From: a virus
Lineage: Duplodnaviria > Caudoviricetes
Direction: 5' to 3' (one strand)
DNA length: 55,413 nt
IMG/VR virus record: IMGVR_UViG_3300034027_000007
Span: 1-55,413 of that record
The position numbers and the translations under genes are program-made. Within the stretch, counting starts at the first letter, position 1. Each line of letters begins with the position of its first letter. Shown piece after piece: positions 1 through 55,413 of this stretch. Below the pieces are notes generated by a model. The model had not been told where the DNA came from. It saw nothing but the letters and a program-made list of their open reading frames with translations, and made no database searches.

Positions 1-37
1 CACAAAAAAACACCCCCCCATATCGCAAGGAGGGCGC
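1..37 (+). repeat. Left terminal inverted repeat (candidate hairpin telomere half-site)
   Basis: CACAAAAAAACACCCCCCCATATCGCAAGGAGGGCGC matches the reverse complement of 55377-55413 except at positions 1 and 31. Confidence 0.9.
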
Positions 38-63
38 TGTCTAGATTTGGATCATGCTTGAGA

Positions 64-1500
64 CTAGCTCAATCTTCTTTTGGTTGGTGCGTCGATCCAT
101 TCAGCACCTAAGTTTGATTGTGTCCTGCGGGTAGTGGTTTGTTTTTCCTGACGCTGTAACTCGACGGCCTCAGCCTCGGCTTTCTCGTCCCGCTCGTCAT
201 GCCAATCACTGGCCAAAACGTTGTTAGCTTTGATGTTGTTTTCGGCTAGGTGTTGGATCAAATTCCAATCCTCAAACACTCCTGTTAAACTTTCTTGCCC
301 TTGCCGACAATCGATCTCCCAACCGTTCGAGGGAGTCCAAAACAGCGCGGCCTTATCTTTGCGCGGTTTGCCTATCTCACCCCCTGTAACATTCCAGCTT
401 TTAATATCTGACTGGCTGCTAATCAACGTACCTACTCGAATGTTGATTGTTTCTAGCTCCTGCTTGATGGTTACAAACCGCTCGAATTCAATCTCTCGCC
501 CGGTAAAATAAACCATTGAATCGCGCTCGCCTTTTGTCAGTTTTTTGTGATTTGTATACTTAGGAGTCCTGTCAAAATGTTTGTAGTCAGCATTTGCCAA
601 AAGATGATCGACCTCGCCTAATTCGTCAATCGATTTACCTACCGGATCGAAAGTTTTAATTAACCTTGCCGTGAATTTGTAAGCGTACATTCCCTGATAA
701 TCTGATCTACACCACCGAAAGGCTTGACCGCCCAAACAGATATTATTGTTATCAAAAAATAACTCGATTAAAGTTGGCTGACCTTCGGCAACTGGCTTGA
801 CTTGATATGCAGGTTTTTGATTCTTGTTTACAAGCTCAGCAGTGCTGATATTTTGTGCGGGTGTAGGTGCGGGCCATTTTGGTAATGACATCAACTGATC
901 GTGCAATTCAACAGCCCGCTCGTCATTCTGTAAAATGTCGATAATGTTATTAAGTAACTGGGCTGTTGTACCTTCCCTTAATTGTCGCTGCACCCCTTCG
1001 TGCAATGATTTAATATCTGTGCCATCGCGGGTAAGTAGATGCTCATAAAAGTCTCGCAGTTGCTCAGTGCTTTTATAGCAACTTAGCGCATAATGCAAAT
1101 CGGGTTCTTTTGAGGTTAAATGCTTAGCCAATTGTGCAGCCCAACCCCTGATCGTGCTGAGTGTTGGATATTCCGGCTCAGGGTCAGCAGGAGTATAGCC
1201 AGCGCACTCCGGCGCAAAACCTCGATCGTCCGTGGGGTAAAGATCGCGAAACAACAGCGAGTTATTTTGCCCAACCCTGAGATCGTCAAAACAGAGTCCG
1301 TATTCGGTAAGAAACCGATCCAAAGTGTCAAGAGCTAACCGAGCATCCTCTAAATGCAATTTAGCGAGCGGGTGGTAACAATCTGCGGTTGCATCAACGT
1401 GCAAATAAATAGTCTCGTGCGTGAAGGCGAAACCGTTTCTATGAGCAATTGCTGAGGCAATAAGTCCGATAGCTTGTTTGTAGTGTTGCAGGTGTGACAT
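64..1500 (-). CDS. Hypothetical protein (478 aa); shares a ~45-aa domain with 53725..54375
   Basis: Long ORF downstream of the conserved promoter motif at 1523-1545; YPTLSTIRGWA...HYAL...TEQLRDFYEHL segment. Confidence 0.75.
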   Translation of the reverse strand: MSHLQHYKQAIGLIASAIAHRNGFAFTHETIYLHVDATADCYHPLAKLHLEDARLALDTLDRFLTEYGLCFDDLRVGQNNSLLFRDLYPTDDRGFAPECAGYTPADPEPEYPTLSTIRGWAAQLAKHLTSKEPDLHYALSCYKSTEQLRDFYEHLLTRDGTDIKSLHEGVQRQLREGTTAQLLNNIIDILQNDERAVELHDQLMSLPKWPAPTPAQNISTAELVNKNQKPAYQVKPVAEGQPTLIELFFDNNNICLGGQAFRWCRSDYQGMYAYKFTARLIKTFDPVGKSIDELGEVDHLLANADYKHFDRTPKYTNHKKLTKGERDSMVYFTGREIEFERFVTIKQELETINIRVGTLISSQSDIKSWNVTGGEIGKPRKDKAALFWTPSNGWEIDCRQGQESLTGVFEDWNLIQHLAENNIKANNVLASDWHDERDEKAEAEAVELQRQEKQTTTRRTQSNLGAEWIDAPTKRRLS

Positions 1501-1522
1501 GGTAGTTAATTTGTGGGATTGT

Positions 1523-1545
1523 TACATTATACCACCTTATCTTAA
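1523..1545 (-). promoter_or_regulatory. Conserved promoter/operator element (copy 1)
   Basis: Minus strand TTAAGATAAGGTGGTATAATGTA with extended -10 TGGTATAAT, just upstream of the ATG at 1500. Confidence 0.75.
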
Positions 1546-1583
1546 CTTATCTGGACAAATTTTAAAAAAGTTTTTTAGCCATC

Positions 1584-1605
1584 AAAAAACCCCTTGCGGG
1601 GCTTA
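1584..1605 (-). terminator. Probable intrinsic terminator
   Basis: CCCC-TTGC-GGGG stem next to an A-run (U-tract on minus strand), downstream of 1626..2237. Confidence 0.5.
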
Positions 1606-1625
1606 GCTTCATCGTTGGCTATTGG

Positions 1626-2237
1626 CTAATTTGTTGAGGCTTTAGGCGGTGGGACATATTCAAATATATGAAAATCGATTTTACCGCTATATCCTGGTTT
1701 AATGCCACTAACACCGATGTATTTAGCCTCGGCAGTATGGAACCATTCAAGAATAATCGCATCTTTGTTAAAATGGTAAGGCTGTATGCCTGTCTGGCTT
1801 AGTGCTGTGTTTTCTAACAACAAAGTAAGTTGCAAGTGTACAAAATCGGCTATCGAACTGTAAGACCCCCTATAATCGCGCTCAAAGTTGGCTATTGATT
1901 CGCCTTTTGCACAGACATGATTAATGTAACTTGCGAGAGCGTCCTCATATACCGTAAAGATTGAACCGCAATTGCCATTATCGCGTCGGTGAAAATATTT
2001 TGTAAACTCCAAATCGATTCGCGCTCGTTTTTGATACCTCAGATGTGCTTCCTCATAGGTGTTAAACGTTTCGCGTTGGTAATGTTCATCAGCCCAAGTT
2101 TTGTAAATACCTACACCCCATTCTGACTCGCTCAATCGCCGAAAAATTAAATACTCGCTAGTTTTTTTGCCGTTTTTATCTAGAATGCGGGCCGCTTTGA
2201 TGGCTTTAGCTGTAATCGAACCTAGAATGTTTGACAT
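1626..2237 (-). CDS. Putative ArdA-like antirestriction protein (C-terminal half) with an unrelated N-terminus
   Basis: FERDYRGSYSSIADFV...PYHFNKDAI resembles the ArdA F-x3-Y-x-G-x-Y-x-S-x2-DF...YFD pattern; less acidic than typical ArdA. Confidence 0.45.
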   Translation of the reverse strand: MSNILGSITAKAIKAARILDKNGKKTSEYLIFRRLSESEWGVGIYKTWADEHYQRETFNTYEEAHLRYQKRARIDLEFTKYFHRRDNGNCGSIFTVYEDALASYINHVCAKGESIANFERDYRGSYSSIADFVHLQLTLLLENTALSQTGIQPYHFNKDAIILEWFHTAEAKYIGVSGIKPGYSGKIDFHIFEYVPPPKASTN

Positions 2238-2262
2238 TTTGTTTGGTGGTTTGTGGGACTGC

Positions 2263-2285
2263 TACACTATACCACCCTATCTTAA
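2263..2285 (-). promoter_or_regulatory. Conserved promoter/operator element (copy 2)
   Basis: TACACTATACCACCCTATCTTAA on +, upstream of the ATG at 2237. Confidence 0.75.
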
Positions 2286-2426
2286 CCCATCTGGACAAAA
2301 TTGTAAAAAGTTTTAACCCGGCTAAAATCCACTGTACACGCGATTCTAGTTGATGAGCTTGACCCTGTACAGTTGCCCGAGTACCATAATCAGATGTTTG
2401 TGTTTGAGTCTTAAGGTAAAATCCCC

Positions 2427-3572
2427 ATGACAGTAGCAGCGGCATCATTACAAAACCTGACCCCCTACCCTTCTACTTGGGGATTACCAACTCAGCCGAT
2501 CAGAGTCCCCGTACAGTTTCTAGGGAAGGTTAAAGAAATGGTGCAAAATCTAGTGCAGCAGTTAGTTATACAGGAAGGCAACGCGACCCCCAAAGGTCAA
2601 ACCGAGCAGGAATGGGCGAACGAGATCCTCGGTTTGCCGGCCGATTATAAAGTGGGCGATCCGCTGCCTTCAGACATAGCTGAGGAATTAGAACAGATCA
2701 AGCAACAGAACGCTCAAACAACAGCTTTAAGCGACTTATTAGAGCCTGAACATACAATCGCACCGGAACCACCTCGCGGCACTCAGGACTGGATAAACTG
2801 GCAGCAGGCAGCTTGCGGGGGTCGCTGGGAGTTCCCGGTCTATTTAAAAATGCTCAGAGAGGAAGCGGCAGAGGGTGACGAATCGGCTAAGGCCGAACTG
2901 ATGGCATTTAGGCGAAACGGTTTAGACTGCCTTGTCACTGACGATCCGGCACAGAGCCGCAAACAGGCAAAATTAGCTCGCCGTGCTGCTGTGGCTAAAC
3001 GTGCGGGTGCGAAGGTTTTGGATCTGGCTGCTATTGAGCAATTGACCGCGAAACGTTCACCAAATGCAGGTAAACAACATCAGGGGTTTGGTTATCATAA
3101 CCACACAGTAGAATCCGATAAAAATGCTTTAAAGATAGGCAAGCGCAATGATTTATTTTTTGAACACATTTATCAAGCGAGAATCTCGCTTGATAAGTTT
3201 TTAGATGAAATCAAGTCAACTTGTACACCCGGAAAATTAAAACAATACACAGATTTTTTGGAGCATGAAGATTATTGCTGGGTCAATAATATTGATACTC
3301 AGAGCGAGTTTATCAATAAAGTTGGTACAAAAGGTTACGCTAAAGCACTTACAAGGCTTACGGGTGAATTAAAACTTAAATTTGAGTGTGATTCGTCGGG
3401 TGTGTTAAAACATCGAGATCATAACGATCGCGTTTTTGGCGCTTGGGTTCGTTGTTTAGCTGTAGCTTGGGAGTATATAGCAATAAGAGAAGATTATCAA
3501 TATTTAATTGATATTCCAGATCCAGATACACAACGCAAATTAAAATTGCACGGCATTTTGCCCAAGCAATAA
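2427..3572 (+). CDS. Hypothetical protein (381 aa), possible N-terminal ribbon-helix DNA-binding motif
   Basis: Long ORF; STWGLPTQPIRVPVQF resembles the W-x4-T-x2-IRVP motif of small cyanobacterial plasmid proteins; followed by a terminator. Confidence 0.7.
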   Translation: MTVAAASLQNLTPYPSTWGLPTQPIRVPVQFLGKVKEMVQNLVQQLVIQEGNATPKGQTEQEWANEILGLPADYKVGDPLPSDIAEELEQIKQQNAQTTALSDLLEPEHTIAPEPPRGTQDWINWQQAACGGRWEFPVYLKMLREEAAEGDESAKAELMAFRRNGLDCLVTDDPAQSRKQAKLARRAAVAKRAGAKVLDLAAIEQLTAKRSPNAGKQHQGFGYHNHTVESDKNALKIGKRNDLFFEHIYQARISLDKFLDEIKSTCTPGKLKQYTDFLEHEDYCWVNNIDTQSEFINKVGTKGYAKALTRLTGELKLKFECDSSGVLKHRDHNDRVFGAWVRCLAVAWEYIAIREDYQYLIDIPDPDTQRKLKLHGILPKQ

Positions 3573-3591
3573 AACAGTTTAAGCCATCAGT

Positions 3592-3625
3592 AAAACCCGC
3601 AGCATAGGTAAGTGCTGCGGGTTTT
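3592..3625. terminator. Bidirectional intrinsic terminator
   Basis: AAAACCCGCAGCA-loop-TGCTGCGGGTTTT between convergent genes. Confidence 0.8.
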
Positions 3626-3653
3626 GTTTGCCCTATCTTACCTTATCTTATCC

Positions 3654-6600
3654 TTAGTAACCCTCTGGTAAAACCAACCCTCGATTATGCGTAGCAGCGC
3701 ACAAACCTCGATTATATTTCTCAAGCAATGGTGCATAAAAATTGATCCATTGGTTTGCCGTGTTGTTGTTGCACTTAGCGATCTTTGTGACGAGATTTTG
3801 CCCAATATACCACCGCTCTTTACCCGATTTTTTGGCATTAGCCTGCATAAAAGGCAGCATAGCCTCGCTGATTTTACGGAAGTTTGCCGGGGGCTTAGTC
3901 AAGCAACTATCAGGATCTGACAGCGGTCTTAAATCAACCTCACTCGATTTTTTGCTGACAATTTTTTGTACTTCTTGCTTAACCAATTCTGCGGGCGGTG
4001 CATTGTCTGGGGTGCGGTGATACAGTGGGATCTCGCGACTAGAAAGAGTAATTATTCTAGTCAGCCCTTTTAACATCTCGTGTTTGGGGGTTTTGTCCCA
4101 AACGTAAATATTTGTTGATGTTTTGTCTGTAGTCCATTCACCCGCATCATTTTTCCGGTAACAGAAGCGCGGCAAGTTCAGCATCATTGTGGGCGGGTTT
4201 TCTTGCAAGAACTTTAACCGATCTTGGCAAGCTTCAAACCAATCCAACCGCAGCACCATTACCAAACCTTTTAGGGCATGATCGAAAGCGTTTTTAATTA
4301 TAGGTGCGCTTAGTTTGCCATAAGGCGGGTTGCTAAAAATCCAGTCAGCTTTAGGCATTTTGTCCCAATTTTCGGCGACTGTAGCATCTAAGTGATTTTG
4401 CGCGGGTTTTTTAGGATCAATGTCGTTAGTCCAGACTTTAAACCCGGCCGCCTCCATTATGGAAGCGATCGCACGATTGCCGGAGCAAGGCTCGCCAATT
4501 GTGCCACTAAAAGGCACGTTAGCGAGTGCCAACAGCGTCATCCAGGCCGGAGTCTCATAAAAATCATACTTGTGCCTGCCGTTCTCATCTAACTCGATCT
4601 CGATAGCTTCTGGCGCTTCCTCTGTGGCTACTTCCTCAACAAGGGCGGCGGCGGGTGCTTCCTCAGCATCCGGCTCGACTTCCTCAAGGTCGATCTCGAT
4701 TGTCTCAACCTCGGCAGAGGCGGCGGGTGTTGCCTCTATCTCAACCTCAACAGGGGCGGCGGGTGTTGCCTCTATCTCAACCTCGGCAGGGGCGGCGGGT
4801 GTTGCCTCTATCTCAACCTCAACAGGGGCGGCGGCGGGTGTTACCTCAATCGGCTCGGTCACACCCTTGACGGTAGCGAGCAGATGTTCTGGCACTTCCC
4901 AGCCCCAAAGCTTCTGATATCCTCGGACTTTGACGGGTTCGATCGGTGTGACGTTTTCCAATAGCCAAGCATAGCGGCCAGCCTCCCAGATGCCGCAGCG
5001 CCGCTCTAAATCGGTTTGCTTGGCTATGTATTCCTCGGTCATCAGTACGCAGTCTACTAAATTGGCAACTGCGATTACATAACCGCGTTCTAAATCGCTG
5101 TGATGTCTGTCTACCAGCACGAGCAGATCGGGATTGATAGCCGTCTTTTTAACCGTTGACGCGATCGCAATCGGGCCCCGGTATTCACCGCCGCCAAACT
5201 TAGCCGGCCAGCCGCGAGTCTCAATTTTTTTGTTACCGTTGCGGACTAATTCGGCCCAGGGCTGATCGAGGCTCAAAGCTGGGATTTTAAGACTGACTTG
5301 TTGGACTGTTGCAGGAGCGGGTGCAATAACAGCGGGTGCAGCATTTACCACAACAGCGGGTGCAACAACGGCGGGTGCAGCATTTACCACAACAGCGGGT
5401 GCAACAACGGCGGGTGCAGCATTTACCACAACAGCAGGTGCAATAATTGCTTTGTCCTCTAAATCATCAATTTTCGCCCCTGGTTTTCTGACTACATAAT
5501 CGGCATAGTTTAACGTAGTCCTCAACGAGCTTAAATCGCCGTCAAAATGTCCTAAGATGCGCGATTTATATAACAGTTCGTTTGTGCCTTTTGGACAGTG
5601 TAAATCGGTCACGATAGCCGCCCAAGCGCCGCGCAAACTTTTACAGCTTGGGCTTTCTTCCCCTTGCCTAACAGGCAACCAAGAGAAATGTTTTGCCACC
5701 CCGATCCGGTTAACCTGTATCCGAATAGCATCTGAAAGTTTCTTGAGATCCGGATCGTCTGCGTCTATTTGTTGCGCTATTTTTTCCACTTCTGCGACCT
5801 TATCTCGAACTATCTTGCTATCTCTAATTAGATTAAGCCGTCTCAAGAAAAAATCAGAAGTTACACCCAGCAAGATAGTAGAGGTTGCCTGTATTTCTTT
5901 GTCGCGTTTTTTAACCCGCCCTTTAATTGTGAGCATTTTTGGCTCGCCTTCAATTGGGGTAAACTCTGCGGTGTAAATGATTTCAATTGGTCGGCATCCA
6001 GTCGCTGCGACAGCCCCTGCTATCATGCGGTAAACATCATCAGAAACTAAAGCAAACTTAATAGACTCTGTGAACTGTTCCGCGTGAAGGTCTAGCGCTT
6101 GGTTATCCAGTTTTGCAATTACCTTATCATCCGCGATTTTACGATCCTTGCTCCAATCGTAATCGAGGACGCCACAGTATTTAAAATGCAAGTGACGCAA
6201 TATTGTACTGCCGTCCGATTTCTGCCACATAACCGCATTTACACCCTCTACCAGCTTAGGCTTTAGCCTGTTAATTGCTGTGTTGTAGGCTGACAAACGT
6301 TGCATTTTTGTCTTGTCTGAGATCCTTTTAGGATCGAACCTGTCCATCGATAGAAGTTTATCGCACAATGCCTTAATGTCTTCCGGCGACTTAAGACTAA
6401 CCATCAATCGAGCGTACTCTCTCGCAGTCTTAAAGGTGTATTTATCATCTAGTTTGACTGTTTCCTCAGTTCGCTGCGGTAACAGCGCTTTAACGCGCTC
6501 TTGGCTCTGCATTTGGCGGACGATCGCGTATTGCTCAGGGGTGAAAATTTCTTTAATTTCAGCCCAAAAACCATCGCCAAAAGTTGTTTGATTGATTAAA

Positions 6601-7727
6601 GCCTGAATAAAGACTTTTTTAGACTTGTCTGAGCGCTGATCTTGCAGAACTTCCGCGAGCCGATAATCGCCTGATTTAGCTCGCCAGTACACCCGATCGC
6701 CGTTTTTGTACATGGGTGTTTTGATAGAGGTGTTAGGCGTCTCAATGGCAGTGCTAGCAGCCTCAGAAGCTTCGATCGGTTGCACCGCGTCCACATCGAG
6801 CGCAGATATCATATTAGGTTTGCTGGGGCTGTAGGCAAAAATCAACGTTTCGCCCGGTTTTTGGTCTTTATCGCACACCATAACCCGAACCGTACCGGGG
6901 CGGGGCGTCCAGTTAATCTTGTCACCAGCCTTGTAAAGTTTGATTGCTTCTGCGGGTGTTGCCACTACTTCAGCGGGTGCAGCGGCCGGCGCGGTTTCTG
7001 CGGGTGTTGCCACTACCTCAGCGGGTGCAGCGGTCGGCGCGGTTTCTGCGGGTGTTGCCACTACCTCAGCGGGTGCAGCGGCCGGCGCGGTTTCTGCGGG
7101 TGCTGCCACTACCTCAGCGGGTGCAGCGGCCGGCGCGGTTTCTGCGGGTGCAGCGACCAGCGGGGCTTGTTCGGGGGCGGTGACTGTTTCGGGTGCAGCG
7201 GCCGGTGTGGCTTCTGCGGGTGTAGCCGCCACGGCTTCAAAAGGAGCGCCGTACTTGTTGGTCGGATTGCCAAAGTGTTCCTGATACCAGCTATAGAGGG
7301 TTAACTCGCCTAAAGGGGCCCAAAAAGGTTTTTTCTTTTTCTCTGCAACCAGCAATTTTCTTGATGTTTCCGAATACTGATCTCGCTCGCAGTAGACAAT
7401 CAGAACATCGCCACCGCCGGCCGGAGTATAAACCAATTTGTCATTCTCCCGATACATCGGGGCTTTATAAACCTCTTTACCTTCTGCGAGATCGGGCTGT
7501 TTCGGCAATAGCTCTCTGTACTGGCTAGGGGTCATCAAGTCGCCAATATTTGCCCAAACCTTGCGGGTTCCGGTGCTGTCGGCGAGATTAACCCAAACTT
7601 TTTTAGACTTGCTGCTGGCTTGATCTTGGTCGCACTCAACCAAAATATAATTGCCGTCGCACTGATAGTATAAGTTGTCTCCCTTTTGGTGTAGCCGTTT
7701 GGTTCCTGTTTTGGTTGTGACTAACAT
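3654..7727 (-). CDS. Multidomain protelomerase (telomere resolvase) fused to SH3/KOW-like repeats, an ASCH domain and an amino-type DNA methyltransferase
   Basis: ATGCRPIEI, GRVKKR, SLRGAWA, ILGH, TTLNY (protelomerase pentad, ~5490-6450); ALSLDQPWA..GNKKIETRGW..YRGPIAIAS (ASCH, ~4890-5290); DFYETP, EPCSG, NDID, FSNPPY (MTase, ~4080-4570). Confidence 0.88.
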   Translation of the reverse strand: MLVTTKTGTKRLHQKGDNLYYQCDGNYILVECDQDQASSKSKKVWVNLADSTGTRKVWANIGDLMTPSQYRELLPKQPDLAEGKEVYKAPMYRENDKLVYTPAGGGDVLIVYCERDQYSETSRKLLVAEKKKKPFWAPLGELTLYSWYQEHFGNPTNKYGAPFEAVAATPAEATPAAAPETVTAPEQAPLVAAPAETAPAAAPAEVVAAPAETAPAAAPAEVVATPAETAPTAAPAEVVATPAETAPAAAPAEVVATPAEAIKLYKAGDKINWTPRPGTVRVMVCDKDQKPGETLIFAYSPSKPNMISALDVDAVQPIEASEAASTAIETPNTSIKTPMYKNGDRVYWRAKSGDYRLAEVLQDQRSDKSKKVFIQALINQTTFGDGFWAEIKEIFTPEQYAIVRQMQSQERVKALLPQRTEETVKLDDKYTFKTAREYARLMVSLKSPEDIKALCDKLLSMDRFDPKRISDKTKMQRLSAYNTAINRLKPKLVEGVNAVMWQKSDGSTILRHLHFKYCGVLDYDWSKDRKIADDKVIAKLDNQALDLHAEQFTESIKFALVSDDVYRMIAGAVAATGCRPIEIIYTAEFTPIEGEPKMLTIKGRVKKRDKEIQATSTILLGVTSDFFLRRLNLIRDSKIVRDKVAEVEKIAQQIDADDPDLKKLSDAIRIQVNRIGVAKHFSWLPVRQGEESPSCKSLRGAWAAIVTDLHCPKGTNELLYKSRILGHFDGDLSSLRTTLNYADYVVRKPGAKIDDLEDKAIIAPAVVVNAAPAVVAPAVVVNAAPAVVAPAVVVNAAPAVIAPAPATVQQVSLKIPALSLDQPWAELVRNGNKKIETRGWPAKFGGGEYRGPIAIASTVKKTAINPDLLVLVDRHHSDLERGYVIAVANLVDCVLMTEEYIAKQTDLERRCGIWEAGRYAWLLENVTPIEPVKVRGYQKLWGWEVPEHLLATVKGVTEPIEVTPAAAPVEVEIEATPAAPAEVEIEATPAAPVEVEIEATPAASAEVETIEIDLEEVEPDAEEAPAAALVEEVATEEAPEAIEIELDENGRHKYDFYETPAWMTLLALANVPFSGTIGEPCSGNRAIASIMEAAGFKVWTNDIDPKKPAQNHLDATVAENWDKMPKADWIFSNPPYGKLSAPIIKNAFDHALKGLVMVLRLDWFEACQDRLKFLQENPPTMMLNLPRFCYRKNDAGEWTTDKTSTNIYVWDKTPKHEMLKGLTRIITLSSREIPLYHRTPDNAPPAELVKQEVQKIVSKKSSEVDLRPLSDPDSCLTKPPANFRKISEAMLPFMQANAKKSGKERWYIGQNLVTKIAKCNNNTANQWINFYAPLLEKYNRGLCAATHNRGLVLPEGY
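4700..4850. repeat. 36-bp coding tandem repeat (EVEIEATPAAPx), linker between ASCH and MTase
   Basis: About 3.5 near-identical units visible in DNA and protein. Confidence 0.85.
5320..5445. repeat. 39-bp coding tandem repeat (APAVVVNAAPAVV) x3, linker between protelomerase and ASCH
   Basis: Visible in DNA and protein. Confidence 0.85.
6948..7155. repeat. 48-bp coding tandem repeat (PAETAPAAAPAEVVAT) x4
   Basis: Visible in DNA and protein. Confidence 0.9.
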
Positions 7728-7745
7728 ATTTTCCTGTAAAAAATG

Positions 7746-7779
7746 ACCTTATCTTATTCTACAAGATAAGGTAAGATAA
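7746..7779. promoter_or_regulatory. Palindromic AAGATAAGG operator-like site upstream of the protelomerase gene
   Basis: ACCTTATCTT-attctac-AAGATAAGGT followed by another AAGATAA. Confidence 0.6.
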
Positions 7780-7814
7780 TCCCGAACTTTTGGAAAATAT
7801 TTTTAAAAGATTTG

Positions 7815-8339
7815 TTAGTGGTAGCCGCGATCGGCTTCCGTCTCAGGGTGGCTAGCTGCCTTTAAACGCTCCCACAACGGCAACAGCCTTTTATTTTTTG
7901 GTTGATATAAATGCTGTACAAATAAGGGATACTCCCTCGCATACATCTCGTATAGCTTGGGGTTGTTTGCCTTACTGGCTTCAGTGTTGGCTATCCTGTC
8001 GGCTAATTTTACAATTAGTCCAATCTCGCTAGACATTACCCTCGATAGCACTGTTTTGATTTGGGTGATTCTATCTTGGCTTTCGGGGCTGCTAATTACC
8101 CACACAGCATAAGCGATCTCAATACCAAAATTTGCCTCCAATTCTTCATAAGTTGTTTGGGTATCCTCTAAAGTATCGTGCAACCATGCCGCCGCTTGCG
8201 TTAACGGCTCGTTGAATCCTAAAGTCTGGAGTATCTCGGCAACCCGCTCTAAATGCACAGAGTAATTATATCTGCCGTATTTTTGACCTTGATGCTTTTG
8301 TAGTGCAAATTGTCTCGCACGGGCAACAATTTCATCCAT
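7815..8339 (-). CDS. HD-domain protein, RelA/SpoT hydrolase-like (small alarmone hydrolase/Mesh1-like)
   Basis: FALQKHQGQKY, YSVHLERV, AAWLHDTLEDT, VKLADRIAN; ATG at 8339 preferred over 8381. Confidence 0.85.
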   Translation of the reverse strand: MDEIVARARQFALQKHQGQKYGRYNYSVHLERVAEILQTLGFNEPLTQAAAWLHDTLEDTQTTYEELEANFGIEIAYAVWVISSPESQDRITQIKTVLSRVMSSEIGLIVKLADRIANTEASKANNPKLYEMYAREYPLFVQHLYQPKNKRLLPLWERLKAASHPETEADRGYH

Positions 8340-8390
8340 AAAAAAAACGCGGTTAACCACCACCGCGCAAGGACTAAACAACGCTAGAAA

Positions 8391-9536
8391 CTATTCTAAC
8401 TCGGCTTTCATAATGTCAACTACTTCGGGAATCGTTAGCAGCATCCCTTCCGAAGGGCTGCTTTGTCCCTCATAGTCAAACACTCGCGGTTCAAAACCGA
8501 CGTAAGGACGCGGAATCCCCAACAGAGAGCGCTTTAAACATTCCCTTTCTGTCAGCTTGTCCCATACCCGCCTAGTCCCGTAGTTTGGCGGGCCCGATGG
8601 GTGCATCGGGACGTGATTTAAGCTAAAGTGCATACCCACTATGTACAAGTCGGGCAAAACGCTGCTCTCGCCATCTACAGCGCCGGGTGTGGGTAGCATT
8701 AAACCCTGCGGCGAACAATTTAGGGTCAGATAACGATCGCGGACTGTTAAAGTCATGTTTGCGGTCGGCATTTTAATGCGGGCCCATTCTATCAAGTGGC
8801 GATCGTTGATGGCCCCGATATATCCTCGCCCGTCCAAAATAGCCACACCCTCAAGGGCCCGGAAACGGTCATAAAGGCTGATCTCTTCCATCTGGTATCT
8901 AACAATTTGCTCGGTTGCCTGCTGTCTCATTTCACCTTGTCCCGGCCACATACAGCCCCCTAGAGCGGCTGAGATCAGCCATTCTGTAAACTTCTGAAAC
9001 AGTCGGGACTGATGGATCATCCGCTCGCCCACTGTCCACAAGTCAGGGTTTGGCTTTAGGTCAAAATAAGCTCGCACATCATCTGCAATCTTATCAAAGG
9101 TTGCAACGACAAGACGGCTAAAAACTTCTAAATCCGCTAACCCCTCACTGACTGGCAATTCGTAAATTTCCCCATAGTAGGAAATAGCGAGCAATTGCCG
9201 TCTAATTAAAGGTAAATTGCAGGACAAGCTCGGCACTTTAGTCTCAGCGCTAATAGATAAAACTTGCAGCCAAGCAGCCGCCGCGCATACGCTAGCGGTT
9301 AACTTTCTGGTTAAAAAACACGCAGATTTAGGTATAACAACATCGCTGTTTATTTCCTCTATCAAAGTGTTAGCGCCGTTATAACGGTGATGATTGAAAT
9401 GGTAATCGTTTTCAAGTTTTTTCCAGCCGTCCATCGCATCTCCGAGCATGATCTCGGGTCTAGCATCAACAGGTTTGATGCTTCCCCAGTAGACGTTATC
9501 TACTTCTACTCTGTAAACGTATCCTCTCGCGTCCAT
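8391..9536 (-). CDS. Hypothetical protein (381 aa), possibly a degenerate DHH-like phosphoesterase
   Basis: Long ORF in an operon; FNHH and TASVCAAAAW are only weakly reminiscent of DHH and DxD motifs. Confidence 0.6.
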   Translation of the reverse strand: MDARGYVYRVEVDNVYWGSIKPVDARPEIMLGDAMDGWKKLENDYHFNHHRYNGANTLIEEINSDVVIPKSACFLTRKLTASVCAAAAWLQVLSISAETKVPSLSCNLPLIRRQLLAISYYGEIYELPVSEGLADLEVFSRLVVATFDKIADDVRAYFDLKPNPDLWTVGERMIHQSRLFQKFTEWLISAALGGCMWPGQGEMRQQATEQIVRYQMEEISLYDRFRALEGVAILDGRGYIGAINDRHLIEWARIKMPTANMTLTVRDRYLTLNCSPQGLMLPTPGAVDGESSVLPDLYIVGMHFSLNHVPMHPSGPPNYGTRRVWDKLTERECLKRSLLGIPRPYVGFEPRVFDYEGQSSPSEGMLLTIPEVVDIMKAELE

Positions 9537-9562
9537 TAGTGTTTACCTTGCGTTTGTGTTAA

Positions 9563-10168
9563 TTACCAGGGAATGTCTGACCAATGCCCGGTAAAACGAG
9601 ATTTTAGATAGTAGTAGCCGAGCGCGTTTAAACGCTTGTAAATTTCCCCTTTATTGTACCAAGCTAGAATGATTTTTTCGTCAGGGTGGTGACTAGCCAA
9701 AATTTCAACTGCTGCCTTAAACTTCTTTCGAGGTGTGCAGGCTTCTAAGCGCTGCCTGTTGCGAGCTAGCTTGAGATTGTGTTCGATCTCCTGCCGTTCG
9801 AGAGTATCAACAGTGCTGTTAATAACCTCAACCAAAAGATCGTCTATTTCATCCTTTAGCATCACTGTGTGCAGCCTGTCTTCTAAATCCTCAAAAACAA
9901 CGTCCAAAGCGTATGGTGTGCAATTCTCATAGAAGTTATTGAGAATAACACCGCGCTTGTCATCATCGTGATAAAAGTTGTCAGAGTCTGCAAACTGATT
10001 TTTAGTGTACTTGACCAATTCAGTAACAAAATCGCCCGCTAATTCGTCAAACGTTGACTTTTTTTGTCCGATCGCTTCATCCCCACTATTGACCAATATA
10101 AATCGATCGATTGCCTTCAATAATGCCGTGCTAATTGAAATACCTTTTAAGCATTTAGGTTTTGCCAT
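9563..10168 (-). CDS. Hypothetical protein (201 aa)
   Basis: ORF with ACAGGA RBS-like sequence upstream, co-oriented with neighbours. Confidence 0.7.
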   Translation of the reverse strand: MAKPKCLKGISISTALLKAIDRFILVNSGDEAIGQKKSTFDELAGDFVTELVKYTKNQFADSDNFYHDDDKRGVILNNFYENCTPYALDVVFEDLEDRLHTVMLKDEIDDLLVEVINSTVDTLERQEIEHNLKLARNRQRLEACTPRKKFKAAVEILASHHPDEKIILAWYNKGEIYKRLNALGYYYLKSRFTGHWSDIPW

Positions 10169-10233
10169 AATTTTGTCCTGTAAGGTTTTTAGGTGCGGTT
10201 AACCACCACCGCAAGGGCTTCTAAATCGATCGA

Positions 10234-11028
10234 TTAAACTGTTCCCAACTGACCCAAACAAGCTCGCAATTCTGCAAGCACTGCTTGTATGTAGCGGTTA
10301 TTTTTAGTAGTTCGCCACCGACTGTCTATCACCTTGTAAGTGTTGCTCGCGTTGCGGTTTGCCGTGACGCGCAACGGAAGATCGACGCCGGGCCTCACAC
10401 CCGCTTGCCTGTCGCTTGGATCGCCCTCAATTTCACTGATGGCACAAACCAGCTTAACAATCGGGTGATCGGTCAGAGGGTCAATAATGCTGAATTGCCG
10501 ATAGCTTTGACCGCCATCGATAGAGACAGCCCCCGACATCAACGGCGCGGCCCAGATAATGCTTACTGGCGGTTGCGGTGCTTCAGTCGCGGTGCTGTTT
10601 GGGAGCGAATCGAACAGCGCCATAGAGTTAGCAGCCAAAGCACCGATCTTTGCTCGGATCACCGCCTCGAATTGGTCATTGAGTTCGCTCAAACGATCGC
10701 TGAACTCGCGGGCGCTGTCTTGGTCATTAGACATAATGGCAGCTTGCTCGGCATCGGCTACCCGATCGATCTCTGCCAAAATTTCCGCCTCGATGTCGGT
10801 GTCTGCCGTGTCCGGGACATTTCCGGGACGTGCATCGGACACGGTAGCAACTGCCGGGACGGCTTCAACTGCTGGGACTGCAACAGCGACAGCGGCCAAA
10901 ATGCCAGAAATCCAGCTAGTTTTGAATCGAGCATCCCCTGCGGGTTCTGCGTTGGTTTGGATTGCAATCTGTTTGAGATCCTTAATAGGTAGTTGGATCA
11001 GTGCTTCTGCGGTATAATTGATAGTCAT
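10234..11028 (-). CDS. Hypothetical protein with N-terminal Rho-N/HeH-like motif
   Basis: LIQLPIKDLKQIA...GDARFKTSWISGIL; ATG at 11028 lies downstream of the conserved promoter and leader motif. Confidence 0.65.
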   Translation of the reverse strand: MTINYTAEALIQLPIKDLKQIAIQTNAEPAGDARFKTSWISGILAAVAVAVPAVEAVPAVATVSDARPGNVPDTADTDIEAEILAEIDRVADAEQAAIMSNDQDSAREFSDRLSELNDQFEAVIRAKIGALAANSMALFDSLPNSTATEAPQPPVSIIWAAPLMSGAVSIDGGQSYRQFSIIDPLTDHPIVKLVCAISEIEGDPSDRQAGVRPGVDLPLRVTANRNASNTYKVIDSRWRTTKNNRYIQAVLAELRACLGQLGTV

Positions 11029-11105
11029 GACATTTGCGAGCTTTAAGGTGGTTTGCTGTGTTAGGCGGGTGTTGAGCTGTGGGACGGTCAACACCCGCAA
11101 TTATT

Positions 11106-11128
11106 TACACTATACCACCCTATCTTAA
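11106..11128 (-). promoter_or_regulatory. Conserved promoter/operator element (copy 3)
   Basis: TACACTATACCACCCTATCTTAA, identical to copy 2. Confidence 0.75.
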
Positions 11129-11282
11129 GCAATCGGGATAAGCTTAAAATAGGGTTTATTAATATTTAATGAGTTTTTCGCTTTGCTGATAACATAAGCT
11201 TATTAGAGCGCTTGTGGTTTTTGCCGGGATATGTAAGATAAGCTGGGATAGTGTACAGCTAACGCAAACCACCTTAAAGACT

Positions 11283-11831
11283 ATGGAAACGATCGCCACG
11301 CTAGACAAAACGCAAGCAGATCAACTGCTCGACTGGTGCAGCCGTCAGGAATTGGGCCCCGAACACTATGCCGGAAAACTTACCGCCCGCCGTCAGAAAT
11401 GGTGGGGGCTTGAGGCTGAGATCCTCGGCTCTAGCGGCCGTTGGCTCGTTCACCAGCGGGACGCGATTCAATCTGATGAGTATTTAGCCAGCTTAAAGGC
11501 TAAGTACCGCCCTGACGCTAATTCTGTTTTGCTCTACCGCTATGAGATAGGGGCCGGCATTGGTGAGCACAGCGACAAGGATTGCTTTGAGCCGATGGTT
11601 GTTTTGGTCAATCTTATTGACGAACTGCCGGATCTGTTTGGCGGCCGCCCGCCTTGTCGCTTCCGGTACGGCTCCAAACCGGGCAAGGCCGGCACGTTTG
11701 AATCCGTACCGCGTTACCTTGACCTACAGCACGGTCAAATAGTGCAATTTAACAGCCGAGTCCTTCACGGCTTACCCAAGCTTAAAACGGCTCGCTATAG
11801 CCTCCAATTTCGCCGAGTAGTTACCCCATAA
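11283..11831 (+). CDS. AlkB-like 2OG-Fe(II) dioxygenase
   Basis: NSVLLYRY..GAGIGEHSD (HxD), LHG, RYSLQFR (RxxxxxR); ATG at 11283 follows the conserved leader motif. Confidence 0.85.
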   Translation: METIATLDKTQADQLLDWCSRQELGPEHYAGKLTARRQKWWGLEAEILGSSGRWLVHQRDAIQSDEYLASLKAKYRPDANSVLLYRYEIGAGIGEHSDKDCFEPMVVLVNLIDELPDLFGGRPPCRFRYGSKPGKAGTFESVPRYLDLQHGQIVQFNSRVLHGLPKLKTARYSLQFRRVVTP

Positions 11832-11845
11832 TCGCAGGAGTTCCA

Positions 11846-12220
11846 ATGGCTAAGAATACTTATGTTGCAATCGAGCAAGCGGCTATTTTGTTAAAGCAAT
11901 TATGCTCGCAAGTCAATCAAGCCGCTTTAGGTTTCACAACTGAACACGAGAATGTAATCATCAGTTTTGAGGACGTTTTGCCCACTTCTGGCACTCGGAC
12001 ATTCTGTAAGGCTGTCATAGTGTCCGAGGCTGAGTTAAACGAACTCAGAGAAGCACAGAACGAGCTAGCGGCAATCAAGGCCGGAAATATGGCTGAGGCA
12101 ATGGCAAGCGGTAAGCGCTTGAGGTCGGCTACCATACCCGAGCTATATCAAGAGCTAGGTTTTAAACTCGGAATGGTGCAGCGGCCACCGCTCAACTCCG
12201 AGGGCAACCCAAATGATTAG
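11846..12220 (+). CDS. Hypothetical protein (124 aa)
   Basis: AGGAG RBS; overlaps the next gene. Confidence 0.7.
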   Translation: MAKNTYVAIEQAAILLKQLCSQVNQAALGFTTEHENVIISFEDVLPTSGTRTFCKAVIVSEAELNELREAQNELAAIKAGNMAEAMASGKRLRSATIPELYQELGFKLGMVQRPPLNSEGNPND

Positions 12221-12443
12221 CGAGCGGCCCGAGTTTGTGTTTACTTTAGAAGAAGCACAAAGCAATCTAGCAGCGCTCTGCGAGCAAGCTAAGAACAATC
12301 AGAACATTGTGATCCGCCTCCCTGACGGCACTCAATTCGCTCTAGTTACGGTTGAGGATTTAAACGCTCTAATAGACCAAGCGCATCAACTGATGCAAGT
12401 TTGCCACAGAGAGATTGAGAACCTCGGCTCAATCCTCAAATAA
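12213..12443 (+). CDS. Phd/YefM-family antitoxin-like protein
   Basis: FTLEEAQSNLAALCEQA..NIVIR...FALVTVEDL fits the Phd/YefM pattern. Confidence 0.7.
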   Translation: MISERPEFVFTLEEAQSNLAALCEQAKNNQNIVIRLPDGTQFALVTVEDLNALIDQAHQLMQVCHREIENLGSILK

Positions 12444-12454
12444 CGCTAACAGGG

Positions 12455-12489
12455 AATAAAAAACCGCTCTACAGTTGGGCGGTTTTTTA
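12455..12489. terminator. Bidirectional intrinsic terminator
   Basis: TAAAAAACCGCTC-loop-GGGCGGTTTTTTA. Confidence 0.8.
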
Positions 12490-12503
12490 CTGTCTTTACC
12501 AGC

Positions 12504-13508
12504 TTAAAAGGGGATTGGGTCTATATCGTTTAAATGATCGTTTAATCGTTTCTGGGGTGCTACAACTTGACCGTCTATCATGGGTTGCCATCTTTGCTCT
12601 GGAAACAAATTGAACTGTTTGCCCTCGTTATTCCTGATAATTCCGTTTGATGACACATAAGTAGTTGTGAGGGTGTAGCCGTCCTTAAGTTTAATTACTG
12701 TCGGCTCTTTCTTGAACGGCAAACCTGTATATTTTCGCCAGTCCTGCTTGGGTTTTATCCAAATAGGGAATCGGATAGACAAGCCACCGTCACCGATGAA
12801 AATGTGCAATTGCACAAGGTTTGCGCCTGTCCAGTGTACGCACGTCATTGTATCCACATTAATCATCCGCTCGCCCCAAAAATGATTAATGTTTGCCTTA
12901 ATTTCATCCCAATTAATCAAGCGAGAGTCACAGTACAAAACCCGACTTTTTATCACTGGATCTCTTAATTCCTTCCGCAACAAATAGAGCGCTCTGACCA
13001 CACTTACTAAATTTATCGAATAATCGATCACCGTTTCTCGCTTGCCGCGCTTCCACAAGTCCCGGACATTTCCCGGACATGACGGGGTAATCCCAAAGCC
13101 GAGATTGCTTTGTGCTAACTGTTCTAAATTATACCCACGTCGGCAGATTCCACTTAGAGGCTCGCCCGCCGCCCTCCGAACCTCAACCATCAAATCGTAG
13201 GTTGTGGTTAGGTTTATCCCGTAGGCGGCGCAAAGTTTGTCCCCAAACTCTAAGCCGTTAAAGCTGACAATCTCATCGGCCTCGCGGATCAGTGACTCAA
13301 CCCGCAAAAAACCGTCATCTTTCGTGAAGGCATAAAACTGCCGATCCTCTGGGAACCAGTCGGCATGAACCGCAAACACCGCTAAACCTAAATAACCATA
13401 GTCTGTCCAGTCCGCCTTATCTCTGATCCGGTTTTCCGGCGTGACGGCGTACACTAAGGTCTTTTTTGCGGGCTGCTTGCCAAACAACAGGGATTTAATA
13501 AAGCTCAT
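12504..13508 (-). CDS. DEDD/RNase H-like 3'-5' exonuclease homologue, catalytic residues degenerate, with C-terminal extension
   Basis: IVSFNGLEFG, TYDLM, GYNLEQLAQSNLG, LWKRG..VIDYSINLV match the fold motifs but lack the DxE, FD and YxxxD acids. Confidence 0.65.
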   Translation of the reverse strand: MSFIKSLLFGKQPAKKTLVYAVTPENRIRDKADWTDYGYLGLAVFAVHADWFPEDRQFYAFTKDDGFLRVESLIREADEIVSFNGLEFGDKLCAAYGINLTTTYDLMVEVRRAAGEPLSGICRRGYNLEQLAQSNLGFGITPSCPGNVRDLWKRGKRETVIDYSINLVSVVRALYLLRKELRDPVIKSRVLYCDSRLINWDEIKANINHFWGERMINVDTMTCVHWTGANLVQLHIFIGDGGLSIRFPIWIKPKQDWRKYTGLPFKKEPTVIKLKDGYTLTTTYVSSNGIIRNNEGKQFNLFPEQRWQPMIDGQVVAPQKRLNDHLNDIDPIPF

Positions 13509-13845
13509 AAGTACCTCAAACGTTGATTTTGCGTGACGGTGTTTTGGGAGTTAGCGGCCAAAGTGCGATCGGTGCTTCCGGCGCATACAGGACAAGACTT
13601 GTAATTGATGAGCCGTTCTGTTTTTCCGGCAGATTTTTTTAGTGTTTGCCGAGGCCGGGGTTTTTTTACCGATGTTTGCCGGAGTTCCGGTAAAAACGCT
13701 GATCGCACGTCGGCAAGTGAGTAGAGGGGCTTTCAGCAATTTTAAGACAAGGTAGCAGCGATCGCCGTTGCCGATGCTCCGGCAGATACTGCCAGAGAAA
13801 AAAGACTAAAAACGGCTGTAAGCCTTACTGGTTATATGTCGGTGG

Positions 13846-16296
13846 CTACTTGCCGGAGGTTGCCGGAGTCTCGCCGGCCTTTGGTAAACGGAATGTTTTC
13901 CTACACTGGCGGTTGCCGCACTCATAGCGCGGCGTCCCGTCTTTGTAAGGCTTTAGGGGGTGTATTGTCGTGTACAAGCAATTCGGACAAGCCGCGAATT
14001 CATCCAAACCGCGATCGGCGTTTTCGCTTTCATTCTGGCGGTGCGGTGAGGTAACGCGGGCCCCTTCGGGAAACCGCAGCCCGTCCAGAGAAAAATCGCT
14101 GTAGGCAGGCTGCTGCACAAAGAAAGGCTCGAACGATGGCGCAACAACCAGGGCGATTCTATAAGCGTTTGGCGAGACTTTCTTAGAGTCGCCTATTTTT
14201 GGGCGAGCTGTAAGCCCTTCCTGCTCGTTTAAGAGGTCGCAGAGGCTGTTTAGTTGGTTTAGCTTATCCAGTAACTCAGCGCGGTTTGCAGCCGCTTTAT
14301 TGCTGTTTATATACGCTTTAGCTTGCTCTGAGGTCAGCACCATTGTGCAGTTGAGAAAGTCCTCTTTCATTAACCGGGTCGCGTTGCCCGTGTTTTTCTC
14401 GCCCTCTTCCGTCTTTTTCGTTCTTGCACCGCCGCTGAGGCCTGACACGTTCAACCCTTGCCCTGCCGATACAAACCCCATGTTTGTATGGTCAGACAAC
14501 TGATACATATCTTTGAAGAAGCGGCCGATCTCTTCGTAGTCCCGAGCGGTGGCATTATCTTCATCTAGGGCCATAACAAGATAATCTCTCTTGCTGGCTT
14601 CCTCTAAATTGTTCCTACGCCACTTAAACTCGCGGTGAAAGGCTTCTAACGCTTGCACGATGGTTTGTTCGGCGTTCATTCCCGGCTGTACAATGCCGGG
14701 GATTTTAAACCAGTCCTTAACCGATCCGGGGATAGGGTTAACGAGCCAAAGCACCCCTCTGTTTAGCTTGGCTAGCTCTACCGCGATCCGCTCTAGCAGC
14801 GGTGACTTACCGCCCGTGCTGCCTGCACAAACCCTCACTCGGTTGGTGAACTTAGTCCGCACCACTTCCCCAAACTGATCTGCCGGAAAACACCCCAATT
14901 CGATAAATTTATCGCGGTGTATGTCCGGCTCGTGTCTGGTTTGCGGCTCAAAGTCTAACCCTTTCTGTACTTTCGTTTTAGGCTTCTTGACCCGACTTAA
15001 ATCGGTTGTCAATAAGCCCCCAATAGTTGATAAATCGCTGTTGTCTCGTGTCCGGTTCATGTCCGCGTCATGTCCGGGACGTGTCTGGTTTACGGAAAAA
15101 ATCTCGACACTCACTAAAAAATCCTGCGGGTGCAACTTAAATTTTAATTCTCTGGTAGATAAACCCATTAACCCCCGCTGGTTTGTCACCTTGTTAAATT
15201 CTTCTGATGACAATTTAGTTTGGTCAGGGTTGCGATCGATCTTGAATTTAAGGCAATAGCCGCCTACTATTAAGTCAGTGCTGTGTGCATCAAATGTTAC
15301 ACCGTATTTATGGAAATGATCGATTATGGTATTGCCGATCTGATCTGGGTCAGTCAAACCCGAGAAACGGCGCGGCGCTTCATATTCGGCAATTTTCTGT
15401 TTTAAAATTGCGTTTTCTCCTGCTAGTTGGAGAAATTCAGAATCGCGGGCGCTCATCTCCTGTTTGTAAGCATTTTCTATTTGTGGCAGGGTGTTTTTTT
15501 CAATTGACTCCATTACATTTTGTTTGTCTCCTAAATCTTCCTGCAATATTGCAATAGCTTGTTTGAGCTTGGCAATCTCAGCGAGCTTGCTCTCAATAGC
15601 TTGACCTACTGCTTGCTGAGTGTAAGGGGCGATTTTGTTTCTAATTTCTAATTCCAACTTATAGTTAAAGTTAGTTTGTAGCTTGTCTAGCTCTAGGACT
15701 GTTTGTGCTAGCTCGCTGTCTAGATCGTCTTTTGCCGCTTCTAACTCTAGTACCTGTTCCTCTAAAGTCTTGTTGACTTCCTCCAATTCGGCAAGCTCGG
15801 CTAAGGTAGACTCTAAAGCCTGATTTTTTTCTGATAACTTTCTTTTTAGTGTCCCGATCAGTTCTTGCACTGGGGGCGAATCTAAAATTTTGGGGTTTTT
15901 TCCTGACTCCCAGTATCTAAGCCCTAATTCTAATTCCTCGCAGCGTCCCCTTAAATCGCTGACAGTCCGCTCTAATTCATCCCGATAGTGATTCCTCTCA
16001 GCGGTCATCTTCTCAAGCTCAGAGCGCAATTCTAGCTCTAAGATTGTTAATTTGCTCTTGGCATTCTCTAGCTCTAAAAGCAGTTCCTCTTGTTTCTCTT
16101 CCAACAGCCCTATAGCGTCCCGAGCGCCAAAGTTACAAGCGCTTGCACCCGCCAAAAATCCCGAAGTAAGGGCAAGACCGCTAGCAGCCAGCGGCGCTAA
16201 TCCCAAGCCGCCCAAAACAGCGACTACACCCAACCCGCCAAAGCTGACCGTGCCAAGCAGAGAAAACATTTTTGCTATCTCGTTTTTGGTACTCAT
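13846..16296 (-). CDS. Membrane-anchored coiled-coil FtsK/SpoIIIE/TraB-like ATPase with C-terminal zinc ribbon
   Basis: N-terminal hydrophobic segments, ~250-aa coiled coil, RVRVCAGSTGGKS (Walker A), LWLVNP, ALEAFHREFKWRR, YLVMALDED (Walker B), GFVSAGQ, CPNC..C-x4-C; start at 16296 or 16329. Confidence 0.7.
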   Translation of the reverse strand: MSTKNEIAKMFSLLGTVSFGGLGVVAVLGGLGLAPLAASGLALTSGFLAGASACNFGARDAIGLLEEKQEELLLELENAKSKLTILELELRSELEKMTAERNHYRDELERTVSDLRGRCEELELGLRYWESGKNPKILDSPPVQELIGTLKRKLSEKNQALESTLAELAELEEVNKTLEEQVLELEAAKDDLDSELAQTVLELDKLQTNFNYKLELEIRNKIAPYTQQAVGQAIESKLAEIAKLKQAIAILQEDLGDKQNVMESIEKNTLPQIENAYKQEMSARDSEFLQLAGENAILKQKIAEYEAPRRFSGLTDPDQIGNTIIDHFHKYGVTFDAHSTDLIVGGYCLKFKIDRNPDQTKLSSEEFNKVTNQRGLMGLSTRELKFKLHPQDFLVSVEIFSVNQTRPGHDADMNRTRDNSDLSTIGGLLTTDLSRVKKPKTKVQKGLDFEPQTRHEPDIHRDKFIELGCFPADQFGEVVRTKFTNRVRVCAGSTGGKSPLLERIAVELAKLNRGVLWLVNPIPGSVKDWFKIPGIVQPGMNAEQTIVQALEAFHREFKWRRNNLEEASKRDYLVMALDEDNATARDYEEIGRFFKDMYQLSDHTNMGFVSAGQGLNVSGLSGGARTKKTEEGEKNTGNATRLMKEDFLNCTMVLTSEQAKAYINSNKAAANRAELLDKLNQLNSLCDLLNEQEGLTARPKIGDSKKVSPNAYRIALVVAPSFEPFFVQQPAYSDFSLDGLRFPEGARVTSPHRQNESENADRGLDEFAACPNCLYTTIHPLKPYKDGTPRYECGNRQCRKTFRLPKAGETPATSGK
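15047..15090 (+). repeat. Four tandem 11-bp repeats (CRTGTCYGGGW family) inside the ATPase gene
   Basis: CGTGTCCGGTT CATGTCCGCGT CATGTCCGGGA CGTGTCTGGTT. Confidence 0.8.
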
Positions 16297-16315
16297 AAAA
16301 AATAACTCCTGTGTT

Positions 16316-16352
16316 TGTGTCTCGATCATGTCCGGGTCATGTCCGGGACATG
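16316..16352 (+). repeat. Tandem 11-bp repeats at the 5' end of the ATPase gene
   Basis: TGTGTCTCGAT CATGTCCGGGT CATGTCCGGGA CATG. Confidence 0.8.
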
Positions 16353-16361
16353 ACTTTAAGT

Positions 16362-16386
16362 AAAAAAAAGGGGCGATGCACCCCTT
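16362..16386 (-). terminator. Probable intrinsic terminator/attenuator
   Basis: AAGGGG-loop-CCCCTT preceded by an A-run on +. Confidence 0.55.
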
Positions 16387-16417
16387 GAATATTTAGCAGT
16401 TAGATGCCTGTGTTTGG

Positions 16418-17155
16418 TTAAACGCTGACCGGGTTAGAGCCAATTAGTGCAGCGAGTGATTGCTGCCTGGTTAAATACTTTTGCTCTTGCTCTTGCAGCG
16501 TCAGTTTCAAATCATCAATTTGGACACTTAGGATTGATTTGTTAGTCTCGTTGACTGAGGTTAAATGCGTTTCTTTCCCTATCTCAGCATCGAGTTTTAA
16601 TGCACCTTGTCGCGTTTTTGATTGCTGAATTCCGAGGTTGTTTAACTCAGTATTGATGCCTTCCCGAGCTGTTGCGTACCTGACTTGCTCTTGCCCAATC
16701 TTGGCTGATTTAATGGCTGCTTTGAATGTAGACAGCATCACGTCTAAACCGTCGCTGATGTTGTCTATATAGTTTTTGTGTTCGCCATACTGGATCTTGT
16801 TTAACTCTCGCTCGTTGTTGGTGACGCGACCGTAGCCGGCCGCCTCAAATGATGCGGGATTAGATAAATCTGTTACGTTGGTCAAGGGCGTGAAATCAGG
16901 GAGGTTAGCCGACAGATTGAGCGGTAATCTACTGAAATCTAAAGCGCTTGTGCTGGCTGTCTGTTTTGGAGCTAGATTAAAATCAGGCTCGTGTACTAGC
17001 TGTGAGGTTGCAACATAAGCCTCGGCTTGTTGCTCGTCATCAGGTAACAAGTTGTTAACAGCTTTTACAACTGTTTGTTTAACTGCTTGCTTGGCTCGTT
17101 GAGTGCGGCTAGTCTTTTTTTGACTGCTGGCTGGTTTGGTTCTGGTAGCTACCAT
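16418..17155 (-). CDS. Hypothetical coiled-coil protein (245 aa)
   Basis: AGGAG RBS, basic N-terminal tail, heptad-rich C-terminus. Confidence 0.75.
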   Translation of the reverse strand: MVATRTKPASSQKKTSRTQRAKQAVKQTVVKAVNNLLPDDEQQAEAYVATSQLVHEPDFNLAPKQTASTSALDFSRLPLNLSANLPDFTPLTNVTDLSNPASFEAAGYGRVTNNERELNKIQYGEHKNYIDNISDGLDVMLSTFKAAIKSAKIGQEQVRYATAREGINTELNNLGIQQSKTRQGALKLDAEIGKETHLTSVNETNKSILSVQIDDLKLTLQEQEQKYLTRQQSLAALIGSNPVSV

Positions 17156-17167
17156 GCTCGATATCTC

Positions 17168-17305
17168 CTAAATGACGTGAGTGTTTAAAATTGCCCAAAA
17201 CGAGATAAAACCCTGCCTGAGTTTTTGCAAGTCTTGATAAAGATTTGCTTGATTAAATTGGTTGATTTCTGTTAAAAAATGCTTAGCCGTCGATGGTGTG
17301 AACAT
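17168..17305 (-). CDS. Small hypothetical protein (45 aa), not in the ORF track
   Basis: ATG at 17305 after GGAGAG; MFTPSTAKHFLTEINQFNQANLYQDLQKLRQGFISFWAILNTHVI; stop overlaps the RBS of the next gene. Confidence 0.5.
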   Translation of the reverse strand: MFTPSTAKHFLTEINQFNQANLYQDLQKLRQGFISFWAILNTHVI

Positions 17306-17483
17306 ACGCGATCTCTCCCTGCCAAAAGGCGTTACAATATTGGTTGTACAGTGTCTCGATTTTTGGGTCGCGAGTGCTTCTATACTGCTGCCACAGTGCC
17401 TCGCTAATTGCTTTTAAAGTGTCTTGATACCGTTGAAAGGTATCAAGACTAGCGCCGCTGAGATGGTGCGGTATTGGAGCAAT
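17283..17483 (-). CDS. Possible 66-aa ORF without a nearby ATG/GTG/TTG start
   Basis: Open frame IAPIPHHLSGASLDTFQRYQDTLKAISEALWQQY...TIDG fills the operon gap exactly. Confidence 0.35.
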   Translation of the reverse strand: MAPIPHHLSGASLDTFQRYQDTLKAISEALWQQYRSTRDPKIETLYNQYCNAFWQGEIAYVHTIDG

Positions 17484-17485
17484 AC

Positions 17486-18028
17486 TTAATAAATCGCTGG
17501 CAACGCTGCGATCGATGCTTTGACTTTCGTTACCCTCCCGGCAAACTTCCCCCGCTTGGCTTGATGGTTGGTTGCAGATTGCACGATCGCTTTAGTCCGC
17601 TCGTTGATATCTGCGATTGTTTGTTCGGAACGTTCCATCTCAGACTCGAAGTAAGCGCCGATCGTCTCTTCCTTACCGCCCTTGTAGGCGTTTACAATCT
17701 CTACACCTGCGATTCGGCCTTGTTGGCGGCTGACAGCCAACTGCACCTCAAGCAAAGCATTCATAACGCCGTATTCAAAACCATCATCTGATAGAATCAC
17801 GTCGGAGGATTCAGCAACCGTTAGTTGGCCGCCCGTTAATTGCTGGCTGGTGCTGGGTGTTTCGGTGCTGTCGTACTGGGCGGCGTGGTACTTGATGCGG
17901 TCTAAAAACTCCTGCGGCACTTCCGAGTTGACCGTCCATTTTTGATCGGGGTAAGCTCCTGTGATTTGTCCTAAAAGGGCTTTAGGGGCTTGTTTGCAAT
18001 TTTCTGCAACTGTTGCGATAGTAGGCAT
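17486..18028 (-). CDS. Hypothetical protein (180 aa)
   Basis: CAGGA RBS, operon context. Confidence 0.75.
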   Translation of the reverse strand: MPTIATVAENCKQAPKALLGQITGAYPDQKWTVNSEVPQEFLDRIKYHAAQYDSTETPSTSQQLTGGQLTVAESSDVILSDDGFEYGVMNALLEVQLAVSRQQGRIAGVEIVNAYKGGKEETIGAYFESEMERSEQTIADINERTKAIVQSATNHQAKRGKFAGRVTKVKASIAALPAIY

Positions 18029-18044
18029 AATTTTGGGTTCCTGG

Positions 18045-18365
18045 TTAATTGTATTGTTGATGTTGGTAGTGCATTTTTAATTCCATTTGTACGCGCAATT
18101 TATTGCGATGAAGTACAAATAAACTACGGACTCGCTGTAACTCGAATAGATGCCAATCAGTTAGTCTTTCGCCGTTTAATCCACCCGTGAAAGGGTTTTT
18201 AAAAGTACCGAAGTTTTCCTCGGCAAAAATAACTAACATTTCTAAATACCTTGTAACAGTTCGCCCGCTAACTGGTGGCGATAATTGCTCGCCCGCTTCA
18301 TCGCGGGTATAAACCTGCGGATTGTCAACAGAAACCGAACCCGCAGCAGGGGCGATATTTGGCAT
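18045..18365 (-). CDS. Putative MerR-like helix-turn-helix DNA-binding protein
   Basis: VYTRDEAGEQL..VSGRTVTRYL...RLTDWHLFELQRVRSL; AGGAG RBS. Confidence 0.6.
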   Translation of the reverse strand: MPNIAPAAGSVSVDNPQVYTRDEAGEQLSPPVSGRTVTRYLEMLVIFAEENFGTFKNPFTGGLNGERLTDWHLFELQRVRSLFVLHRNKLRVQMELKMHYQHQQYN

Positions 18366-18468
18366 ACTTTATTAACTCCTGGTAGATAGCTTGTGTATTG
18401 CCTGCCTGCACAGGCAAACCCTAAAAGGGATTAATGCAGGACTAGCCGAGGGGCTAGCCGTCAATTGT

Positions 18469-18747
18469 TTACATGAAATTGAAGCCTAGGGCTTGATTCA
18501 AAGCGCTGTTAAATTCGGCGTTGTTTGGCGGGTTGCGCTTGTCTTGCTCAACTTGTTTTAAGCAGTTAGTGTATTCTTTCAAATCAGCAATGATTTTCCC
18601 GAGTGTGCAATCTGTCAAGTCTTTAAAACCCTCTGTTCCTTCTAAGGCTACCAAATCATCAGTTTGCACCATCTCCATGCCTGCCGCGTTACCAGTTAAA
18701 ACAGTGACAATCATTTCTAAATCATCTGCACTAATCGATTTAGCCAT
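18469..18747 (-). CDS. Hypothetical protein
   Basis: AGGAG RBS before the ATG at 18747; flanked by the duplicated hairpin elements. Confidence 0.7.
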   Translation of the reverse strand: MAKSISADDLEMIVTVLTGNAAGMEMVQTDDLVALEGTEGFKDLTDCTLGKIIADLKEYTNCLKQVEQDKRNPPNNAEFNSALNQALGFNFM

Positions 18748-18837
18748 AAATACTCCTAAAGTTGTTGTCAATATTGCCTTTCGGCAATCCCTAAAAGGGA
18801 TTAATTAATGCTAGCCGAGGGGCTAGCACAAGCTTAA

Positions 18838-19143
18838 TTAATCGTTGTCGTCTTCTTCCTCTTCTTCCTCTTCTTCCTCTTCTTCCTCTTCTTCCTCTTC
18901 TTCTTCCTCCTGTTCCTCTTCCTCTTGGTCGCCGTCTTCGTAGTCATCCGGGTTGTAGGCGTCGCCGTCTTCGTCTTCCTCTTCGTCTTCCCCCACGTTA
19001 TCTTGATTATCTTCCTCGGCTTCCTCGGCTTCCTCGGTTGGCTCGGTTGGGTCAACTAATTCGCTGCCTTCCGTTGGCTCGCCTACACTAAACACCGCTG
19101 GGGGAATGGGGCCGGGTTGCCCGATATTGTTGATAAAGCTCAT
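18838..19143 (-). CDS. Extremely acidic small protein (101 aa, poly-Glu)
   Basis: CAGGAG RBS, GAA/GAG run; first gene of the operon. Confidence 0.65.
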   Translation of the reverse strand: MSFINNIGQPGPIPPAVFSVGEPTEGSELVDPTEPTEEAEEAEEDNQDNVGEDEEEDEDGDAYNPDDYEDGDQEEEEQEEEEEEEEEEEEEEEEEEEDDND

Positions 19144-19168
19144 AAGGCTCCTGTAAATTATTTTTGCT

Positions 19169-19212
19169 TGTGTCTGGGAAATGTCCGGGTCATGTCCGGG
19201 TCATGTCCGAAT
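19169..19212 (+). repeat. Four tandem 11-bp repeats upstream of the 19143-13846 operon
   Basis: TGTGTCTGGGA AATGTCCGGGT CATGTCCGGGT CATGTCCGAAT. Confidence 0.85.
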
Positions 19213-19347
19213 AAAATTAACTTACCTGAGATTTCAGGTATCTGTCAAGTGATTTAATAAAAAAAGATTTCTCAAAATGATGCTGAAAGGCTAAAACCCT
19301 TGTGTTATGCTGGTTGCAGCCTTTTAGCATTTGGATCGAATCGAACC

Positions 19348-19623
19348 ATGACTCAAGTCTCAGGAACCATACCAGACCATATTGACGAATCGTTAATATT
19401 TCTCAGTGACAAATTAGATGTCTCAAAGTCGAGCTTGATTGCTACGTGCATCGAACTGGGCCTTGATGTCTTTATCAAAAGCTTAAACGATCGCCAAATT
19501 TGCTTTACAAATATTGACGAGCTTATAGAACTACTCACCGTTAGGCGCTTGGCTAGAGAGAAAGCGGCCGAGGTCGCAGCATTACAGGAAGCGGCGGCGC
19601 AAGACAACAAGGCTCGCATATAA
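19348..19623 (+). CDS. Ribbon-helix-helix (CopG-like) DNA-binding protein
   Basis: TQVSGTIPDHIDESLIFLSDKLDVSKSSLIATCIELGL; TGTTATGCT extended -10 upstream. Confidence 0.65.
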   Translation: MTQVSGTIPDHIDESLIFLSDKLDVSKSSLIATCIELGLDVFIKSLNDRQICFTNIDELIELLTVRRLAREKAAEVAALQEAAAQDNKARI

Positions 19624-20607
19624 CTCGCCCCCGGAACTGTTGCCCACAGGACGGCCCAAGCTCGCATCTGCGTTGTTTGGGTGCGTTGCTGAGGCGATCG
19701 CCTCTAGCCGCAGTTCTGGCGCGGCGGTAGTGACTACAAAAACTCCAAACCCGGTAGATCCTTGATTGAAGTCCTCACCTGCGGCAGAGCGGCCGGCAAT
19801 CGACTGCACCGCAGAACCGATCGCCACTTGATCCGAACCCAACATGATCCGAGTGTTGCCGCCGCTGATGCCGCAGAATGTCCCGAAAGAAAATACATAA
19901 TATCGGCAATTCCCCCCAGTACAAGGAACCTTTAAACCATAGCTGCTAAAGTTTAGATCCACTTCCTCTAAACCGATAATATTTCTACAATTTATATAAC
20001 CTTCCGTGTTCATTTGAGCAGTATTAAAGTTATTGGGTGTGAGGTTTCCACCCGGCAAGGTAACGTTCCGGCGACAGCTAACCGATGCCATTTCATAAGT
20101 GAAGGATTGACCGCTAGATACACGCCAATTAATGCTGCCAGTGCTATTAATTGTCAGCATAGATCCGCTGTTTTTGGTAGAGCTAGCAACAGCACTTAAA
20201 AAAGCATTGTAGGGCAAAGCATCAGCACTGACGGCGGTTAAATTAGTGTCAGCAGTAGTTAGCAAAGCGTTAGCGGTTGCTATTTTGGCTACAGCACTGC
20301 TATTGCTAGTGTTGAGAGTGTTAGCGGTTGTGTTGGTTTGAAACGATGTAACCAGTATAGGGTTAGCTGTATTTTGTACTGCTTGTAAGTTGGTTTGCTG
20401 TGTGCTAAAACTTGTTTCTATGCTTACAACAGCATTGTTAATGACATTAATTTGCTGCTCGATTTGTGCGGATGTGTTGCCCAACAGTTGCAACTGATCG
20501 GCGATTGCTTGCCAAGTCTGGTTAAATACTGACGCCAATTGCTCGTCAGTATCTCTAAATTTGCGAGCCAAGCTATAGTTAGATCGAGGTGTAAAGTTTG
20601 TTGGCAT
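19582..20607 (-). CDS. Tail fibre/receptor-binding-like protein (paralogue 3)
   Basis: N/T/A-rich coiled coil plus beta-rich C-terminal domain similar to the two upstream genes. Confidence 0.6.
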   Translation of the reverse strand: MPTNFTPRSNYSLARKFRDTDEQLASVFNQTWQAIADQLQLLGNTSAQIEQQINVINNAVVSIETSFSTQQTNLQAVQNTANPILVTSFQTNTTANTLNTSNSSAVAKIATANALLTTADTNLTAVSADALPYNAFLSAVASSTKNSGSMLTINSTGSINWRVSSGQSFTYEMASVSCRRNVTLPGGNLTPNNFNTAQMNTEGYINCRNIIGLEEVDLNFSSYGLKVPCTGGNCRYYVFSFGTFCGISGGNTRIMLGSDQVAIGSAVQSIAGRSAAGEDFNQGSTGFGVFVVTTAAPELRLEAIASATHPNNADASLGRPVGNSSGGELYASLVVLRRRFL

Positions 20608-21590
20608 TAGTAAATAATCCTCATAAAAAATAGAGCCGATTGCTGTGCCGAATAGTCAGAAAAATTAGCGGCTGCACCTCTCTGATTGTTGATAGTTGGC
20701 GGGTTAGCTTCATAAAAACTTTGAAAGTCTACCAAAATTTGAGAGTTTGTAAAAAATGTCCCTTGAATTCGGCTGATAAAGTTGACAGGCTCGCTGCCTA
20801 TAACTGACCCTGAAACCGTACCGCGAGACGCCGATCCAAAAACCAAAACGGTATTGTTTGTTATGTTCCTCAGTCTGCACTTAAAGCCGCTGGTGCAGCC
20901 CGTAGTGTGACCAAAAACAACATATTCCCCCGGTGGTACTGTTAGCTCTTTAGTGACATTATCGAGCGTAATTGTGGTGTTGTTATAATTGGTTATGTCT
21001 AAAGGGATAGCCGCCCAAGCGTTTAGCGCTTGACTGCCGCCAGAAGCAAGAGGGCTTAATCGCCTAGAGAATAAAGCCATCTTAAAACTGACGCCAGAAC
21101 CTGACGATCCGGTTGTTCGCCATAAAATGTTATTATTGCTGTCAGTTCCGAGCAGTCGATTGCTTGTTTTAGTAGCCGCAGCAATCCCAGACAAAATATT
21201 AGAATATGCCTGTATGTTTTGCCCAATAACTAATGAGTTAATTAGTTCGTTAATTGCCGTTACCCTGTTAGTTTGTATCTGTGCATTCTGGGCGTTGTTG
21301 GCGCTGCTGTCTTGTATTGCTGTCAAAACAGTGTTATTGCTGTCATTGGCGCTTAATGCGTTGCTTAACTGCTGTTGCAAGGTGTTAGCCTGTGCAATTA
21401 ATGCAGCAAACTGCGGGGAAGCGGTGGCGATTCTCCCCTCTAATTGAGTCGTCAAATTCTCTAGCTGCAACCTTAAAGTTTTTACTCTCTGTATGTTGGT
21501 TTTAGCTGTTAGGGCGATCGCGTTGTAGAGCGCGGCATCAGAGGGCTGATTGCGCTCAAACATGGGTAAAGGGTCTATTTGAGCAGGCAT
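20607..21590 (-). CDS. Tail fibre/receptor-binding-like protein (paralogue 2)
   Basis: Coiled coil plus LTVPPGEYVV..CRLRNITNNTVLVFGS domain. Confidence 0.6.
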   Translation of the reverse strand: MPAQIDPLPMFERNQPSDAALYNAIALTAKTNIQRVKTLRLQLENLTTQLEGRIATASPQFAALIAQANTLQQQLSNALSANDSNNTVLTAIQDSSANNAQNAQIQTNRVTAINELINSLVIGQNIQAYSNILSGIAAATKTSNRLLGTDSNNNILWRTTGSSGSGVSFKMALFSRRLSPLASGGSQALNAWAAIPLDITNYNNTTITLDNVTKELTVPPGEYVVFGHTTGCTSGFKCRLRNITNNTVLVFGSASRGTVSGSVIGSEPVNFISRIQGTFFTNSQILVDFQSFYEANPPTINNQRGAAANFSDYSAQQSALFFMRIIY

Positions 21591-21682
21591 ATAAAAAGTG
21601 TCTTACACGATCCAAACCGAGATTAAGACAGCGTAAGACAACGTAAAGTGTACAGTTTCACCGTTCATTATGACACGGCTAA

Positions 21683-23278
21683 TTAAGGATAAACCCGCAT
21701 CAGCACCGCTTGCTGGTAAACTTGCTCGATCGCGTTGGCTGTACTCTGTCCTGCTGTCAAGCCGGCCCCGTTTGGGTGCAGTATTTTAGCTTTAAATTGA
21801 AACTCGATCTGAGTGTTCCCGGTAACGCTAAAGACCGCCAACAGCGTCCCCTCTGCCGCCCAAGTATCGCCGATTGAACCGCCGCCCGTTACTGTCTGGC
21901 CGGCACTACCCTGCTCGATAACTGTCCCGGTGGTGACATTCCAAATGCGGGCCCCGAAGGATAAGCACCCGCACCCTTGCCAGTTGTAAGTTACAAAGTA
22001 AGTGCCGCTGGGAATTGTGAAACGGGAAGCGCTCACAACCGACAGATAATCATCATCGTTGCTCGCCACGGTGAAAGGCATTGCCGCCCACACATCGGGG
22101 GCGGTATAGTTCCCGGCGTTGGTTCCGGCTGGCTGCTTGAATACCAGGCTGGCCACTTGTGGGATAAATATGCCTATAGGCGGGGTATTTTGTAAGACTA
22201 AAGTGTTGTCTGTTGCGGTGGCAATTACTCGATCTGTTGGGAAGGTTGCGCCGGGAATTAAAGCAGAAATATCCGATAGTGTTGGGTGTTTCCTTTGTAC
22301 CGTTGAATCTAACTGCCGCAGGTTAGATCCGGCTGAGATCGTACTCGCTTGCGTCTCTAATTGATTGGTTGAGGTTACTAGAGCGTTAACCGTTGGTGTT
22401 AGGTTAGCTAGTCGAATACTGAGGGCGTTATTGCTGCTTTGTAGGGCTGTTATGCCCTGGTTTATAGTTGATAGCTGCGAGTCGATTGTACCCCCGCCTA
22501 ATGAAGCGATAGCGGCGCTCATTGCATTAACTCTAGTACCTAAAGCGGCAAGAGCATCAATTTCAAACTTTATATTGTTAATTAGTCCCTGAATTTGCGC
22601 GTTAAAGTTATCTGCGTGGTTGCCTTGAGTGTTTGTAAGTAAAACTAAAGCTTGCTCGCTAGGATTGGGGATAAATGCCGTTGCAGCATCTAACCAGGGC
22701 TGCGGGGCCGGCTCTGTTTCTGCAAGTCCTTCTAAGTTGGAACTGCCATCGAGCAATCGGGTATTTTTTAAGACGATCGCGTTGATAAATCGGATAGAGG
22801 TTAACTTCCGGCTAGGAGGCTTTAGAGTGTTTATTATCGCTTCTACTTCGTTGTAGCGAAAGGGCTGCTGAGTGATTACCTCAAACTCTCCCCACTGCCT
22901 GATATTGTCCTTAATTGGGTTTTCTAGGAACGTTGCACCCGGATATCCAAAAATCTCTAGCACCCGCTTGATCGAGCGCGGGGTTCCGGCTAACTCCATC
23001 AGTACGGCTGACTCTGCCAATAGTTGCCGCTGATCGGCAATCGGCAAGCGGGTAGCCAAACCAGCTATCGGGCCCATGCCAAATTGAGCGAGCTTGTAGG
23101 GTATCAGCGAGGGCGGTATTGTGGCAGGATCTAAATCTGCGTGCTCGCAGCACAGCCAATAAACAATCCTGACAAAGTTCTTGCCGCGATCGTCGGCAAT
23201 TGATGAAGGCAGCAGTCTCAAAGCGTCAAATAGTGTAATAGGCATAGGTTTCGGGTTTGTGGTTAACGTTATCCACAA
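21683..23278 (-). CDS. P2 gpI-like baseplate protein fused to a fibre domain
   Basis: LLPSSI..LIPYKLAQFG..QRQLLAES..AGTPRSIKRVLE..WGEF..LKPPSRKL; C-terminal FTIPSGTYFV..ARIWNVT; true start perhaps the second Met. Confidence 0.75.
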   Translation of the reverse strand: MWITLTTNPKPMPITLFDALRLLPSSIADDRGKNFVRIVYWLCCEHADLDPATIPPSLIPYKLAQFGMGPIAGLATRLPIADQRQLLAESAVLMELAGTPRSIKRVLEIFGYPGATFLENPIKDNIRQWGEFEVITQQPFRYNEVEAIINTLKPPSRKLTSIRFINAIVLKNTRLLDGSSNLEGLAETEPAPQPWLDAATAFIPNPSEQALVLLTNTQGNHADNFNAQIQGLINNIKFEIDALAALGTRVNAMSAAIASLGGGTIDSQLSTINQGITALQSSNNALSIRLANLTPTVNALVTSTNQLETQASTISAGSNLRQLDSTVQRKHPTLSDISALIPGATFPTDRVIATATDNTLVLQNTPPIGIFIPQVASLVFKQPAGTNAGNYTAPDVWAAMPFTVASNDDDYLSVVSASRFTIPSGTYFVTYNWQGCGCLSFGARIWNVTTGTVIEQGSAGQTVTGGGSIGDTWAAEGTLLAVFSVTGNTQIEFQFKAKILHPNGAGLTAGQSTANAIEQVYQQAVLMRVYP

Positions 23279-23351
23279 TCAAGATAGGGTGGATAACGGA
23301 CGGTTTGCGGGGGTTAACGTATAATAGCGCTATATCTATCAAGTACCGATT

Positions 23352-23672
23352 ATGCTGACACCAAAACACGGGGCGATAATTAACCAAATGCCGAGGGCTT
23401 ACTGTATCGAGGTTTATCTCGGTTTTGTTCCCAAAAAAAAGCTTATTAGGAAGTTAGAGGCGCTAGGAAAATACAAAGGTATACAAATACAGGGGGTGAG
23501 GGAAATTGTCAGTAGGGCTGATTACTGGGTTAGTTATACAAAGGTTTGGGATGGGTTAGACATAGCCAACAAAATTAAGAAAATCTTTGAAAAACAGGGG
23601 GTTAATAATGTTTTGTTAGAACGTCAATTAGCTACAGATGAAAAGGAGAGGTTTAACTATTGTGACGATTGA
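23352..23672 (+). CDS. Hypothetical protein, possibly SPOR-like
   Basis: ORF after the AAGATAGGGTGG motif at 23281. Confidence 0.55.
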   Translation: MLTPKHGAIINQMPRAYCIEVYLGFVPKKKLIRKLEALGKYKGIQIQGVREIVSRADYWVSYTKVWDGLDIANKIKKIFEKQGVNNVLLERQLATDEKERFNYCDD

Positions 23673-24024
23673 AATAGATCGAGAGGCGCTTAAAGCAATT
23701 GTTGAGCAACTAACAGCCGATTTAGGTTTAAACCATTCCGATCGGCTGTTTAATGCTTTGGTGGGTGTTGAGGATGCTTACCCGCCTACTGATAATTTCG
23801 ATCCAGAACAAAATCTCGGAAGTAGTGAGGAATATGCTATATTTAAAGCTGTCAGTGCTTACAATTTAGAGCAGCTTTATTTAGTGAAAAACGGCGTCAG
23901 GTTAAATATAGTTTTTCATTCTTATGCTGACACGTTGCTAACTATTAAGCAGATGGTATTATCCGGGAAAACTTTTACTGAGATCATGGCTTGGCTGTTG
24001 GAAGGTGTTTATACCTTTAGATAA
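23638..24024 (+). CDS. Hypothetical protein
   Basis: AAGGAG precedes an internal GTG; operon context. Confidence 0.6.
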   Translation: MKRRGLTIVTIEIDREALKAIVEQLTADLGLNHSDRLFNALVGVEDAYPPTDNFDPEQNLGSSEEYAIFKAVSAYNLEQLYLVKNGVRLNIVFHSYADTLLTIKQMVLSGKTFTEIMAWLLEGVYTFR

Positions 24025-24047
24025 TTAACAATCTAGACAGGAAAACA

Positions 24048-24272
24048 ATGCAAAATATCTACCTCTTTACACTTACAGTTGATACCAGTAAAAGCGATCG
24101 CGCTATGCAGGAATTGTGCGACAAAGCGGGCATAGATAACAACACTCGGGAAGCTTTTAACGGCTTGTCACTCTTGCCCGATGTTGATGTGGCTAAACAG
24201 AACGCCAACCCTAACAGCCTAAAAACTCTGGCGCAAAACTTACAGAGGCAAGCTCGATCGCGTCACAACTAA
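24048..24272 (+). CDS. Hypothetical protein (74 aa)
   Basis: CAGGA RBS. Confidence 0.6.
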   Translation: MQNIYLFTLTVDTSKSDRAMQELCDKAGIDNNTREAFNGLSLLPDVDVAKQNANPNSLKTLAQNLQRQARSRHN

Positions 24273-24964
24273 ATAATTCTATTTTTGGCGATGATTGTTG
24301 CTTCTAATGTCGTCTCAATAGCTGAACCGTAGCTTTGAGGCGGCATTACTACGTTAGTTAGCGGTTGCGTCAAATTGACATCTCGAATATCTACAATATC
24401 TCTAAGAATATCGATTAAATCCGTCCTAATAATATCCTCGCCTAATCTTTCCCTTTTTTCGTTGCTATATTCAGTTAATACCCTGGTTGCTTCATCTAAA
24501 ACTTTTTGTTTATTGGCTGTTGCGTAAAGCGTTAGGCTAGCATTTATTCGGTAGTTTATAGCCGTTGCAGGTTCTACGGTTATCACGTCGCATAATATTT
24601 TATTAAAATCGTTTTGCATAGTGTTCTGCACTAAGTTGAGCAGTGTTGCGCTTGGCTGGCCGCTAACTGCGAGCAAGTGAATTACCACATTATTGCCGCT
24701 AGGGTTGGTTATGCCGACATCAGCAATATCAGTGCTGATCATCTTCACTCTGTCGGCATAATCTTGGGCGCAACCTCGGATAATGCCCGGTTTTGCCTTG
24801 TTGGCGATCGCCTTCCGGGCGTTGAGGAAAAACGCCACGAGATAGGCTAGCACTTTGAGGTATAGCCGCTCTAGCTGACCGGGTTGGCTAGGGCTTCCGA
24901 CTAGGTAATCCCAAACGGCAACGCATTCAGCCTCAATTCGCTGTAACTCTTCCTGCAAACTCAT
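24269..24964 (-). CDS. Baseplate J-like protein (short form)
   Basis: PGQLERLYLKVLAY; DVGITNP..VVIHLL..GQPS..LCDVITVEPA..RLGEDII..DVNLTQP match the P2 gpJ pattern. Confidence 0.8.
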   Translation of the reverse strand: MSLQEELQRIEAECVAVWDYLVGSPSQPGQLERLYLKVLAYLVAFFLNARKAIANKAKPGIIRGCAQDYADRVKMISTDIADVGITNPSGNNVVIHLLAVSGQPSATLLNLVQNTMQNDFNKILCDVITVEPATAINYRINASLTLYATANKQKVLDEATRVLTEYSNEKRERLGEDIIRTDLIDILRDIVDIRDVNLTQPLTNVVMPPQSYGSAIETTLEATIIAKNRII

Positions 24965-24994
24965 AAGATCAAACTGTGGTAAATTAAGTTAAAG

Positions 24995-25030
24995 CGTTTT
25001 TGGCGCGAGCTGTGAACTCGCGCCAAAAAC
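24995..25030. other. Inverted repeat between divergent genes (terminator-like)
   Basis: GTTTTTGGCGCGAG-loop-CTCGCGCCAAAAAC. Confidence 0.6.
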
Positions 25031-25056
25031 TGACCCTTTACTCAAGCAGGTGAGCG

Positions 25057-25479
25057 ATGAAGGCTAAATCAATTTTAAGGCAAGATCGAGTAAAAGTGCA
25101 GGGAACCCGCAATGATTACGTTCCGGGTAATGTTTACATATTTGGCAGCAGGCACGGGCGAGTCAAGGTAGGTTTAAGCCGCAACGTCGCACGGCGGCGG
25201 CGAGAATTATCTGCGGTTTATCAGGAAGATTTGACGCTGATAGCGAGCGTTTTTACCTTTAATATGAAACTGCTTGAGAACATTTTGCACGAACAGTATG
25301 CAGCCTACAGCGAGCCGCAACCGCAGCATTTAAACGGGCATACAGAATGGTTTACCGCTAAATCTTTCAGGATTTTTCAAATCAAATCGAGTCTTTACAA
25401 GCAGGCATTTGTTATTAACTTTAGTTACGTTTTGGCAATAGTTTGGCTGTTGGGCTTCATTATCAGGTTAACTTCCTGA
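25057..25479 (+). CDS. GIY-YIG/T5orf172-family protein with hydrophobic C-terminus
   Basis: GNVYIFG..VKVGLSRNVARRRREL..LENILHEQY..GHTEWF. Confidence 0.85.
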   Translation: MKAKSILRQDRVKVQGTRNDYVPGNVYIFGSRHGRVKVGLSRNVARRRRELSAVYQEDLTLIASVFTFNMKLLENILHEQYAAYSEPQPQHLNGHTEWFTAKSFRIFQIKSSLYKQAFVINFSYVLAIVWLLGFIIRLTS

Positions 25480-25531
25480 CATAAAATATTGTTATCTGCT
25501 AACATTGAGTAAATTTAGCGAGTAATATTTT

Positions 25532-26170
25532 ATGGATTACAAAGCAGTCCTTGACAAGTTAAGAGAAACATCGCCGGAAGGGGTCGCGATTATTGAGACT
25601 CACGTCAAAACCCTCAACAACGAGAGTGCAACCCGGCGGCACGAGCTAACAAAATTGCAGAGTCTTGTTGATTCGTTGCAGGCAATTGCAGGGGAAGGTG
25701 TCGATCTTCTGGCTGTAGTAAAAGAAGCCAAAACAGCAGAGAAAAAACTCGCAGATATGCAAACTCAGCTAGAAACCGCGCAACAAGCAGCGACCAACGA
25801 AAAACGCGAGGTTTTGCTGATTAAAGGCGCTCAACTTGTAAGCGCCGATCAAAACGCTCTCAGAACGTTTTTAAAGGATGTCAGCACTGACAAAATAACT
25901 ATTGACGATGCAGGCAAAGACATTAAGATCGAAGGCAAACCGCTCAAAGATTACGTTGCCACGCAAGGCGAGTTTTGGTCGCGGGCGTTATTTCCCACAA
26001 CTCCAAACGCCGCACCAGGAGCCGCACCAGGAGCCGCACCCGAATCCTTGCCTACTGGCGGCGCTAATCCCGACGCCATCAAGAGTCCTGTTGATACCTA
26101 CTTAGCACAGAAAGCCGCCGTTTTTGAAGGTATGGCAGCAACAGGTGTCATAATTCAAAAACCCTCTTGA
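25532..26170 (+). CDS. Putative capsid scaffolding protein
   Basis: LNNESATRRHEL coiled coil and G/P/A-rich tail; upstream of head genes. Confidence 0.7.
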   Translation: MDYKAVLDKLRETSPEGVAIIETHVKTLNNESATRRHELTKLQSLVDSLQAIAGEGVDLLAVVKEAKTAEKKLADMQTQLETAQQAATNEKREVLLIKGAQLVSADQNALRTFLKDVSTDKITIDDAGKDIKIEGKPLKDYVATQGEFWSRALFPTTPNAAPGAAPGAAPESLPTGGANPDAIKSPVDTYLAQKAAVFEGMAATGVIIQKPS

Positions 26171-26220
26171 CCTTATCTCGATTGTAAGATAGGGTACTAT
26201 AAACCACCTTAATTGTTGTT

Positions 26221-26928
26221 ATGTCAAACACAGATCCAGTAATGCCAGCGAGTGCAACCAACCCGTTAATAGTTGCTGCCTTTCAGCGGCTAAAACAACA
26301 CAATCCCGACTATTTAGAAGCGATCGAACTGCGACCGACTGGTAGCCAGTGGCGGCGGTGGAAGTGCGATCCAAAAAAAGCCAGCCCCAATTTAGAGATG
26401 CTGAGGCAACCGACCTCGAAACAGTGGCGGCGATGGTGCTGTCGGTGGGAGCGCCGCGCCACTTGGGAAGAGTTGGCGGCGCTGCCGTGGCAGATGTTGC
26501 CGAGCAGCGAAAGAGTAGAAGGGGTACACCGCATCGAGTGTATGTATTACCGCTGCACCAGCGGATTAGACGCGACAGCCACAGAGCACATCAAACTCTT
26601 GTCAGAGTTTGATAATTTTGATGACATCTACATACACGAAGGCCCGCACGGGGTAGAGCTACTTTCGCACTTAGTAGAGGAAACCTACACCGAGGAAGCC
26701 TGGTTAATTCTCGGGCCTCTATCTCTCGCCTCAGACAGCGAGAGCAATGATTTGATAGTTTATACTGCTTATCCCGGCCGGATGGCTTGCACAGTTACAC
26801 ATCACCCGCTTTGGGATGGAACGGCTACTTGCCTGCCTGCGATCGCAAAAACTAATATTCCGATCGCGGTTAAAGGGGTCAACGCACCCGCACCGATTCG
26901 CTTACCAGACTTTTTAAAACGTGCTTAA
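26221..26928 (+). CDS. Hypothetical moron-like protein with duplicated PTxxQWRRWxC motif
   Basis: Own promoter motif (26185-26212) and terminator; inserted in the head module. Confidence 0.7.
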   Translation: MSNTDPVMPASATNPLIVAAFQRLKQHNPDYLEAIELRPTGSQWRRWKCDPKKASPNLEMLRQPTSKQWRRWCCRWERRATWEELAALPWQMLPSSERVEGVHRIECMYYRCTSGLDATATEHIKLLSEFDNFDDIYIHEGPHGVELLSHLVEETYTEEAWLILGPLSLASDSESNDLIVYTAYPGRMACTVTHHPLWDGTATCLPAIAKTNIPIAVKGVNAPAPIRLPDFLKRA

Positions 26929-26950
26929 CTAGCTCAATAATTTTTGTAAC

Positions 26951-26984
26951 AAAAACTCTCTGATTTGATCGTCAGGGGGTTTTT
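26951..26984 (+). terminator. Intrinsic terminator
   Basis: AAAAACTCTCTGA-loop-TCAGGGGGTTTTT. Confidence 0.7.
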
Positions 26985-27112
26985 GTGTATGCTGAAGGTG
27001 TTGCCGTTCCGGTTTTGCATAATCGTGCTGGTAGGGTATACAGGCCAGCCAGACTGGATCGGCGAGATGCCAAAAGGACAGAGCGCGAGCTCAGCACACT
27101 TCAATAGTCTTT

Positions 27113-27595
27113 ATGGCAAAAATAACAGCCGTCTCCTTTGGGCAAATGCCGCCCGATTTTATAGCCGAAGGCATAGGCTCTGGTACAGATTGCTTACTTC
27201 CCGGTGGCGTTCCGATCGATGTTGCAACAGTGCCAACTGTATCCGGCCCCAACGGCATCGCAATTAAAACTTTAGCAGCCGGATCGATTGTCAACAGAAT
27301 TGCGTCAGTCCGACAAAATTATGGGCCTTTTAAAGTTTGGCCCCCTGCATCGGGTACACCAGAAGCGCTGATCGATTTTTATTTGGTTGCTTTTACAGTG
27401 ACGGATATTGAGGGCCTCAGCTTAACCCCTCAAACGTTGTTAAGTAGTGGCGATCCGGGTTGCAACGTACTTCGCCCCGGTACATTGATCTATGAGGATA
27501 GGCTACCCCCCTATTTTGCTTTGTTGGCTGAAACCGACAAGGAAAAAATTAGAGACAAATATCCTATGCTCTTAGCTCGGAGGGTTGTACTATGA
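27113..27595 (+). CDS. Putative head decoration protein
   Basis: LLPGGVPID...LRPGTLIYEDRLP; immediately upstream of and overlapping the major capsid gene. Confidence 0.65.
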   Translation: MAKITAVSFGQMPPDFIAEGIGSGTDCLLPGGVPIDVATVPTVSGPNGIAIKTLAAGSIVNRIASVRQNYGPFKVWPPASGTPEALIDFYLVAFTVTDIEGLSLTPQTLLSSGDPGCNVLRPGTLIYEDRLPPYFALLAETDKEKIRDKYPMLLARRVVL

Positions 27596-28788
27596 ATGTA
27601 ACAACGATCCGAGAGCTAGTTACCTGGATGGATACTTCCGGGCAATTTGAGGCGCTTTCTTCCTCGAATATGAGCCAATTTGGGACACCTCAAGAACCAA
27701 TGCTCGGAGCTACAATTTTGCCCGAAAGGCAAGATTTAGAAAACGCTTACAACTCAGTTTCACTGGCAATTAATAACGAGATCGGTAACAGTGGAGCCGA
27801 TTACAGTCCTGCTCAAAAAAACAAGGCACTAGGCGATTATAGCTTCCTAGTTAAACTAGGAAAATTGGACGCTGCAAGCGACTTGAACGGCCCCGAATTA
27901 GAGCGCATCATCCACTATTTAGAGCGGCGCTTGCCAACCCGAGATCCGCTCCTGTCAGCTTCTGAAATCTTGGCTCGATGGTTCGATCGCGGCGTTTTGC
28001 ACTCTCTGGCACAAGTCATGGAGCAGCAGCGCTGGCAGGCTATTGTTGACGGGCAAGTGAAGCGGCGCGGCTCAAATGGCTATGCTGAGAACGTTGACTA
28101 TCCATACGGAACATCGCACCAAATAACCACGGTTCCGAGCGGTACGCTCGCAGCCCCTGCGGGTTGGTACGATCAGAATATGGCCACGGCGTACAACCCC
28201 ATGCTCGACCTACTGGCTATCAAGCAGCGGTTTGCCGATCGCGGTTTCAAGTTGCGCCGGATAATCAGCAAGAGTGCAATCAGGACGGTATTTTTTAACA
28301 ACGGCAAAACCAGACAAAACGCTCTGCCGCTGAACATTTTGCCGCTAACTACCAGTCAAGTCCCCAGCGAGCGCGATATACAAGCGATGCTCGATCGGTA
28401 CGAGCTACCGCCGTGGGAAGTCTACAATTCGGGGTTTAAATACCGCGATCCGAACAATGCCGATCAGCTAAAATTCTCAGCTTATCTCGACCGTCAAGGG
28501 TTCGATCCTATTATTTTTCTGGCTACAACAACGCTAGAGCAACAAATCGAATTAGGGCGAGATCAGGGGATTATGTACCTGCCTAGCACCCTAGGTAATT
28601 TTGTCTTGGGTCGCAACTTGGGACAAATGCGGTTAGGTAAGGTTCCCAAATTGATTGTGCGCGATGAAAAATACCCATACTCAATATATGGGGAAATAGT
28701 CGCCACAGGCTTGCCAGTAATTGAAGCGGAAGTGCTAGCAATGGGCAATCCGATAGCTATCTTAAAAGTACCCAAACCCACGCCATAA
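27592..28788 (+). CDS. Major capsid protein (lambda gpE-like)
   Basis: 398 aa; GATILPER, EQQRWQAIVDG, VDYP, ATGLPVI motifs typical of this capsid family. Confidence 0.85.
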   Translation: MNVTTIRELVTWMDTSGQFEALSSSNMSQFGTPQEPMLGATILPERQDLENAYNSVSLAINNEIGNSGADYSPAQKNKALGDYSFLVKLGKLDAASDLNGPELERIIHYLERRLPTRDPLLSASEILARWFDRGVLHSLAQVMEQQRWQAIVDGQVKRRGSNGYAENVDYPYGTSHQITTVPSGTLAAPAGWYDQNMATAYNPMLDLLAIKQRFADRGFKLRRIISKSAIRTVFFNNGKTRQNALPLNILPLTTSQVPSERDIQAMLDRYELPPWEVYNSGFKYRDPNNADQLKFSAYLDRQGFDPIIFLATTTLEQQIELGRDQGIMYLPSTLGNFVLGRNLGQMRLGKVPKLIVRDEKYPYSIYGEIVATGLPVIEAEVLAMGNPIAILKVPKPTP

Positions 28789-28793
28789 ACGCT

Positions 28794-29051
28794 ATGAAAA
28801 CAGAGGAAGAATTGCAAGATACAGCAGAACAAGCAGAAGAAGCAACCGAGCCAAAAACTGCTAATTTTCGCTGTTTGACTACCTTTATGGTACACGGCGT
28901 AATTTACGAGCAAGGATCAGTCTATCCTTTTAAGGAAGAAGACATGGATTTAATTAATCCCGATCATATTCTTGCTGTTGAGCAAATACAAGCTGAGACA
29001 GAAACGCCGCCAAAATCTGCGGTAGGAAACAACAAGAAAAACAGCAAATAA
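28794..29051 (+). CDS. Small head-associated hypothetical protein
   Basis: HGVIYEQG motif; directly follows the capsid gene. Confidence 0.6.
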   Translation: MKTEEELQDTAEQAEEATEPKTANFRCLTTFMVHGVIYEQGSVYPFKEEDMDLINPDHILAVEQIQAETETPPKSAVGNNKKNSK

Positions 29052-29104
29052 TTACCCTTATTAGCTATTAGTAATTAATTAGCACTTTGGGTAATTTGTT
29101 TTAA

Positions 29105-29515
29105 CTACCAAAAAAATTGTTTTAACACCCCTTTGGTGTTAGCTGGCAATCGGCTGCTATCCGGCGTCAATCCTTCTAATTTGTCTATTAGCTGCTGATA
29201 TTCGGCGCAATAAGGATTAACCACCTTTGACGCTTCCTTATCTCCCTTGTATTCGACTTTGTAACCCGCCTCGCGTACCTCAAACGATTTCAAGCCGGCC
29301 GCGCCTAAAAATTCAGGGTTAGCACTCGATAGGGTGCAAGCGAGCAACAGTTCGATCGCTTTGTCTTTAAAAATTTGCCAGCGGGGCCCGAGCAACTGCC
29401 AGTTATAGTCCTCTACTGCTGCTATTGCATCGGGTAAATGCAGGTTAAATTGTGTTTCTGGCAAGGTTCCAAAAGTCGGATATTTGACCTTAAAGTTAGC
29501 AAAGGTTACAGGCAT
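29105..29515 (-). CDS. Head-tail adaptor-like protein (DUF4054-like), inverted orientation
   Basis: FKVKYPTF..LPDA..AIELLLACTL..NPYCAEYQQLI. Confidence 0.65.
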   Translation of the reverse strand: MPVTFANFKVKYPTFGTLPETQFNLHLPDAIAAVEDYNWQLLGPRWQIFKDKAIELLLACTLSSANPEFLGAAGLKSFEVREAGYKVEYKGDKEASKVVNPYCAEYQQLIDKLEGLTPDSSRLPANTKGVLKQFFW

Positions 29516-29975
29516 GAGTGACACCTACTTAGATAGTTTGATTGTATCAACTATGAAATCTATACCCGGTTATTTTCAACCGGAGACTTTTGAACATAGC
29601 ACAATCAAATTTAAAATCAACGGAACCCCTACCGGGACAGATTCGAGAGGTAATCCAATTTATGCCACAACCGAGCTAACAGTTAAAACAATTCTGTACA
29701 AAAAACCCAGAATTAACAAGGTTATTCAAAAGTTAGATAAGGTTGCAAGCTTTGACATTTACGAAGGCAACATCATTGAACCTGCGAACGCTTTAGAGGT
29801 GTTACAACGCGAGATATCCAACGCTGAGGGGGAAATTTCAGGGGATGCCATAATTAACGGCGTATCTGGCAAAGCTCGGTTAGTGTCGATAGGTAAAGGC
29901 TATTTAAAGCCGTACAACCGCCACTTAGGGCGAGTGATTCAGTTAGAGTTTATCGGGGGTAAATTGAATGTCTAA
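29484..29975 (+). CDS. Putative head closure protein (start probably 29514 or 29553)
   Basis: TDSRGNPIY motif; position before the neck genes. Confidence 0.55.
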   Translation: MTLKLAKVTGMSDTYLDSLIVSTMKSIPGYFQPETFEHSTIKFKINGTPTGTDSRGNPIYATTELTVKTILYKKPRINKVIQKLDKVASFDIYEGNIIEPANALEVLQREISNAEGEISGDAIINGVSGKARLVSIGKGYLKPYNRHLGRVIQLEFIGGKLNV

Positions 29976-30399
29976 AAGCCGAATAAAGCTAACTGTTGAC
30001 AATTCGGATCTACGAAAGATGACGGCGGGCCTCGTTGGTCGCGCTTCCGATTTTTCGGGGCCCCTGCGAGCTACTCGCAATTTACTTGAGGTAAAAATTG
30101 CTCGACAATTTGCCCAAGAAGTAGATCCGGACGGGCGACCGTGGCAGCAATTAAGCTCTGATTATTTGAAAGTTAAACAGGGCGGATCTATCCTAGTAAA
30201 AACTGGCGAGCTTAGGGACAGTTTTACCTTTAGCCTAGATAAAAACAGCCTAAGTGTAATGTCGAGTTCTAAGGTATTCGACAAACACGATCAGGGGTTG
30301 GACGGGATGCCGCAGAGAGAAATTTTGGGGCTAAGTGCAGAAGATAAAAACGAGATAGCGGGGCTGACGCGCCGCTACATTATGGGGCGCAAGCGATGA
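29968..30399 (+). CDS. Phage virion morphogenesis protein (Mu gpG/P2 gpS-like)
   Basis: FAQEVDPDGRPWQQLS..ILVKTGELRDS..HDQG..MPQREILGLS. Confidence 0.9.
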   Translation: MSKSRIKLTVDNSDLRKMTAGLVGRASDFSGPLRATRNLLEVKIARQFAQEVDPDGRPWQQLSSDYLKVKQGGSILVKTGELRDSFTFSLDKNSLSVMSSSKVFDKHDQGLDGMPQREILGLSAEDKNEIAGLTRRYIMGRKR

Positions 30400-30920
30400 A
30401 AACATTCTCAGAATATGAGGTAGATATTTCCGAAAGATTAGCGCCTCTGCGGGCGATTTTAGCGCAAGGAAACATCCCGATCGCATCTTTACCTCGGGAG
30501 GCGGCTAAATACACTCAGAGGTATCCGGGAAGCCTGCGGGTGATTGTCGGTCACTCCTATCGGGGCGGTAAGGTGTCGATGGGTTCTCAAGAGGTTGAAA
30601 TTGACGCCACAGTCATCATCAGGCTAGCCGATCGCTATGAAGACCAACCGCCGCCCGTACCGCCTACGCCGGCCTTTATCAGAAAGGCGGCAGTTGATTG
30701 GGTAGAAGATGAAACCCGCAAACTCCTGCTCGGTTTTCTGCTGCCTTCCGCTGCTAGCGAATTAAAAATCAGACAAGCGCAACTGCTGCCACCAGAGGAG
30801 GGGGAATGGCAGAAAGAAATCACGTTTTCATTCTGGGATCATTTCGATTACATAAGGGAGGAAACACCGACGCTCGATACTGCTGAAATTCGACAAGTTA
30901 AGTTTACAATTGGGGGTTAA
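30396..30920 (+). CDS. Putative tail terminator (Mu gp37-like)
   Basis: Position before sheath; LLLGFLLP..EEGEWQKEITF. Confidence 0.55.
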   Translation: MKTFSEYEVDISERLAPLRAILAQGNIPIASLPREAAKYTQRYPGSLRVIVGHSYRGGKVSMGSQEVEIDATVIIRLADRYEDQPPPVPPTPAFIRKAAVDWVEDETRKLLLGFLLPSAASELKIRQAQLLPPEEGEWQKEITFSFWDHFDYIREETPTLDTAEIRQVKFTIGG

Positions 30921-31167
30921 TGTGACTGTTTATATCTATCGCGATAAATTGCACGATTCTGTTTTTATACAGGGCAAAACTTACGATCTTAACCCTGATT
31001 CGAGTATAGATTTGGATGAAGACGCCGAAAAAGAACCATATTTTAAACGTTTAATTGCACTGGGTTTATTGACAAATGTAAACACTATGGAAGTGCAATT
31101 AAGCGAACAAAATGAGTCAGGGCAAACCAAATCAAAATCACAGTCCAAAACGTCAACTAAGGGATAA
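30910..31167 (+). CDS. Small hypothetical protein preceding the sheath gene
   Basis: PYFKRLIALGLL motif; operon context. Confidence 0.6.
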   Translation: MGVNVTVYIYRDKLHDSVFIQGKTYDLNPDSSIDLDEDAEKEPYFKRLIALGLLTNVNTMEVQLSEQNESGQTKSKSQSKTSTKG

Positions 31168-31173
31168 AACAAA

Positions 31174-32541
31174 ATGACAATAGCCACAGGTTTAGCTTAT
31201 GAAGAAGGGCGCAGAATTAATATTAGTGACAGCAATGCTGTTATAGCAATTGTCGGCACGGCTGCCGAAGGGTTCAACCTTAATAAGCCAACACTAATAA
31301 AAACTTCAACGCAAGCTATTACCCAATTTGGAATGCCAACACCGGGTGCAACAATTCCCGAAGCTTTAGCCTGTGCTTACGAAAAATACGGGCAAATAAG
31401 CTTTATAGTTGTTAACGTAGCAGCGGCGGCGGTTGCTGCTGTTGCGCCTAATTTACGCAGTTTTGACGCTCAGGACAGAATACAATTACCCCATGCCTCA
31501 ATAACTGGATTAGTGGTCAAAAACGCGAGTGGTACTACCACTTATGTAGCCGGAACTGATTACACCGTAAATAATTTTACGGGAATAATTACCAGAAAAG
31601 GGACGGCAATTCCCAGGACGGATCAGGTTTTAGTTAACTACAATAGACCAGATTTTGTGGCTGTAACCGCCCCTAACATTGTTGGAGGGGTAAACGCAAC
31701 GACCGGAAAGCGAGAGGGTTTAGAAGCGCTTATCGAGGCTGAATTTCTTGATATTACTAATACTAATATCAGCATAATCATTACCCCTGGATACTCGCAA
31801 TTGCCAACAGTAGCCGACAAATTAAAAGAAATTGGCGCTAAATTGCGGGCTGTTTACTGCTTGGACGCACCAGCAAGTGCAACAATAGACGAAGTTTTGG
31901 CGGGTCGGAATTCTGCCGCCGCTCCCGTCGCACATTTTGCAACAAGAGACACGCGGGCAATATTGTGTTACCCAAACCCGATTACAGAGAAAGGCGAGCA
32001 ATGGTTTTCGATTCACGTAGCTTGTGCAATGGCAATTGCACCAGAATGGAAAGCGCCAACAAATAACCCATTGAGGGGGGTTATAGGTTGGAAAACGCCG
32101 CTACTAACCTCGCCAAGCGATGAAAACGCGGATAACAGCCGTTTAAATAAAGCTGGCATTGTTACTCACCTCAATCGGAACGGTTTAGACATTGTTATCT
32201 GGGGTCACTTTAACGGCTCTTATCCCGAGGTTGCTGTTGAGAAATACGGACTCGATCGAATTCACATTATCCGAATAATTGACTCGGTATACAACCAACT
32301 AAATCAAGAATTGAGCCGATTTAACGGTCAAAGGTTGGGTGTAAATTGGGATGGAGCGAGTGCAACGATCGAGGCAAGCGTATCTCAAAAACTCAGAAAC
32401 AATCAAAACATAGACGGCGCAAATATTACTTGGCTACGAGAAGATTCTGATTTAACTAAGCGGTTGCTTGCTTTTAAATTAGAGATTAGAGTACCTGATG
32501 CGCTCGATATCATTGTGACTGTTTTAGAGTTTGTAATTTAA
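31174..32541 (+). CDS. Contractile tail sheath protein
   Basis: VIAIVGTA, FG..ATIPEAL, GKREGLEAL, IIITPGYS, LDAP, RAILCYP, LNKAGIVT, IVIWG. Confidence 0.92.
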   Translation: MTIATGLAYEEGRRINISDSNAVIAIVGTAAEGFNLNKPTLIKTSTQAITQFGMPTPGATIPEALACAYEKYGQISFIVVNVAAAAVAAVAPNLRSFDAQDRIQLPHASITGLVVKNASGTTTYVAGTDYTVNNFTGIITRKGTAIPRTDQVLVNYNRPDFVAVTAPNIVGGVNATTGKREGLEALIEAEFLDITNTNISIIITPGYSQLPTVADKLKEIGAKLRAVYCLDAPASATIDEVLAGRNSAAAPVAHFATRDTRAILCYPNPITEKGEQWFSIHVACAMAIAPEWKAPTNNPLRGVIGWKTPLLTSPSDENADNSRLNKAGIVTHLNRNGLDIVIWGHFNGSYPEVAVEKYGLDRIHIIRIIDSVYNQLNQELSRFNGQRLGVNWDGASATIEASVSQKLRNNQNIDGANITWLREDSDLTKRLLAFKLEIRVPDALDIIVTVLEFVI

Positions 32542-32563
32542 GCCATTAAAAGGAGTTTAAAGG

Positions 32564-33070
32564 ATGCCTCGCGAGTTTTTAAGTACAGCAGAAATTTACC
32601 TAGTAAATGAAGCTAGCGTCGATCCGCAAAGTGGAAATTTTGCTAACGCGGCACAGATTCACGTCCCTTTGTACGCATCAAATGTTACAATCCCTTTTTC
32701 GATGTCTACCGAAGACATTAAGTTTCTAGGGACTAACGGGAGTTACACGCAGGTTATGGGCCCGGAACCTACCCGCTTAGAAATGAACATCACATCATGG
32801 ACAGTTCAATTCTTAAAAGCAATTTTGGGAAGGGATGAAAACAACCGAGTATTTAGTAAATACGTCACTTTTCTGATACAAGCTAAAAAGCAAGAACAGG
32901 GAAGCAACGACCGAAAAAACGTGCAGTTTATTGTGTTTGGGCGGTTTATTGAAGGCGATTTGCTTTCATTAGAAGCCGGAGCGGCGCAAAGCACTGACTA
33001 TACGTTTAGTGCTGAATACATAACCATCAAGACTGAGAACGAATCGCTCGTGTACAACTTAGTAGGATAA
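32564..33070 (+). CDS. Tail tube protein
   Basis: 168 aa, AAGGAG RBS, directly after sheath, beta-rich. Confidence 0.75.
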   Translation: MPREFLSTAEIYLVNEASVDPQSGNFANAAQIHVPLYASNVTIPFSMSTEDIKFLGTNGSYTQVMGPEPTRLEMNITSWTVQFLKAILGRDENNRVFSKYVTFLIQAKKQEQGSNDRKNVQFIVFGRFIEGDLLSLEAGAAQSTDYTFSAEYITIKTENESLVYNLVG

Positions 33071-33083
33071 ACAAGGTTAAATC

Positions 33084-33839
33084 ATGACAACAACAACGAC
33101 TAAACCAAAAACAGCAACAGCACCCGCACCCGCACACACAACAGAAACACCTACAGAAACAGCAATTGAGGTAATAGACAATCAAGCAGCTATCATCCCA
33201 GAAATTGACGGTTTAGAAGATGAAGAAATAGGGGAAGCGGTACTTAAACAGTTTGTACCGGGTAGTATTTTTTACGACTACCAAACCATCTTAAAAAACA
33301 AGAAAAGAGAAGCAAAAACACCAGCCGAAACGATGCGAGCCGTCTATGAGGCACAAGTCTGGTTATTGTGCCAAGTCTACGAACTGTTAGAGCCGGACGG
33401 TAAAAAACGGCCGCTAGGTTTAGAGGACGTGTCTTTTATGGGAGGCGAACAGCTTGCCGGAGCCGTTGGCGGATTAATGACGGTCGATTTGACTGTTAAT
33501 TTTTTAGACCAAAAAAACAGTCTCGAAACTAGCTGGCACTTTGAAGTAGTAGAGACAGGGCAACGCTTCCGCGTTAAGAAATTAAGCGTAGAAAAAGGCA
33601 TTGAAGTACAGTCTAAAAGTTCGGAAGATCCATCGGGAATCGAGCTAAATAAATGGCTAATAACTGAACGAATAACGCTAAACGGCGAGCCAATCACAAT
33701 GGAGATGTTTGAAGAAGTATTAAATTTTGAGGTGACAGTATTACTGTCAAATAAAATAAATTTTTTGTTAACGCAATCCCTACCAGAGAAGACATCCTTT
33801 GCTATACGCGGTTCACGAAGTGGACGTACTCAGACATAA
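33084..33839 (+). CDS. Tail assembly chaperone (gpE-like)
   Basis: Between tube and tape measure; TTTTTTG slippery site at 33761-33767. Confidence 0.75.
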   Translation: MTTTTTKPKTATAPAPAHTTETPTETAIEVIDNQAAIIPEIDGLEDEEIGEAVLKQFVPGSIFYDYQTILKNKKREAKTPAETMRAVYEAQVWLLCQVYELLEPDGKKRPLGLEDVSFMGGEQLAGAVGGLMTVDLTVNFLDQKNSLETSWHFEVVETGQRFRVKKLSVEKGIEVQSKSSEDPSGIELNKWLITERITLNGEPITMEMFEEVLNFEVTVLLSNKINFLLTQSLPEKTSFAIRGSRSGRTQT

Positions 33840-33931
33840 AGGATATGGATTGCGATGAATTTCAAAAATGGGTATCTACAGCCGTTAACCTAATCGAGAA
33901 AGAAATTGCAGCCCAAAAACATCAAAAATAA
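33764..33931 (+). CDS. -1 frameshift extension of the tail chaperone (gpE'-like)
   Basis: Open -1 frame FVNAIPTREDILCYTRFTKWTYSDIKDMDCDEFQKWV...; W-x2-S-x-I-x2-M-x3-E-x3-W pattern. Confidence 0.75.
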   Translation, partial: FVNAIPTREDILCYTRFTKWTYSDIKDMDCDEFQKWVSTAVNLIEKEIAAQKHQK

Positions 33932-34005
33932 AAGCCGCCCGCGTTAGTCGAAACGGGCGGCTCGTGCTTCATGGTCATGCCCAATTATAAGCCAATAAAT
34001 TTTAG

Positions 34006-37000
34006 ATGGCCGAATCGCGAGTAAAGATTTTTATAACTGCTATTGATGAAGCGAGCCAAACGTTTTCTAACGTTATGGACAGTAGTGAATCAATGGCAGC
34101 TAGACTCTCGCGGACGGGCGATACTCTGGGCGAATTGGGACAGCTTGCCTCGGACTTCACAGAACCTCTGGCTAAGGGTTTAAAAGCCAGTAAGAACGCC
34201 GCGATCGAATTCGAGTCAGGAATGGCCGAAGTGCGGAAAACGACCGGGTTAGGCGCGGTACAAACTGCCGAGCTAGGTAACGAGATTAAAAAACTCTCTC
34301 GAACAATTCCCCTCACCACACAGGAATTAACCGAGATAGGCGTTGCTGCGGGACAAAGCGGCATCGCAATGAACGATATACCAGCCTATATTAAAGACAT
34401 TTCAAAAGCATCCGTTGCACTCGCAGTTGATACAGATAAAGCGGGTTTGGCGTTTGGTAGATTAGCCAACGTTTACGGAATGTCTACTAAAGAAATACCC
34501 AAACTAGCCGCAGCAATTAATGTTTTAGGTGATAGTTCTGTAGCCTCCGAGGCTGAGATTTTAAACGTAATTATGCGGACTGCTGCACTCAGTCGGCAAG
34601 CTAATTTAACAGCTAAAGACAGCGCGGCTCTAGGCGCTTCTTTTGTTAGTTTGGGTATGGCGCCAAATGTTGCAGCCACTGCTATCAATGCACTTTTGAG
34701 TCGCATGACTACCGCAGAAATACAATCGGCTCGCTTCCAAAAGGGGTTAGCAATGATTGGTATGAGCGGGCAAGAATTGCAAAACATGACCTCGAAAAAC
34801 GGGGTACAGGCAATTTTTGCTTTAGGTCAAGCTGTTGATAAATTAGATCCGCAAGCTAGAGCGCAAGCAATCGGGTTGATGTTTGGCGCTGAACATTCCG
34901 ATAATGTTGGGGTATTTCTTGACAGAATGGAAGTTTTTAACAGCGCTTTGGGTAGCGTTGCAAACGACCAGCAAAATGTCAATCGATACAATGAGGTGTT
35001 TGCTACACAGCTAGACACAACCGAATCAAAAATGCAGTTGTTAACTAATTCTTTTCACGAATTAGCAATTGAAATAGGAACGGCTTTACTACCAGGAATT
35101 AAAGCCTTTGCTGCGTTTTTGACCCCAATTATCAACAAAACAACAGAATTCGCCGCCAAACACCCCAACATAGTCAGGCTTGGCTCGGCACTGGCAGGCT
35201 TAGCTATCTCGATCGGGCCCCTCCTGCTCGGACTGTCAGCACTGGCTAAAGCTTGGGGCTTCTTTAGTGCCGGGATACCCATCGTTGCCGCGCTCAGCAA
35301 CCAATTCTTAGGTATTGGCAACCCTATCTCAAAATTCTTGAACTGGCTAGCTAAGGGCAACCAGCGGCTGTTAGGAATGGGAGACGCGGCGCAAGGTATC
35401 AAGCCGCCAGAGGTCGGAGAGCTACCAACCGTTAAGAAGTGTTTGCCTATATGTATATGCCCTGAAATTTGCACCGGATTTGAAACTAAGTTAAAAAGTT
35501 TAGTTGAAAAACTAGATATTTGTATTCCTGTCTGCATTTGTCCAGAAGATGTAAACAAGGGCAAAATAAAAAAACCGACCGAAAAATTAGATACAGAAAC
35601 ACCAACACCAACACCAACACCAGAAAAACCAGTACAAACACAAATTCCGGTTAATGTAGAAACACCAAAACCGGAAGAAAAACCCGCAGAAAAACAGAAT
35701 TTAAGTTTGCCCCAAATTGCGATGCTAGTTGCAGCCCTGGGGGCTGCTGTCGTTGCTGTTCAAAAATTAACTGATAGTAACGCAAGTTTGGGCGAAAAAG
35801 TAGTTAGTGCCGCCACTGCAATCGGTGCGGGCATAGCAGCAAAAAACGTTTTAAATCAGGAGAAAACTGAGCAGCAAAACGCCGCAGAAGTGGCAGCAAT
35901 TCAACAGCAAGCAGCCCAACAGTTAGGCGCGGCGCAAATAGCCAACGCGCAAGAATTAGCCAACGTACAGCGCACAAATCAAGCCGCTGAAATTGCAACA
36001 GCCGACAAAATAGCGGCGGGTAAACTGTTAGCACAACAGGCATCAAATCAACTCGCCAACCAACAGTTAGCGGCGCAACTAGCAGCTCAAAGAGCGGGTG
36101 CGGCAGTCGAGACAGAGAAAACGCGGGCGGTCACGGCGCAACAAGTAGCGGCAACAGCAGCCCAAGCTCAAATCATGCTCGCGGCGCGATCGCAGATGGC
36201 AGCAACTGATATTGCAGCCGCACAAGCGATCGGCGCTCAACAAGTGGCTACAGCCCAACAGGTAGGCGCTCAACAAGCAGCAGCCGCGCAACAAGTCGCA
36301 GCGCAACAAGTGGCTACAGCCCAACAAGTCGCAGGGATTCAGGCAGAAGCCGCACAAAAGGCAGCAGCCGCCGCAGAAGCTAAGGCGAAAGCTGAGGCTG
36401 AGGCAGCAGCCGCCGCACCGCCGCCGCCCCCTCCTGCTAGCTCTGGCGGCGGTGGGATGCTCAAAAATGCTCTGATGCTGGGGGCGGGTGCTTTAGGGTT
36501 GGGCGGTGTTGCCTTTGCTGTGTCTAAAGTTGCGGGCGGGTTGGGCGGCGCTGTTGGTGGCTTGTTCAACGCAACCAAAACAGTAGCCGGGGCGGTCGGT
36601 AAAGTTGCGGGCGGCGTCGGTAAGGTTGGCGGGGCTGTTGGTGGGTTTGTTGAAAAAGGCAATCAAATCTCGCGGGGCGTTGGCGGTGTCGCGGGCGGCG
36701 CGATCGGTACGGGTATCCGTACTTTTCAAGCTGGCAACACTGCGGCACAAGGTATCGGTCAAATTGCGGGTACTGGCATCGGGGGAGCGATTAAGTCGAT
36801 CGGCGCTGTAAACGGTATTGCTAAAGATGCCGGGGCTTCTATCGGGCAAGCGCTCGGCAGTGCCATCAAAGGTACTCAATCCCTAAGCGCGGCGGCTAAC
36901 TCGGCAGGCAGCGGTATCGCCGGGGCTTTCAGCAAGGCCGGCAACACCATCGCGGGTTCTGTGGCTCGCGTCGGTACTGTTACCAACAGCGCCGCCGCAA

Positions 37001-37914
37001 ATATGGGGGGCGCTTGGTCTAAAGTCCAGAAAGCCGCCGGAGTAACTAAAAATGCTTTAACAAATTTTGGAACACCTGCCGCCAGTGCCAAAACAGGCAT
37101 TGTATCCACAATCGGAAAAACGGCAGACGGCGCAATCAGGCAAGCGCAAGGGCTGATCGGCAATATGTTTAGCGGCGCTTCAAAGCTGGCATCATCCCCC
37201 GCTAGCAAATTGATCGGCCCTGTGGCTGCTAGTGTCGCCGGGACGGTGGGTGCGGCATCGTTGGCAGGGAATCAATCAGAAGTAACCGCGCCGCCGCCTA
37301 CACCCGCACAAGAGCCGCTTATTGTGCCGCCTACACCCGCAGCAGCAGATTTAAGCCCAACAAACACCATCAGCAAGTTTACCCGCCGCGCCGCCCCCAC
37401 TACTCCGAGCGCTGACTTGGCCGCCACTGCGAGCGCGGTAGAAAAGAATAATATTGTGCCGCTGGTAAGGTCTAGCAACAGCAGCGGGCGAGCTATCTCG
37501 TCAGGATTGGCACAGGGCATAAATGAAAGCCGGCCACAGGCAGAGCTAGCAGCGGCGGGTCTAGCTCAGACGATAAGCGACTATTTACCCAGATCGCCCG
37601 CAGAACGGGGGCCGCTTGCCGATTTGGATCAAACGGGTTTTGGCTTGACTCAAGAATTTCTCAAAGGTATTGACGGCGGGGCGATACAGAGCAAGTTTGA
37701 GGAAGTGTTGAACCCGCCGTCAAAGTTTGAAGGGTTAAGCGTTGACAACAGCAGCGGGGGCGGTAACAATACCGTTACCAATACTTTTGCTCCCCAGTAC
37801 ACAATCTCGACAGGGGACGGTAAAGATTTAATAGCAGAGCTAGAAAAACGCGATCGTCAGTTCTTTGATTTTTTCAAACGCACTCAAGAGCAATTTAGCC
37901 GGGGTCAGTTCTAG
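34006..37914 (+). CDS. Tail tape measure protein (TP901-type core)
   Basis: AIEFESGMAEVRKT, AAINVLGD, AATAIN, LGASF; Ala/Gly-rich; LPRSPAERGPL near the C-terminus. Confidence 0.93.
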   Translation: MAESRVKIFITAIDEASQTFSNVMDSSESMAARLSRTGDTLGELGQLASDFTEPLAKGLKASKNAAIEFESGMAEVRKTTGLGAVQTAELGNEIKKLSRTIPLTTQELTEIGVAAGQSGIAMNDIPAYIKDISKASVALAVDTDKAGLAFGRLANVYGMSTKEIPKLAAAINVLGDSSVASEAEILNVIMRTAALSRQANLTAKDSAALGASFVSLGMAPNVAATAINALLSRMTTAEIQSARFQKGLAMIGMSGQELQNMTSKNGVQAIFALGQAVDKLDPQARAQAIGLMFGAEHSDNVGVFLDRMEVFNSALGSVANDQQNVNRYNEVFATQLDTTESKMQLLTNSFHELAIEIGTALLPGIKAFAAFLTPIINKTTEFAAKHPNIVRLGSALAGLAISIGPLLLGLSALAKAWGFFSAGIPIVAALSNQFLGIGNPISKFLNWLAKGNQRLLGMGDAAQGIKPPEVGELPTVKKCLPICICPEICTGFETKLKSLVEKLDICIPVCICPEDVNKGKIKKPTEKLDTETPTPTPTPEKPVQTQIPVNVETPKPEEKPAEKQNLSLPQIAMLVAALGAAVVAVQKLTDSNASLGEKVVSAATAIGAGIAAKNVLNQEKTEQQNAAEVAAIQQQAAQQLGAAQIANAQELANVQRTNQAAEIATADKIAAGKLLAQQASNQLANQQLAAQLAAQRAGAAVETEKTRAVTAQQVAATAAQAQIMLAARSQMAATDIAAAQAIGAQQVATAQQVGAQQAAAAQQVAAQQVATAQQVAGIQAEAAQKAAAAAEAKAKAEAEAAAAAPPPPPPASSGGGGMLKNALMLGAGALGLGGVAFAVSKVAGGLGGAVGGLFNATKTVAGAVGKVAGGVGKVGGAVGGFVEKGNQISRGVGGVAGGAIGTGIRTFQAGNTAAQGIGQIAGTGIGGAIKSIGAVNGIAKDAGASIGQALGSAIKGTQSLSAAANSAGSGIAGAFSKAGNTIAGSVARVGTVTNSAAANMGGAWSKVQKAAGVTKNALTNFGTPAASAKTGIVSTIGKTADGAIRQAQGLIGNMFSGASKLASSPASKLIGPVAASVAGTVGAASLAGNQSEVTAPPPTPAQEPLIVPPTPAAADLSPTNTISKFTRRAAPTTPSADLAATASAVEKNNIVPLVRSSNSSGRAISSGLAQGINESRPQAELAAAGLAQTISDYLPRSPAERGPLADLDQTGFGLTQEFLKGIDGGAIQSKFEEVLNPPSKFEGLSVDNSSGGGNNTVTNTFAPQYTISTGDGKDLIAELEKRDRQFFDFFKRTQEQFSRGQF

Positions 37915-37934
37915 CAAGATAGGGTAAGATAGGC

Positions 37935-37964
37935 AATAAAAAACCGCCCCTCTCAAGGCGGTTT
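37935..37964. terminator. Intrinsic terminator between convergent genes
   Basis: AAAAAACCGCC-loop-GGCGGTTT. Confidence 0.7.
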
Positions 37965-37981
37965 GCTTATGGCTTATAAGT

Positions 37982-38305
37982 TTAATTTACCATCCAGTCT
38001 GCCAAGTCGGCTAAATGCTGGGGTAGGGTTTGATACTGGCTGCACTCTTTCAGAGGCTCCATCAACCCGCAGGGGTTGGGGTTATTGGGGATGTAAAACT
38101 CGCCGTTTTCAAACTTTACACGATCGACTAAACGACCCTGACCGCACTCCCTCAAAGCTTCAAAAACCAGACACGCCACGGCTTTAGTTGCCTGCGACGG
38201 CAGATCCTTAAAAAACGGATCGTTTTCAGTTTGAAATACTTGCTCGGCTGTCAAGCGGGCCCAGAGTTCGGCGGTGGTTGTGTTGTTAAAAAAATCAGAT
38301 CCCAT
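37982..38305 (-). CDS. Hypothetical protein (107 aa)
   Basis: Preceded by the conserved promoter (38337-38359) and leader motif. Confidence 0.65.
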   Translation of the reverse strand: MGSDFFNNTTTAELWARLTAEQVFQTENDPFFKDLPSQATKAVACLVFEALRECGQGRLVDRVKFENGEFYIPNNPNPCGLMEPLKECSQYQTLPQHLADLADWMVN

Positions 38306-38336
38306 AATGTTTAAGCGGTTAAGGTGGTTTGCTTAC

Positions 38337-38359
38337 TACACTATACCACCCTATCTTAA
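38337..38359 (-). promoter_or_regulatory. Conserved promoter/operator element (copy 4)
   Basis: TACACTATACCACCCTATCTTAA, identical to copies 2 and 3. Confidence 0.75.
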
Positions 38360-38434
38360 ACAGTCTGGAAAGTTTGCAAAAAAAAGACCGCTTGACAGGA
38401 GCGGCTCGGACAAGTGTTTGAGATCGAGAACAGA

Positions 38435-38830
38435 TTATAGCACGTTAAGTTCTAATTGCAACTGCTGGGGGTAGCCTGTGTTTTGGCGCGATCGGCGGCG
38501 TTCTGCCTTCATTGCTAGCTTTAATTTAGCTAGCTCTCGCAAGTGCGGAACCATCGGGCCGATCTGGGGGTAAATGGTGTAATTGACGCCGGGTTTTGAG
38601 CGGCACAGCGTCAGGGCAAAAGTCAAACACCGGGTGCTTATCCGCATTTTGTTTTCGATGACGATATAATCTAAGCCCTCGATGTATTTTGCCTCAACAA
38701 GCTTGCGGGTATAAGCTCGGCTGGAATAATTGCAAACTTTGGTTAATTGCTCTACAGTAAAAGGAAAATCCGGGTAATTCGGATCGGGTGCGATTGGGTT
38801 GCGCGTTGCTGTAATGCGTGTTATATTCAT
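38435..38830 (-). CDS. Hypothetical protein, AntA/KilA-like DNA-binding candidate
   Basis: FPFTVEQL..CNYS..YIEGLDYI, similar to 52481..52831. Confidence 0.55.
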   Translation of the reverse strand: MNITRITATRNPIAPDPNYPDFPFTVEQLTKVCNYSSRAYTRKLVEAKYIEGLDYIVIENKMRISTRCLTFALTLCRSKPGVNYTIYPQIGPMVPHLRELAKLKLAMKAERRRSRQNTGYPQQLQLELNVL

Positions 38831-39116
38831 TTTGTTGATTTGTCGATCGAGAGTACGGTAAAGGCGGGCGAGAGGTCTAAGGCTCTGCCTGTCTTAAACT
38901 AAGATAACATAACCACAAACAATTATCAGGAGGTTAATGCACGGTGAATTAAATCAAACGGATCGGGTATAAGTTTTAACTTGGGCAAGTTGTATCAAAG
39001 CTCGCAGAGATGGGTCACTCACTGCGAGCTTAAAATTTTGATAATATTAGTAAATAAATCAGCCGCTATTTAAGGGCTGATTTGTAGTTATTAAGTTATT
39101 TAGCGAGGGTTAAATC

Positions 39117-39581
39117 ATGTTTGGCTACTATGGGCCGCTAACAATCCACCGCGCTACAACCTCGCGAAAATCGGGATTTTGGCCAGTAGCCGAGGCTGAT
39201 GTCAGTTTGGGCATCCCGTCGCTGCAACTTGTCAGCCGCAAACTTAAGGATTTTGAGCTTGAGTTGAGTCTGGTAGGGCCGACAGCAGACCAAGAGCGGG
39301 ATGCGTGGGAAATGCTCGCAGAGAGCCGCGAGCCGCAACTGTTAACCGTAGCGGGCAAACCTCTGGGATACTGGTTAATAACTGCTAATGTCGAGGAAAT
39401 TATACACGCGATCGACAGCAGTATAGATTATATAAAATTGCGAGTTACATTTAAAGAGCAAGGGGCGTTTTTGTGGGTTGGTAATTATCCCCCATACGAA
39501 CCGCCACCAACAGTCAGAAGGACTGCCGAGGCTGGAGTATCTGGACTTTCTCAGGGTGTATTGAATTGGTTAAAAAAATAG
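39117..39581 (+). CDS. P2 gpU-like tail tube initiator
   Basis: MFGYYG..PSLQLV..ELELSL..EPQLLTVAGKPLGYWLI..VTFKE. Confidence 0.8.
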   Translation: MFGYYGPLTIHRATTSRKSGFWPVAEADVSLGIPSLQLVSRKLKDFELELSLVGPTADQERDAWEMLAESREPQLLTVAGKPLGYWLITANVEEIIHAIDSSIDYIKLRVTFKEQGAFLWVGNYPPYEPPPTVRRTAEAGVSGLSQGVLNWLKK

Positions 39582-39582
39582 A

Positions 39583-39891
39583 ATGGTATACACAATTAAC
39601 ATTATTTACGATCGAGCTTGGCACGTCCCCAGTAACACTTTAAACCCTACAACAGCGGTAATTCCTGCACATTTAATTGCTTTGCGCGGTTGGTCGCTGA
39701 CTGTTTTAATCAACGAGATTTTTTCGGAAGATTTTAAAACAGTTTTTACTAAAAACGAAAACTTGATTCACAATTCACCCTCAGAGGTAATTTTGATAGA
39801 TTCCCGGCTAACCCGCGAGCAAGTGGTAAGGCTTGATATGATGTATAGTGACGAGCCGGATAGAGTAAAATCGGTATTTTTATGCAGGTAA
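39583..39891 (+). CDS. Hypothetical protein (102 aa)
   Basis: Tightly coupled within the baseplate cluster. Confidence 0.55.
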   Translation: MVYTINIIYDRAWHVPSNTLNPTTAVIPAHLIALRGWSLTVLINEIFSEDFKTVFTKNENLIHNSPSEVILIDSRLTREQVVRLDMMYSDEPDRVKSVFLCR

Positions 39892-41048
39892 AAACAGCAC
39901 CGTTTGACCGCTGGGACACGATCGCTCTGAGAGTTTACAATTTACCCGAGCTAGGATGGGCGATCGCTGATGCCAACCCAGAGTTAGCCGATCAGTTGGT
40001 GCTGTCGGCCGGCTTGACTGTTAATATCCCGGATTTAAACGCACTGAGGCGACCGCTTACCGCCGCCAACCCAGCGAGAGAAGATGGCGGCCAATTTCTG
40101 GGACTGCCGCCAGATGTACCCAGAGCGCCGGCCGTGCCTTCGGGCCCGGTCGCAGGTGATTATATACCGATGTCAGCAATTGGCGTTACAGTTGCGCCGT
40201 TAGAAGCCGGCCTTGTCCCGTTAGCGCGGCTACCCGCTTACCCAACACTGACAAGCTTGGGGGCTGTTTCAACAGCAACTTTTAACAGTTCAATAGCTAA
40301 TTTTGTCACCACAACCGCGTTAAATAGCGCAATAGCTAATTTTGTCACTACAACCGCGTTAAATAGCGCAATAGCTAATTTTGTCACTACAACCGCGTTA
40401 AACACTGCGATAGCTAATTTTGTCACCACAACCGCGTTAAATAATACAATTGCTAATTATGTCACTACAAGCACATACAATACAGGTATTTCTAATTTGG
40501 TCACTACAAACACATTTAACACAACTTTGAGCGGGTATGTCACAACAAGTAATTTAAATACTGCATTAAACAACTACATACTCTCTAATCAAATTGGTAC
40601 TACCATACCATCAATGACAAGCGGAAAGGTAAACCCGCAATACTTAGACTATCCAACTTTGACAACTCTAAACGCAGTCAGTAAAGATAGCGTTGATGAG
40701 ACAATTAACGGTAACAAACATTTTACAGGGTTTACCAGACTTGGGGATGATTCTATTAAGAAAAAGACAGTACAAGGCATAACAAACGCCGGACAAGGGC
40801 AACAGGTTAGCGTTACTCACGGCGTCAACGCTACTAAAATTAGGTCGGTTAGCGGCAATATTTTTTACACGGCGTCCGCCTTTCCTTTGGCTGATAATTT
40901 ACCCTCTGTGCCTATTATGGGAAAACAGGCAGGTTTTGCCAGCACTATCAACATCAGCGGAACGTCAATTAATGTTATTAACGATGCGAGCAATTCAGGT
41001 TCGATTCTCAGCAGACCTTTTATACTAACAATTGAATACACATCATAA
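39882..41048 (+). CDS. P2 gpX-like (LysM-type tail X) domain fused to a fibre-like repeat region
   Basis: DRWDTIALRVY..IADANPEL..LSAGLTVNIP; IANFVTTTALNSA repeats; ETINGNKHFTG. Confidence 0.8.
   Translation: MQVKTAPFDRWDTIALRVYNLPELGWAIADANPELADQLVLSAGLTVNIPDLNALRRPLTAANPAREDGGQFLGLPPDVPRAPAVPSGPVAGDYIPMSAIGVTVAPLEAGLVPLARLPAYPTLTSLGAVSTATFNSSIANFVTTTALNSAIANFVTTTALNSAIANFVTTTALNTAIANFVTTTALNNTIANYVTTSTYNTGISNLVTTNTFNTTLSGYVTTSNLNTALNNYILSNQIGTTIPSMTSGKVNPQYLDYPTLTTLNAVSKDSVDETINGNKHFTGFTRLGDDSIKKKTVQGITNAGQGQQVSVTHGVNATKIRSVSGNIFYTASAFPLADNLPSVPIMGKQAGFASTINISGTSINVINDASNSGSILSRPFILTIEYTS
40291..40520 (+). repeat. 39-bp coding tandem repeat (IANFVTTTALNSA): 4 near-perfect plus degenerate copies
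   Basis: Visible in DNA and protein. Confidence 0.9.
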
Positions 41049-42208
41049 TGCTAACAAATAACATATTAAAACCGAGCGTAAAACTTACAATAGAGGAACG
41101 TTACACGATAACAGTAGAGCAAAATAATTCTAATGCCGATGTATTCGATCGAATCTATAACATAGAATCCGACAAAATAGATATTGAATATAACAACGAA
41201 GGCAACAATACCTCAACGCTAAGACTTATAGTTCGATCGTCTCCAAATATTTTTAATAATGAATGGATACCCAAACCATTACAATACATCAAGTGTCAGT
41301 TTTACTATGTGGGTGACAGCGTAACACTCAATGCTGGCAATTTTCAAATAGAATCAGTTAGAGAGCGTATTGGCAACGCTTACGACACGTTAGAGATCCG
41401 GGCGATATCTGTGCCTATTATTGGCAGGATGTACGAAAAAAAGAATCTAAGTTTTAACAATGTTTCGTTGGAAGTATTGCTGAGAGATAAGGCTTTAGGT
41501 TTGAACTTATCGCCAAAGATTCAAGTGCCAGAATTGTTTATAAATGCCAATCAAGTAGAGCAAAGCGATTTAGATTTTTTAAGGACGCTTGCCGAGCAGT
41601 GGGGGTTTAATTTCACCATAGATAACGGCTCGCTAGTGATGGCGGGCGATGCCTATTTTAGAACAGTGCCTGCTATTTTAACTATGAGCAGAAGCGAGTA
41701 TAAAAGTCTCGATTTAGAACACACAGGCTATAACACTTATGCTAGCTGTGATGTTAGTTACAATTGGTTGGGTGAAAACAAAACCCTAAATGTGAAAGAT
41801 TGGGGGGTATTCACTGATAATTTAATTTCTTTGCGTTCTAGCCGCCGATTAGATCACGAGATGAAATTTCCAGTAGTCAGCCCCTACCATGCCGCTTATG
41901 CAGGATTGGAAAAATTGATTAGGGTAAACAACGGACAAATTAAGGGGACGCTAACAGCAATAGGGCGACCCGAATTAGTAGCACTCAACAATATTGAAAT
42001 ACTCGGCAACCGCTTCAACGGCAAGTATCAGATCGAGTCAGCCGTACACAGGTTTAACACTTCTGACGGTTGGCGCTGCGAGTGTAAGATAAGATGGTTG
42101 CCCAAACGCGCCGGCCCTGTACAATTCACCTGGTATGATATGTTAGAGATTGCCAGAGGTTCGATTGTAGGTTTCGGTATTGATATACCCGGAATTCCCG
42201 GAATATAA
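41048..42208 (+). CDS. P2 gpD-like baseplate hub/late control D protein
   Basis: GNFQIE, QVEQSDLDFLRTLAEQWG, GRPELVA, GKYQIESAVHRF..DGW. Confidence 0.88.
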   Translation: MLTNNILKPSVKLTIEERYTITVEQNNSNADVFDRIYNIESDKIDIEYNNEGNNTSTLRLIVRSSPNIFNNEWIPKPLQYIKCQFYYVGDSVTLNAGNFQIESVRERIGNAYDTLEIRAISVPIIGRMYEKKNLSFNNVSLEVLLRDKALGLNLSPKIQVPELFINANQVEQSDLDFLRTLAEQWGFNFTIDNGSLVMAGDAYFRTVPAILTMSRSEYKSLDLEHTGYNTYASCDVSYNWLGENKTLNVKDWGVFTDNLISLRSSRRLDHEMKFPVVSPYHAAYAGLEKLIRVNNGQIKGTLTAIGRPELVALNNIEILGNRFNGKYQIESAVHRFNTSDGWRCECKIRWLPKRAGPVQFTWYDMLEIARGSIVGFGIDIPGIPGI

Positions 42209-42216
42209 GAGGCAAT

Positions 42217-42510
42217 ATGAGCGCGTTTAAATTGGGTCAGATAGGATCTGAAGTAGCCGGAATTGATGACATCTTGCAGCAGTTGCAAGTGCTTTTTATG
42301 ACCGAAAAAGGAAGTTTACCCGGCGATCCTAATTACGGCTTAGCAATCAGTCAATACATACCTTATAGGGATGAATCTAAGCCTTTAATCATAGGTGAAA
42401 TAATGAACGCGATCGGGCGTTACCAATCAAGCATTAGAGTGCAAAAAATCGAGTTTGAAGGCGAGCGAGTGACTGTAAGGATTGAAGGTATAGGCACAAT
42501 AACGATTTAA
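42217..42510 (+). CDS. gpW/gp25-family baseplate wedge protein
   Basis: DDILQQLQVLFMTEKGSLPGDPNYG..AIGRYQ. Confidence 0.88.
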   Translation: MSAFKLGQIGSEVAGIDDILQQLQVLFMTEKGSLPGDPNYGLAISQYIPYRDESKPLIIGEIMNAIGRYQSSIRVQKIEFEGERVTVRIEGIGTITI

Positions 42511-42620
42511 TTCCCGATTTTCCGTTATCTTGTGGTAAGATAAGGTGTGCAGGCAGGGTCGCACGACCGACCCCTCACCAGCCCGCACCGCATACACAAG
42601 TTTAGAGGAAAGCTAAACCC

Positions 42621-43232
42621 ATGTCTGACCATTGTACACCGCAATCGATGCCGAGGACAGTAACGATCGGTACTGCTCAATATTGCGTCAGGGTTCAAGG
42701 CTATAATTTTTTAGCTCAACCCCCGCATTCTAATTTTGTCCTGAAAACCTTTATCGAGGTTGTAAGCAGCGGCAACCATCCCCAACTACTCGGATCGCTG
42801 GCTAGCCTCAGCGACCCAATCCACCCAAACCCAGACTTGCGAAAAATTCCGGTATTTTCTCGGATCGATGCTCAAATGTATCACTCGAAACGAGCCGTTT
42901 ATATTGGGGCTGACGGTTTCCAACAAGCTACAAACGATCTGGCCGCCATCTCTGATTATGCTTTAGCTCAAAGCATAAATTATTACATCATTCAGCACTT
43001 TGAAAGCACTATTCTGCTGCTGTTAAGAATGTATGACTCGCTTAATAAGAAGTGGTACACAGTCAAGCAGATCGACGCCAAAAGGGAGGATTTCAAGGAC
43101 GGCAAACCGCCTTTAACGTACAGATGGGATAATATCTTGTTCGATCAGTCTTCAGTGATTAATGATAGCGGAATTAGTCACATTATCTATGTGCCGAGTG
43201 AAATTAAGTTGAGGCAAAACAATGCTAATTAA
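42621..43232 (+). CDS. Hypothetical protein, paralogue A
   Basis: Similar to 43222..43866 (DP-L--PVF, RAVY-G, KPPL-Y-W, NDSG-SHIIY). Confidence 0.7.
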   Translation: MSDHCTPQSMPRTVTIGTAQYCVRVQGYNFLAQPPHSNFVLKTFIEVVSSGNHPQLLGSLASLSDPIHPNPDLRKIPVFSRIDAQMYHSKRAVYIGADGFQQATNDLAAISDYALAQSINYYIIQHFESTILLLLRMYDSLNKKWYTVKQIDAKREDFKDGKPPLTYRWDNILFDQSSVINDSGISHIIYVPSEIKLRQNNAN

Positions 43233-43866
43233 TGGTCGCATTTATCGGATGATCAGCGGCAATCTTGACGAATATTCTGTGTTTGTTCAATCGTACAGAC
43301 ATTTAAAGGGCGAGCCTTTTTCTGATTCTCGAATCAAACATTTGATTGTAGTGGAGAAAATTAGCCGCACAGGGCCGCACCCGATACGCGATACTTTTAC
43401 AACAACTATCGCAGCACTGCGAGGAATTGTTAATTATAGCGGTCGAGATCCTGAGTTGTCAAATGTGCCAGTTTTTGAATCAGTCGAAAGTCCAAATTAT
43501 TTGGCAACCCGAGCGGTATTTTATGGAGAAACAGGGTTAAAACTGGCTAACGATACACTTTCCAAGTTATCTAAAACTGAATTAGGGGCGGGTGTTTTTT
43601 ACTATTTAGTTTGGAAGTACACAACTGATATTGTGATTGACTTACAAGCTTACAGCCCGATTAGTAACAGTTGGGAAACCATACAGGAAATTGAGGCGAG
43701 TTTGAATTCAGGGTGTTTCGAGAACCATAAACCACCTCTTTTTTATGTTTGGAGCGGCACAACTTTTAAAATCTGTATGCTGCTTGAAAATGACAGCGGA
43801 AACAGCCACATAATCTATAGAGAGGTGCATTGGGAACGCAAACTCGAAAACAGCGAGATAGGGTAA
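43222..43866 (+). CDS. Hypothetical protein, paralogue B
   Basis: Similar to 42621..43232. Confidence 0.7.
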   Translation: MLINGRIYRMISGNLDEYSVFVQSYRHLKGEPFSDSRIKHLIVVEKISRTGPHPIRDTFTTTIAALRGIVNYSGRDPELSNVPVFESVESPNYLATRAVFYGETGLKLANDTLSKLSKTELGAGVFYYLVWKYTTDIVIDLQAYSPISNSWETIQEIEASLNSGCFENHKPPLFYVWSGTTFKICMLLENDSGNSHIIYREVHWERKLENSEIG

Positions 43867-43870
43867 GATA

Positions 43871-44173
43871 ATGTCAAACAACGGACAAGGCAAACCGAAA
43901 GTTTACACGATTAAGGTTGTTGAGATCGACCGAAAAAACAATAAATGGTATACCGTACATACTGACACTATAGAGGCGGTGTCACCCCCTTTGACTTGGA
44001 CTTGGCAGGATCGGGAATACGTTTTAAAGGCAGCAGTTAAGCCCGCTGTTGGGATTATTTGCTATTACCACCGGGAAGGCAGCAGATTTTTTGTGGTCAG
44101 AGATCCGGTGATTTGGTCAGAGATTTCTAAGCTCATAACCATCATGGCAGGGGGTCAAGATGAAGTGCATTAA
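43871..44173 (+). CDS. Hypothetical protein resembling the C-terminal domain of paralogues A and B
   Basis: NKWYTV..IEA..PPLTWTW. Confidence 0.65.
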   Translation: MSNNGQGKPKVYTIKVVEIDRKNNKWYTVHTDTIEAVSPPLTWTWQDREYVLKAAVKPAVGIICYYHREGSRFFVVRDPVIWSEISKLITIMAGGQDEVH

Positions 44174-44732
44174 ATGTCTAGAGCGCTTTGATTTCATCAA
44201 GACAGCCCGAGAAACGGGGGAGCCGCCAGAATGGCAAACTTGCCCTCTGCCGCCGCTGAGAAACTGCGAATCGGACGTAATATCACTTTGGTCTAACTGG
44301 TGCGATTATTGCTTCTGCGACCTACCGCTAAAGGAGCGCTGGCCCAAGTGTACCCCCGCAGATTTAGAGCGAGCGGATCTAATCCTTAACCGAAGGCTTT
44401 ATGAGTTGCGTGACGCCCGGTTAGCAAAGGAAAACCCCAAACCGCAACCGGCCCCAGAGGTCAAGCCACCCGAACCGCAACCAGTGCCAGAAATCAAGCC
44501 GGCCAAGTCGAAAGCCGCACCGCCGCCTAAAGCGAAAGCCGCGCCGCCACCTAAAGCGACTAAGCCCAAATCTAAAGGCAAGAAAGGCACGGCTAACAGC
44601 GCTTTAAAGCCGGGGGAAGTGCCGATCGAGTACCAATTCGCGGGCGAGCTATTCTCGCGGCTGTACGGCGAAAAATCAGCCGCTGAGGGTGATAAACCAG
44701 CAACTGATGGCGAAACTGACATTCCGTTTTAA
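44160..44732 (+). CDS. Hypothetical Cys-rich (zinc-binding?) protein with Pro/Lys-rich tail
   Basis: CIKC, WCDYCFC; ends in DIPF. Confidence 0.65.
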   Translation: MKCIKCLERFDFIKTARETGEPPEWQTCPLPPLRNCESDVISLWSNWCDYCFCDLPLKERWPKCTPADLERADLILNRRLYELRDARLAKENPKPQPAPEVKPPEPQPVPEIKPAKSKAAPPPKAKAAPPPKATKPKSKGKKGTANSALKPGEVPIEYQFAGELFSRLYGEKSAAEGDKPATDGETDIPF

Positions 44733-44744
44733 TTACCAATAAGC

Positions 44745-44780
44745 AATAAAAAACCGCCCCTGCTTGGGCGGTTTTTTATT
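44745..44780. terminator. Bidirectional intrinsic terminator
   Basis: AATAAAAAACCGCCC-loop-GGGCGGTTTTTTATT. Confidence 0.85.
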
Positions 44781-44796
44781 GCTGGTTAGCAATCGA

Positions 44797-46254
44797 TCAA
44801 ATAGGTATCAGGGAGCCGCCGCGACTGTCTGGCGGTCTATCATCAGACTGATTGCCCGTTTCAATCGGTGCATCGCTGAGTTTATTTGTGGGTTGCGGTG
44901 TTTCTGGCGATTTGTTCGCGGTTCCTGTGGAGTTGGCGGGTTGTGCCAGCACGGCGGCTTCACTTGCCTCTAACTTCAATTCCTCAAGCTCTCGCTCGAT
45001 ATCTGCTGTAAAACCCAATTGCTCAATAGCCGTGCGGCGAGATACCAAACCGCGATCGCGAGCCTCTAACACTAATTTTTTGTGTTCATCGCCCTGATAG
45101 ATGCGCGGTAAAATCTTTACAACTACTTTTTGTTTTACGCCTAAAAAATAGTTAGCAACAGTCAATAAATCGCTAATATAGTAACTAAATTTGCGCGAAT
45201 CGCTCCTAACTAAATTAGCAAAATCAAAGCGGCTTTGCTCTCTACTGATGCCGCTTAAAACTAAATTAGACCCTAGTATAAAAGTCTGGCTTGTTTGTTC
45301 GTATATAGACAAGCTAAAACCGCTAACAGTGTTTAAAAAGGTTTCTGGATCGCTTGGTTCTTCGATCTTTACTTCTGGTTTGGTGTAGTTTGTTATCTGC
45401 TGTTTTTCGTCTTTAAGCGGTAAGCCCTGGATGAACTGCACCACACCCGCCCCTGTTGGTAGTCCTTCCGGTCTAGGCGTAAATTTTGCCCTACCTCGGC
45501 TATCATAAGCCCATTCGCCGGGAGGTTGCGCGTTGAGGACAGATTTTTGCACCCACCCACCTTTTAACAGGTTATTTACTAACAGCGTAAGCGCTGAGTT
45601 GATTGCGTTCTGGTTTTCTTTCAGTGACTCGGTTACAAGTTGCGGCAAGTTGACCTCAACTATAGTGAAACCGCCGCCTAGATCGAGTTTTAACTGTTCC
45701 GTTACGCGCTCGCCGTCTACTGTTTCAATAACTGTTAAACCGTTCTGTAAATACTGTCTTTCGATTAACGATCTGCCGTCCTGATAATAAGCGTAATCAA
45801 ACCTATATAAAGTGTTGTCATTATTCCGATATGCTCGAACACTATGCTTGGGCGGACAGTGTACCTCTAAGGCTTCTTTTTTTGTTTCGGATGTATAAGT
45901 TTTCTGGAAATATAGCCGCAAGTAGGCCCGCCCCTCAACTTTCGCTTTGGTAGCCGCTTCCTCGAACGGGTGGCCGAACAGTCCCGAGTTTTCCCTCTCC
46001 CACTTCTGTAACAAGTCTTTCAAAAGCGGATCGACTTCGGATAAGTGGGAGGCTGAGAGCGCCGAGACGTGCCTGTTGACTACTTCCTTAATTTTGTTGC
46101 AGCTTTGAAAGTTCCGGGCGATGATCCGGGACGTGATGATATTGCTTTCTTGAGTCAAATCGAGAATGGTGCTTAGCCATTCTGTAACGAACACCTCGCC
46201 CGTGTACCAACCCCAAGCCGGGGCTTCCAGAAAATCAGGATAATTTCGATACAT
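44797..46254 (-). CDS. Portal protein (SPP1 gp6-like)
   Basis: 485 aa; NKIKEVVNRHV, GRAYLRLY, LSGISREQ, GLVSRRTAIEQLG..DIERELEEL. Confidence 0.8.
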   Translation of the reverse strand: MYRNYPDFLEAPAWGWYTGEVFVTEWLSTILDLTQESNIITSRIIARNFQSCNKIKEVVNRHVSALSASHLSEVDPLLKDLLQKWERENSGLFGHPFEEAATKAKVEGRAYLRLYFQKTYTSETKKEALEVHCPPKHSVRAYRNNDNTLYRFDYAYYQDGRSLIERQYLQNGLTVIETVDGERVTEQLKLDLGGGFTIVEVNLPQLVTESLKENQNAINSALTLLVNNLLKGGWVQKSVLNAQPPGEWAYDSRGRAKFTPRPEGLPTGAGVVQFIQGLPLKDEKQQITNYTKPEVKIEEPSDPETFLNTVSGFSLSIYEQTSQTFILGSNLVLSGISREQSRFDFANLVRSDSRKFSYYISDLLTVANYFLGVKQKVVVKILPRIYQGDEHKKLVLEARDRGLVSRRTAIEQLGFTADIERELEELKLEASEAAVLAQPANSTGTANKSPETPQPTNKLSDAPIETGNQSDDRPPDSRGGSLIPI

Positions 46255-46529
46255 ATTTCTTAACCGTTTTGAGAAAGTTGGCCCGATCGATTTGTTGCGT
46301 ATTGTTCAATCTTAAGCCAGAATGAGAGTTGAGCCTGTGTTCGAGGGTTTCCCTTTAAGTGTAGGCAAAAAAAAGTTCTCAGAGCCGCTTCTGTCAGACT
46401 TTTATCATCGCCCCGGCAAGGGCAACAAGTCGCAAAAACGGGTAAGAACCCAAAACATACAAAAAATGAATGATTCCTTAAATTATAGCGGCTCTGAGAA
46501 TCGATTGGCAACCCCCAAGGTCAACGATT

Positions 46530-49500
46530 ATGAGCAAATATAAATTAGCCAGCAAAAAAAATCTCTGCCCTGTGTGCGGGGCCCATAAAGATTGTAAAGA
46601 ATTACTTGGCGGCACTCAAATACTCTGGCTGTGCAAAAAACAGGGATCGTTAAACAAAGGTGAGAAAATACCCGGCACAGATCACAATATTTGGATTTGT
46701 TTAAAACCTGCTGAGGCCGCGATCTGGGCAACGATGGCGATCGCTGACGATCAGGAGATAACCCCAGAGGAACGAGCCAAGCGTAAAGCCGATTTGGACG
46801 CTCGCCAGCAAGAGGAAAAACGCAAGCGACAAGAAGCGCTCGCGATGGAGATGCCGGCCGGCGAGAGGGACGAACACTACAGAAAGATTTTTAGCCGCCT
46901 AGTCTTGACGAGCGGCGACTGTCAAAACTTGCTCGATCGGGGCTTTACTGAGGAACTATTGAGGCTGACAGGTTTTATATCTGTTGATAAGTCTCAAGTG
47001 ATTAGCGGCCTCTATCCTGACAATTTACCGGGATGCGTAGCGAGCGGCGGCAACAGTTGGCTGCAAGTTTCGGGGCCGGGTATCCTTTGCCCGTTTCCTG
47101 ATGAGCAAGGGCGGATCGTCGGTGCTCAGTTGCGGCTCAGGACTACTGGCGAGGATGAATCCCGTTATCGCTGGTTTGGTTGGAACAATGCAAGCAACTT
47201 GAACGGTGAGAAGCCGATCGCTTGTTGGGATTTTTCGCAGTCCGAGCAGCAGGATCGGATCTGGTTGGCTGAGGGTACGGGAATTAAACCCGCACTGGCT
47301 AGCTACCGATTGCGAGCACCTGTCGCGGGGGCGGCGGGGGGACTGTTTTCGAGCAGCCCCCAAAACACTCTGAGAACTCTAGAGCATCTGGCCGCTAAGT
47401 ACGGCACAAGGATGCTGGTAATGGCAGTTGACGCGGGGGACGTTGTTAATAAAGACGTGATCAAGCGGTTGCAGCGTCAGCGTAAATTCTTGCAAGATAA
47501 CGGGTATAACGTGACCTTTGCTTGGTGGGGTCAAGTTACAAAAGAGCATGATGATATTGACGAGCTAGCCGATCTAAGTGCAATCGCATACCTCGCCCCA
47601 AATCAATTCGATGCGATCGTTGCAGAAGCCAACGCACCGATAACCGATGAAGTGCGATCGCGATCGCAGTTAGTAGTGCAACCGCCGCGCCGCGATCGCA
47701 GGGAAGAAGCGCAACAGCAAGCGAAAGAAGTGAAAGAAGCGCGATCGGTGGTGCGGTTACAGCCTCCTGAGATTGAGCGTCCGAAAGGGTGGAAATCTTG
47801 GCAGAACTGCCGGAAGTTTACGCCGGACATTATACAAAGCAGTGAATTTGTAAAGTTTGACGCGCCAGAACCCGGCACAATTCTGGCTGTTAATGCTGGT
47901 TTGGGGACGGGTAAAACTAAAAATTTGGAGGATTTATTTGCACCCGGCGGTGCGTATGAAGGCAAGGGCGCGTTTGGTTTCTTTGCACGTAACAGCTTGA
48001 TCTATAATTTTATAGGCAGAATTCCATCATTCACGCATTTGAATGAGGAATTACTCATAATGCTGAGAGATCCGGGATCTCGTTTTGCATTGTGTACAAA
48101 CAGTTTAAAGAAAATTACAAACCCAGAATGGTTTGAAGGTAAGATTCTAATTATTGACGAATTCCCAGCAGTATCGCTGCACCTTGCTTGCAGTGCAACA
48201 CACCGGAAAGATCGCATACAATCTTTAGAAATATTTAAACAGGCATTTACGCTTTGCGAGTCGGTAATTATATTAGGCGGCGACCTTACCGACTGGCAGG
48301 TAGAATGGGCGGGCAAACAAGCGCCAAATAAGAAAATAGTCAAGCTTAAAAACAACGGCAAAAGACCGAGGGCAAAAGTCGAAATTTTGTTAGGAACTCC
48401 CACAAAATCGGGAAGCTTTGACAGTGCCAAATTATCGCCTTTTATTGCGCCTATTGTTAGTGCAAATCAGCCTATTACTATTTTCACTGACAGCCAAAAA
48501 CTAGGCGAGCAAATTGAATTACTATTAATTGACGCTGGTAAAAAAGGTTTAAGAATAGACTCTAAAACGGTTTATCCTAAAAGCGAGGCGAGACTCTGCC
48601 TTGATAATTGCAAGAAGTGGATTGAGGCAAATTTGCCCGATTATCTTCTCTGCTCGCCTACTTCCGAAAGCGGTGTTGATATGAATTTACCGGGCTATTT
48701 CTCTGATAGTTACGGCTTGTTTAGAGGAATTCTGGCAACCGATCAGCAGATGCAAATGATGGCGCGCAACCGCGATCCTAATTGCAACTGGCACATAAGT
48801 GTGCCTAAGCAGAGTTTTTTAAGGGGAAGCGACAAAGATTACAATTTAGACAATATCAACGCAGCAGCTAACAAATTGTTGGAGTTAGCTGAGATGGACA
48901 TCTCGCATTTACGCCTAAATAAGGACTGGTTAGGCGAGACTTTCTTACAGTACATTGAGGAAGCTCACAACGATGTCAATAACTTATTTGCTTTGAAATA
49001 CAGGGCAAAAGAAGCATTCGAGAAAGAGAATTTAAGAGAGTGCTTAATATTTGCTTTAGAGGAAGCCGGCCACGAGATAAACCAGACAGCTTATTTTGAA
49101 AATGCCAAAACGGAAGCGGAACTAAAAGCCGCTGGGGAAATGGTGAAAGACGCAACTGCCGCTCAAATCTTCCATGCGGAAGATATAACCGAGAAACAGG
49201 CAGAGGACTTAAATGCTAAGTGGGCATCGACTTGGGAAGATAGGGTGAAACTGATTAAGGCAGGCTATAAGAAGCTATTGCCGGGTATAGACGAGACAGA
49301 GTTTTGGAATAAAGAATTTATCAAGTTTCTGAAGTACGATCACCCTAAAGCGATAGCCGGGGCTGAGTTGCTGTACCTGTTCAAGAATCCCGATTTGGCA
49401 AATAAGAAGCAACACAATTTTTGGGCGAAAATAGCCACTGAGCGAGCGATTTTCTTGCCTGATATCACATCGTCTCACCTCAAGGTTAAAGCCCTGCAAT

Positions 49501-50150
49501 TCATCAATTTTGAGCGGTTTTTAGACCCTGATAAAACTTGGCACAAAAACAGCCCTGAGATTTTGGAATTGGTCAAGCTAGGGAACAGGCCGCGAGTGTA
49601 CAACGTGTTAGGGCTGTTTGTCCCCAAGTTTACAAAAGGGAAGCGCAAGGGCGAATATGATGGCATCACTTACCTGCGAAAATTGCTCGGCATGGTAGGG
49701 CTGCAATTGGGCCCGTGTCAGCAGAAGCAAGTTGAGGGCAAGCGCTTCAATGAGTACGCGCTCGATCGGGTTTGGTTGGAGAATCCTGTTAGGGTGGCGA
49801 TCGCTGACGCGGTGGCCCGGCGCTATGAAGAGTTTAGTCTCAATTGGGTGATGCCAGAAGTGCTGACAACACCCGTGCGTGACGTGTTAGAAGCCGTTGA
49901 GCCGCCAGATTTGACCAACGAGCCGGAAACTGATCCGGATGGCTTAAATTGGCGTGAGATCGAATTAGAAGTTAAAACACCTTTTGGCAAGTTGAGGGAG
50001 GGCGATCGGGTGATGCCGATCAGCCAACCGAGGCGCAAGGGCGAAAGCGAAAACTCTTGGCTGATATGGATCAAGTCTGCTGTTGGTGTGTTTTTAGTCG
50101 ATCTCGGGATGTTACAATTGTATTTTGAGATGCTCCCGCCCACAGTTTAG
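46530..50150 (+). CDS. Plasmid replication protein, CyRepA1-like primase-helicase
   Basis: N-terminal CPVCG..DC..C zinc finger, GAQLR, RYRW, LAEGTGIKP, DIDEL (TOPRIM-like), AGLGTGKT, IIDEF, CSPTSESGVDM, QMMARNR. Confidence 0.88.
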   Translation: MSKYKLASKKNLCPVCGAHKDCKELLGGTQILWLCKKQGSLNKGEKIPGTDHNIWICLKPAEAAIWATMAIADDQEITPEERAKRKADLDARQQEEKRKRQEALAMEMPAGERDEHYRKIFSRLVLTSGDCQNLLDRGFTEELLRLTGFISVDKSQVISGLYPDNLPGCVASGGNSWLQVSGPGILCPFPDEQGRIVGAQLRLRTTGEDESRYRWFGWNNASNLNGEKPIACWDFSQSEQQDRIWLAEGTGIKPALASYRLRAPVAGAAGGLFSSSPQNTLRTLEHLAAKYGTRMLVMAVDAGDVVNKDVIKRLQRQRKFLQDNGYNVTFAWWGQVTKEHDDIDELADLSAIAYLAPNQFDAIVAEANAPITDEVRSRSQLVVQPPRRDRREEAQQQAKEVKEARSVVRLQPPEIERPKGWKSWQNCRKFTPDIIQSSEFVKFDAPEPGTILAVNAGLGTGKTKNLEDLFAPGGAYEGKGAFGFFARNSLIYNFIGRIPSFTHLNEELLIMLRDPGSRFALCTNSLKKITNPEWFEGKILIIDEFPAVSLHLACSATHRKDRIQSLEIFKQAFTLCESVIILGGDLTDWQVEWAGKQAPNKKIVKLKNNGKRPRAKVEILLGTPTKSGSFDSAKLSPFIAPIVSANQPITIFTDSQKLGEQIELLLIDAGKKGLRIDSKTVYPKSEARLCLDNCKKWIEANLPDYLLCSPTSESGVDMNLPGYFSDSYGLFRGILATDQQMQMMARNRDPNCNWHISVPKQSFLRGSDKDYNLDNINAAANKLLELAEMDISHLRLNKDWLGETFLQYIEEAHNDVNNLFALKYRAKEAFEKENLRECLIFALEEAGHEINQTAYFENAKTEAELKAAGEMVKDATAAQIFHAEDITEKQAEDLNAKWASTWEDRVKLIKAGYKKLLPGIDETEFWNKEFIKFLKYDHPKAIAGAELLYLFKNPDLANKKQHNFWAKIATERAIFLPDITSSHLKVKALQFINFERFLDPDKTWHKNSPEILELVKLGNRPRVYNVLGLFVPKFTKGKRKGEYDGITYLRKLLGMVGLQLGPCQQKQVEGKRFNEYALDRVWLENPVRVAIADAVARRYEEFSLNWVMPEVLTTPVRDVLEAVEPPDLTNEPETDPDGLNWREIELEVKTPFGKLREGDRVMPISQPRRKGESENSWLIWIKSAVGVFLVDLGMLQLYFEMLPPTV

Positions 50151-50158
50151 GAGTCAGA

Positions 50159-50431
50159 ATGGAACGGCATAAAATGCGGTTGGTAAGGAACCGCAGAACG
50201 CTCAATAGCGAGCAAATAACGTATGAATCAGTTTTAGCAGATGCCTTAAAAGGTATCTCTGAGGGTGTGGTTGTATTGTGCGATATTATGCACAATGCAG
50301 AGTCAGATAAAGATAGAATAGCCGCAGTCAACGGGTTACTGAATATCGGAGTAAAACTCGCGGGGGTTGCTGTTGTTGAACAGTTGCCGCTGTTAAAAAA
50401 GTTAGAGGAAGATGTCAGGAAATCTGCATAA
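50159..50431 (+). CDS. Putative terminase small subunit
   Basis: SDKDRIAAVNGLL..LKKLEE helical pattern; AGGAG RBS; overlaps terL. Confidence 0.6.
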   Translation: MERHKMRLVRNRRTLNSEQITYESVLADALKGISEGVVVLCDIMHNAESDKDRIAAVNGLLNIGVKLAGVAVVEQLPLLKKLEEDVRKSA

Positions 50432-51860
50432 TGTCGCACATAGAATTACTGCCTTAAAAGGCAAGGTTGAGCAGAAAAAGAAAAAGTCAACGGCGCTAAT
50501 TGTGCCTAAAACTTTTGATGATTTTTGCTCGGGCATTACAATGCGAAGCGGCGGCAAAATGCGGCAGTTTCAAGCGTATAAATATCAAGTGCTGCTTGAC
50601 TGGCTAATAGAAAAATACAGCCCTGTTACTGTATTAAAAACGCGACAGTTAGGCACTACACAGATGATGATTGCGCGAGCGCTGCATAAAGGCTCGCAAA
50701 ATCCTGCATATCAAAGCAGTTTTTTTATGCGGAACGATGGGGACGCCACCGCCATCAAAACCCGCACATCCTGGCTAGCAAGGGAAGCAAAGCTAGAATT
50801 AGAAATAGATAACGACAAATTAATCAGACTGCTAAACGGTGCAGAATATCGGTTTTATAACAGCGGTAAGGAAGGCAATAGAAGCGCGGATTCTTTATGT
50901 TTTGCAGTGTTTGATGAGGCTGCATTCAATCCTAATATAGCTAGCATATACGCAGCTAGTACAGCATCTACAATACTCACGGGCGAGGATGCCAAAATTG
51001 TTATAGTATCAACGCCATCAGCGCGATCGGGTTGGTATTGGGACAATATCAGCGAAAATAACGGCGGTCGCGATATTGAGGAAATCTGCCGCGAAGTAGG
51101 AAATTTAAACCTTTACAGCAACGATCTACCGGGTTTTTACTGGTTTCCAGATGAAGCGGACGGCTGCAAAGTTTTTGTACATTGGCGCTGTCATCCAATT
51201 TATAGTCAGTGGGATGATTTTGTTGAGCGTATGGCTCGCAAATATAAGCTTGACATGATGGACGCCGAAAGAGAATATAATATGGTGTTCTGCGATCCGG
51301 CGATCGAAGTGTTTCCGGCTGAGTTTATTATTGAGGCTGAAAACTTAGAATTAACCCCTAGAAATAGGGGCTGTTATATTGGTTTGTATGTTTCAGAAAC
51401 ACATTCCCATGCTGTTAGTTATTGCGACGGTGCGGTTATTTCTAGTGCTAGCGAGAAAAACCCCTCAGCAAACACGGCGATCGGTTTGGTTCCGATGGTT
51501 GCAGAGAGTTATTTTATTAATACAATTGCTGTAAAACAAGCAGACGGCGGGGAAGCCATCGCCCGCAGATTGCGGCAACTCTATCCCGGTGCAACTGTTT
51601 TAGAGGTTGCAAAGTCCGATTATCCCAACACAATAGCAAATTTAAGCCTGCTGTTAGAGAATAGACTGATTGCTATACCCAAGTACACAGCATCACCTAG
51701 ATCCAGCCCTATAGCCAAGCATTTAAGAGATTTTAGGAGACAAGAGGGCAAGCTCGGCTCGCTCGACAAAAATAAAAGGGATGATGGAGCCTGGGCCCTT
51801 GCGTTTAGCGTTTGGGCAAGCGATTACAATTGTCAAGAATTACCTATTGGAACTCGATAA
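50412..51860 (+). CDS. terL: Terminase large subunit (ATPase intact, nuclease motif degenerate)
   Basis: YKYQ, VLKTRQLGTT, AVFDEAAF, IVIVSTP, REY; C-terminal YIGLYV...RDDGAWALA. Confidence 0.9.
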   Translation: MSGNLHNVAHRITALKGKVEQKKKKSTALIVPKTFDDFCSGITMRSGGKMRQFQAYKYQVLLDWLIEKYSPVTVLKTRQLGTTQMMIARALHKGSQNPAYQSSFFMRNDGDATAIKTRTSWLAREAKLELEIDNDKLIRLLNGAEYRFYNSGKEGNRSADSLCFAVFDEAAFNPNIASIYAASTASTILTGEDAKIVIVSTPSARSGWYWDNISENNGGRDIEEICREVGNLNLYSNDLPGFYWFPDEADGCKVFVHWRCHPIYSQWDDFVERMARKYKLDMMDAEREYNMVFCDPAIEVFPAEFIIEAENLELTPRNRGCYIGLYVSETHSHAVSYCDGAVISSASEKNPSANTAIGLVPMVAESYFINTIAVKQADGGEAIARRLRQLYPGATVLEVAKSDYPNTIANLSLLLENRLIAIPKYTASPRSSPIAKHLRDFRRQEGKLGSLDKNKRDDGAWALAFSVWASDYNCQELPIGTR

Positions 51861-51917
51861 TAAATAAGAATAAATGATATTACAAATTAACCTGATTTGT
51901 TTGTGTTAGTATCTATA

Positions 51918-52120
51918 TGTGGTTGGTAGTAGCTCTCCAACCGCTCGCAAGTATCGTCACTGCTTGCGGCGCATTTGTTCAAAAGGCTAGTTTTAATTAA
52001 CAAACGGCTCTAACGGTTCATCCAATATCAGATTTAACAGCCTCCTGTTAAAATTTGGTAGTGTTTCTCAAAGTCTAAAGGCAAAAATCGAGGGTAGCGC
52101 GGCTAACCCTCGATTTTTGT
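51918..52120 (+). ncRNA. Candidate structured small RNA
   Basis: TGTTAGTAT -10-like element, three hairpins and a strong terminator; no ORF in the supplied track. Confidence 0.3.
52082..52120. terminator. Intrinsic terminator
   Basis: CAAAAATCGAGGGT-loop-ACCCTCGATTTTTG. Confidence 0.8.
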
Positions 52121-52146
52121 GTTTTAATGTTTTTACAGTTTGAGGT

Positions 52147-52431
52147 TTGACAGCAATGGAATTAGAACATTTAAAGGCAACAGCCGAGGAAGCGATCGCT
52201 AATGCACAGAGCAATCCTTTTAGCGTTAAGCTCGGTTTAGTGCCAATGGTGCAAGTATATAAACTTACACCTATGCAGGGGCTTCCCGAGTCAATTAAAT
52301 GCGTGTATGTAGGCAGGAGTCACAATTTGTACGTTTACAACTTAAACGCCGCTGACTTGCTAACCTGGATAAAATTACAGGAAACAGCGCGGCAATTTAT
52401 AAACGAGTGCTTAAACACAAATCAAAAATAA
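52147..52431 (+). CDS. Hypothetical protein
   Basis: GAGG RBS; followed by a terminator at 52430-52456. Confidence 0.55.
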   Translation: MTAMELEHLKATAEEAIANAQSNPFSVKLGLVPMVQVYKLTPMQGLPESIKCVYVGRSHNLYVYNLNAADLLTWIKLQETARQFINECLNTNQK

Positions 52432-52480
52432 AACCAGCGGACGGTGCTGGTTTTAAGGTTGGGCTTAAGATAGGTTGAGC

Positions 52481-52831
52481 TTAAGATAGGTTGAGCTTGT
52501 AAATCCTTTCGAGGTCTTGTTTGATTTCAACCTCTAAGTTAACAAAAAACTCGCGGACGGTGCGGCCCTGGTAAGTGTTAGCCACCATTGCGAGCGCTCT
52601 AAACCCCTCAATGCTCAAAAGGTATTTTTGAGGCTGTTTCTTGCTAGATGGCGTTAAATACTTGATGTAATCGTACCCGTGTATAAGTTGGGCAATTAAA
52701 CGGCGGCCGGCTTGGTTCCGGTTCCGATAGCCTAACACTTCCCAAACTTCATCAAAATCAATCCCGAACTTAATACCCTCTTGCTCTGAGGCTATTGCCT
52801 TTTTTACTATCTGTGCTATCATTTCTTTCAT
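52481..52831 (-). CDS. AntA/KilA-like (antirepressor-type) DNA-binding protein
   Basis: IDFDEVWEVLGY..GYDYI..KYLLSIEGFRALAMVANT.QGRTVREFFVNLE; ACAGGA before the ATG at 52831. Confidence 0.7.
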   Translation of the reverse strand: MKEMIAQIVKKAIASEQEGIKFGIDFDEVWEVLGYRNRNQAGRRLIAQLIHGYDYIKYLTPSSKKQPQKYLLSIEGFRALAMVANTYQGRTVREFFVNLEVEIKQDLERIYKLNLS

Positions 52832-52898
52832 GCCGATTATTCCTGTAAATTGGCTGCTGATGTACGCTCGGGGTGTTTGCCGCACCCCGTCAGCTAAT

Positions 52899-52920
52899 TA
52901 CTTATACCACCCTATCTTAG
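52899..52920 (-). promoter_or_regulatory. Conserved promoter/operator element (copy 5)
   Basis: TACTTATACCACCCTATCTTAG. Confidence 0.65.
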
Positions 52921-52932
52921 TATTTCAGTCAT

Positions 52933-52960
52933 AAAAAAAACTCGCTCACAGCGAGTTTTT
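52933..52960. terminator. Intrinsic terminator
   Basis: AAAAAAAACTCGC-tcaca-GCGAGTTTTT. Confidence 0.75.
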
Positions 52961-52981
52961 GAGTATCAAATCAATATTTGA

Positions 52982-53491
52982 TTATTGATTTTTTTGGGCT
53001 TCTATATCAGATTTATGTAAAATCCCTGCACTTGGCTTGTCTAAATCTTTGTAGAACTCTTGCACTTTTTCTTTTAGTGCTGGATTGTATTGAAACCATC
53101 TGATATCATTTTCGCGATTTGATAATTCCCGAATTAGCCCCTGACATAATGCGTTAAATCTTTCAATTGTCGGGTAATCTTTAATTACAACTGCCGACAA
53201 TACTTGCACCGCTCCCTGCTTAACTAAATCATCGGGTATAGGATACTGTACAGCTATAATTCGGCGGTTTAATCTGACACTTTGCTGATAGCACGTATCA
53301 ACGCGCTCTATCCTAGTGGTAGTAAATTCCGAGGAAATTTCTTGAGATGCTGGATAAATCAACCACAACAAAAGACAAAATAAACTAAGAGAAAAGAAAA
53401 CAAAAAACTTTTTTCGAGTGTTAATAGCAGCCAGCAAGCGTTCAAACGCGCTCACAATAGCATTTAACAACTCAACAATGGAATGGATCAT
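52982..53491 (-). CDS. Single-pass membrane protein (possible lysis or exclusion function)
   Basis: RKKFFVFFSLSLFCLLLWLIYP transmembrane segment; GAGGA RBS. Confidence 0.65.
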   Translation of the reverse strand: MIHSIVELLNAIVSAFERLLAAINTRKKFFVFFSLSLFCLLLWLIYPASQEISSEFTTTRIERVDTCYQQSVRLNRRIIAVQYPIPDDLVKQGAVQVLSAVVIKDYPTIERFNALCQGLIRELSNRENDIRWFQYNPALKEKVQEFYKDLDKPSAGILHKSDIEAQKNQ

Positions 53492-53724
53492 GATATCCTC
53501 TACAGCAATCGTTTTTGTAAAGCTACTTATAGTTTAACAACCTAACTCAACTAGATCCGGAAATGTGCGGATTTTAACAAAATTGTACTGTATACTTAAA
53601 GTTTTGTTGGCAGCACATTTTTTTAGTGAGATTTATAAAGCTTGTGTAAAGTCTGAGTAATGTCCTGAAATGTAAGATAAGGTAAGATAGAGTTAAATAG
53701 CAAACCACCTTAAAAGGTTACAAA

Positions 53725-54375
53725 ATGACTACCAACGAAAACAACATCGAATACACAGTCAAAATTACAGGCGACATTAACCCGAAAGCTTGGGAAAATT
53801 TTTGTGCAAGACAGCAAGGCTCGGAAGCCCCCCAAGCAACCATCGAAGTTTATCCTAGTCTAGAGACGATCGAGGGTTGGGCCACCATCTTAACCGGATA
53901 CTGGAATACACCAGACGTTAAATTTAAGCACCATTACGCTTTAGAACATTTTCAGACTACCGACCAATTACAGCGGTATTACGATCATCTCTGCGAAACT
54001 ATCGAGCATGAAACTCGGCAAGATTGGATCTGTAACAACAAATCTCACCTTGCTATTGCAATTATCCGTATTCTCAAAGAGGAGGCTTATTGCAAAAAAC
54101 AGGAAGAGTTAGAAGCGCTGCAAGTTAAAAAGGCTAATGATTCACAACTTAGTGAAGCCATTAAAACAAACACCGTGATCAAGTGCGAAAAACTTGCGTA
54201 TTGCACAGTACCCGCTTACATGGTATTAAGGCAATTAAAAGGCGGGGATAGTCCAGAATGGGCAACGCATTTTTACAACGCCGATCAAGACTCTTTCGAG
54301 TTTGGTTACTATACCCGCGATTTTAAAAAGGCTCTAAACAATTTTGATGCGCGTGTAAAGGAATATGCCGGGTGA
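53725..54375 (+). CDS. Hypothetical protein sharing a domain with 64..1500
   Basis: YPSLETIEGWA..HYALEHFQTTDQLQRYYDHL; conserved promoter/leader upstream. Confidence 0.75.
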   Translation: MTTNENNIEYTVKITGDINPKAWENFCARQQGSEAPQATIEVYPSLETIEGWATILTGYWNTPDVKFKHHYALEHFQTTDQLQRYYDHLCETIEHETRQDWICNNKSHLAIAIIRILKEEAYCKKQEELEALQVKKANDSQLSEAIKTNTVIKCEKLAYCTVPAYMVLRQLKGGDSPEWATHFYNADQDSFEFGYYTRDFKKALNNFDARVKEYAG

Positions 54376-54554
54376 TGGATTCAAGTATTAACCCAGCACC
54401 CGAGCAGCCATCTGCCAACGAGCTAGACCACTGGGAGCGCACCGGAGTTGATATGTATGATGTTTACCCAAATTTTCGGGATCTGCCTGTCGCTGAACTT
54501 GATGCCATATACGACGGATTAGTGGAGGGAACAGCCTATGAGGGTTTAATCTAA
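54372..54554 (+). CDS. Small acidic hypothetical protein
   Basis: GTGA overlap with the previous gene; terminator downstream. Confidence 0.55.
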   Translation: MMDSSINPAPEQPSANELDHWERTGVDMYDVYPNFRDLPVAELDAIYDGLVEGTAYEGLI

Positions 54555-54594
54555 GGAATCTACCACAAAACAATCTAACAACGCTCACAAGCTA

Positions 54595-54625
54595 AAATAA
54601 ACACTTCTAACGGGGTGTTTATTTA
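54595..54625. terminator. Intrinsic terminator
   Basis: AAATAAACACTTC-loop-GGGGTGTTTATTT. Confidence 0.65.
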
Positions 54626-54691
54626 TTTATGCCTGTTATCCCAAAATATGTATGATATATATTAAACAATCAGTTTACCAAAGGATAAATT

Positions 54692-55336
54692 ATGGTCAGT
54701 ACAGCACAATCAAAGGAAAAAAGTTTTGCCGAAAGAATTGTTGCCTATATGGAAACACAAAAGTATAAAATTTTTCGGGACAAAGGAGAGAAAAACATAG
54801 TTTATGTTGAGGGTGCAGACACTAACGGACGGACAAACGACGATAGACCCAACTATTTTAACGATCTTAGGCTTATTATTGCGTTTGACCAAGCATTTAG
54901 ACCAGTGATTGAGGGCATTTATATTGCTAGCACAGAGCCGGGATTTTACTATACTGATAACCCTATGAACCCCGCAGGGGCTGCTCGGATCAAGTTTGGA
55001 CAATACACGGCTTGGCAAGTCGGTTTACATGGCCACTCAAGCCCCCATGAGGCTTTAGTTCAGGTTGAGGAAGTCGCCGTGCATAGGGACTATAACCGCG
55101 ACATGATGCGGACAGGCGATGCGATTGATTGGGGTTTGTTTGGTATAAACCAACACTGGGCATATAACTATCCGATTGAGGATATTAGCGACGCCGGGGC
55201 GGGTTGCCTGATTGGTCGGCTCTGGGAAGAGCATCTTGATTTTATGCGGCGAGTCAAGAGCGATCGGCGTTACATAGCAAATCGGAATTTTGTTTTCCCC
55301 ACAACAATCATTGATCGGACTAAGTTACCAGAATAG
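54692..55336 (+). CDS. Putative endolysin (cyanobacterial peptidoglycan-active domain, His/Cys motif)
   Basis: NIVYVEG, FNDLR, TEPG, GAARI, ALVQ, FGINQH..GAGCLIGR; I recall this domain being linked to peptidoglycan-binding repeats in cyanobacteria; lysin role inferred. Confidence 0.6.
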   Translation: MVSTAQSKEKSFAERIVAYMETQKYKIFRDKGEKNIVYVEGADTNGRTNDDRPNYFNDLRLIIAFDQAFRPVIEGIYIASTEPGFYYTDNPMNPAGAARIKFGQYTAWQVGLHGHSSPHEALVQVEEVAVHRDYNRDMMRTGDAIDWGLFGINQHWAYNYPIEDISDAGAGCLIGRLWEEHLDFMRRVKSDRRYIANRNFVFPTTIIDRTKLPE

Positions 55337-55376
55337 TTTGCAGACTAAAATCTAAACAACCTCACCTATCATGCCT

Positions 55377-55413
55377 GCGCCCCCCTTGCGATATGGGGGG
55401 GTGTTTTTTTGTA
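55377..55413 (-). repeat. Right terminal inverted repeat (candidate hairpin telomere half-site)
   Basis: GCGCCCCCCTTGCGATATGGGGGGGTGTTTTTTTGTA, reverse complement of 1-37 with 2 mismatches. Confidence 0.9.

Follow-up and report, generated by a model that had tools for sequence, protein, structure and literature searches.

A contractile-tailed cyanophage genome with a protelomerase fusion, a plasmid-type replication protein and terminal inverted repeats, a probable counterpart of the N15-type telomere phages

Introduction

Contractile tails, as in the phage described here, are known from the telomere phages VP882 and PhiHAP-1. Both are presented as marine telomere phages in the accessible part of PMC12042878, and Nostoc is reported, in the accessible part of PMC5987646, to carry linear plasmids which end in hairpins, encode both a protelomerase and a terminase and were called possible phage remnants; the hairpins at the ends of one of them, pNPM9, were inferred there from palindromic reads. 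The background given in the initial annotation of the present DNA, which named characterised protelomerase phage-plasmids of proteobacteria, was incomplete in that these myovirus telomere phages and Nostoc plasmids were already known. Cyanobacterial protelomerases have also been surveyed together with telomeric transposons (bioRxiv 10.1101/2024.11.13.623437). In the available portion of that preprint they show varied domain architectures and are encoded on chromosomes, plasmids or Tn7-like elements, TelT of LoPAST resolves an inverted-repeat substrate for which 28-bp half-sites are needed, and the only phage enzyme mentioned is TelN of N15, used as a control. Our literature search found no published description of a cyanobacterial telomere phage. 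Here we describe a phage that probably corresponds, in cyanobacteria, to the telomere phages of the N15 type.

Results

A virus record bounded by terminal inverted repeats

The window, i.e. the whole stretch of DNA analysed (55,413 nt), is one entire IMG/VR virus record and represents a whole or nearly whole phage genome. Its initial description as complete holds for the record as such; against it stand the IMG/VR end class ('linear') and the CheckV completeness estimate of 77%. The 37-bp terminal inverted repeats that had been claimed were found at the exact ends (Table 1): positions 2-46 pair with 55368-55412 over 45 nt (89% complementary), the outer 37 nt contain two mismatches, at position 1 (C vs T) and position 31 (A vs G), with 36 of 37 paired over positions 2-37, and the repeat occupies the outermost letters of the record (BLAST against its own reverse strand, E 6e-10). 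The left repeat does not fold back locally on itself, and the termini read ACA...TGT.

The ends were checked in the assembled Logan contigs of four runs, a material that can show presence but not absence; neither a fold-back at the window ends nor a contig joining the right end to the left was found in it, and no hairpin read-through was seen at the window's own contig ends. Such contig ends are exactly what a break at a palindrome would yield if the genome were circular or circularly permuted and held one 74-nt near-palindrome, the repeats being its two halves; N15 virion DNA likewise holds an uncut palindrome. We regard this assembly effect as very improbable, given that no right-left junction was seen among the contigs of the four runs, and the site would in that case still be a protelomerase target, making it a version of the N15-like replication proposed below and not a refutation of it.

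A single contig of run X1 crosses the right terminus, departing from the window precisely where the repeat ends on its outer side and continuing for at least 255 letters of HIP1-like DNA that are missing from the window, from two collinear relatives (G002 and G003, see below) and from all other loci compared; this extension represents no fold-back, and it does not join the right end to the left. Sequence running on past an end is among the findings that the initial annotation had named as speaking against its proposal. The evidence consists of one contig at a depth of ~4, which could be chimeric.

A collinear lineage in a cyanobacterial setting

Two further IMG/VR records, G002 (52.5 kb) and G003 (60.1 kb), both classed there as having inverted terminal repeats, were gene-for-gene collinear with the window, the matched ORFs being about 22-73% identical in amino-acid sequence. 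The protelomerase fusion, the ATPase, the exonuclease-like gene and the portal-Rep-terminase block were common to all three genomes. TerL relatives at 55-64% identity (17 full-length clusters, rows P0002-P0018) and relatives of the protelomerase fusion were all located on contigs of ≤58.7 kb, which fits free replicons of phage size. No close TerL relative was found in a scan of species-representative genomes, and of 401 cyanobacterial genomes that were sampled a single one had the head protein, which lay there on a larger contig; neither result thus places a full-size relative in a cultured strain. The HIP1 sites reported initially were confirmed, GCGATCGC occurring 17 times against 0.80 expected, a number that none of 100 shuffles reached. 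This enrichment, the CyRepA1-type Rep and the nearest named homologues, which are in cyanobacteria, support a cyanobacterial setting of the phage; the host itself would be a filamentous cyanobacterium of soil crusts, Microcoleus-like being our guess.

Virion genes

In line with the myovirus-type structural genes noted before, genes for TerL, portal, head protein, sheath, tube, tape measure, baseplate and an endolysin-like protein were recognised (Table 1); together they make the head and contractile-tail gene set, of Mu/P2-like type, a full one. The major head protein had 181 relative clusters at E ≤ 0.001, and the portal protein showed 59% and 56% identity to its counterparts in G002 and G003, respectively, in both of which the stretch coding for baseplate J, the P2-I-like protein and the putative fibres (19582..24964) was kept as well. 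The closest named homologues of the endolysin-like protein were found in Microcoleus genomes (60-76% identity).

Table 1. Features of the 55,413-nt window, with positions counted from its first letter.
Feature	Coordinates	Strand	Evidence or remarks
Left terminal inverted repeat, candidate telomere half-site (telL)	1..37	.	pairing with right end
Protelomerase fusion, 1357 aa	3654..7727	-	PF16684; phrog_3193 5.6e-30; phrog_799 6.9e-27
HD-domain phosphohydrolase, SpoT/RelA hydrolase-like	7815..8381	-	PF13328 39.5 bits; phrog_990 2.1e-36; TIGR00691 partial
Iteron clusters, 11-bp period, core GTCCGGGAC	10808-10832, 13057-13082, 15043-15090, 16326-16352, 19165-19205	.	repeat families D6 and D9
Phd/YefM-like antitoxin candidate (weak), 76 aa	12213..12443	+	PF02604 E 5.8e-06, 26.4 bits, under cut-off 29.8
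RNase H-fold protein, YprB/DEDD-like exonuclease domain at N-terminus, 334 aa	12504..13508	-	lead
Coiled-coil protein with C-terminal P-loop, 827 aa	13846..16329	-	Walker A AGSTGGKS at residue 502
Two putative fibre genes	19582-21590	-	assigned by position
P2-I-like protein	21683-23278	-	PF09684 31.9 bits
Baseplate J	24269-24964	-	PF04865 42.6 bits (cut-off 21.1)
Head and proximal tail module	25532..33839	+	phrog_29, PF05069, phrog_23, PF04985
Major head protein	27592-28788	+	within head module
Tail completion (Phage_tail_S family)	29968-30399	+	within head and proximal tail module
Sheath	31174-32541	+	phrog_23 1.7e-31
Tube	32564-33070	+	PF04985 28.2 bits (cut-off 22.4)
Tape measure	34006-37914	+	TIGR01760 161.6 bits
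Two leftward ORFs inside tape-measure-to-baseplate stretch (34006..42510)	37982-38830	-	
Tail-X-like protein	39882-41048	+	PF05489
Hub/tail protein	41048-42208	+	phrog_52 5.6e-28
Baseplate gp25/W	42217-42510	+	PF04965 32.7 bits (cut-off 27.2)
Portal protein	44797..46254	-	phrog_64 8.7e-06; PF05133 weak
CyRepA1-family replication protein, primase/helicase-type, 1206 aa	46530..50150	+	NF042913
Small conserved ORF, possible small terminase	50159-50431	+	
Large terminase (TerL)	50412-51860	+	PF03237 29.9 bits
Endolysin-like protein	54692..55336	+	phrog_3000 1.9e-37; phrog_33083 (endolysin) 3.9e-13
Right terminal inverted repeat, candidate telomere half-site (telR)	55377..55413	.	pairing with left end

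Protelomerase and Rep

The protelomerase assignment was borne out by a match to PF16684 of 61.8 bits (cut-off 27, E 8e-17; 66.6 bits in a six-frame search). Four repeats of ~60 aa each, read in the translation, form the N-terminus of the protein and are followed by the ResT/TelK catalytic domain (residues 549-744), an ASCH-like part (810-949) and a DNA methyltransferase-like part with an NPPY motif (about 1049-1229), the domains being linked by low-complexity stretches. In a weak phmmer alignment with TelA (4dwp, E 0.22), the protein retains TGxRP, K, LR, ILGH and the Y of LNY/LSY, positions which we take to be the catalytic Arg, Lys, Arg and His and the tyrosine nucleophile of a TelA-type enzyme. 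The fused methyltransferase and ASCH domains might serve to modify the DNA of the phage itself, or have nucleic acid as their target. The protelomerase gene was located 1.4-7.5 kb from one end in all five repeat-bounded records examined (the window, G002, G003, AP018305 and pNPM9). PF16684 also matched Synechococcus elongatus among 14 control genomes, so that a protelomerase-family gene in a cyanobacterium need not imply hairpin replicons.

The plasmid-type Rep of the initial annotation was likewise recovered, with 294.2 bits to the CyRepA1 profile NF042913 (cut-off 200) over profile positions 3-592 of 595; this family takes its name from its role in replicating plasmids resident in cyanobacteria. 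Rep genes of cyanobacterial plasmids showed 25-31% identity to it over up to 94% of its length (124 records match), and the phage collection yielded only four weak matches, all to non-N15-type phages. The catalytic part of the protelomerase had no match in 50,697 phage records (tblastn, E ≤ 1e-5), and no protelomerase-domain, N15-type Rep or DNA match indicating kinship with N15 or VP882 was found in the phage collection. As far as such comparisons can tell, the protelomerase and Rep are kin to genes of cyanobacterial plasmids and not to those of N15/VP882-type phages, which fits the earlier view of a phage independently assembled on a CyRepA1 replicon.

Profile scans covered 62 ORFs of ≥80 aa (E ≤ 0.01), and 33 proteins were re-scanned at E ≤ 0.5. 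As stated initially for integrases, no integrase, resolvase or DDE transposase Pfam family was present in either set, and the window ORFs contained no rve, Mu-transposase or other DDE family, no MuB-like partner and no TnsBCQ genes. These results bear on the idea that the repeats are not physical ends: the element would then lie within some larger replicon, whether inserted there or native to it, for example as a prophage of the integrated or transposon-like type, and variable flanks would have broken the assembly at the repeats. The X1 contig would fit such an arrangement, as would the CheckV estimate, a contig of 55,584 bp, exceeding the window by 171 bp, that is on record with an identical protelomerase and endolysin, and the Mu-like structural module, with its BcepMu-related sheath and its matches to virion morphogenesis and, weakly, Gp37 families. 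We nevertheless consider it quite improbable: a transposase, its partner and an integrase are lacking among the ORFs, the termini are the reverse of the TG...CA of Mu/Tn7-type element ends, a Rep and a protelomerase conserved in three collinear genomes would lack a role, close relatives were never on contigs >58.7 kb and the X1 contig stands alone.

Lysogeny and partition

ParA/ParB, ParM and TubZ families were not recognised in the ORF scans (down to E ≤ 0.5), nor was an HTH repressor or CB/Cro-type family; weak AntA/Rha-like matches were located at 52481-52885. Known markers thus give no support to lysogeny or partition. For the Phd/YefM-like candidate, the scans revealed no partner toxin. 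The iteron motif had 33 matches against 12.4 expected and occurred at syntenic sites in G002 and G003, and its five clusters may form an operator or centromere set. The 827-aa P-loop protein, which has counterparts of 53% identity in G002 and 46% in G003, gave a lead to an FtsK/HerA-like ATPase (atlas feature score 0.81, TM below 0.5). For the 334-aa exonuclease-like protein, which was kept in both relatives, the atlas feature score was 0.93 and the structure comparison reached the bar for PF13482. The P-loop ATPase and the iterons are a candidate substitute for ParAB-type partition.

The lack of a repressor, of partition genes and of a recognised addiction pair (the Phd-like match being under its cut-off) would suit a phage that is virulent, or at least not kept as a plasmid, with Rep and protelomerase serving lytic linear replication only and the repeats being virion ends or an internal palindromic target. 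The scarcity of relatives in the species-representative scan and among the 401 cyanobacterial genomes points the same way. In our judgement this is nonetheless rather unlikely, as the Rep belongs to a family of resident plasmids and the protelomerase/ATPase/TerL backbone is found on plasmids of cultured Nostocales; moreover, we know of no virulent phage with a protelomerase that has been described.

Discussion

The terminal repeat, the protelomerase, the CyRepA1 Rep, the lack of an integrase and the full virion set support an N15-like reading. We therefore favour, with a probability of roughly 55%, a temperate-type contractile-tailed cyanophage with N15-like linear-plasmid replication, for which hairpin ends are proposed. 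The reading builds on what is directly seen, namely the genes present, the repeats at the ends, the family assignments and the conservation of a collinear lineage, and from these we infer hairpin ends, plasmid lysogeny and a host genus. With regard to the original proposal of a cyanobacterial hairpin phage-plasmid, the contractile-tailed phage, its cyanobacterial setting, the protelomerase and Rep and the missing integrase stand, whereas the X1 contig running past the right terminus goes against it.

Under the favoured reading, the virion would be made from the Mu/P2-like head and contractile-tail module, and the CyRepA1-family Rep would fire replication inside the molecule, with forks then passing through both ends. 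Each resulting palindromic junction, a 37-nt terminal repeat with its copy, would be cut and resealed by the 1357-aa protelomerase to give covalently closed hairpins, and the element may persist as a linear plasmid without integration.

More tentatively, the small hairpin plasmids of Nostocales and other cyanobacteria could have this lineage as their intact parent; they would be satellites or reduced forms packaged by such phages, with self-marking coupled to resolution; we rate this as possible but doubtful. If true, plasmids of 13-27 kb would keep only protelomerase, P-loop ATPase, Rep and terminase, cyanobacteria would have assembled, separately from the telomere phages of proteobacteria, a phage-plus-satellite system on hairpin-ended linear DNA, and the methyltransferase physically coupled to the protelomerase would bring telomere resolution and self-marking together.

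N15, PY54 and phiKO2 as well as VP882 and PhiHAP-1 resemble the present phage in being tailed, in having a protelomerase near one end and inverted-repeat ends, and in their large primase/helicase-type Rep without an integrase. Unlike these groups, the window contains no recognised SopAB/ParAB or CB/Cro-type genes, its protelomerase is fused to ASCH and methyltransferase parts, its host is cyanobacterial and its hairpins are so far only proposed. Mu/BcepMu-like and P2-like myoviruses share the sheath (33% identity to BcepMu gp39), the tail completion protein (Phage_tail_S), gp25/W, J and I, together with the weak Gp37-family match; unlike in Mu and BcepMu, a transposase and MuB are lacking and the replication genes are plasmid-type. 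The 28-bp half-sites of TelT, as given in the accessible part of bioRxiv 10.1101/2024.11.13.623437, are comparable to the 37-nt repeat of the window.

Among the Nostocales plasmids compared, pNPM8-10 (Nostoc sp. N6), Fischerella NIES-4106 plasmid7 (AP018305) and Rivularia pRIV7116.01, the homologous protelomerase showed 27-29% and TerL 30-32% identity to the window. A homologue of the 827-aa ATPase was present on pNPM9, which thus has counterparts of protelomerase, ATPase and TerL, and on the Rivularia plasmid; AP018305 has protelomerase, CyRepA1 and TerL in common with the window and is bounded by a 1491-bp perfect terminal repeat. The head protein of the window was found in none of the four searched host genomes of these plasmids. 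Like the window, the plasmids have their protelomerase near an end and terminal repeats that are imperfect or long; unlike it, they measure 13-27 kb and carry no head or tail genes, whereas the window is a full-size virus.

Replication and early genes

The protelomerase of the window is encoded as a large fusion protein (see the table of features), in which the TGxRP, K, LR and ILGH motifs and the tyrosine of Agrobacterium TelA (PDB 4dwp) are kept, the alignment being weak. Four repeats of about 60 amino acids and low-complexity linkers, the latter encoded by tandem DNA repeats, lie N-terminal to the catalytic domain, and on its C-terminal side are an ASCH-like domain and a second domain that matches DNA methyltransferases of phages and shows an FSNPPYG motif in translation. 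In the phage collection the protelomerase was matched only via these ASCH and methyltransferase parts, whereas its catalytic part matched at least 10 cyanobacterial records among plasmids (27–31% identity). For Rep, which belongs to a cyanobacterial family, 124 plasmid records matched, against four weak matches in the phage collection, all of them to phages that are not of the N15 type. Since Rep and the catalytic part of the protelomerase match cyanobacterial plasmids and barely any phages, the pair looks, from these comparisons, to have been taken from the cyanobacterial plasmid pool, in agreement with the initial annotation, in which a cyanobacterial equivalent built on a CyRepA1 replicon was inferred. 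At the DNA level, a 25-kb piece (26000–50999) had no match in 50,697 phage or 72,556 plasmid records. PF16684 also matched the Synechococcus elongatus control genome, so a protelomerase gene alone is no proof of hairpins.

Also encoded in the early region are an HD hydrolase, a protein whose RNase H-fold exonuclease-like domain is an Atlas lead, and an 827-aa coiled-coil protein with a Walker A motif, for which look-alikes give an FtsK/HerA-like ATPase as a lead only. AlphaFold models of two early proteins of 245 and 288 aa (pTM 0.24 and 0.27; three-sequence alignments) were too poor for searching, and a PADLOC scan of 24 proteins, accessory or unassigned, gave no matches. Integrase, resolvase and transposase families were found neither in 62 ORFs at E ≤ 0.01 nor in 33 ORFs re-scanned at E ≤ 0.5, and family profile scans of the window ORFs detected no repressor or partition family. 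The phage-plasmid lifestyle suggested earlier is favoured by the lack of an integrase in the ORFs scanned and disfavoured by the lack of repressor and partition families.

Features of the window
Feature	Position	Strand	Remarks
Terminal complementarity	2-46 vs 55368-55412		45 nt, 89%
End-proximal genes	64-1500; 53725-54375		common domain of ~50-70 aa, 31-43% identity
65-nt repeat	1510-1574; 2250-2314; 11093-11157; 38324-38388		directly upstream of four leftward genes
Doubled AGATAAG/AGATAGG word, further copies	3620-3649; 37916-37945
Protelomerase fusion	3654-7727	-	1357 aa; residues 549-744, ResT/TelK catalytic domain above the Pfam cut-off
11-bp-period iteron	five clusters, 10.8-19.2 kb		palindromic core GTCCGGGAC; one cluster just upstream of the ATPase gene
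ORF for highly acidic protein	18838-19143		coded by tandem copies of a 9-nt repeat; an iteron cluster lies just upstream
T5orf172/MUG113 gene	25057-25479		GIY-YIG-like endonuclease
CyRepA1-family Rep	46530-50150	+	294 bits (cut-off 200)
HIP1 trio	47654-47699		three sites in a 46-base stretch of the Rep gene, two overlapping

Termini of the window

A single contig of 55,413 bases makes up the entire virus record; its ends are classed as 'linear' by IMG/VR, its completeness is estimated at 77% by CheckV, and neither tRNA genes (ARAGORN) nor Rfam families were found in it. Over their first 37 nt the ends mismatch only at position 1 (C vs T) and position 31, and past position 37 they diverge. If the ends are hairpins, replication would give a left head-to-head junction ...TTTTTTTGTG/CACAAAAAAA... 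and a right one ...TTTTTTTGTA/TACAAAAAAA... (slash, point of joining), both of them perfect palindromes in which pyrimidines and purines alternate at the centre. Centres of this type suit protelomerases. The 29-nt telomere core had no exact-pattern match in viral and metagenome contigs, a search from which the window's own records were possibly excluded and which therefore carries little weight, and the telomere sequence is not kept in G002 and G003, two IMG/VR records collinear with the window, or in the small plasmid AP018305.

No self fold-back was found at the left or right end of the window contig, which therefore holds no hairpin read-through. Among the contigs of four soil or biocrust runs placed on window 1–8000 there was neither a fold-back nor a circular junction, and positions 38–478 were without a contig in all four runs; contigs cannot prove absence, and nothing is concluded from this gap. 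One contig of the soil/biocrust run X1 matches the terminal repeat (positions 2–37), runs inward as the right arm of the window and extends outward for at least 255 letters that are absent from the window and represent neither a fold-back nor its left end. This extension was absent from every fetched locus, as was a 24-mer of it when up to 4 mismatches were allowed, and a 24-nt piece had no exact-pattern match in viral and metagenome contigs (own records possibly excluded). The initial annotation had named reads extending past the ends into chromosome as evidence against a hairpin-telomere phage-plasmid and, taken at face value, the X1 contig runs on in this way at the right end. With a depth of only about 4, and being presumably a k=31 contig, it could be chimeric. 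Identical protelomerase and endolysin are also on record on a contig of 55,584 bp, 171 bp longer than the window.

The domain common to the end-proximal genes had no family match; it is also present in an end-proximal gene of G003 (58089–59096). It accounts for the cross-end match between G003 and the window, and a circular permutation of the two was rejected.

Virion genes and host

Genes for the large terminase, portal, major head protein, tail completion protein, sheath, tube and tape measure were recognised, together with the baseplate and tail genes hub, gp25/W, J and P2-I, and an endolysin-like gene lies at the right end. The recognised tail genes and the sheath, which shares 33% identity with that of BcepMu, indicate by homology that the tail is contractile and of the Mu/P2 kind. 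A transposable phage, raised as an explanation by the Mu-like tail and the read-through contig, was rejected because no transposase was found in the ORFs scanned. The T5orf172/MUG113 gene, located where the baseplate and head operons diverge, is missing from G002 and G003 and probably represents a mobile insertion of the homing type.

Several lines of evidence bear on the host: HIP1 occurs 17 times (0.8 sites expected), Rep belongs to a cyanobacterial family, the protelomerase matches cyanobacterial plasmids, the closest cultured relatives of the terminase are those of Nodularia phages (36% identity), the closest named homologues of the endolysin-like protein are in Microcoleus genomes (60–76% identity), and four metagenome runs from soil or biocrust contain near-identical contigs. 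The evidence for a cyanobacterial host is good; the genus Microcoleus is a guess. The HIP1 trio in the Rep gene could be a chance cluster or part of an origin inside rep.

Viral relatives and small plasmids with the same backbone

The terminase has relatives in 17 full-length clusters (P0002–P0018, 55–64% identity), none of them on a contig longer than 58.7 kb. Ranked above these is P0001, a partial terminase of 97% identity whose 1.5-kb contig carries the label of a Streptococcus pyogenes MAG; an error of binning or labelling is almost certain. Across nearly all of its genes the window is collinear with G002 (52.5 kb) and G003 (60.1 kb). Common to all three are the protelomerase fusion, ATPase and exonuclease-like genes and an unusual portal–Rep–small ORF–terminase block. 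Their IMG/VR end class is inverted terminal repeats, with perfect stretches of 99 nt (G002) and 127 nt (G003). As these lengths are common assembler word sizes, both contigs are probably cut off inside longer repeats and do not reach the true tips. The end-adjacent arms of the three genomes differ in gene content, and variable end arms are usual for linear replicons. The G003 repeat (locus L023, 1–127 and the matching right end) contains a AAACGCATCC-like tandem word with an 11-bp period at positions 29, 40 and 49; these words are subterminal iterons. Three more fusion proteins (1126–1283 aa) are located on contigs of 15.9–44.1 kb and a fourth (1166 aa) on a 7.3-kb contig; a single-protein IMG/VR scan with the head protein gave no match.

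Homologues of the protelomerase, CyRepA1 and terminase occur in the same order as in the window on Fischerella NIES-4106 plasmid7 (AP018305.1, 22.6 kb), which has a 1491-bp perfect terminal inverted repeat (1–1491 and 21141–22631) and, although filed as circular, is probably a linear replicon. Mirrored genes were seen at both of its ends. On Nostoc N6 pNPM9, where the terminal repeat is imperfect and 156 bp long, the protelomerase, 827-aa ATPase and terminase all have homologues, and the Rivularia plasmid has terminase and ATPase homologues plus an annotated protelomerase. The latter (NC_019679.1, filed as circular) contains a 2.2-kb near-perfect palindrome (4238–6452, 99.8%), which assembly through a hairpin end or through a replicated but unresolved junction would be expected to produce. 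The window head protein was absent from all four genomes holding small protelomerase/terminase elements and present in one of 401 sampled cyanobacterial genomes. For pNPM9, covalently closed hairpins were inferred by its authors from palindromic reads and coverage, and in 2018 the same authors suggested that the N6 linear plasmids are phage remnants (PMC5987646).

Repeats and candidate cis elements

The iteron motif reappears at syntenic places in G002 and G003, and we propose its clusters as a candidate operator or centromere set. Copies of the 65-nt repeat (63–86% identity to the reference copy) contain, on the gene strand, a TGGTATAAT/TATAGT-like −10 element after a doubled AGATAAG/AGATAGG word, and the repeat looks like a shared promoter with operator.

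Comparison with known telomere phages

Full-text literature searches revealed no description of a cyanobacterial phage with a protelomerase or of a cyanobacterial linear plasmid prophage. In the parts of the literature searched, telomere phages are described from Gammaproteobacteria only, the hosts named being Enterobacteriaceae, Pseudomonas, Stutzerimonas, Vibrio and Halomonas (PMC12042878; for background see also bioRxiv 10.1101/2024.11.13.623437, PMC12510456, PMC4490671, PMC13603067 and bioRxiv 10.1101/2023.04.12.536658). The sequence observations of the initial annotation were confirmed, and its interpretation as an independently assembled cyanobacterial equivalent of the known protelomerase phage-plasmids found partial support: we put the chance that local plasmid parts were assembled, in the window, into an N15-like telomere phage with a cyanobacterial host at slightly better than even (about 0.55). 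Little is known of the temperate phages of filamentous cyanobacteria, and the plasmid replication mechanisms of these organisms have only recently been named. If a tailed phage has indeed reused a cyanobacterial plasmid Rep and protelomerase, the linear-plasmid prophage lifestyle would have arisen more than once, the small Nostoc hairpin plasmids, described in 2018 as possible phage remnants, would gain a concrete origin, and hard-to-engineer soil-crust cyanobacteria may have a natural vector backbone that transduces and does not integrate. N15 itself has dispersed centromere sites, to which the iteron clusters of the window may be a parallel.

What the first reader, a model, noticed from the sequence alone, without database searches (positions are those of the whole stretch)
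3654..7727. Protelomerase-ASCH-DNA methyltransferase polyvalent fusion protein
One 1357-aa ORF holds an intact-looking protelomerase pentad (R at 5991-5993, K, R at 5631-5633, H at 5547-5549, Y at 5505-5507), an ASCH domain with GxKxxETR and an NPPY amino-MTase, separated by tandem-repeat linkers. Characterised protelomerases (TelN, TelK, ResT, TelA) lack such partners. Inference: resolution could be coupled to methylation or to sensing of modified nucleotides, or the essential enzyme acts as a carrier for anti-defence domains.
Basis: partly seen in the sequence, partly recalled or inferred. Interest (0 to 1): 0.9.

Follow-up and report, generated by a model that had tools for sequence, protein, structure and literature searches.

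The report
Telomere resolvase carrying inserted methyltransferase module
A cyanobacterial phage with a linear genome makes its hairpin-end-forming enzyme as one giant protein that also carries a DNA-methylase-type domain and a nucleic-acid-reader-type domain, an arrangement that recurs in a small clade of related phages but has not been described for studied enzymes of this kind.

Summary
ORF 3654-7727 (-), 1357 aa, contains a protelomerase core with a conserved R579/K606/R699/H727/Y741 pentad, an ASCH domain (GNKKIETR) and a gamma-type NPPY amino-methyltransferase catalytic domain. In-frame tandem-repeat linkers separate them. It is not an assembly chimera: relatives with unrelated linkers have the same domain order.

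(1) The record is a tailed-phage genome ending in a 36-nt inverted terminal repeat. Two collinear relatives (52.5 and 60.1 kb) also end in inverted repeats, as hairpin telomeres predict. (2) ASCH and MTase are not appended. They are inserted between the catalytic domain and a ~90-aa C-terminal domain that stand-alone relatives also carry. (3) The architecture is not unique. 10 of 125 Tel-family cluster representatives carry the MTase and 4 of those the ASCH. All MTase-bearing Tels form one well-supported clade. The same MTase family also occurs as autonomous ~200-250-aa genes.

Best reading: a working telomere resolvase that hosts an autonomous, TRD-less N6-adenine MTase cassette with an optional ASCH domain, most likely methylating the element's own DNA. 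Mechanistic coupling to resolution is possible but untested. I rate it a new variant of a known kind, of moderate to high interest.

The parts
3654..7727 (-). Whole gene: 1357-aa protelomerase with inserted ASCH and MTase modules (stop codon 3654-3656)
   Evidence: RBS-like AGGAAAA lies 4 nt before the ATG. It is the only PF16684 match in the record.
7503..7727 (-). N-terminal small beta-domain repeat 1 (aa 1-75), SH3/Tudor-like (lead only)
   Evidence: Internal repeats found by phmmer: repeat 1 vs repeat 4 E 5e-8 to 7e-8. The fold was modelled only for repeat 4.
7248..7478 (-). N-terminal repeat 2 (aa 84-160)
   Evidence: weak internal similarity, E 3e-3 to 4e-3
6951..7235 (-). Linker 1 (aa 165-259), Ala/Pro/Thr/Glu/Val-rich, encoded by 48-nt tandem repeats (array 6948-7150)
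6768..6950 (-). N-terminal repeat 3 (aa 260-320)
   Evidence: assigned by position and motif; similarity to the other repeats is marginal
6492..6725 (-). N-terminal repeat 4 (aa 335-412), a beta-barrel followed by a long helix
   Evidence: AF2 pLDDT 79-96. Weak Foldseek matches to Tudor/PWWP domains: E 0.04-0.07, TMt 0.53-0.72. Pfam Tudor-knot E 0.098.
6084..6455 (-). Protelomerase N-terminal (core-binding-type) domain, aa 425-548
   Evidence: Conserved in all relatives. The AF2 model aligns over 353-360 columns with TelA, covering both domains.
5448..6083 (-). Protelomerase catalytic domain, aa 549-760. Pentad: R579 (5991-5993), K606 (5910-5912), R699 (5631-5633), H727 (5547-5549), Y741 (5505-5507)
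   Evidence: PF16684 E 8e-17. Invariant columns. TelA alignment. Foldseek TelA E 7e-10, TelK 2e-8, ResT 7e-5.
5292..5438 (-). Linker 2 (aa 764-812), Ala/Val/Pro-rich, 39-nt tandem repeats (5316-5443). One 13-aa unit is missing in the 97%-identical variant P0002.
   Evidence: pLDDT below 50.
4851..5288 (-). ASCH domain (aa 814-959) of the 'GKER' octapeptide type, GNKKIETR at 5214-5237
   Evidence: The motif is kept in 6 of 6 ASCH-bearing Tels.
4593..4850 (-). Linker 3 (aa 960-1045), Glu/Ala/Val/Pro-rich, 36-nt tandem repeats (4703-4834). Two units (24 aa) are missing in P0002.
   Evidence: pLDDT 33-41.
3963..4583 (-). Gamma-type amino-methyltransferase catalytic domain without a target-recognition domain (aa 1049-1255). 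Motifs: DFYETPxW (motif X-like), IGEPCSG (motif I), NDID, SNPPY (motif IV, 4320-4331).
   Evidence: phrog_799 E 6.9e-27. Invariant F/Y/E/P/W, G, D, D, N in 50 sequences. AF2 pLDDT above 90. VIA Z 14.8 to M.TaqI over 159 residues covering only TaqI's catalytic half.
3657..3944 (-). Conserved helical C-terminal domain of this Tel family (aa 1262-1357), possibly HTH-like
   Evidence: jackhmmer finds it at the C-terminus of 97 of 130 proteins, including stand-alone Tels. AF2 gives four helices at pLDDT about 90+. No Pfam match. ESM Atlas points to HTH_11 clusters at 0.81, a lead only.
2..37 (+). Left terminal inverted repeat (presumed half of the telomere resolution site)
55377..55412 (-). Right terminal inverted repeat: 35 of 36 positions identical to the left one in inverted orientation. 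No third copy in the record.

Best explanation
The gene encodes the phage's own telomere resolvase. The phage is a myovirus-type temperate element of a filamentous cyanobacterium. It exists as a roughly 55-kb linear molecule whose two ends are inverted copies of one sequence. After replication, the resolvase would cut and rejoin the palindromic junction to give covalently closed hairpin ends (inferred, by analogy with TelN, TelK, TelA and the cyanobacterial TelT). In one ancestor of this Tel clade, an autonomous cassette was inserted into the naturally flexible linker between the catalytic domain and the family's C-terminal helical domain. The cassette is a small gamma-type N6-adenine methyltransferase catalytic domain that lacks its own target-recognition domain, and in some lineages it comes with an ASCH domain. 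The modules hang on disordered Ala/Pro/Val/Glu repeat linkers as beads on a string. The most likely role of the insert is to methylate the element's own DNA, for protection from restriction or as an epigenetic self-mark. It would do so whenever the indispensable resolvase is made. The ASCH domain would serve as a nucleic-acid or modified-base binding accessory. Shown here: the domains, motifs, insertion topology, clade distribution and terminal repeats. Inferred: hairpin chemistry at these ends, DNA adenine as the substrate, and the protective role.
For: Tel is real and intact. It is the only PF16684 match in the record. No PF00589 integrase and no protein-primed PolB (PF03175) were found. Phage nature: tail sheath, tape measure, baseplate, major head protein, portal-like protein and a replication protein, plus terminase and baseplate J. 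Cyanobacterial host: GCGATCGC occurs 17 times against 0.8 expected (that HIP1 marks cyanobacteria is recalled). The closest stand-alone MTase homologues are named from Microcoleus and Nostoc. The runs holding the sequence are biocrust and soil metagenomes. Ends: a 36-nt terminal inverted repeat present only at the two termini. Two relatives with Tel-MTase genes, G001 (60,105 bp) and G002 (52,500 bp), are classed by IMG/VR as having inverted terminal repeats. I measured about 120 nt or more and about 100 nt identical, respectively. They share the Rep protein (46-55% identity) and the tail sheath (57%) with the window, and G002 is collinear. Insertion topology: the C-terminal domain is found in 97 of 130 proteins, including 500-650-aa stand-alone Tels, whose equivalent region is a coiled-coil or low-complexity linker. 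Single origin: all 13 MTase-bearing Tels form one clade (UFboot 100, SH-aLRT 99; one change in 100% of 200 bootstrap trees). Cassette autonomy: in the MTase tree, fused and stand-alone forms interleave (4 changes, at least 3 forced). 90 fetched loci have the MTase without Tel or ASCH nearby. The same MTase sits in a different multidomain protein, P0004, between RNase HII and (by the database's precomputed Pfam listing) a ParB-like domain. MTase type: NPP[YF] and the FY.TP motif are conserved, and the fold is nearest the N6-adenine enzymes. ASCH with N6A-MTase is a known recurrent pairing (PMC4738411, passages read). The linkers are disordered and vary by whole repeat units without frame loss.
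Against: No enzymatic activity, methylome or telomere structure was measured. The MTase fold is equally close to RNA m6A/m2G enzymes (METTL5 Z 15.0, PH1948 Z 15.1, TrmM, Trm11), so DNA is not proven as the substrate. The ends were not seen as hairpins: no fold-back contig appeared. One low-depth contig of run X1 continues past position 2 into sequence absent from the window, which is unexplained. IMG/VR itself labels the window 'linear, no end repeats', with a CheckV completeness estimate of 77%. If the MTase works alone, it is unclear why the fusion was kept across Tel divergence down to about 31-50% identity. That persistence hints at some benefit of physical linkage.
Confidence: 0.6

Rival explanations
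1. Mechanistic coupling. The TRD-less MTase is aimed by the resolvase's own DNA-binding domains, so that it methylates adenines at or near the telomere site. The ASCH domain reads that mark. The enzyme could then tell replicated (hemimethylated) junctions from resolved hairpins, or shield the palindrome from host nucleases.
For: The MTase has no target-recognition domain (TaqI alignment limited to residues 21-228 of 382). It is covalently tethered to a sequence-specific enzyme. The fusion has been retained since a single origin. In P0012 the linkers are nearly absent, with the MTase starting 6 residues after the Tel catalytic domain. ASCH is predicted in the literature to bind modified bases and to accompany N6A-MTases (PMC4738411).
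Against: Close stand-alone homologues of 200-250 aa equally lack a TRD and occur without any Tel nearby, so tethering is not needed for function. ASCH was gained or lost at least twice within the clade. Long disordered linkers argue for loose independence of the modules.
Confidence: 0.15
2. RNA-directed insert. The ASCH domain acts on RNA, either binding it or removing N4-acetylcytidine. The NPPY domain methylates RNA (m6A or m2G). The large protein would then double as a host-translation or RNA-modifying effector.
For: Several ASCH proteins of the same GKER octapeptide group lowered tRNA ac4C (bioRxiv 10.64898/2026.02.27.708502, passages read). Structural neighbours of the MTase include METTL5, PH1948, TrmM and Trm11.
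Against: The motif X-like FYETP plus the motif I/IV arrangement and the PHROG naming point to DNA N6A enzymes. The same MTase family is fused to RNase HII and, by the precomputed Pfam listing, to a ParB-like DNA-acting domain in P0004. TRIP4 ASCH has been crystallised with dsDNA (PDB titles).
Confidence: 0.1
3. Classical injected polyvalent effector. The protein is packaged in the virion, enters with the DNA, and is cleaved into separate Tel, ASCH and MTase proteins that act in the first minutes of infection.
For: Disparate activities are combined in one phage polypeptide. N6A methylase is a hub domain of polyvalent proteins (PMC5512222, abstract and passages). The relative P0003 contains an extra stretch matching phrog_1008, and P0004 is a typical multi-enzyme protein with the same MTase. 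An early supply of resolvase would suit a telomere phage.
Against: No MuF/virion domain and no zincin peptidase were detected. The gene lies in a non-structural leftward gene string next to the telomere, not among the head genes. The 2017 survey notes a paucity of polyvalent proteins in cyanobacteria and names no resolvase, telomere or ASCH domain in its main text.
Confidence: 0.1
4. Artefact. The long ORF is a mis-assembly that joins separate genes across repeats, or the terminal repeats are assembly break points rather than true ends.
For: Short-read contigs of four runs break at the three repeat arrays. The repeat copy number differs between the window and P0002, so the exact copy number is uncertain.
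Against: The three arrays have unrelated units. The same domain order occurs in 13 divergent proteins with different or nearly absent linkers, including G002's 949-956-aa ORF. A contig from run X1 covers 5480-6969 without differences. Three collinear genomes of 52-60 kb all end in inverted repeats.
Confidence: 0.03

Closest known systems
Protelomerases / telomere resolvases TelA (Agrobacterium), TelK (phage phiKO2), TelN (N15), ResT (Borrelia)
   Same: Two-domain tyrosine-recombinase-like core with the R-K-R-H-Y active site. Foldseek gives TelA E 7e-10 (TMt 0.65 over about 355 columns), TelK E 2e-8 and ResT catalytic domain E 7e-5. The gene lies near one end of a linear phage genome with inverted terminal repeats, as telN does in the N15 prophage (recalled).
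   Different: Sequence similarity is low: phmmer E 0.17 to TelA, and NCBIfam TelA 17.5 bits against a cut-off of 800. There are four N-terminal small beta-domains instead of the TelK muzzle. The C-terminal helical domain is different. A 450-aa ASCH + MTase insert lies between the catalytic and C-terminal domains.
Cyanobacterial protelomerases, e.g. TelT of Leptolyngbya ohadii telomeric transposons (bioRxiv 10.1101/2024.11.13.623437)
   Same: Cyanobacterial hosts and hairpin telomeres deduced from inverted repeats at contig ends. TelT was shown to resolve a palindromic substrate needing 28-bp half sites. The authors state that these enzymes 'have different domain architectures' (passages read).
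   Different: Their main text mentions neither a methyltransferase nor an ASCH domain (0 occurrences each). Their elements are chromosomes, plasmids and transposons; this one is a tailed phage.
ASCH / N6-adenine methyltransferase pairs of bacteria (Iyer, Zhang and Aravind 2016, PMC4738411)
   Same: An ASCH domain is fused to or operonic with N6A-MTases 'on multiple occasions in bacteria', including cyanobacterial Dam-type fusions (passages read). Here ASCH sits directly upstream of the MTase in 6 proteins. In one unrelated 100-kb phage contig (G003) an ASCH-like, frame-interrupted sequence lies about 0.8 kb from a stand-alone MTase of this family.
   Different: The MTase here is a TRD-less gamma-type (TaqI/HsdM-like) domain, not Dam. 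The pair is embedded inside a resolvase.
Polyvalent proteins of phages and conjugative elements (Iyer et al. 2017, PMC5512222)
   Same: A large phage protein combines unrelated enzymatic activities, and N6A methylase is a hub domain of such proteins. The same MTase family occurs in P0004, fused to RNase HII and, by the precomputed Pfam listing, to a ParB-like domain.
   Different: No virion-association or peptidase domain is present. The carrier is an essential replication-cycle enzyme. Resolvases, telomeres and ASCH are not mentioned in that paper's main text.
N15-type telomere phages (linear plasmid prophages)
   Same: A tailed phage encoding terminase, a large replication protein and a protelomerase, with no integrase detected. 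The linear form is bounded by inverted repeats.
   Different: The host phylum differs, the tail is contractile, and the resolvase is more than twice the size because of extra domains. No cos site or internal telRL copy was identified.

Membership tests
Protelomerase / telomere resolvase (PF16684 family) | Catalytic domain matches the family profile above the curated threshold | tested here: met
   PF16684 61.8 bits vs cut-off 27, E 8e-17; 66.6 bits in the six-frame search
Protelomerase / telomere resolvase (PF16684 family) | Active-site pentad R-K-R-H plus the nucleophilic Y | tested here: met
   R579, K606, R699, H727 and Y741 are invariant in 27 sequences and align to the TelA active-site positions
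Protelomerase / telomere resolvase (PF16684 family) | Two-domain fold like the solved TelA/TelK structures | tested here: met
   AF2 pLDDT 86.8; Foldseek TelA E 7e-10, TMt 0.65; TelK E 2e-8
Protelomerase / telomere resolvase (PF16684 family) | A cognate palindromic target, with genome ends that are inverted copies of each other | tested here: met
   36-nt terminal inverted repeat, 35 of 36 identical, with no other copy. The relatives G001 and G002 also have ITRs.
Protelomerase / telomere resolvase (PF16684 family) | Covalently closed hairpin ends / resolution activity | not testable with these tools
   Only assembled contigs were available. No fold-back contig was seen. A biochemical assay or long reads are needed.
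ASCH domain (PUA-like, PF04266) | Profile match above the Pfam gathering score | tested here: not met
   18.1 bits vs 21.2, E 0.0045. The relative P0003 does pass: 28.6 bits.
ASCH domain (PUA-like, PF04266) | ASCH beta-barrel fold and the GxKxxExR octapeptide | tested here: met
   Foldseek E 3e-9 to TRIP4 ASCH, TMt 0.65; VIA Z 11.8-11.9. GNKKIETR is present, and the motif is kept in 6 of 6 relatives.
Gamma-class N6-adenine DNA methyltransferases (M.TaqI / HsdM type) | Class I SAM-binding fold with the motif order X, I, II/III, IV (NPPY) | tested here: met
   DFYETPxW, IGEPCSG, NDID, SNPPY in that order. VIA Z 14.8 to M.TaqI, 13.3-14.4 to HsdM-type chains.
Gamma-class N6-adenine DNA methyltransferases (M.TaqI / HsdM type) | C-terminal target-recognition domain or a partner specificity subunit | tested here: not met
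   The domain is only about 207 aa. The alignment covers TaqI residues 21-228 of 382. What follows is the Tel-family C-terminal domain. No HsdS-like gene was seen among the neighbours tested.
Gamma-class N6-adenine DNA methyltransferases (M.TaqI / HsdM type) | DNA adenine as the substrate | not testable with these tools
   RNA methyltransferases score equally well by fold. The name of phrog_799 is annotation only.
Polyvalent proteins sensu Iyer et al. 2017 | Several domains with disparate biochemical activities in one polypeptide of a phage or plasmid | tested here: met
   Tel + ASCH + MTase in a phage record; definition taken from the abstract
Polyvalent proteins sensu Iyer et al. 2017 | Signs of delivery with the DNA (virion or MuF-type domains, head-gene context) or a processing metallopeptidase | tested here: inconclusive
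   Pfam and PHROGs detect none in the protein. The gene lies among non-structural genes. Absence of a match does not exclude packaging.

The most novel reading that the evidence does not exclude
The resolvase acts as a natural targeting device for a recognition-domain-less adenine methyltransferase (a built-in 'DamID'). It writes m6A around the telomere, and the ASCH domain reads it. Methylation state (fully methylated hairpin versus hemimethylated replicated junction) would then license or time telomere resolution, or hide the palindrome from host nucleases. This would be an epigenetic checkpoint for bacterial telomeres.
Probability: 0.12. Interest if true: 0.85.

Novelty: new variant of a known kind. 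Interest (0 to 1): 0.6.

Why it matters
Protelomerases are studied as minimal, self-contained enzymes and are used as tools, for example to make closed linear 'doggybone' DNA with TelN (recalled). This clade shows that the linker before the C-terminal domain tolerates insertion of whole enzymes, and that evolution has kept such an insertion for a long time. That opens three directly testable questions. Is telomere resolution linked to DNA methylation? What sequence does a TRD-less gamma-type MTase methylate, alone and when tethered? What does a phage ASCH domain read? The finding also documents a group of cyanobacterial, biocrust-associated myovirus-type telomere phages with inverted-repeat ends. 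This extends the N15 lifestyle to another phylum, beside the cyanobacterial hairpin-telomere replicons reported in 2024.

Tried and rejected
- Close relatives in GenBank phages: tblastn found only separate ASCH or MTase genes at under 60% identity, and no Tel fusion.
- The first single-protein scan of viral contigs found nothing.
- Alignment A2 was too divergent for pattern search.
- Two scans of the species-representative genomes found no relative, so no named host genome was obtained.
- The telomere repeat was not found in other viral contigs.
- Read laying gave only Logan contigs at depth about 0.5-6. No joints, no fold-back and no junction form were seen, so it neither shows nor excludes hairpins. 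Bins without cover in X2-X4 carry no meaning.
- Is the middle region of stand-alone Tels a degenerate MTase? jackhmmer from the MTase domain recovered only the 15 MTase-bearing proteins, so this idea was rejected.
- The C-terminal domain has no Pfam match. The Atlas gave only weak HTH leads of 0.81, apart from a 0.90 unnamed cyanobacterial cluster that may be its own family.
- N-terminal repeats: the Atlas gave nothing above 0.78.
- ASCH next to a stand-alone MTase in G004: only a 38-aa match at E 7e-4, not counted.
- Pfam and PHROGs found nothing for most neighbouring genes.
- Literature searches gave no paper on such a fusion: 'polyvalent protein'+'protelomerase' 0 papers; 'protelomerase'+'methyltransferase domain' 0; 'telomere resolvase'+'methyltransferase'+'fusion' 3 irrelevant; 'protelomerase'+'cyanophage' 4 irrelevant by title and abstract; 'telomere phage'+'protelomerase'+'domain' 4, none on fusions by title and abstract.
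The supplements of 10.1101/2024.11.13.623437 and of PMC5512222 may list architectures that bear on the novelty claim.

Full report
**1. What is there**

The window is a complete IMG/VR virus record of 55,413 bp. On the minus strand, 3654-7727 is a single 1357-aa ORF. A Shine-Dalgarno-like AGGAAAA lies 4 nt before the ATG.

- Protelomerase: PF16684 (ResT/TelK catalytic domain) matches aa 549-744 at E 8e-17, 61.8 bits against a cut-off of 27.
- ASCH: Pfam matches aa 818-896 only below its threshold (E 0.0045). However, phrog_3193 matches aa 810-949 at E 5.6e-30.
- Methyltransferase: phrog_799 'DNA methyltransferase' matches aa 1049-1229 at E 6.9e-27.

The unplaced lysine is K606.

Tandem Repeats Finder reports three arrays with unrelated units of 48, 39 and 36 nt. 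They lie at 6948-7150, 5316-5443 and 4703-4834. They encode Ala/Pro/Val/Glu-rich linkers.

**2. The domains are real**

An AlphaFold2 model of aa 335-800 was built from a 61-sequence alignment and reached mean pLDDT 86.8. Its best Foldseek matches are TelA (E 7e-10, TMt 0.65 over about 355 columns), TelK (E 2e-8) and the ResT catalytic domain (E 7e-5). Ordinary tyrosine recombinases follow.

In a 27-sequence alignment, R579, K606, R699, H727 and Y741 are invariant. The phmmer alignment to TelA places R579 on the residue mutated in the R255A entry. It places H727 and Y741 on the H...Y pair of TelA (the TelA residue numbers are recalled).

A second model of aa 805-1357 was built from 50 sequences and reached pLDDT 81.1. 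It shows three things.
- A confident ASCH barrel: Foldseek E 3e-9 to the TRIP4 ASCH domain, VIA Z 11.8-11.9.
- An 86-residue disordered linker.
- A confident class I methyltransferase domain.

The structural neighbours of the methyltransferase domain include M.TaqI (Z 14.8), HsdM-type subunits (Z 13.3-14.4), CamA and M.BseCI. RNA enzymes such as METTL5 (Z 15.0) score just as well.

The motif order is DFYETPxW, IGEPCSG, NDID, SNPPY, with F, Y, E, P, W, G, D, D and N invariant in 50 homologues. This fits the gamma arrangement of amino-methyltransferases; that classification is my own knowledge. The domain is only about 207 aa, and it aligns only with the catalytic half of M.TaqI. It therefore has no target-recognition domain of its own.

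**3. It is not a chimera**

A 97%-identical protein from another contig (P0002, contig of 55,584 nt) differs from the window's protein only by two in-frame deletions. One removes a 13-aa unit and the other removes two 12-aa units. There is no substitution. Copy number in the arrays is therefore uncertain or polymorphic, but the reading frame is not affected.

More decisive evidence comes from divergent relatives, whose linkers are different or almost absent. They show the same order: Tel N-domain, Tel catalytic domain, optional ASCH, MTase, C-terminal domain. They include a 949-956-aa ORF in IMG/VR record G002 and a 1236-aa ORF in G001. Contigs from run X1 cover 5480-6969 and other parts of the gene without differences.

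**4. Insertion, not fusion**

The last ~96 residues (aa 1262-1357) are conserved among the fused proteins. Most are ordinary 500-650-aa relatives of the resolvase.

In those stand-alone proteins, the stretch between the catalytic domain and this C-terminal domain is a coiled-coil-like or low-complexity spacer. A jackhmmer search from the MTase domain finds no trace of it in them; it recovered only the 15 MTase-bearing proteins. So ASCH and MTase sit inside the resolvase, in its natural linker.

The C-terminal domain is helical and confidently modelled. It has no Pfam match. The Atlas gives only weak HTH-type leads for it.

At the N-terminus there are four copies of a small beta-domain. The modelled copy resembles Tudor/PWWP-type barrels only weakly: Foldseek E 0.04-0.07 and Pfam Tudor-knot E 0.098.

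**5. How common is it**

A full HMMER search of 1.84 billion cluster representatives with the Tel region gave 125 proteins at E <= 1e-3. Local domain mapping finds the MTase in 10 of them and the ASCH in 4 of those 10. The word-indexed searches added P0002, P0003 and P0007.

I built a maximum-likelihood tree of the Tel region with 54 rows. I left out P0002 (near-identical), P0004 (no Tel), all hits beyond P0060, and rows with less than 250 aa of Tel. In this tree all 13 MTase-bearing proteins form one clade with support 100/99. The trait needs a single change, and this holds in 100% of 200 bootstrap trees. ASCH needs three changes, at least two of them forced.

The MTase tree tells a different story. 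It has 51 rows and used the quick method. Fused and stand-alone forms interleave: 4 changes, at least 3 forced. A group of 224-247-aa stand-alone cyanobacterial proteins is sister to the window's domain. Some short 'stand-alone' entries may be fragments from short contigs. Others lie on contigs of 22-195 kb.

Of the loci fetched, 90 carry the MTase with no Tel or ASCH nearby. The same MTase also occurs in P0004. There it is fused to RNase HII and, by the database's precomputed Pfam listing, to a ParB-like domain.

The fused proteins are singleton or two-member clusters, almost all from metagenome assemblies. One of them is named 'Telomere resolvase' by its source.

**6. The genome around it**

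PHROG and Pfam matches identify a tail sheath, tape measure, baseplate proteins, a major head protein, a portal-like protein and a large replication protein. They also identify terminase and baseplate J and an HD phosphohydrolase directly upstream of the gene.

The record holds a single PF16684 match. It holds no PF00589 integrase and no protein-primed DNA polymerase PF03175.

GCGATCGC occurs 17 times against 0.8 expected. This is the cyanobacterial HIP1 signature (recalled). The nearest named MTase homologues come from Microcoleus and Nostoc. The runs that hold the sequence are biocrust and soil metagenomes.

**7. The ends**

Positions 2-37 and 55377-55412 are inverted copies, with 35 of 36 positions identical. 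The first 29 nt occur nowhere else in the record.

IMG/VR labels the window 'linear'. It labels both related records that carry a Tel-MTase gene as 'inverted terminal repeats'. I measured identical inverted ends of at least about 120 nt in G001 and about 100 nt in G002.

Both relatives share the replication protein (46-55% identity) and the tail sheath (57%) with the window. In G002 the gene order is collinear, with the resolvase gene next to the left end. Other fused proteins lie on contigs of up to 58.7 and 60.1 kb.

Three collinear genomes of 52-60 kb that all stop in inverted repeats fit linear replicons whose two telomeres derive from one palindromic resolution site. The same reasoning is used for cyanobacterial replicons in bioRxiv 10.1101/2024.11.13.623437. 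That paper also shows a cyanobacterial protelomerase resolving such a palindrome (passages read).

Hairpins themselves were not observed. The contigs laid showed no fold-back. One low-depth contig of run X1 continues beyond position 2 into sequence not present in the window. I cannot explain this contig.

**8. Mechanism**

I consider it well supported that this is the phage's working telomere resolvase. For the insert, several observations favour an autonomous methyltransferase cassette that rides on an indispensable protein and methylates the element's own DNA.
- Fused and free MTases interleave in the tree.
- Free TRD-less homologues are widespread.
- The linkers are disordered.
- ASCH has been gained and lost.

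ASCH would be an accessory nucleic-acid or modified-base binder. The ASCH/N6A-MTase pairing is already noted in PMC4738411.

Against a purely passive ride stands the long retention of the covalent link since a single origin. That retention keeps alive the bolder idea that the resolvase aims the MTase at the telomere and that methylation state feeds back on resolution.

An RNA-directed role cannot be excluded from fold alone. Some GKER-type ASCH proteins lower tRNA ac4C.

The classical 'injected polyvalent protein' model (PMC5512222, abstract and passages) lacks its usual hallmarks here.

**9. Novelty**

In the library available to me, no paper couples a protelomerase with a methyltransferase or ASCH domain.

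The 2024 preprint says that cyanobacterial protelomerases 'have different domain architectures', without naming these domains in its main text. The 2017 polyvalent-protein survey mentions no resolvase, telomere or ASCH in its main text and notes a paucity of such proteins in cyanobacteria.

Noticed in passing
window 7746-7772; also 1534, 2274, 3640, 11117, 23281, 26170/26186, 37916, 38348, 42537, 52909, 53674: The 10-mer ACC(T/C)TATCTT occurs 24 times (up to 1 mismatch) against 3.6 expected, mostly in intergenic gaps. A perfect 12-bp inverted pair of it sits 19 nt upstream of the resolvase ATG, and another copy lies just after its stop codon. It is probably a phage-specific operator, promoter or terminator element.
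   Followed up: partly
window 1-37, run X1: One low-depth Logan contig carries the terminal repeat but continues outward for at least about 255 nt into sequence absent from the window. It is not the fold-back expected of a hairpin read-through. It could be a second replicon sharing the telomere sequence, a chimeric contig, or a sign that the true end lies further out.
   Followed up: partly
window 13055-13087, 15057-15088, 16326-16352, 19171-19195: A repeated 25-28-nt element containing TCCCGGACAT(G/T) units occurs in both orientations around and inside the 827-aa ORF 13846-16329. It may be iterons or operator sites of the replication/maintenance region.
   Followed up: no
window 7815-8381 (-): An HD-type metal-dependent phosphohydrolase (phrog_990, E 2e-36) lies directly upstream of the resolvase gene on the same strand. 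Most other genes of this leftward string have no family match.
   Followed up: no
window 18860-18898: A TCT/TCC triplet-rich run (TCTTCTTCC repeated) lies inside a small minus-strand ORF, which would encode a Glu-rich acidic stretch.
   Followed up: no
P0003 aa 671-815 and P0004 aa 170-330: The relatives carry an extra module with LLPTP...MGFP..W motifs that matches phrog_1008 'DNA methyltransferase' (E 6e-9). It looks like the C-terminal part of a cytosine-5 methyltransferase without its catalytic half. It lies between ASCH and the N6A-type MTase in P0003.
   Followed up: no
L100 (G003:51497-51894): In a 100-kb phage contig the ASCH-like sequence near a stand-alone MTase of this family is split over two frames, with a TGA and a TAA. 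It may be a decaying gene or a sequencing error.
   Followed up: no
whole window: CheckV-type completeness is given as 77% for the window (72-79% for the relatives G001 and G002). Yet all three collinear records end in inverted repeats, so the estimates probably understate completeness for this phage group.
   Followed up: partly

Follow-up and report, generated by a model that had tools for sequence, protein, structure and literature searches.

Large Terminases with an Intact ATPase and a Nuclease Fold That Has Lost Its Catalytic Acids in Protelomerase-Encoding Tailed Phages

Results

Gene Content and Ends of the Genome

The window analyzed here, the whole 55,413-nucleotide stretch of IMG/VR record IMGVR_UViG_3300034027_000007, encodes a large terminase (TerL), virion proteins, a replication protein and a protelomerase between inverted terminal repeats. 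Its relevant features are as follows.

1..37, no strand, left inverted terminal repeat (35/36 positions equal the reverse complement of the right end)
3654..7727, minus strand, protelomerase of 1357 aa, fused to ASCH-like and methyltransferase-like parts (PF16684, phrog_799)
7815-8381, HD gene (family match; nuclease-family ORF)
13846..16329, minus strand, conserved 827-aa protein with a coiled coil, an FtsK/HerA-type ATPase and a zinc ribbon (predicted model, pLDDT 83.3)
25057-25479, T5orf172 gene (family match; nuclease-family ORF)
27592..28788, plus strand, major capsid protein (phrog_29, E 6.6e-10; orthologues match Phage_cap_E)
44797..46254, minus strand, portal protein (PF05133, E 6.7e-4, below the Pfam cut-off; phrog_64, E 8.7e-6)
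46530..50150, plus strand, replication protein of primase-helicase type, N15 RepA-like (phrog_4913 'replication', E 4.5e-20)
50159..50431, plus strand, small conserved ORF of 90 aa, in overlap with the start of TerL; may encode a small terminase or DNA-recognition subunit (same place in relatives)
50412..51860, plus strand, TerL, 482 aa (Pfam Terminase_6N, Foldseek, 50 homologues)
55377..55413, no strand, right inverted terminal repeat (pairs with the left end; public contigs run past it)

The TerL belongs to a clade of cyanobacterial phages that shares the nuclease-domain substitutions described below. The three near-complete genomes of this clade are 52-60 kb in length, myovirus-like and collinear, with the protelomerase gene close to one end and TerL at 1.7-3.5 kb from the opposite end; CheckV completeness of the records is 72-79%. 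Genes for capsid, portal, sheath, tube, tape-measure and baseplate proteins are open and collinear in four diverged genomes, the portal gene being conserved in all four clade genomes. Searched against 50,697 phage records, the capsid protein had a sole match, at 25%, in a Rhodococcus phage. By BLASTP the replication protein matches N15 gene 37 weakly but collinearly (E 0.001). The model of the 827-aa protein resembles TcpA (VIA Z 13.8), the FtsK motor (Z 13.1) and HerA (Z 11.3). This protein travels with the substituted TerL, and its homologues lie on contigs of 51,690, 58,715 and 52,500, sizes equal to those of the clade-TerL carriers. Isolates of Microcoleus, Leptolyngbya and Phormidium also have homologues of it. 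PDB profile searches with it and with a conserved 334-aa protein returned coiled-coil noise or nothing. Neither ParA nor ParB was found among the Pfam matches of 56 ORFs from the window and 130 from two relatives.

All three near-complete clade genomes carry inverted terminal repeats, of 36, 177 and 127 nt. The window's repeat is present there in just two copies, and its core was not found in other viral contigs. The ends of the three genomes have no 9-12 nt k-mer in common, and none opens with a palindrome. In a comparison with contigs from public runs that covered positions 48000-55413, one contig of run X1 extends 318 nt past the right end, and one of run X3 departs at 55412 into 201 nt not present in the window, the first 30 letters of which were found neither in the window nor in viral contigs. 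Because public contigs extend past the right end, the ends of the record are not physical tips. An assembly broken at a long tel palindrome gives the same inverted repeats whether the DNA has hairpin ends or an intact telRL. Protein-primed genomes also have inverted terminal repeats; this reading was rejected because Pfam detected no family B polymerase among the 56 window ORFs and because a protelomerase is present. In the window taken alone, the 36-nt repeat may represent insertion-sequence ends or a repeated terminator that broke the assembly; for the clade this is unlikely, since the three genomes, though diverged, stop at corresponding points of the map and do so with different repeats. 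The clade genomes may end in hairpins.

The ATPase Domain of TerL Is Intact

The TerL reading frame is open along 50412-51860 (ORF check). Pfam PF03237 (Terminase_6N) matches the protein with E 5.4e-7 and 29.9 bits (cut-off 22), and its best Foldseek match is T4 gp17 (3cpe, E 3e-19). The PHROGs search assigned it no family, and a PDB sequence search with TerL as the single query gave chance matches only, so that a family profile was needed for the PDB comparison; 50 homologues were found. The protein divides into the following domains and sites.

50502..51311, plus strand, ATPase domain, residues 31-300, motifs intact (column invariance, structure match, gp17 alignment)
51303..51830, plus strand, vestigial nuclease domain spanning residues 298-473 (full terminase-nuclease fold of RNase H-like type, lacking its catalytic acids)
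51387..51389, plus strand, Tyr326 codon TAT in motif YIGLY, replacing the first catalytic Asp, gp17 D401 (alignments)
51396..51404, plus strand, three-residue deletion in which the acid of 'G-x-D-Y' is lost, with His331 next (MAFFT, hhalign)
51534..51536, plus strand, Lys375 codon AAA in motif IAVK, replacing the catalytic Glu, gp17 E458 (alignments)
51780..51785, plus strand, Asp457-Asp458, codons GAT GAT, the sole acidic pair kept, gp17 D541-D542 (alignments)

The N-terminal half is a T4 gp17-like ASCE ATPase with Walker A, Walker B and coupling motifs, namely KTRQLGTT (K76, R78), FDEAAF (D168, E169) and VSTPS (S200, T201), which the family profile aligns with the Walker A/B region of gp17. 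An earlier note on this DNA had called the ATPase intact, and all six of these motif residues are indeed unchanged in 39/39 family sequences of the MAFFT alignment. Structure comparison with the P74-26 TerL ATPase gave a VIA Z of 22.1, with an rmsd of 2.7 over 221 aligned residues. At the start of TerL, 4/4 clade genomes have an ORF of 86-101 aa, 36-41% identical among them. The window's 90-aa version has no Pfam or PHROG family, and its sole lead in the Atlas is DUF5681 (0.89); its product is a candidate small terminase or DNA-recognition subunit.

The Nuclease Fold Is Kept while Catalytic Acids Are Lost

In the AlphaFold model of TerL (pLDDT 88.6), residues 298-473 superimpose on the Sf6 gp2 nuclease with a VIA Z of 18.0 and an rmsd of 2.4 over 170 aligned residues, and they also match G20c (Z 16.9) and RB49 gp17 (Z 13.9). 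By structure comparison, the protein thus has the C-terminal RNase H-like nuclease fold. Pfam Terminase_6C had no match in the window's TerL and scored 13.9-20 bits in relatives (cut-off 22.6). In the model, Y326 ends the strand 320-327, K375 ends the strand 368-375 and D457/D458 lie at the start of helix 458-471, which are the usual RNase H-like positions.

The catalytic columns were set by three independent alignments: MAFFT of 39 members, the family profile against T4 gp17, and an hhalign comparison of the substituted with the intact clade, which found the same columns. The catalytic triad of gp17 is given in part of PMC3074133 as D401, E458 and D542; counted on chain 3ezk_A, these residues pair with Y326, K375 and D458. 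The D401 column holds Y or F in 17/17 clade members and D in 22/22 intact relatives, and the E458 column holds K or R in 17/17 versus E in 22/22. D457 is kept in 16/17 clade members, and position 458 is D in 14/17 and E in 3/17. The acidic triad is therefore incomplete, with Y326, K375 and D458 in its columns, and three of the four metal-binding acids are gone: two replaced by Y326 and K375, one by deletion.

A sequence check found the TAT of YIGLY and the CAT of HSHA where the earlier note had put them, and IAVK and the late DD as it had read them. Its claim of lost catalytic sites stands for Y326 and K375, which occupy triad columns, but needs amending at the third site: the acid of 'G-x-D-Y' falls in the deletion and not at His331 (CAT at 51402-51404, in HSHA). 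As it had also said, only the late DD is left, D458 corresponding to gp17 D542 in the profile alignment. The note had allowed that an alignment might place the catalytic acids elsewhere; aligned to the T4 gp17 nuclease, Y326 and K375 lie in the catalytic columns, and no replacement invariant acid was found nearby. D378 is N in 6/17 clade members and E381 is R, K or C in 3/17; across the C-domains of 21 clade members no D or E is invariant. At the old metal site, Tyr (16/17) and Lys (15/17) are near-invariant. The C-domain carries a net charge of +4.1 in the clade compared to -2.0 in intact relatives. From these sequence features, the TerL nuclease domain is predicted to be catalytically inactive.

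The Loss Arose Once and the Domain Is under Purifying Selection

Among 198 family sequences, 28 have [Y/F][K/R/Q] at the catalytic positions and 135 have D-E-DD. There are no clear intermediates; two rows, 'AE--' and 'SRDG', may be misaligned. The same substitutions occur in all 28 members of one clade, which has at least 28 members of 43-97% identity. A tree of the ATPase domain only (181 rows) groups the substituted sequences as one clade with support 99, requiring one change, and a second ATPase-domain tree (41 rows) groups them likewise. The catalytic loss arose once.

Three close pairs gave dN/dS values of 0.095, 0.063 and 0.068 for the dead domain and of 0.068, 0.030 and 0.029 for the ATPase domain. 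The dead nuclease domain is thus under purifying selection. Contigs from three other public runs reproduce TerL with zero differences at the catalytic-site codons; among the variable places listed for these contigs there are four, none in the motifs. The runs in which the sequence occurs carry biocrust, soil and freshwater metagenome labels. The substitutions are neither sequencing error nor gene decay. On the former point the earlier note was right, given the 28 clade members and the agreement of three other runs; its alternative of a decayed prophage is made unlikely by a dN/dS of 0.06-0.10 in the dead domain and by structural genes that are open and collinear.

Scans of genome and metagenome contigs with the clade alignment yielded one more clade member, L051, the other matches being of the intact type. 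In 401 sampled Cyanobacteriota genomes searched with the clade profile, the clade was not found; the four matches, at 256-369 bits, score far below clade members, and the one that was checked (G046 C91, the same as L050) has an intact triad. No cultured phage of the clade is known, and no close match was found among the 50,697 phage records.

A Protelomerase Accompanies Both Intact and Substituted TerLs

The window's protelomerase matches PF16684 at residues 549-744 (E 8e-17) and phrog_799 at residues 1049-1229. It has SGRR..IE, GQAKKR, R220 and ILGH in common with N15 TelN, and a conserved Tyr in LNY is common to three clade protelomerases; with the R, K, R, H and Y positions conserved relative to TelN, it contains a ResT/TelK-type catalytic domain. 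The whole protein had no telomere-resolvase match among PDB sequences, its catalytic part had no tblastn match in the 50,697 phage records, and the protelomerase alignment, run against viral contigs, recovered only two records already in the comparison set. A protelomerase is present in 3/4 clade records, the fourth being a 38% fragment.

The earlier note had proposed co-occurrence of catalytic loss and protelomerase in relatives as a test. As a specific test this fails: 7/7 small cyanobacterial plasmids pair a protelomerase with a D-E-DD TerL of the same family, as do three cyanobacterial contigs with an intact-triad TerL. These plasmids hold the nearest TerL relatives of known context; they are 13.8-26.8 kb in size and, unlike the clade, keep the TerL triad. 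In Rivularia sp. PCC 7116 pRIV7116.01 the protelomerase lies one gene from TerL, and by annotation two plasmid records have no capsid or tail proteins. The plasmid TerLs and the substituted clade form one 23-row group with support 100 in the ATPase tree, and the association of protelomerase and TerL appears to be older than the catalytic loss. Because protelomerase also accompanies intact-triad TerLs, it permits nuclease loss without forcing it, and because the loss is a single evolutionary event, its co-occurrence with protelomerase has no statistical weight.

Search for Another Packaging Nuclease

A six-frame Terminase_6C search of four genomes found just the C-domain of TerL itself, below threshold, and no HNH domain turned up when Pfam was applied to 56 ORFs from the window and 130 from two relatives. 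Within the window, nuclease families are represented by T5orf172 and HD genes only, and neither has a BLASTP counterpart in relatives. One ORF of relative G003 has a sub-threshold MUG113 match. The conserved 334-aa protein shows a weak likeness to a 3'-5' exonuclease (E 1e-3, below the cut-off) and does not resemble the exonuclease of N15 gene 41. Roughly half of the ORFs could be assigned to no family.

Discussion

The clade TerL shares its two-domain architecture, ATPase motifs and both folds with the T4 gp17, Sf6 gp2 and G20c terminases, and differs from them in having two of three triad residues replaced and a further acid deleted. In this it is like phi29 gp16, which joins an ASCE ATPase of terminase type to a C-terminal RNase H-like domain without catalytic acids. 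To our knowledge, the phi29 group comprises the only tailed-phage or herpesvirus packaging ATPases with a vestigial nuclease. Part of PMC7672431 likewise presents it as the sole phage packaging ATPase without an active nuclease, and describes phi29 as packaging a unit-length genome and retaining a vestigial nuclease fold that binds DNA. The clade TerL is of the phi29 type in that its nuclease catalytic residues are lost and its ATPase is intact, but it does not have a reduced, minimal RNase H core: the phi29 domain is pared to four strands, whereas the clade TerL keeps the full-size fold (PMC7672431, in part). The phi29 domain is also without sequence similarity to terminases, while the clade TerL is plainly homologous to intact ones. 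Finally, phi29 obtains unit length from protein-primed replication and uses pRNA; the clade has a protelomerase and a RepA-like protein instead.

With N15, PY54 and phiKO2, the clade shares a protelomerase, a large RepA-type protein and, probably, a linear replicon; its inverted-repeat ends are candidate telomeres. Unlike these phages, it has a contractile tail, judging from its sheath and tube genes, and no ParA/ParB was found. N15 combines its protelomerase with a cutting, lambda-type terminase and 12-base cohesive ends (N15 record; PMC10612081 and PMC4669245, in part), whereas the clade TerL is without catalytic acids. The N15 terminase genes lie at cos, with telRL 24.8 kb away in mid-genome; the clade TerL lies 1.7-3.5 kb from a putative telomere. 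The earlier note's statement that N15 packages cos-cut DNA agrees with this arrangement, in which the tel site is mid-genome (N15 record; PMC10612081, in part).

We put at about even the chance that TerL is a working packaging ATPase that has kept a dead nuclease domain, and that hairpin-ended genomes of unit length are packaged without a terminase cut. By analogy with phi29, packaging of such genomes uncut is the best reading of the data, held with the same evenly balanced confidence. Under this model, the genome would be a ~55-kb linear replicon that encodes a protelomerase and a RepA-like replication protein. After replication, the protelomerase would resolve the telomere junctions, leaving molecules of unit length closed by a hairpin at each end, and the nuclease-less TerL would thread these end-first into the prohead, probably guided by the small protein encoded upstream of TerL and a site close to the right telomere. 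Packaging would begin and finish without a terminase cut, the hairpin form is presumably what enters the capsid, and the dead RNase H-like domain may have been retained for a structural or DNA-binding role in the motor, like that of phi29 gp16. The earlier note's packaging inference is borne out as far as the dead site, the intact ATPase, clade-wide selection, the protelomerase and the inverted repeats go; its weak point is that protelomerase is not specific to the loss.

Alternatively, another nuclease, from an unrecognised phage family or the host, might cut concatemers at cos or pac, in which case virion DNA would have open ends of the ordinary kind, with the tel-ended form confined to an intracellular plasmid stage, as in N15. 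We consider this unlikely, though deserving of weight: roughly half of the ORFs fall into no family, N15 and, by sequence, the small plasmids combine a protelomerase with a cutting terminase, and public contigs continue beyond the end of the record. However, neither an HNH nor a second terminase-nuclease domain was found in four genomes, the T5orf172 and HD genes lack BLASTP counterparts in relatives, and the weak likeness of the 334-aa protein is to an exonuclease and not an endonuclease. HK97-like phages do need an HNH partner for terminase cutting, but such proteins act as helpers of a TerL nuclease that is itself active, not as substitutes for it. A lactococcal phage provides an example of an HNH partner (PMC12967558, in part).

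That the C-domain itself still cuts, through a site rebuilt from D457/D458 and other residues or through chemistry of Tyr326 and Lys375, is in our judgment a long shot. Strong purifying selection, the complete fold, D457 in 16/17 and the near-invariant Tyr (16/17) and Lys (15/17) are what such an enzyme would display; however, one canonical carboxylate position is left, D378 and E381 are not conserved, none of the acids in 21 C-domains is invariant and the exchange of Glu for Lys reverses the charge at the metal site. Moreover, single substitutions in the gp17 triad abolish cutting. Still more doubtful is a reading of these elements as defective or domesticated linear plasmid-prophages that have stopped packaging their own DNA and in which TerL is drifting. 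The CheckV completeness of 72-79% and the absence of a close match among 50,697 phage records, with no cultured clade phage known, would fit such elements, but both TerL domains show dN/dS values of 0.03-0.10, the ATPase motifs do not vary, the structural genes from capsid and portal to sheath, tube, tape measure and baseplate are open and collinear in four genomes, and the clade numbers at least 28 members of 43-97% identity.

Returning to uncut packaging of hairpin-ended genomes, a full-text search whose matches were judged by their entries found no description of a protelomerase phage with a nuclease-dead terminase, and the literature entries on hairpin virion DNA in tailed phages, on terminases without catalytic residues and on protelomerase in cyanophages or cyanobacteria likewise contained no such phage. 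The clade TerL represents a second, independent nuclease loss, caught with fold and sequence homology still complete; the phi29 domain is so diverged that its origin was visible by structure only. The finding opens the questions of what a nuclease domain does when it does not cut, how a motor starts and finishes on a unit-length substrate and whether a hairpin can thread through the portal. All three are directly testable, because the loss has been caught at this stage and intact sister TerLs, among them those of a Nodularia phage and of pRIV7116.01, are on hand for side-by-side biochemistry.

We propose tentatively, and at somewhat less than even confidence, a joint reading in which virions contain closed, hairpin-ended dsDNA, the protelomerase is the maturation enzyme, the C-domain is a telomere module and the clade is an early, phi29-like snapshot. 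If so, these would be the first tailed phages known with covalently closed hairpin virion DNA. The basic, acid-free RuvC/RNase H-like domain would recognise or hold the telomere end at initiation and termination, and the FtsK/HerA-type translocase would perhaps aid the protelomerase, as FtsK helps XerCD. The clade would then stand at an early stage on the route by which phi29-like motors lost their nuclease. Hairpin-capped virion DNA would be a new type of genome end for Caudoviricetes and could shield the genome against end-attacking exonucleases.

Loss of the catalytic acids in a complete nuclease fold

The large terminase subunit (TerL) of the window matches Terminase_6N only in Pfam (E 5.4e-7):

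50412 to 51860, plus strand, TerL, 482 aa

The codons named in the earlier note, which proposed an intact ATPase and an inactivated nuclease, are correct: Tyr326 (51387–51389), His331 (51402–51404), Lys375 (51534–51536) and Asp457-Asp458 (51780–51785). A homologue search with this TerL as query returned 50 proteins; when 38 of these were aligned with it (39 sequences), the set split cleanly into two groups by nuclease motifs. The 22 distant members (24–37% identical to the query) have the motifs G-I-D-T-S, G-x-D-Y, h-h-h-E-x-x-G-G and H-D-D. In the other group, hereafter the substituted clade, which consists of the query and 16 closer members (43–62%), the corresponding stretches are G-L-Y-x-S, a three-residue deletion, h-h-h-K and R-D-D.

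Residues at the catalytic columns of the 39-sequence alignment
First Asp column: Y or F in 17/17 of the substituted clade; D in 22/22 intact relatives
Glu column: K or R in 17/17 of the substituted clade; E in 22/22 intact relatives
Late Asp pair, first position: D in 16/17 of the substituted clade; D in 22/22 intact relatives

The catalytic triad of T4 gp17 is D401, E458 and D542 (PMC3074133). The family profile placed Y326 at D401, K375 at E458 and D458 at D542 (positions counted on chain 3ezk_A), and a profile-profile comparison of the substituted with the intact clade gave identical columns. Thus, alignment, profile and profile-profile comparison all put the substituted residues in the catalytic columns, with only the late acids kept. 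Acids near the old site are not invariant (D378 is replaced by N in 6/17 sequences and E381 by R, K or C in 3/17), and across 21 clade members no C-domain position is an invariant D or E.

In the AlphaFold model of TerL (pLDDT 88.6), Y326 ends strand 320–327, K375 ends strand 368–375 and D457/458 begin helix 458–471. Taken as a whole, the model resembles complete terminases (T4 gp17, Foldseek E 3e-19). The C-domain alone (298–473) matches the nuclease domains of Sf6 gp2 (Z 18.0, rmsd 2.4, 170 aligned) and G20c (Z 16.9), as well as those of E217, P74-26, herpesvirus pUL15, RB49 gp17 and P22 gp2. The predicted nuclease fold is complete, with its catalytic acids lost. The ATPase motifs are intact, as the earlier note held: columns K76, R78, D168, E169, S200 and T201 are invariant in 39/39 sequences and align with the gp17 regions that we take to be Walker A, Walker B and the coupling motif. 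The P-loop lysine stands at the loop start, with no G-K-T; this is not a defect, because the trait is common to the whole family, including the terminases of cultured Nodularia phages.

Origin of the substitutions and selection on the domain

Sequencing error does not account for the substitutions: contigs of three to four other public runs cover the TerL gene piecewise at an identity of at least 99%, without differences in the motif codons, and 28 sequences share the substituted state. These belong to a larger sample of 198 sequences of the family (the query and 197 database proteins), of which 135 read D-E-D-D and 28 read Y/F and K/R/Q with late acids; the remaining rows are fragments or unaligned C-domains. 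Two rows ('AE--' and 'SRDG') are possibly misaligned. No clear half-way state between intact and substituted was found among the 198 sequences. On a tree of the ATPase domain only, which leaves out the trait's own columns (181 rows), the 24 substituted rows form one clade (local support 99), and one change explains the trait.

In three close pairs with DNA available, dN/dS was 0.095, 0.063 and 0.068 for the dead domain and 0.068, 0.030 and 0.029 for the ATPase domain, respectively, values which argue that the dead domain is not decaying but under clear selection, with constraint somewhat below that of the ATPase domain. The C-domain has a mean net charge of +4.1 in the substituted clade versus −2.0 in intact relatives, and K375, R386, K436, R439 and R443 are conserved basic residues specific to the clade.

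A C-terminal tail, L-P-x-G-S (51840–51857), is conserved in the substituted clade, with L477 and P478 in 17/17, and is absent from most intact relatives. The closest database protein to the query (P0001) is 97% identical, partial and located on a 1.5-kb contig; its stated source is a Streptococcus pyogenes metagenome-assembled genome, which is at odds with a gene of a cyanobacterial phage and probably reflects a binning error.

Genome map, protelomerase and genome ends

The window is an entire IMG/VR virus record of 55,413 nt, classed as linear (CheckV estimate, 77%), and encodes a complete-looking contractile-tailed phage:

3654 to 7727, minus strand, protelomerase, 1357 aa (PF16684, E 8e-17)
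27592 to 28788, major capsid protein
44797 to 46254, portal

Sheath, tube, tape measure, baseplate and endolysin-like proteins are also encoded, as is a 1206-aa replication protein with weak, collinear similarity to N15 RepA. The protelomerase is a fusion of proline/alanine-rich repeat blocks, a catalytic domain (549–744), an ASCH-like part (818–896) and a DNA-methyltransferase-like C-terminus (phrog_799, 1049–1229); its orthologues have 949 and 1234 aa. The clade protelomerases have the SGRR-IE, GQAKKR, R220 and ILGH positions in common with N15 TelN, and the Tyr in L-N-Y is common to the three of them; presumably these are the catalytic positions. The ResT/TelK catalytic-domain model also exceeded its cut-off in a control genome, that of Synechococcus elongatus.

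Three further clade genomes were found in viral contigs, of which G002 and G003 are in the inverted-terminal-repeat class:

G002, 52,500 nt
G003, 60,105 nt
G001, a 34-kb fragment

Three of the four clade records carry a protelomerase, the exception being the fragment G001, which is missing that end of the map. The four genomes are collinear, with the protelomerase 1.4–7.4 kb from one end and TerL 1.7–3.5 kb from the opposite end. An ORF of 86–101 aa that is conserved in all four overlaps the TerL start; it has no family match in Pfam or PHROG and is a candidate small terminase subunit.

A conserved 827-aa protein (13846–16329, minus strand) has a coiled coil at the N-terminus, an ATPase domain of the FtsK/HerA type and a zinc ribbon at the C-terminus. 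It gave no match in Pfam, PHROGs or PDB sequence searches; its predicted structure matches TcpA (Z 13.8), the FtsK motor (Z 13.1), HerA (Z 11.3) and the STIV2 packaging NTPase (Z 9.9). Homologues occur on contigs equal in length to those with substituted TerLs and in Microcoleus, Leptolyngbya and Phormidium isolates. Segregation, help in telomere resolution and transfer are candidate roles.

The window ends form an inverted repeat of 36 nt (35 identical), those of G002 one of 177 nt (162 identical) and those of G003 one of 127 nt (all identical), and the right end of G001 falls within a G002-like repeat; the repeat sequences differ from genome to genome. That of the window is shaped like an outward-facing intrinsic terminator (C-run, loop, G-run, T-run). 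The record end is not clearly the molecule end, because other contigs extend further: one from public run X1 overruns position 55413 by 318 nt, one from run X3 departs at 55412 into 201 nt absent from the window, and in another assembly the 827-aa protein of the window itself lies on a contig of 55,584 nt, which exceeds the window by 171 nt. Either the terminal repeat is longer than the part included in the record, or the molecule extends further. The runs with the sequence are labelled biocrust, soil and freshwater metagenomes, and the contigs are of low depth. Because an assembler breaks at a long perfect palindrome, an intact telRL in a circular or concatemeric form would yield a contig flanked by repeats just like that from a hairpin-ended molecule.

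Protelomerase beside intact terminases

A protelomerase is carried by none of the 39 viral-contig records whose TerL is a more distant relative (0/6 among those at least 90% complete); 35 of their TerLs read D-E-DD, four are cut or partly aligned and none reads Y/K. In viral contigs alone the association thus looks perfect, but cellular genomes change the picture. All seven small cyanobacterial plasmids with a TerL of the query's family (13.8–26.8 kb, two recorded as linear) also carry a protelomerase, one gene from TerL in Rivularia pRIV7116.01, and their TerLs read D-E-DD in 7/7. The pairing recurs on contigs of Pelatocladus, Fischerella PCC 9431 and Nostoc XA010. Records with a protelomerase beside an intact TerL are L084 (NC_019679.1), L085–L090, L047, L048 and L050. 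No capsid or tail gene is annotated in the two small-plasmid records examined in full; the small plasmids may represent linear telomere plasmids or satellites of phages.

On a second ATPase-only tree, built from 41 rows, the 11 rows of the substituted clade (support 99) are nested in a 23-row group (support 100), whose other members of known context comprise, by tree labelling, six with a protelomerase and one without; the Nostoc XA010 row, unlabelled there, also has one. The simplest reading of this tree is that the protelomerase link is older and that a single, later loss of the nuclease took place on the branch leading to the full-size phages; the association of protelomerase with nuclease loss rests on a single event. 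Co-occurrence, suggested in the earlier note as a test of the mechanism, is non-specific, since a protelomerase also stands beside an intact TerL on 7/7 plasmids and three contigs.

In three viral contigs (L009, L010 and L040) a related TerL is divided between two ORFs ∼1.8 kb apart, one for the ATPase and the other for a nuclease whose triad is intact; the arrangement points to an inserted element or to a split gene.

Proposed packaging without a terminase cut

A hairpin-ended linear replicon would replicate to give junctions, which the protelomerase would resolve into unit-length, closed-ended monomers, a reaction established for N15-type elements (PMC10612081). The non-cutting terminase would package the monomer itself, as in phi29; the monomer is the likely substrate, because a terminase without cutting could not mature concatemers. 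For phi29, PMC7672431 describes unit-length genomes as having made the nuclease dispensable, with the vestigial fold kept for DNA binding and motor transitions. The clade TerL, proposed to work like phi29 gp16, is outside the gp16 family: its nuclease domain keeps its full size and an evident homology to intact terminases, and the source of unit length would be the protelomerase rather than protein priming. By architecture and fold it belongs with the T4 gp17-like terminases, but it does not have their full catalytic triad. Packaging would start at the telomere beside the terminase genes, which lie near one telomere in 4/4 genomes; this fits because packaging sites usually adjoin terminase genes. 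In N15, by contrast, the terminase genes are at cos, 24.8 kb from telRL. The replication module resembles that of telomere phages, whereas terminase type and gene order differ and ParAB is absent.

Alternatively, a nuclease of an unrecognised family may be encoded among the phage ORFs, many of which are without family assignment. However, a six-frame search of the four genomes for a terminase nuclease domain returned only TerL's own C-domain, below threshold, and Pfam gave no HNH endonuclease in 56 window ORFs or in 130 ORFs of G002 and G003. A T5orf172 (GIY-YIG-type) ORF (25057–25479, plus strand) and an HD phosphohydrolase (7815–8381, minus strand) are probably mobile or accessory, because neither has a BLASTP counterpart in the three related genomes. 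G002 instead has an IS605 TnpB and a RecT, and G003 an SNF2 helicase. One G003 ORF has a sub-threshold MUG113 match, and a conserved 334-aa protein has a sub-threshold match to a PolB-related 3′-5′ exonuclease and nothing stronger.

In the portions of the literature that our search covered, no protelomerase phage whose terminase is without a nuclease was described, nor any tailed phage whose virion DNA ends in hairpins. At the level of sequence, the observation of a dead nuclease beside an intact ATPase is confirmed and strengthened, and the mechanism put forward in the earlier note is the best available proposal. We give even chances to the packaging of unit-length, putatively hairpin-ended monomers without a terminase cut. 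The protelomerase is a permissive, not a sufficient, condition for nuclease loss, because its link to these terminases is, on the simplest reading, the older one and intact-triad TerLs stand beside it.
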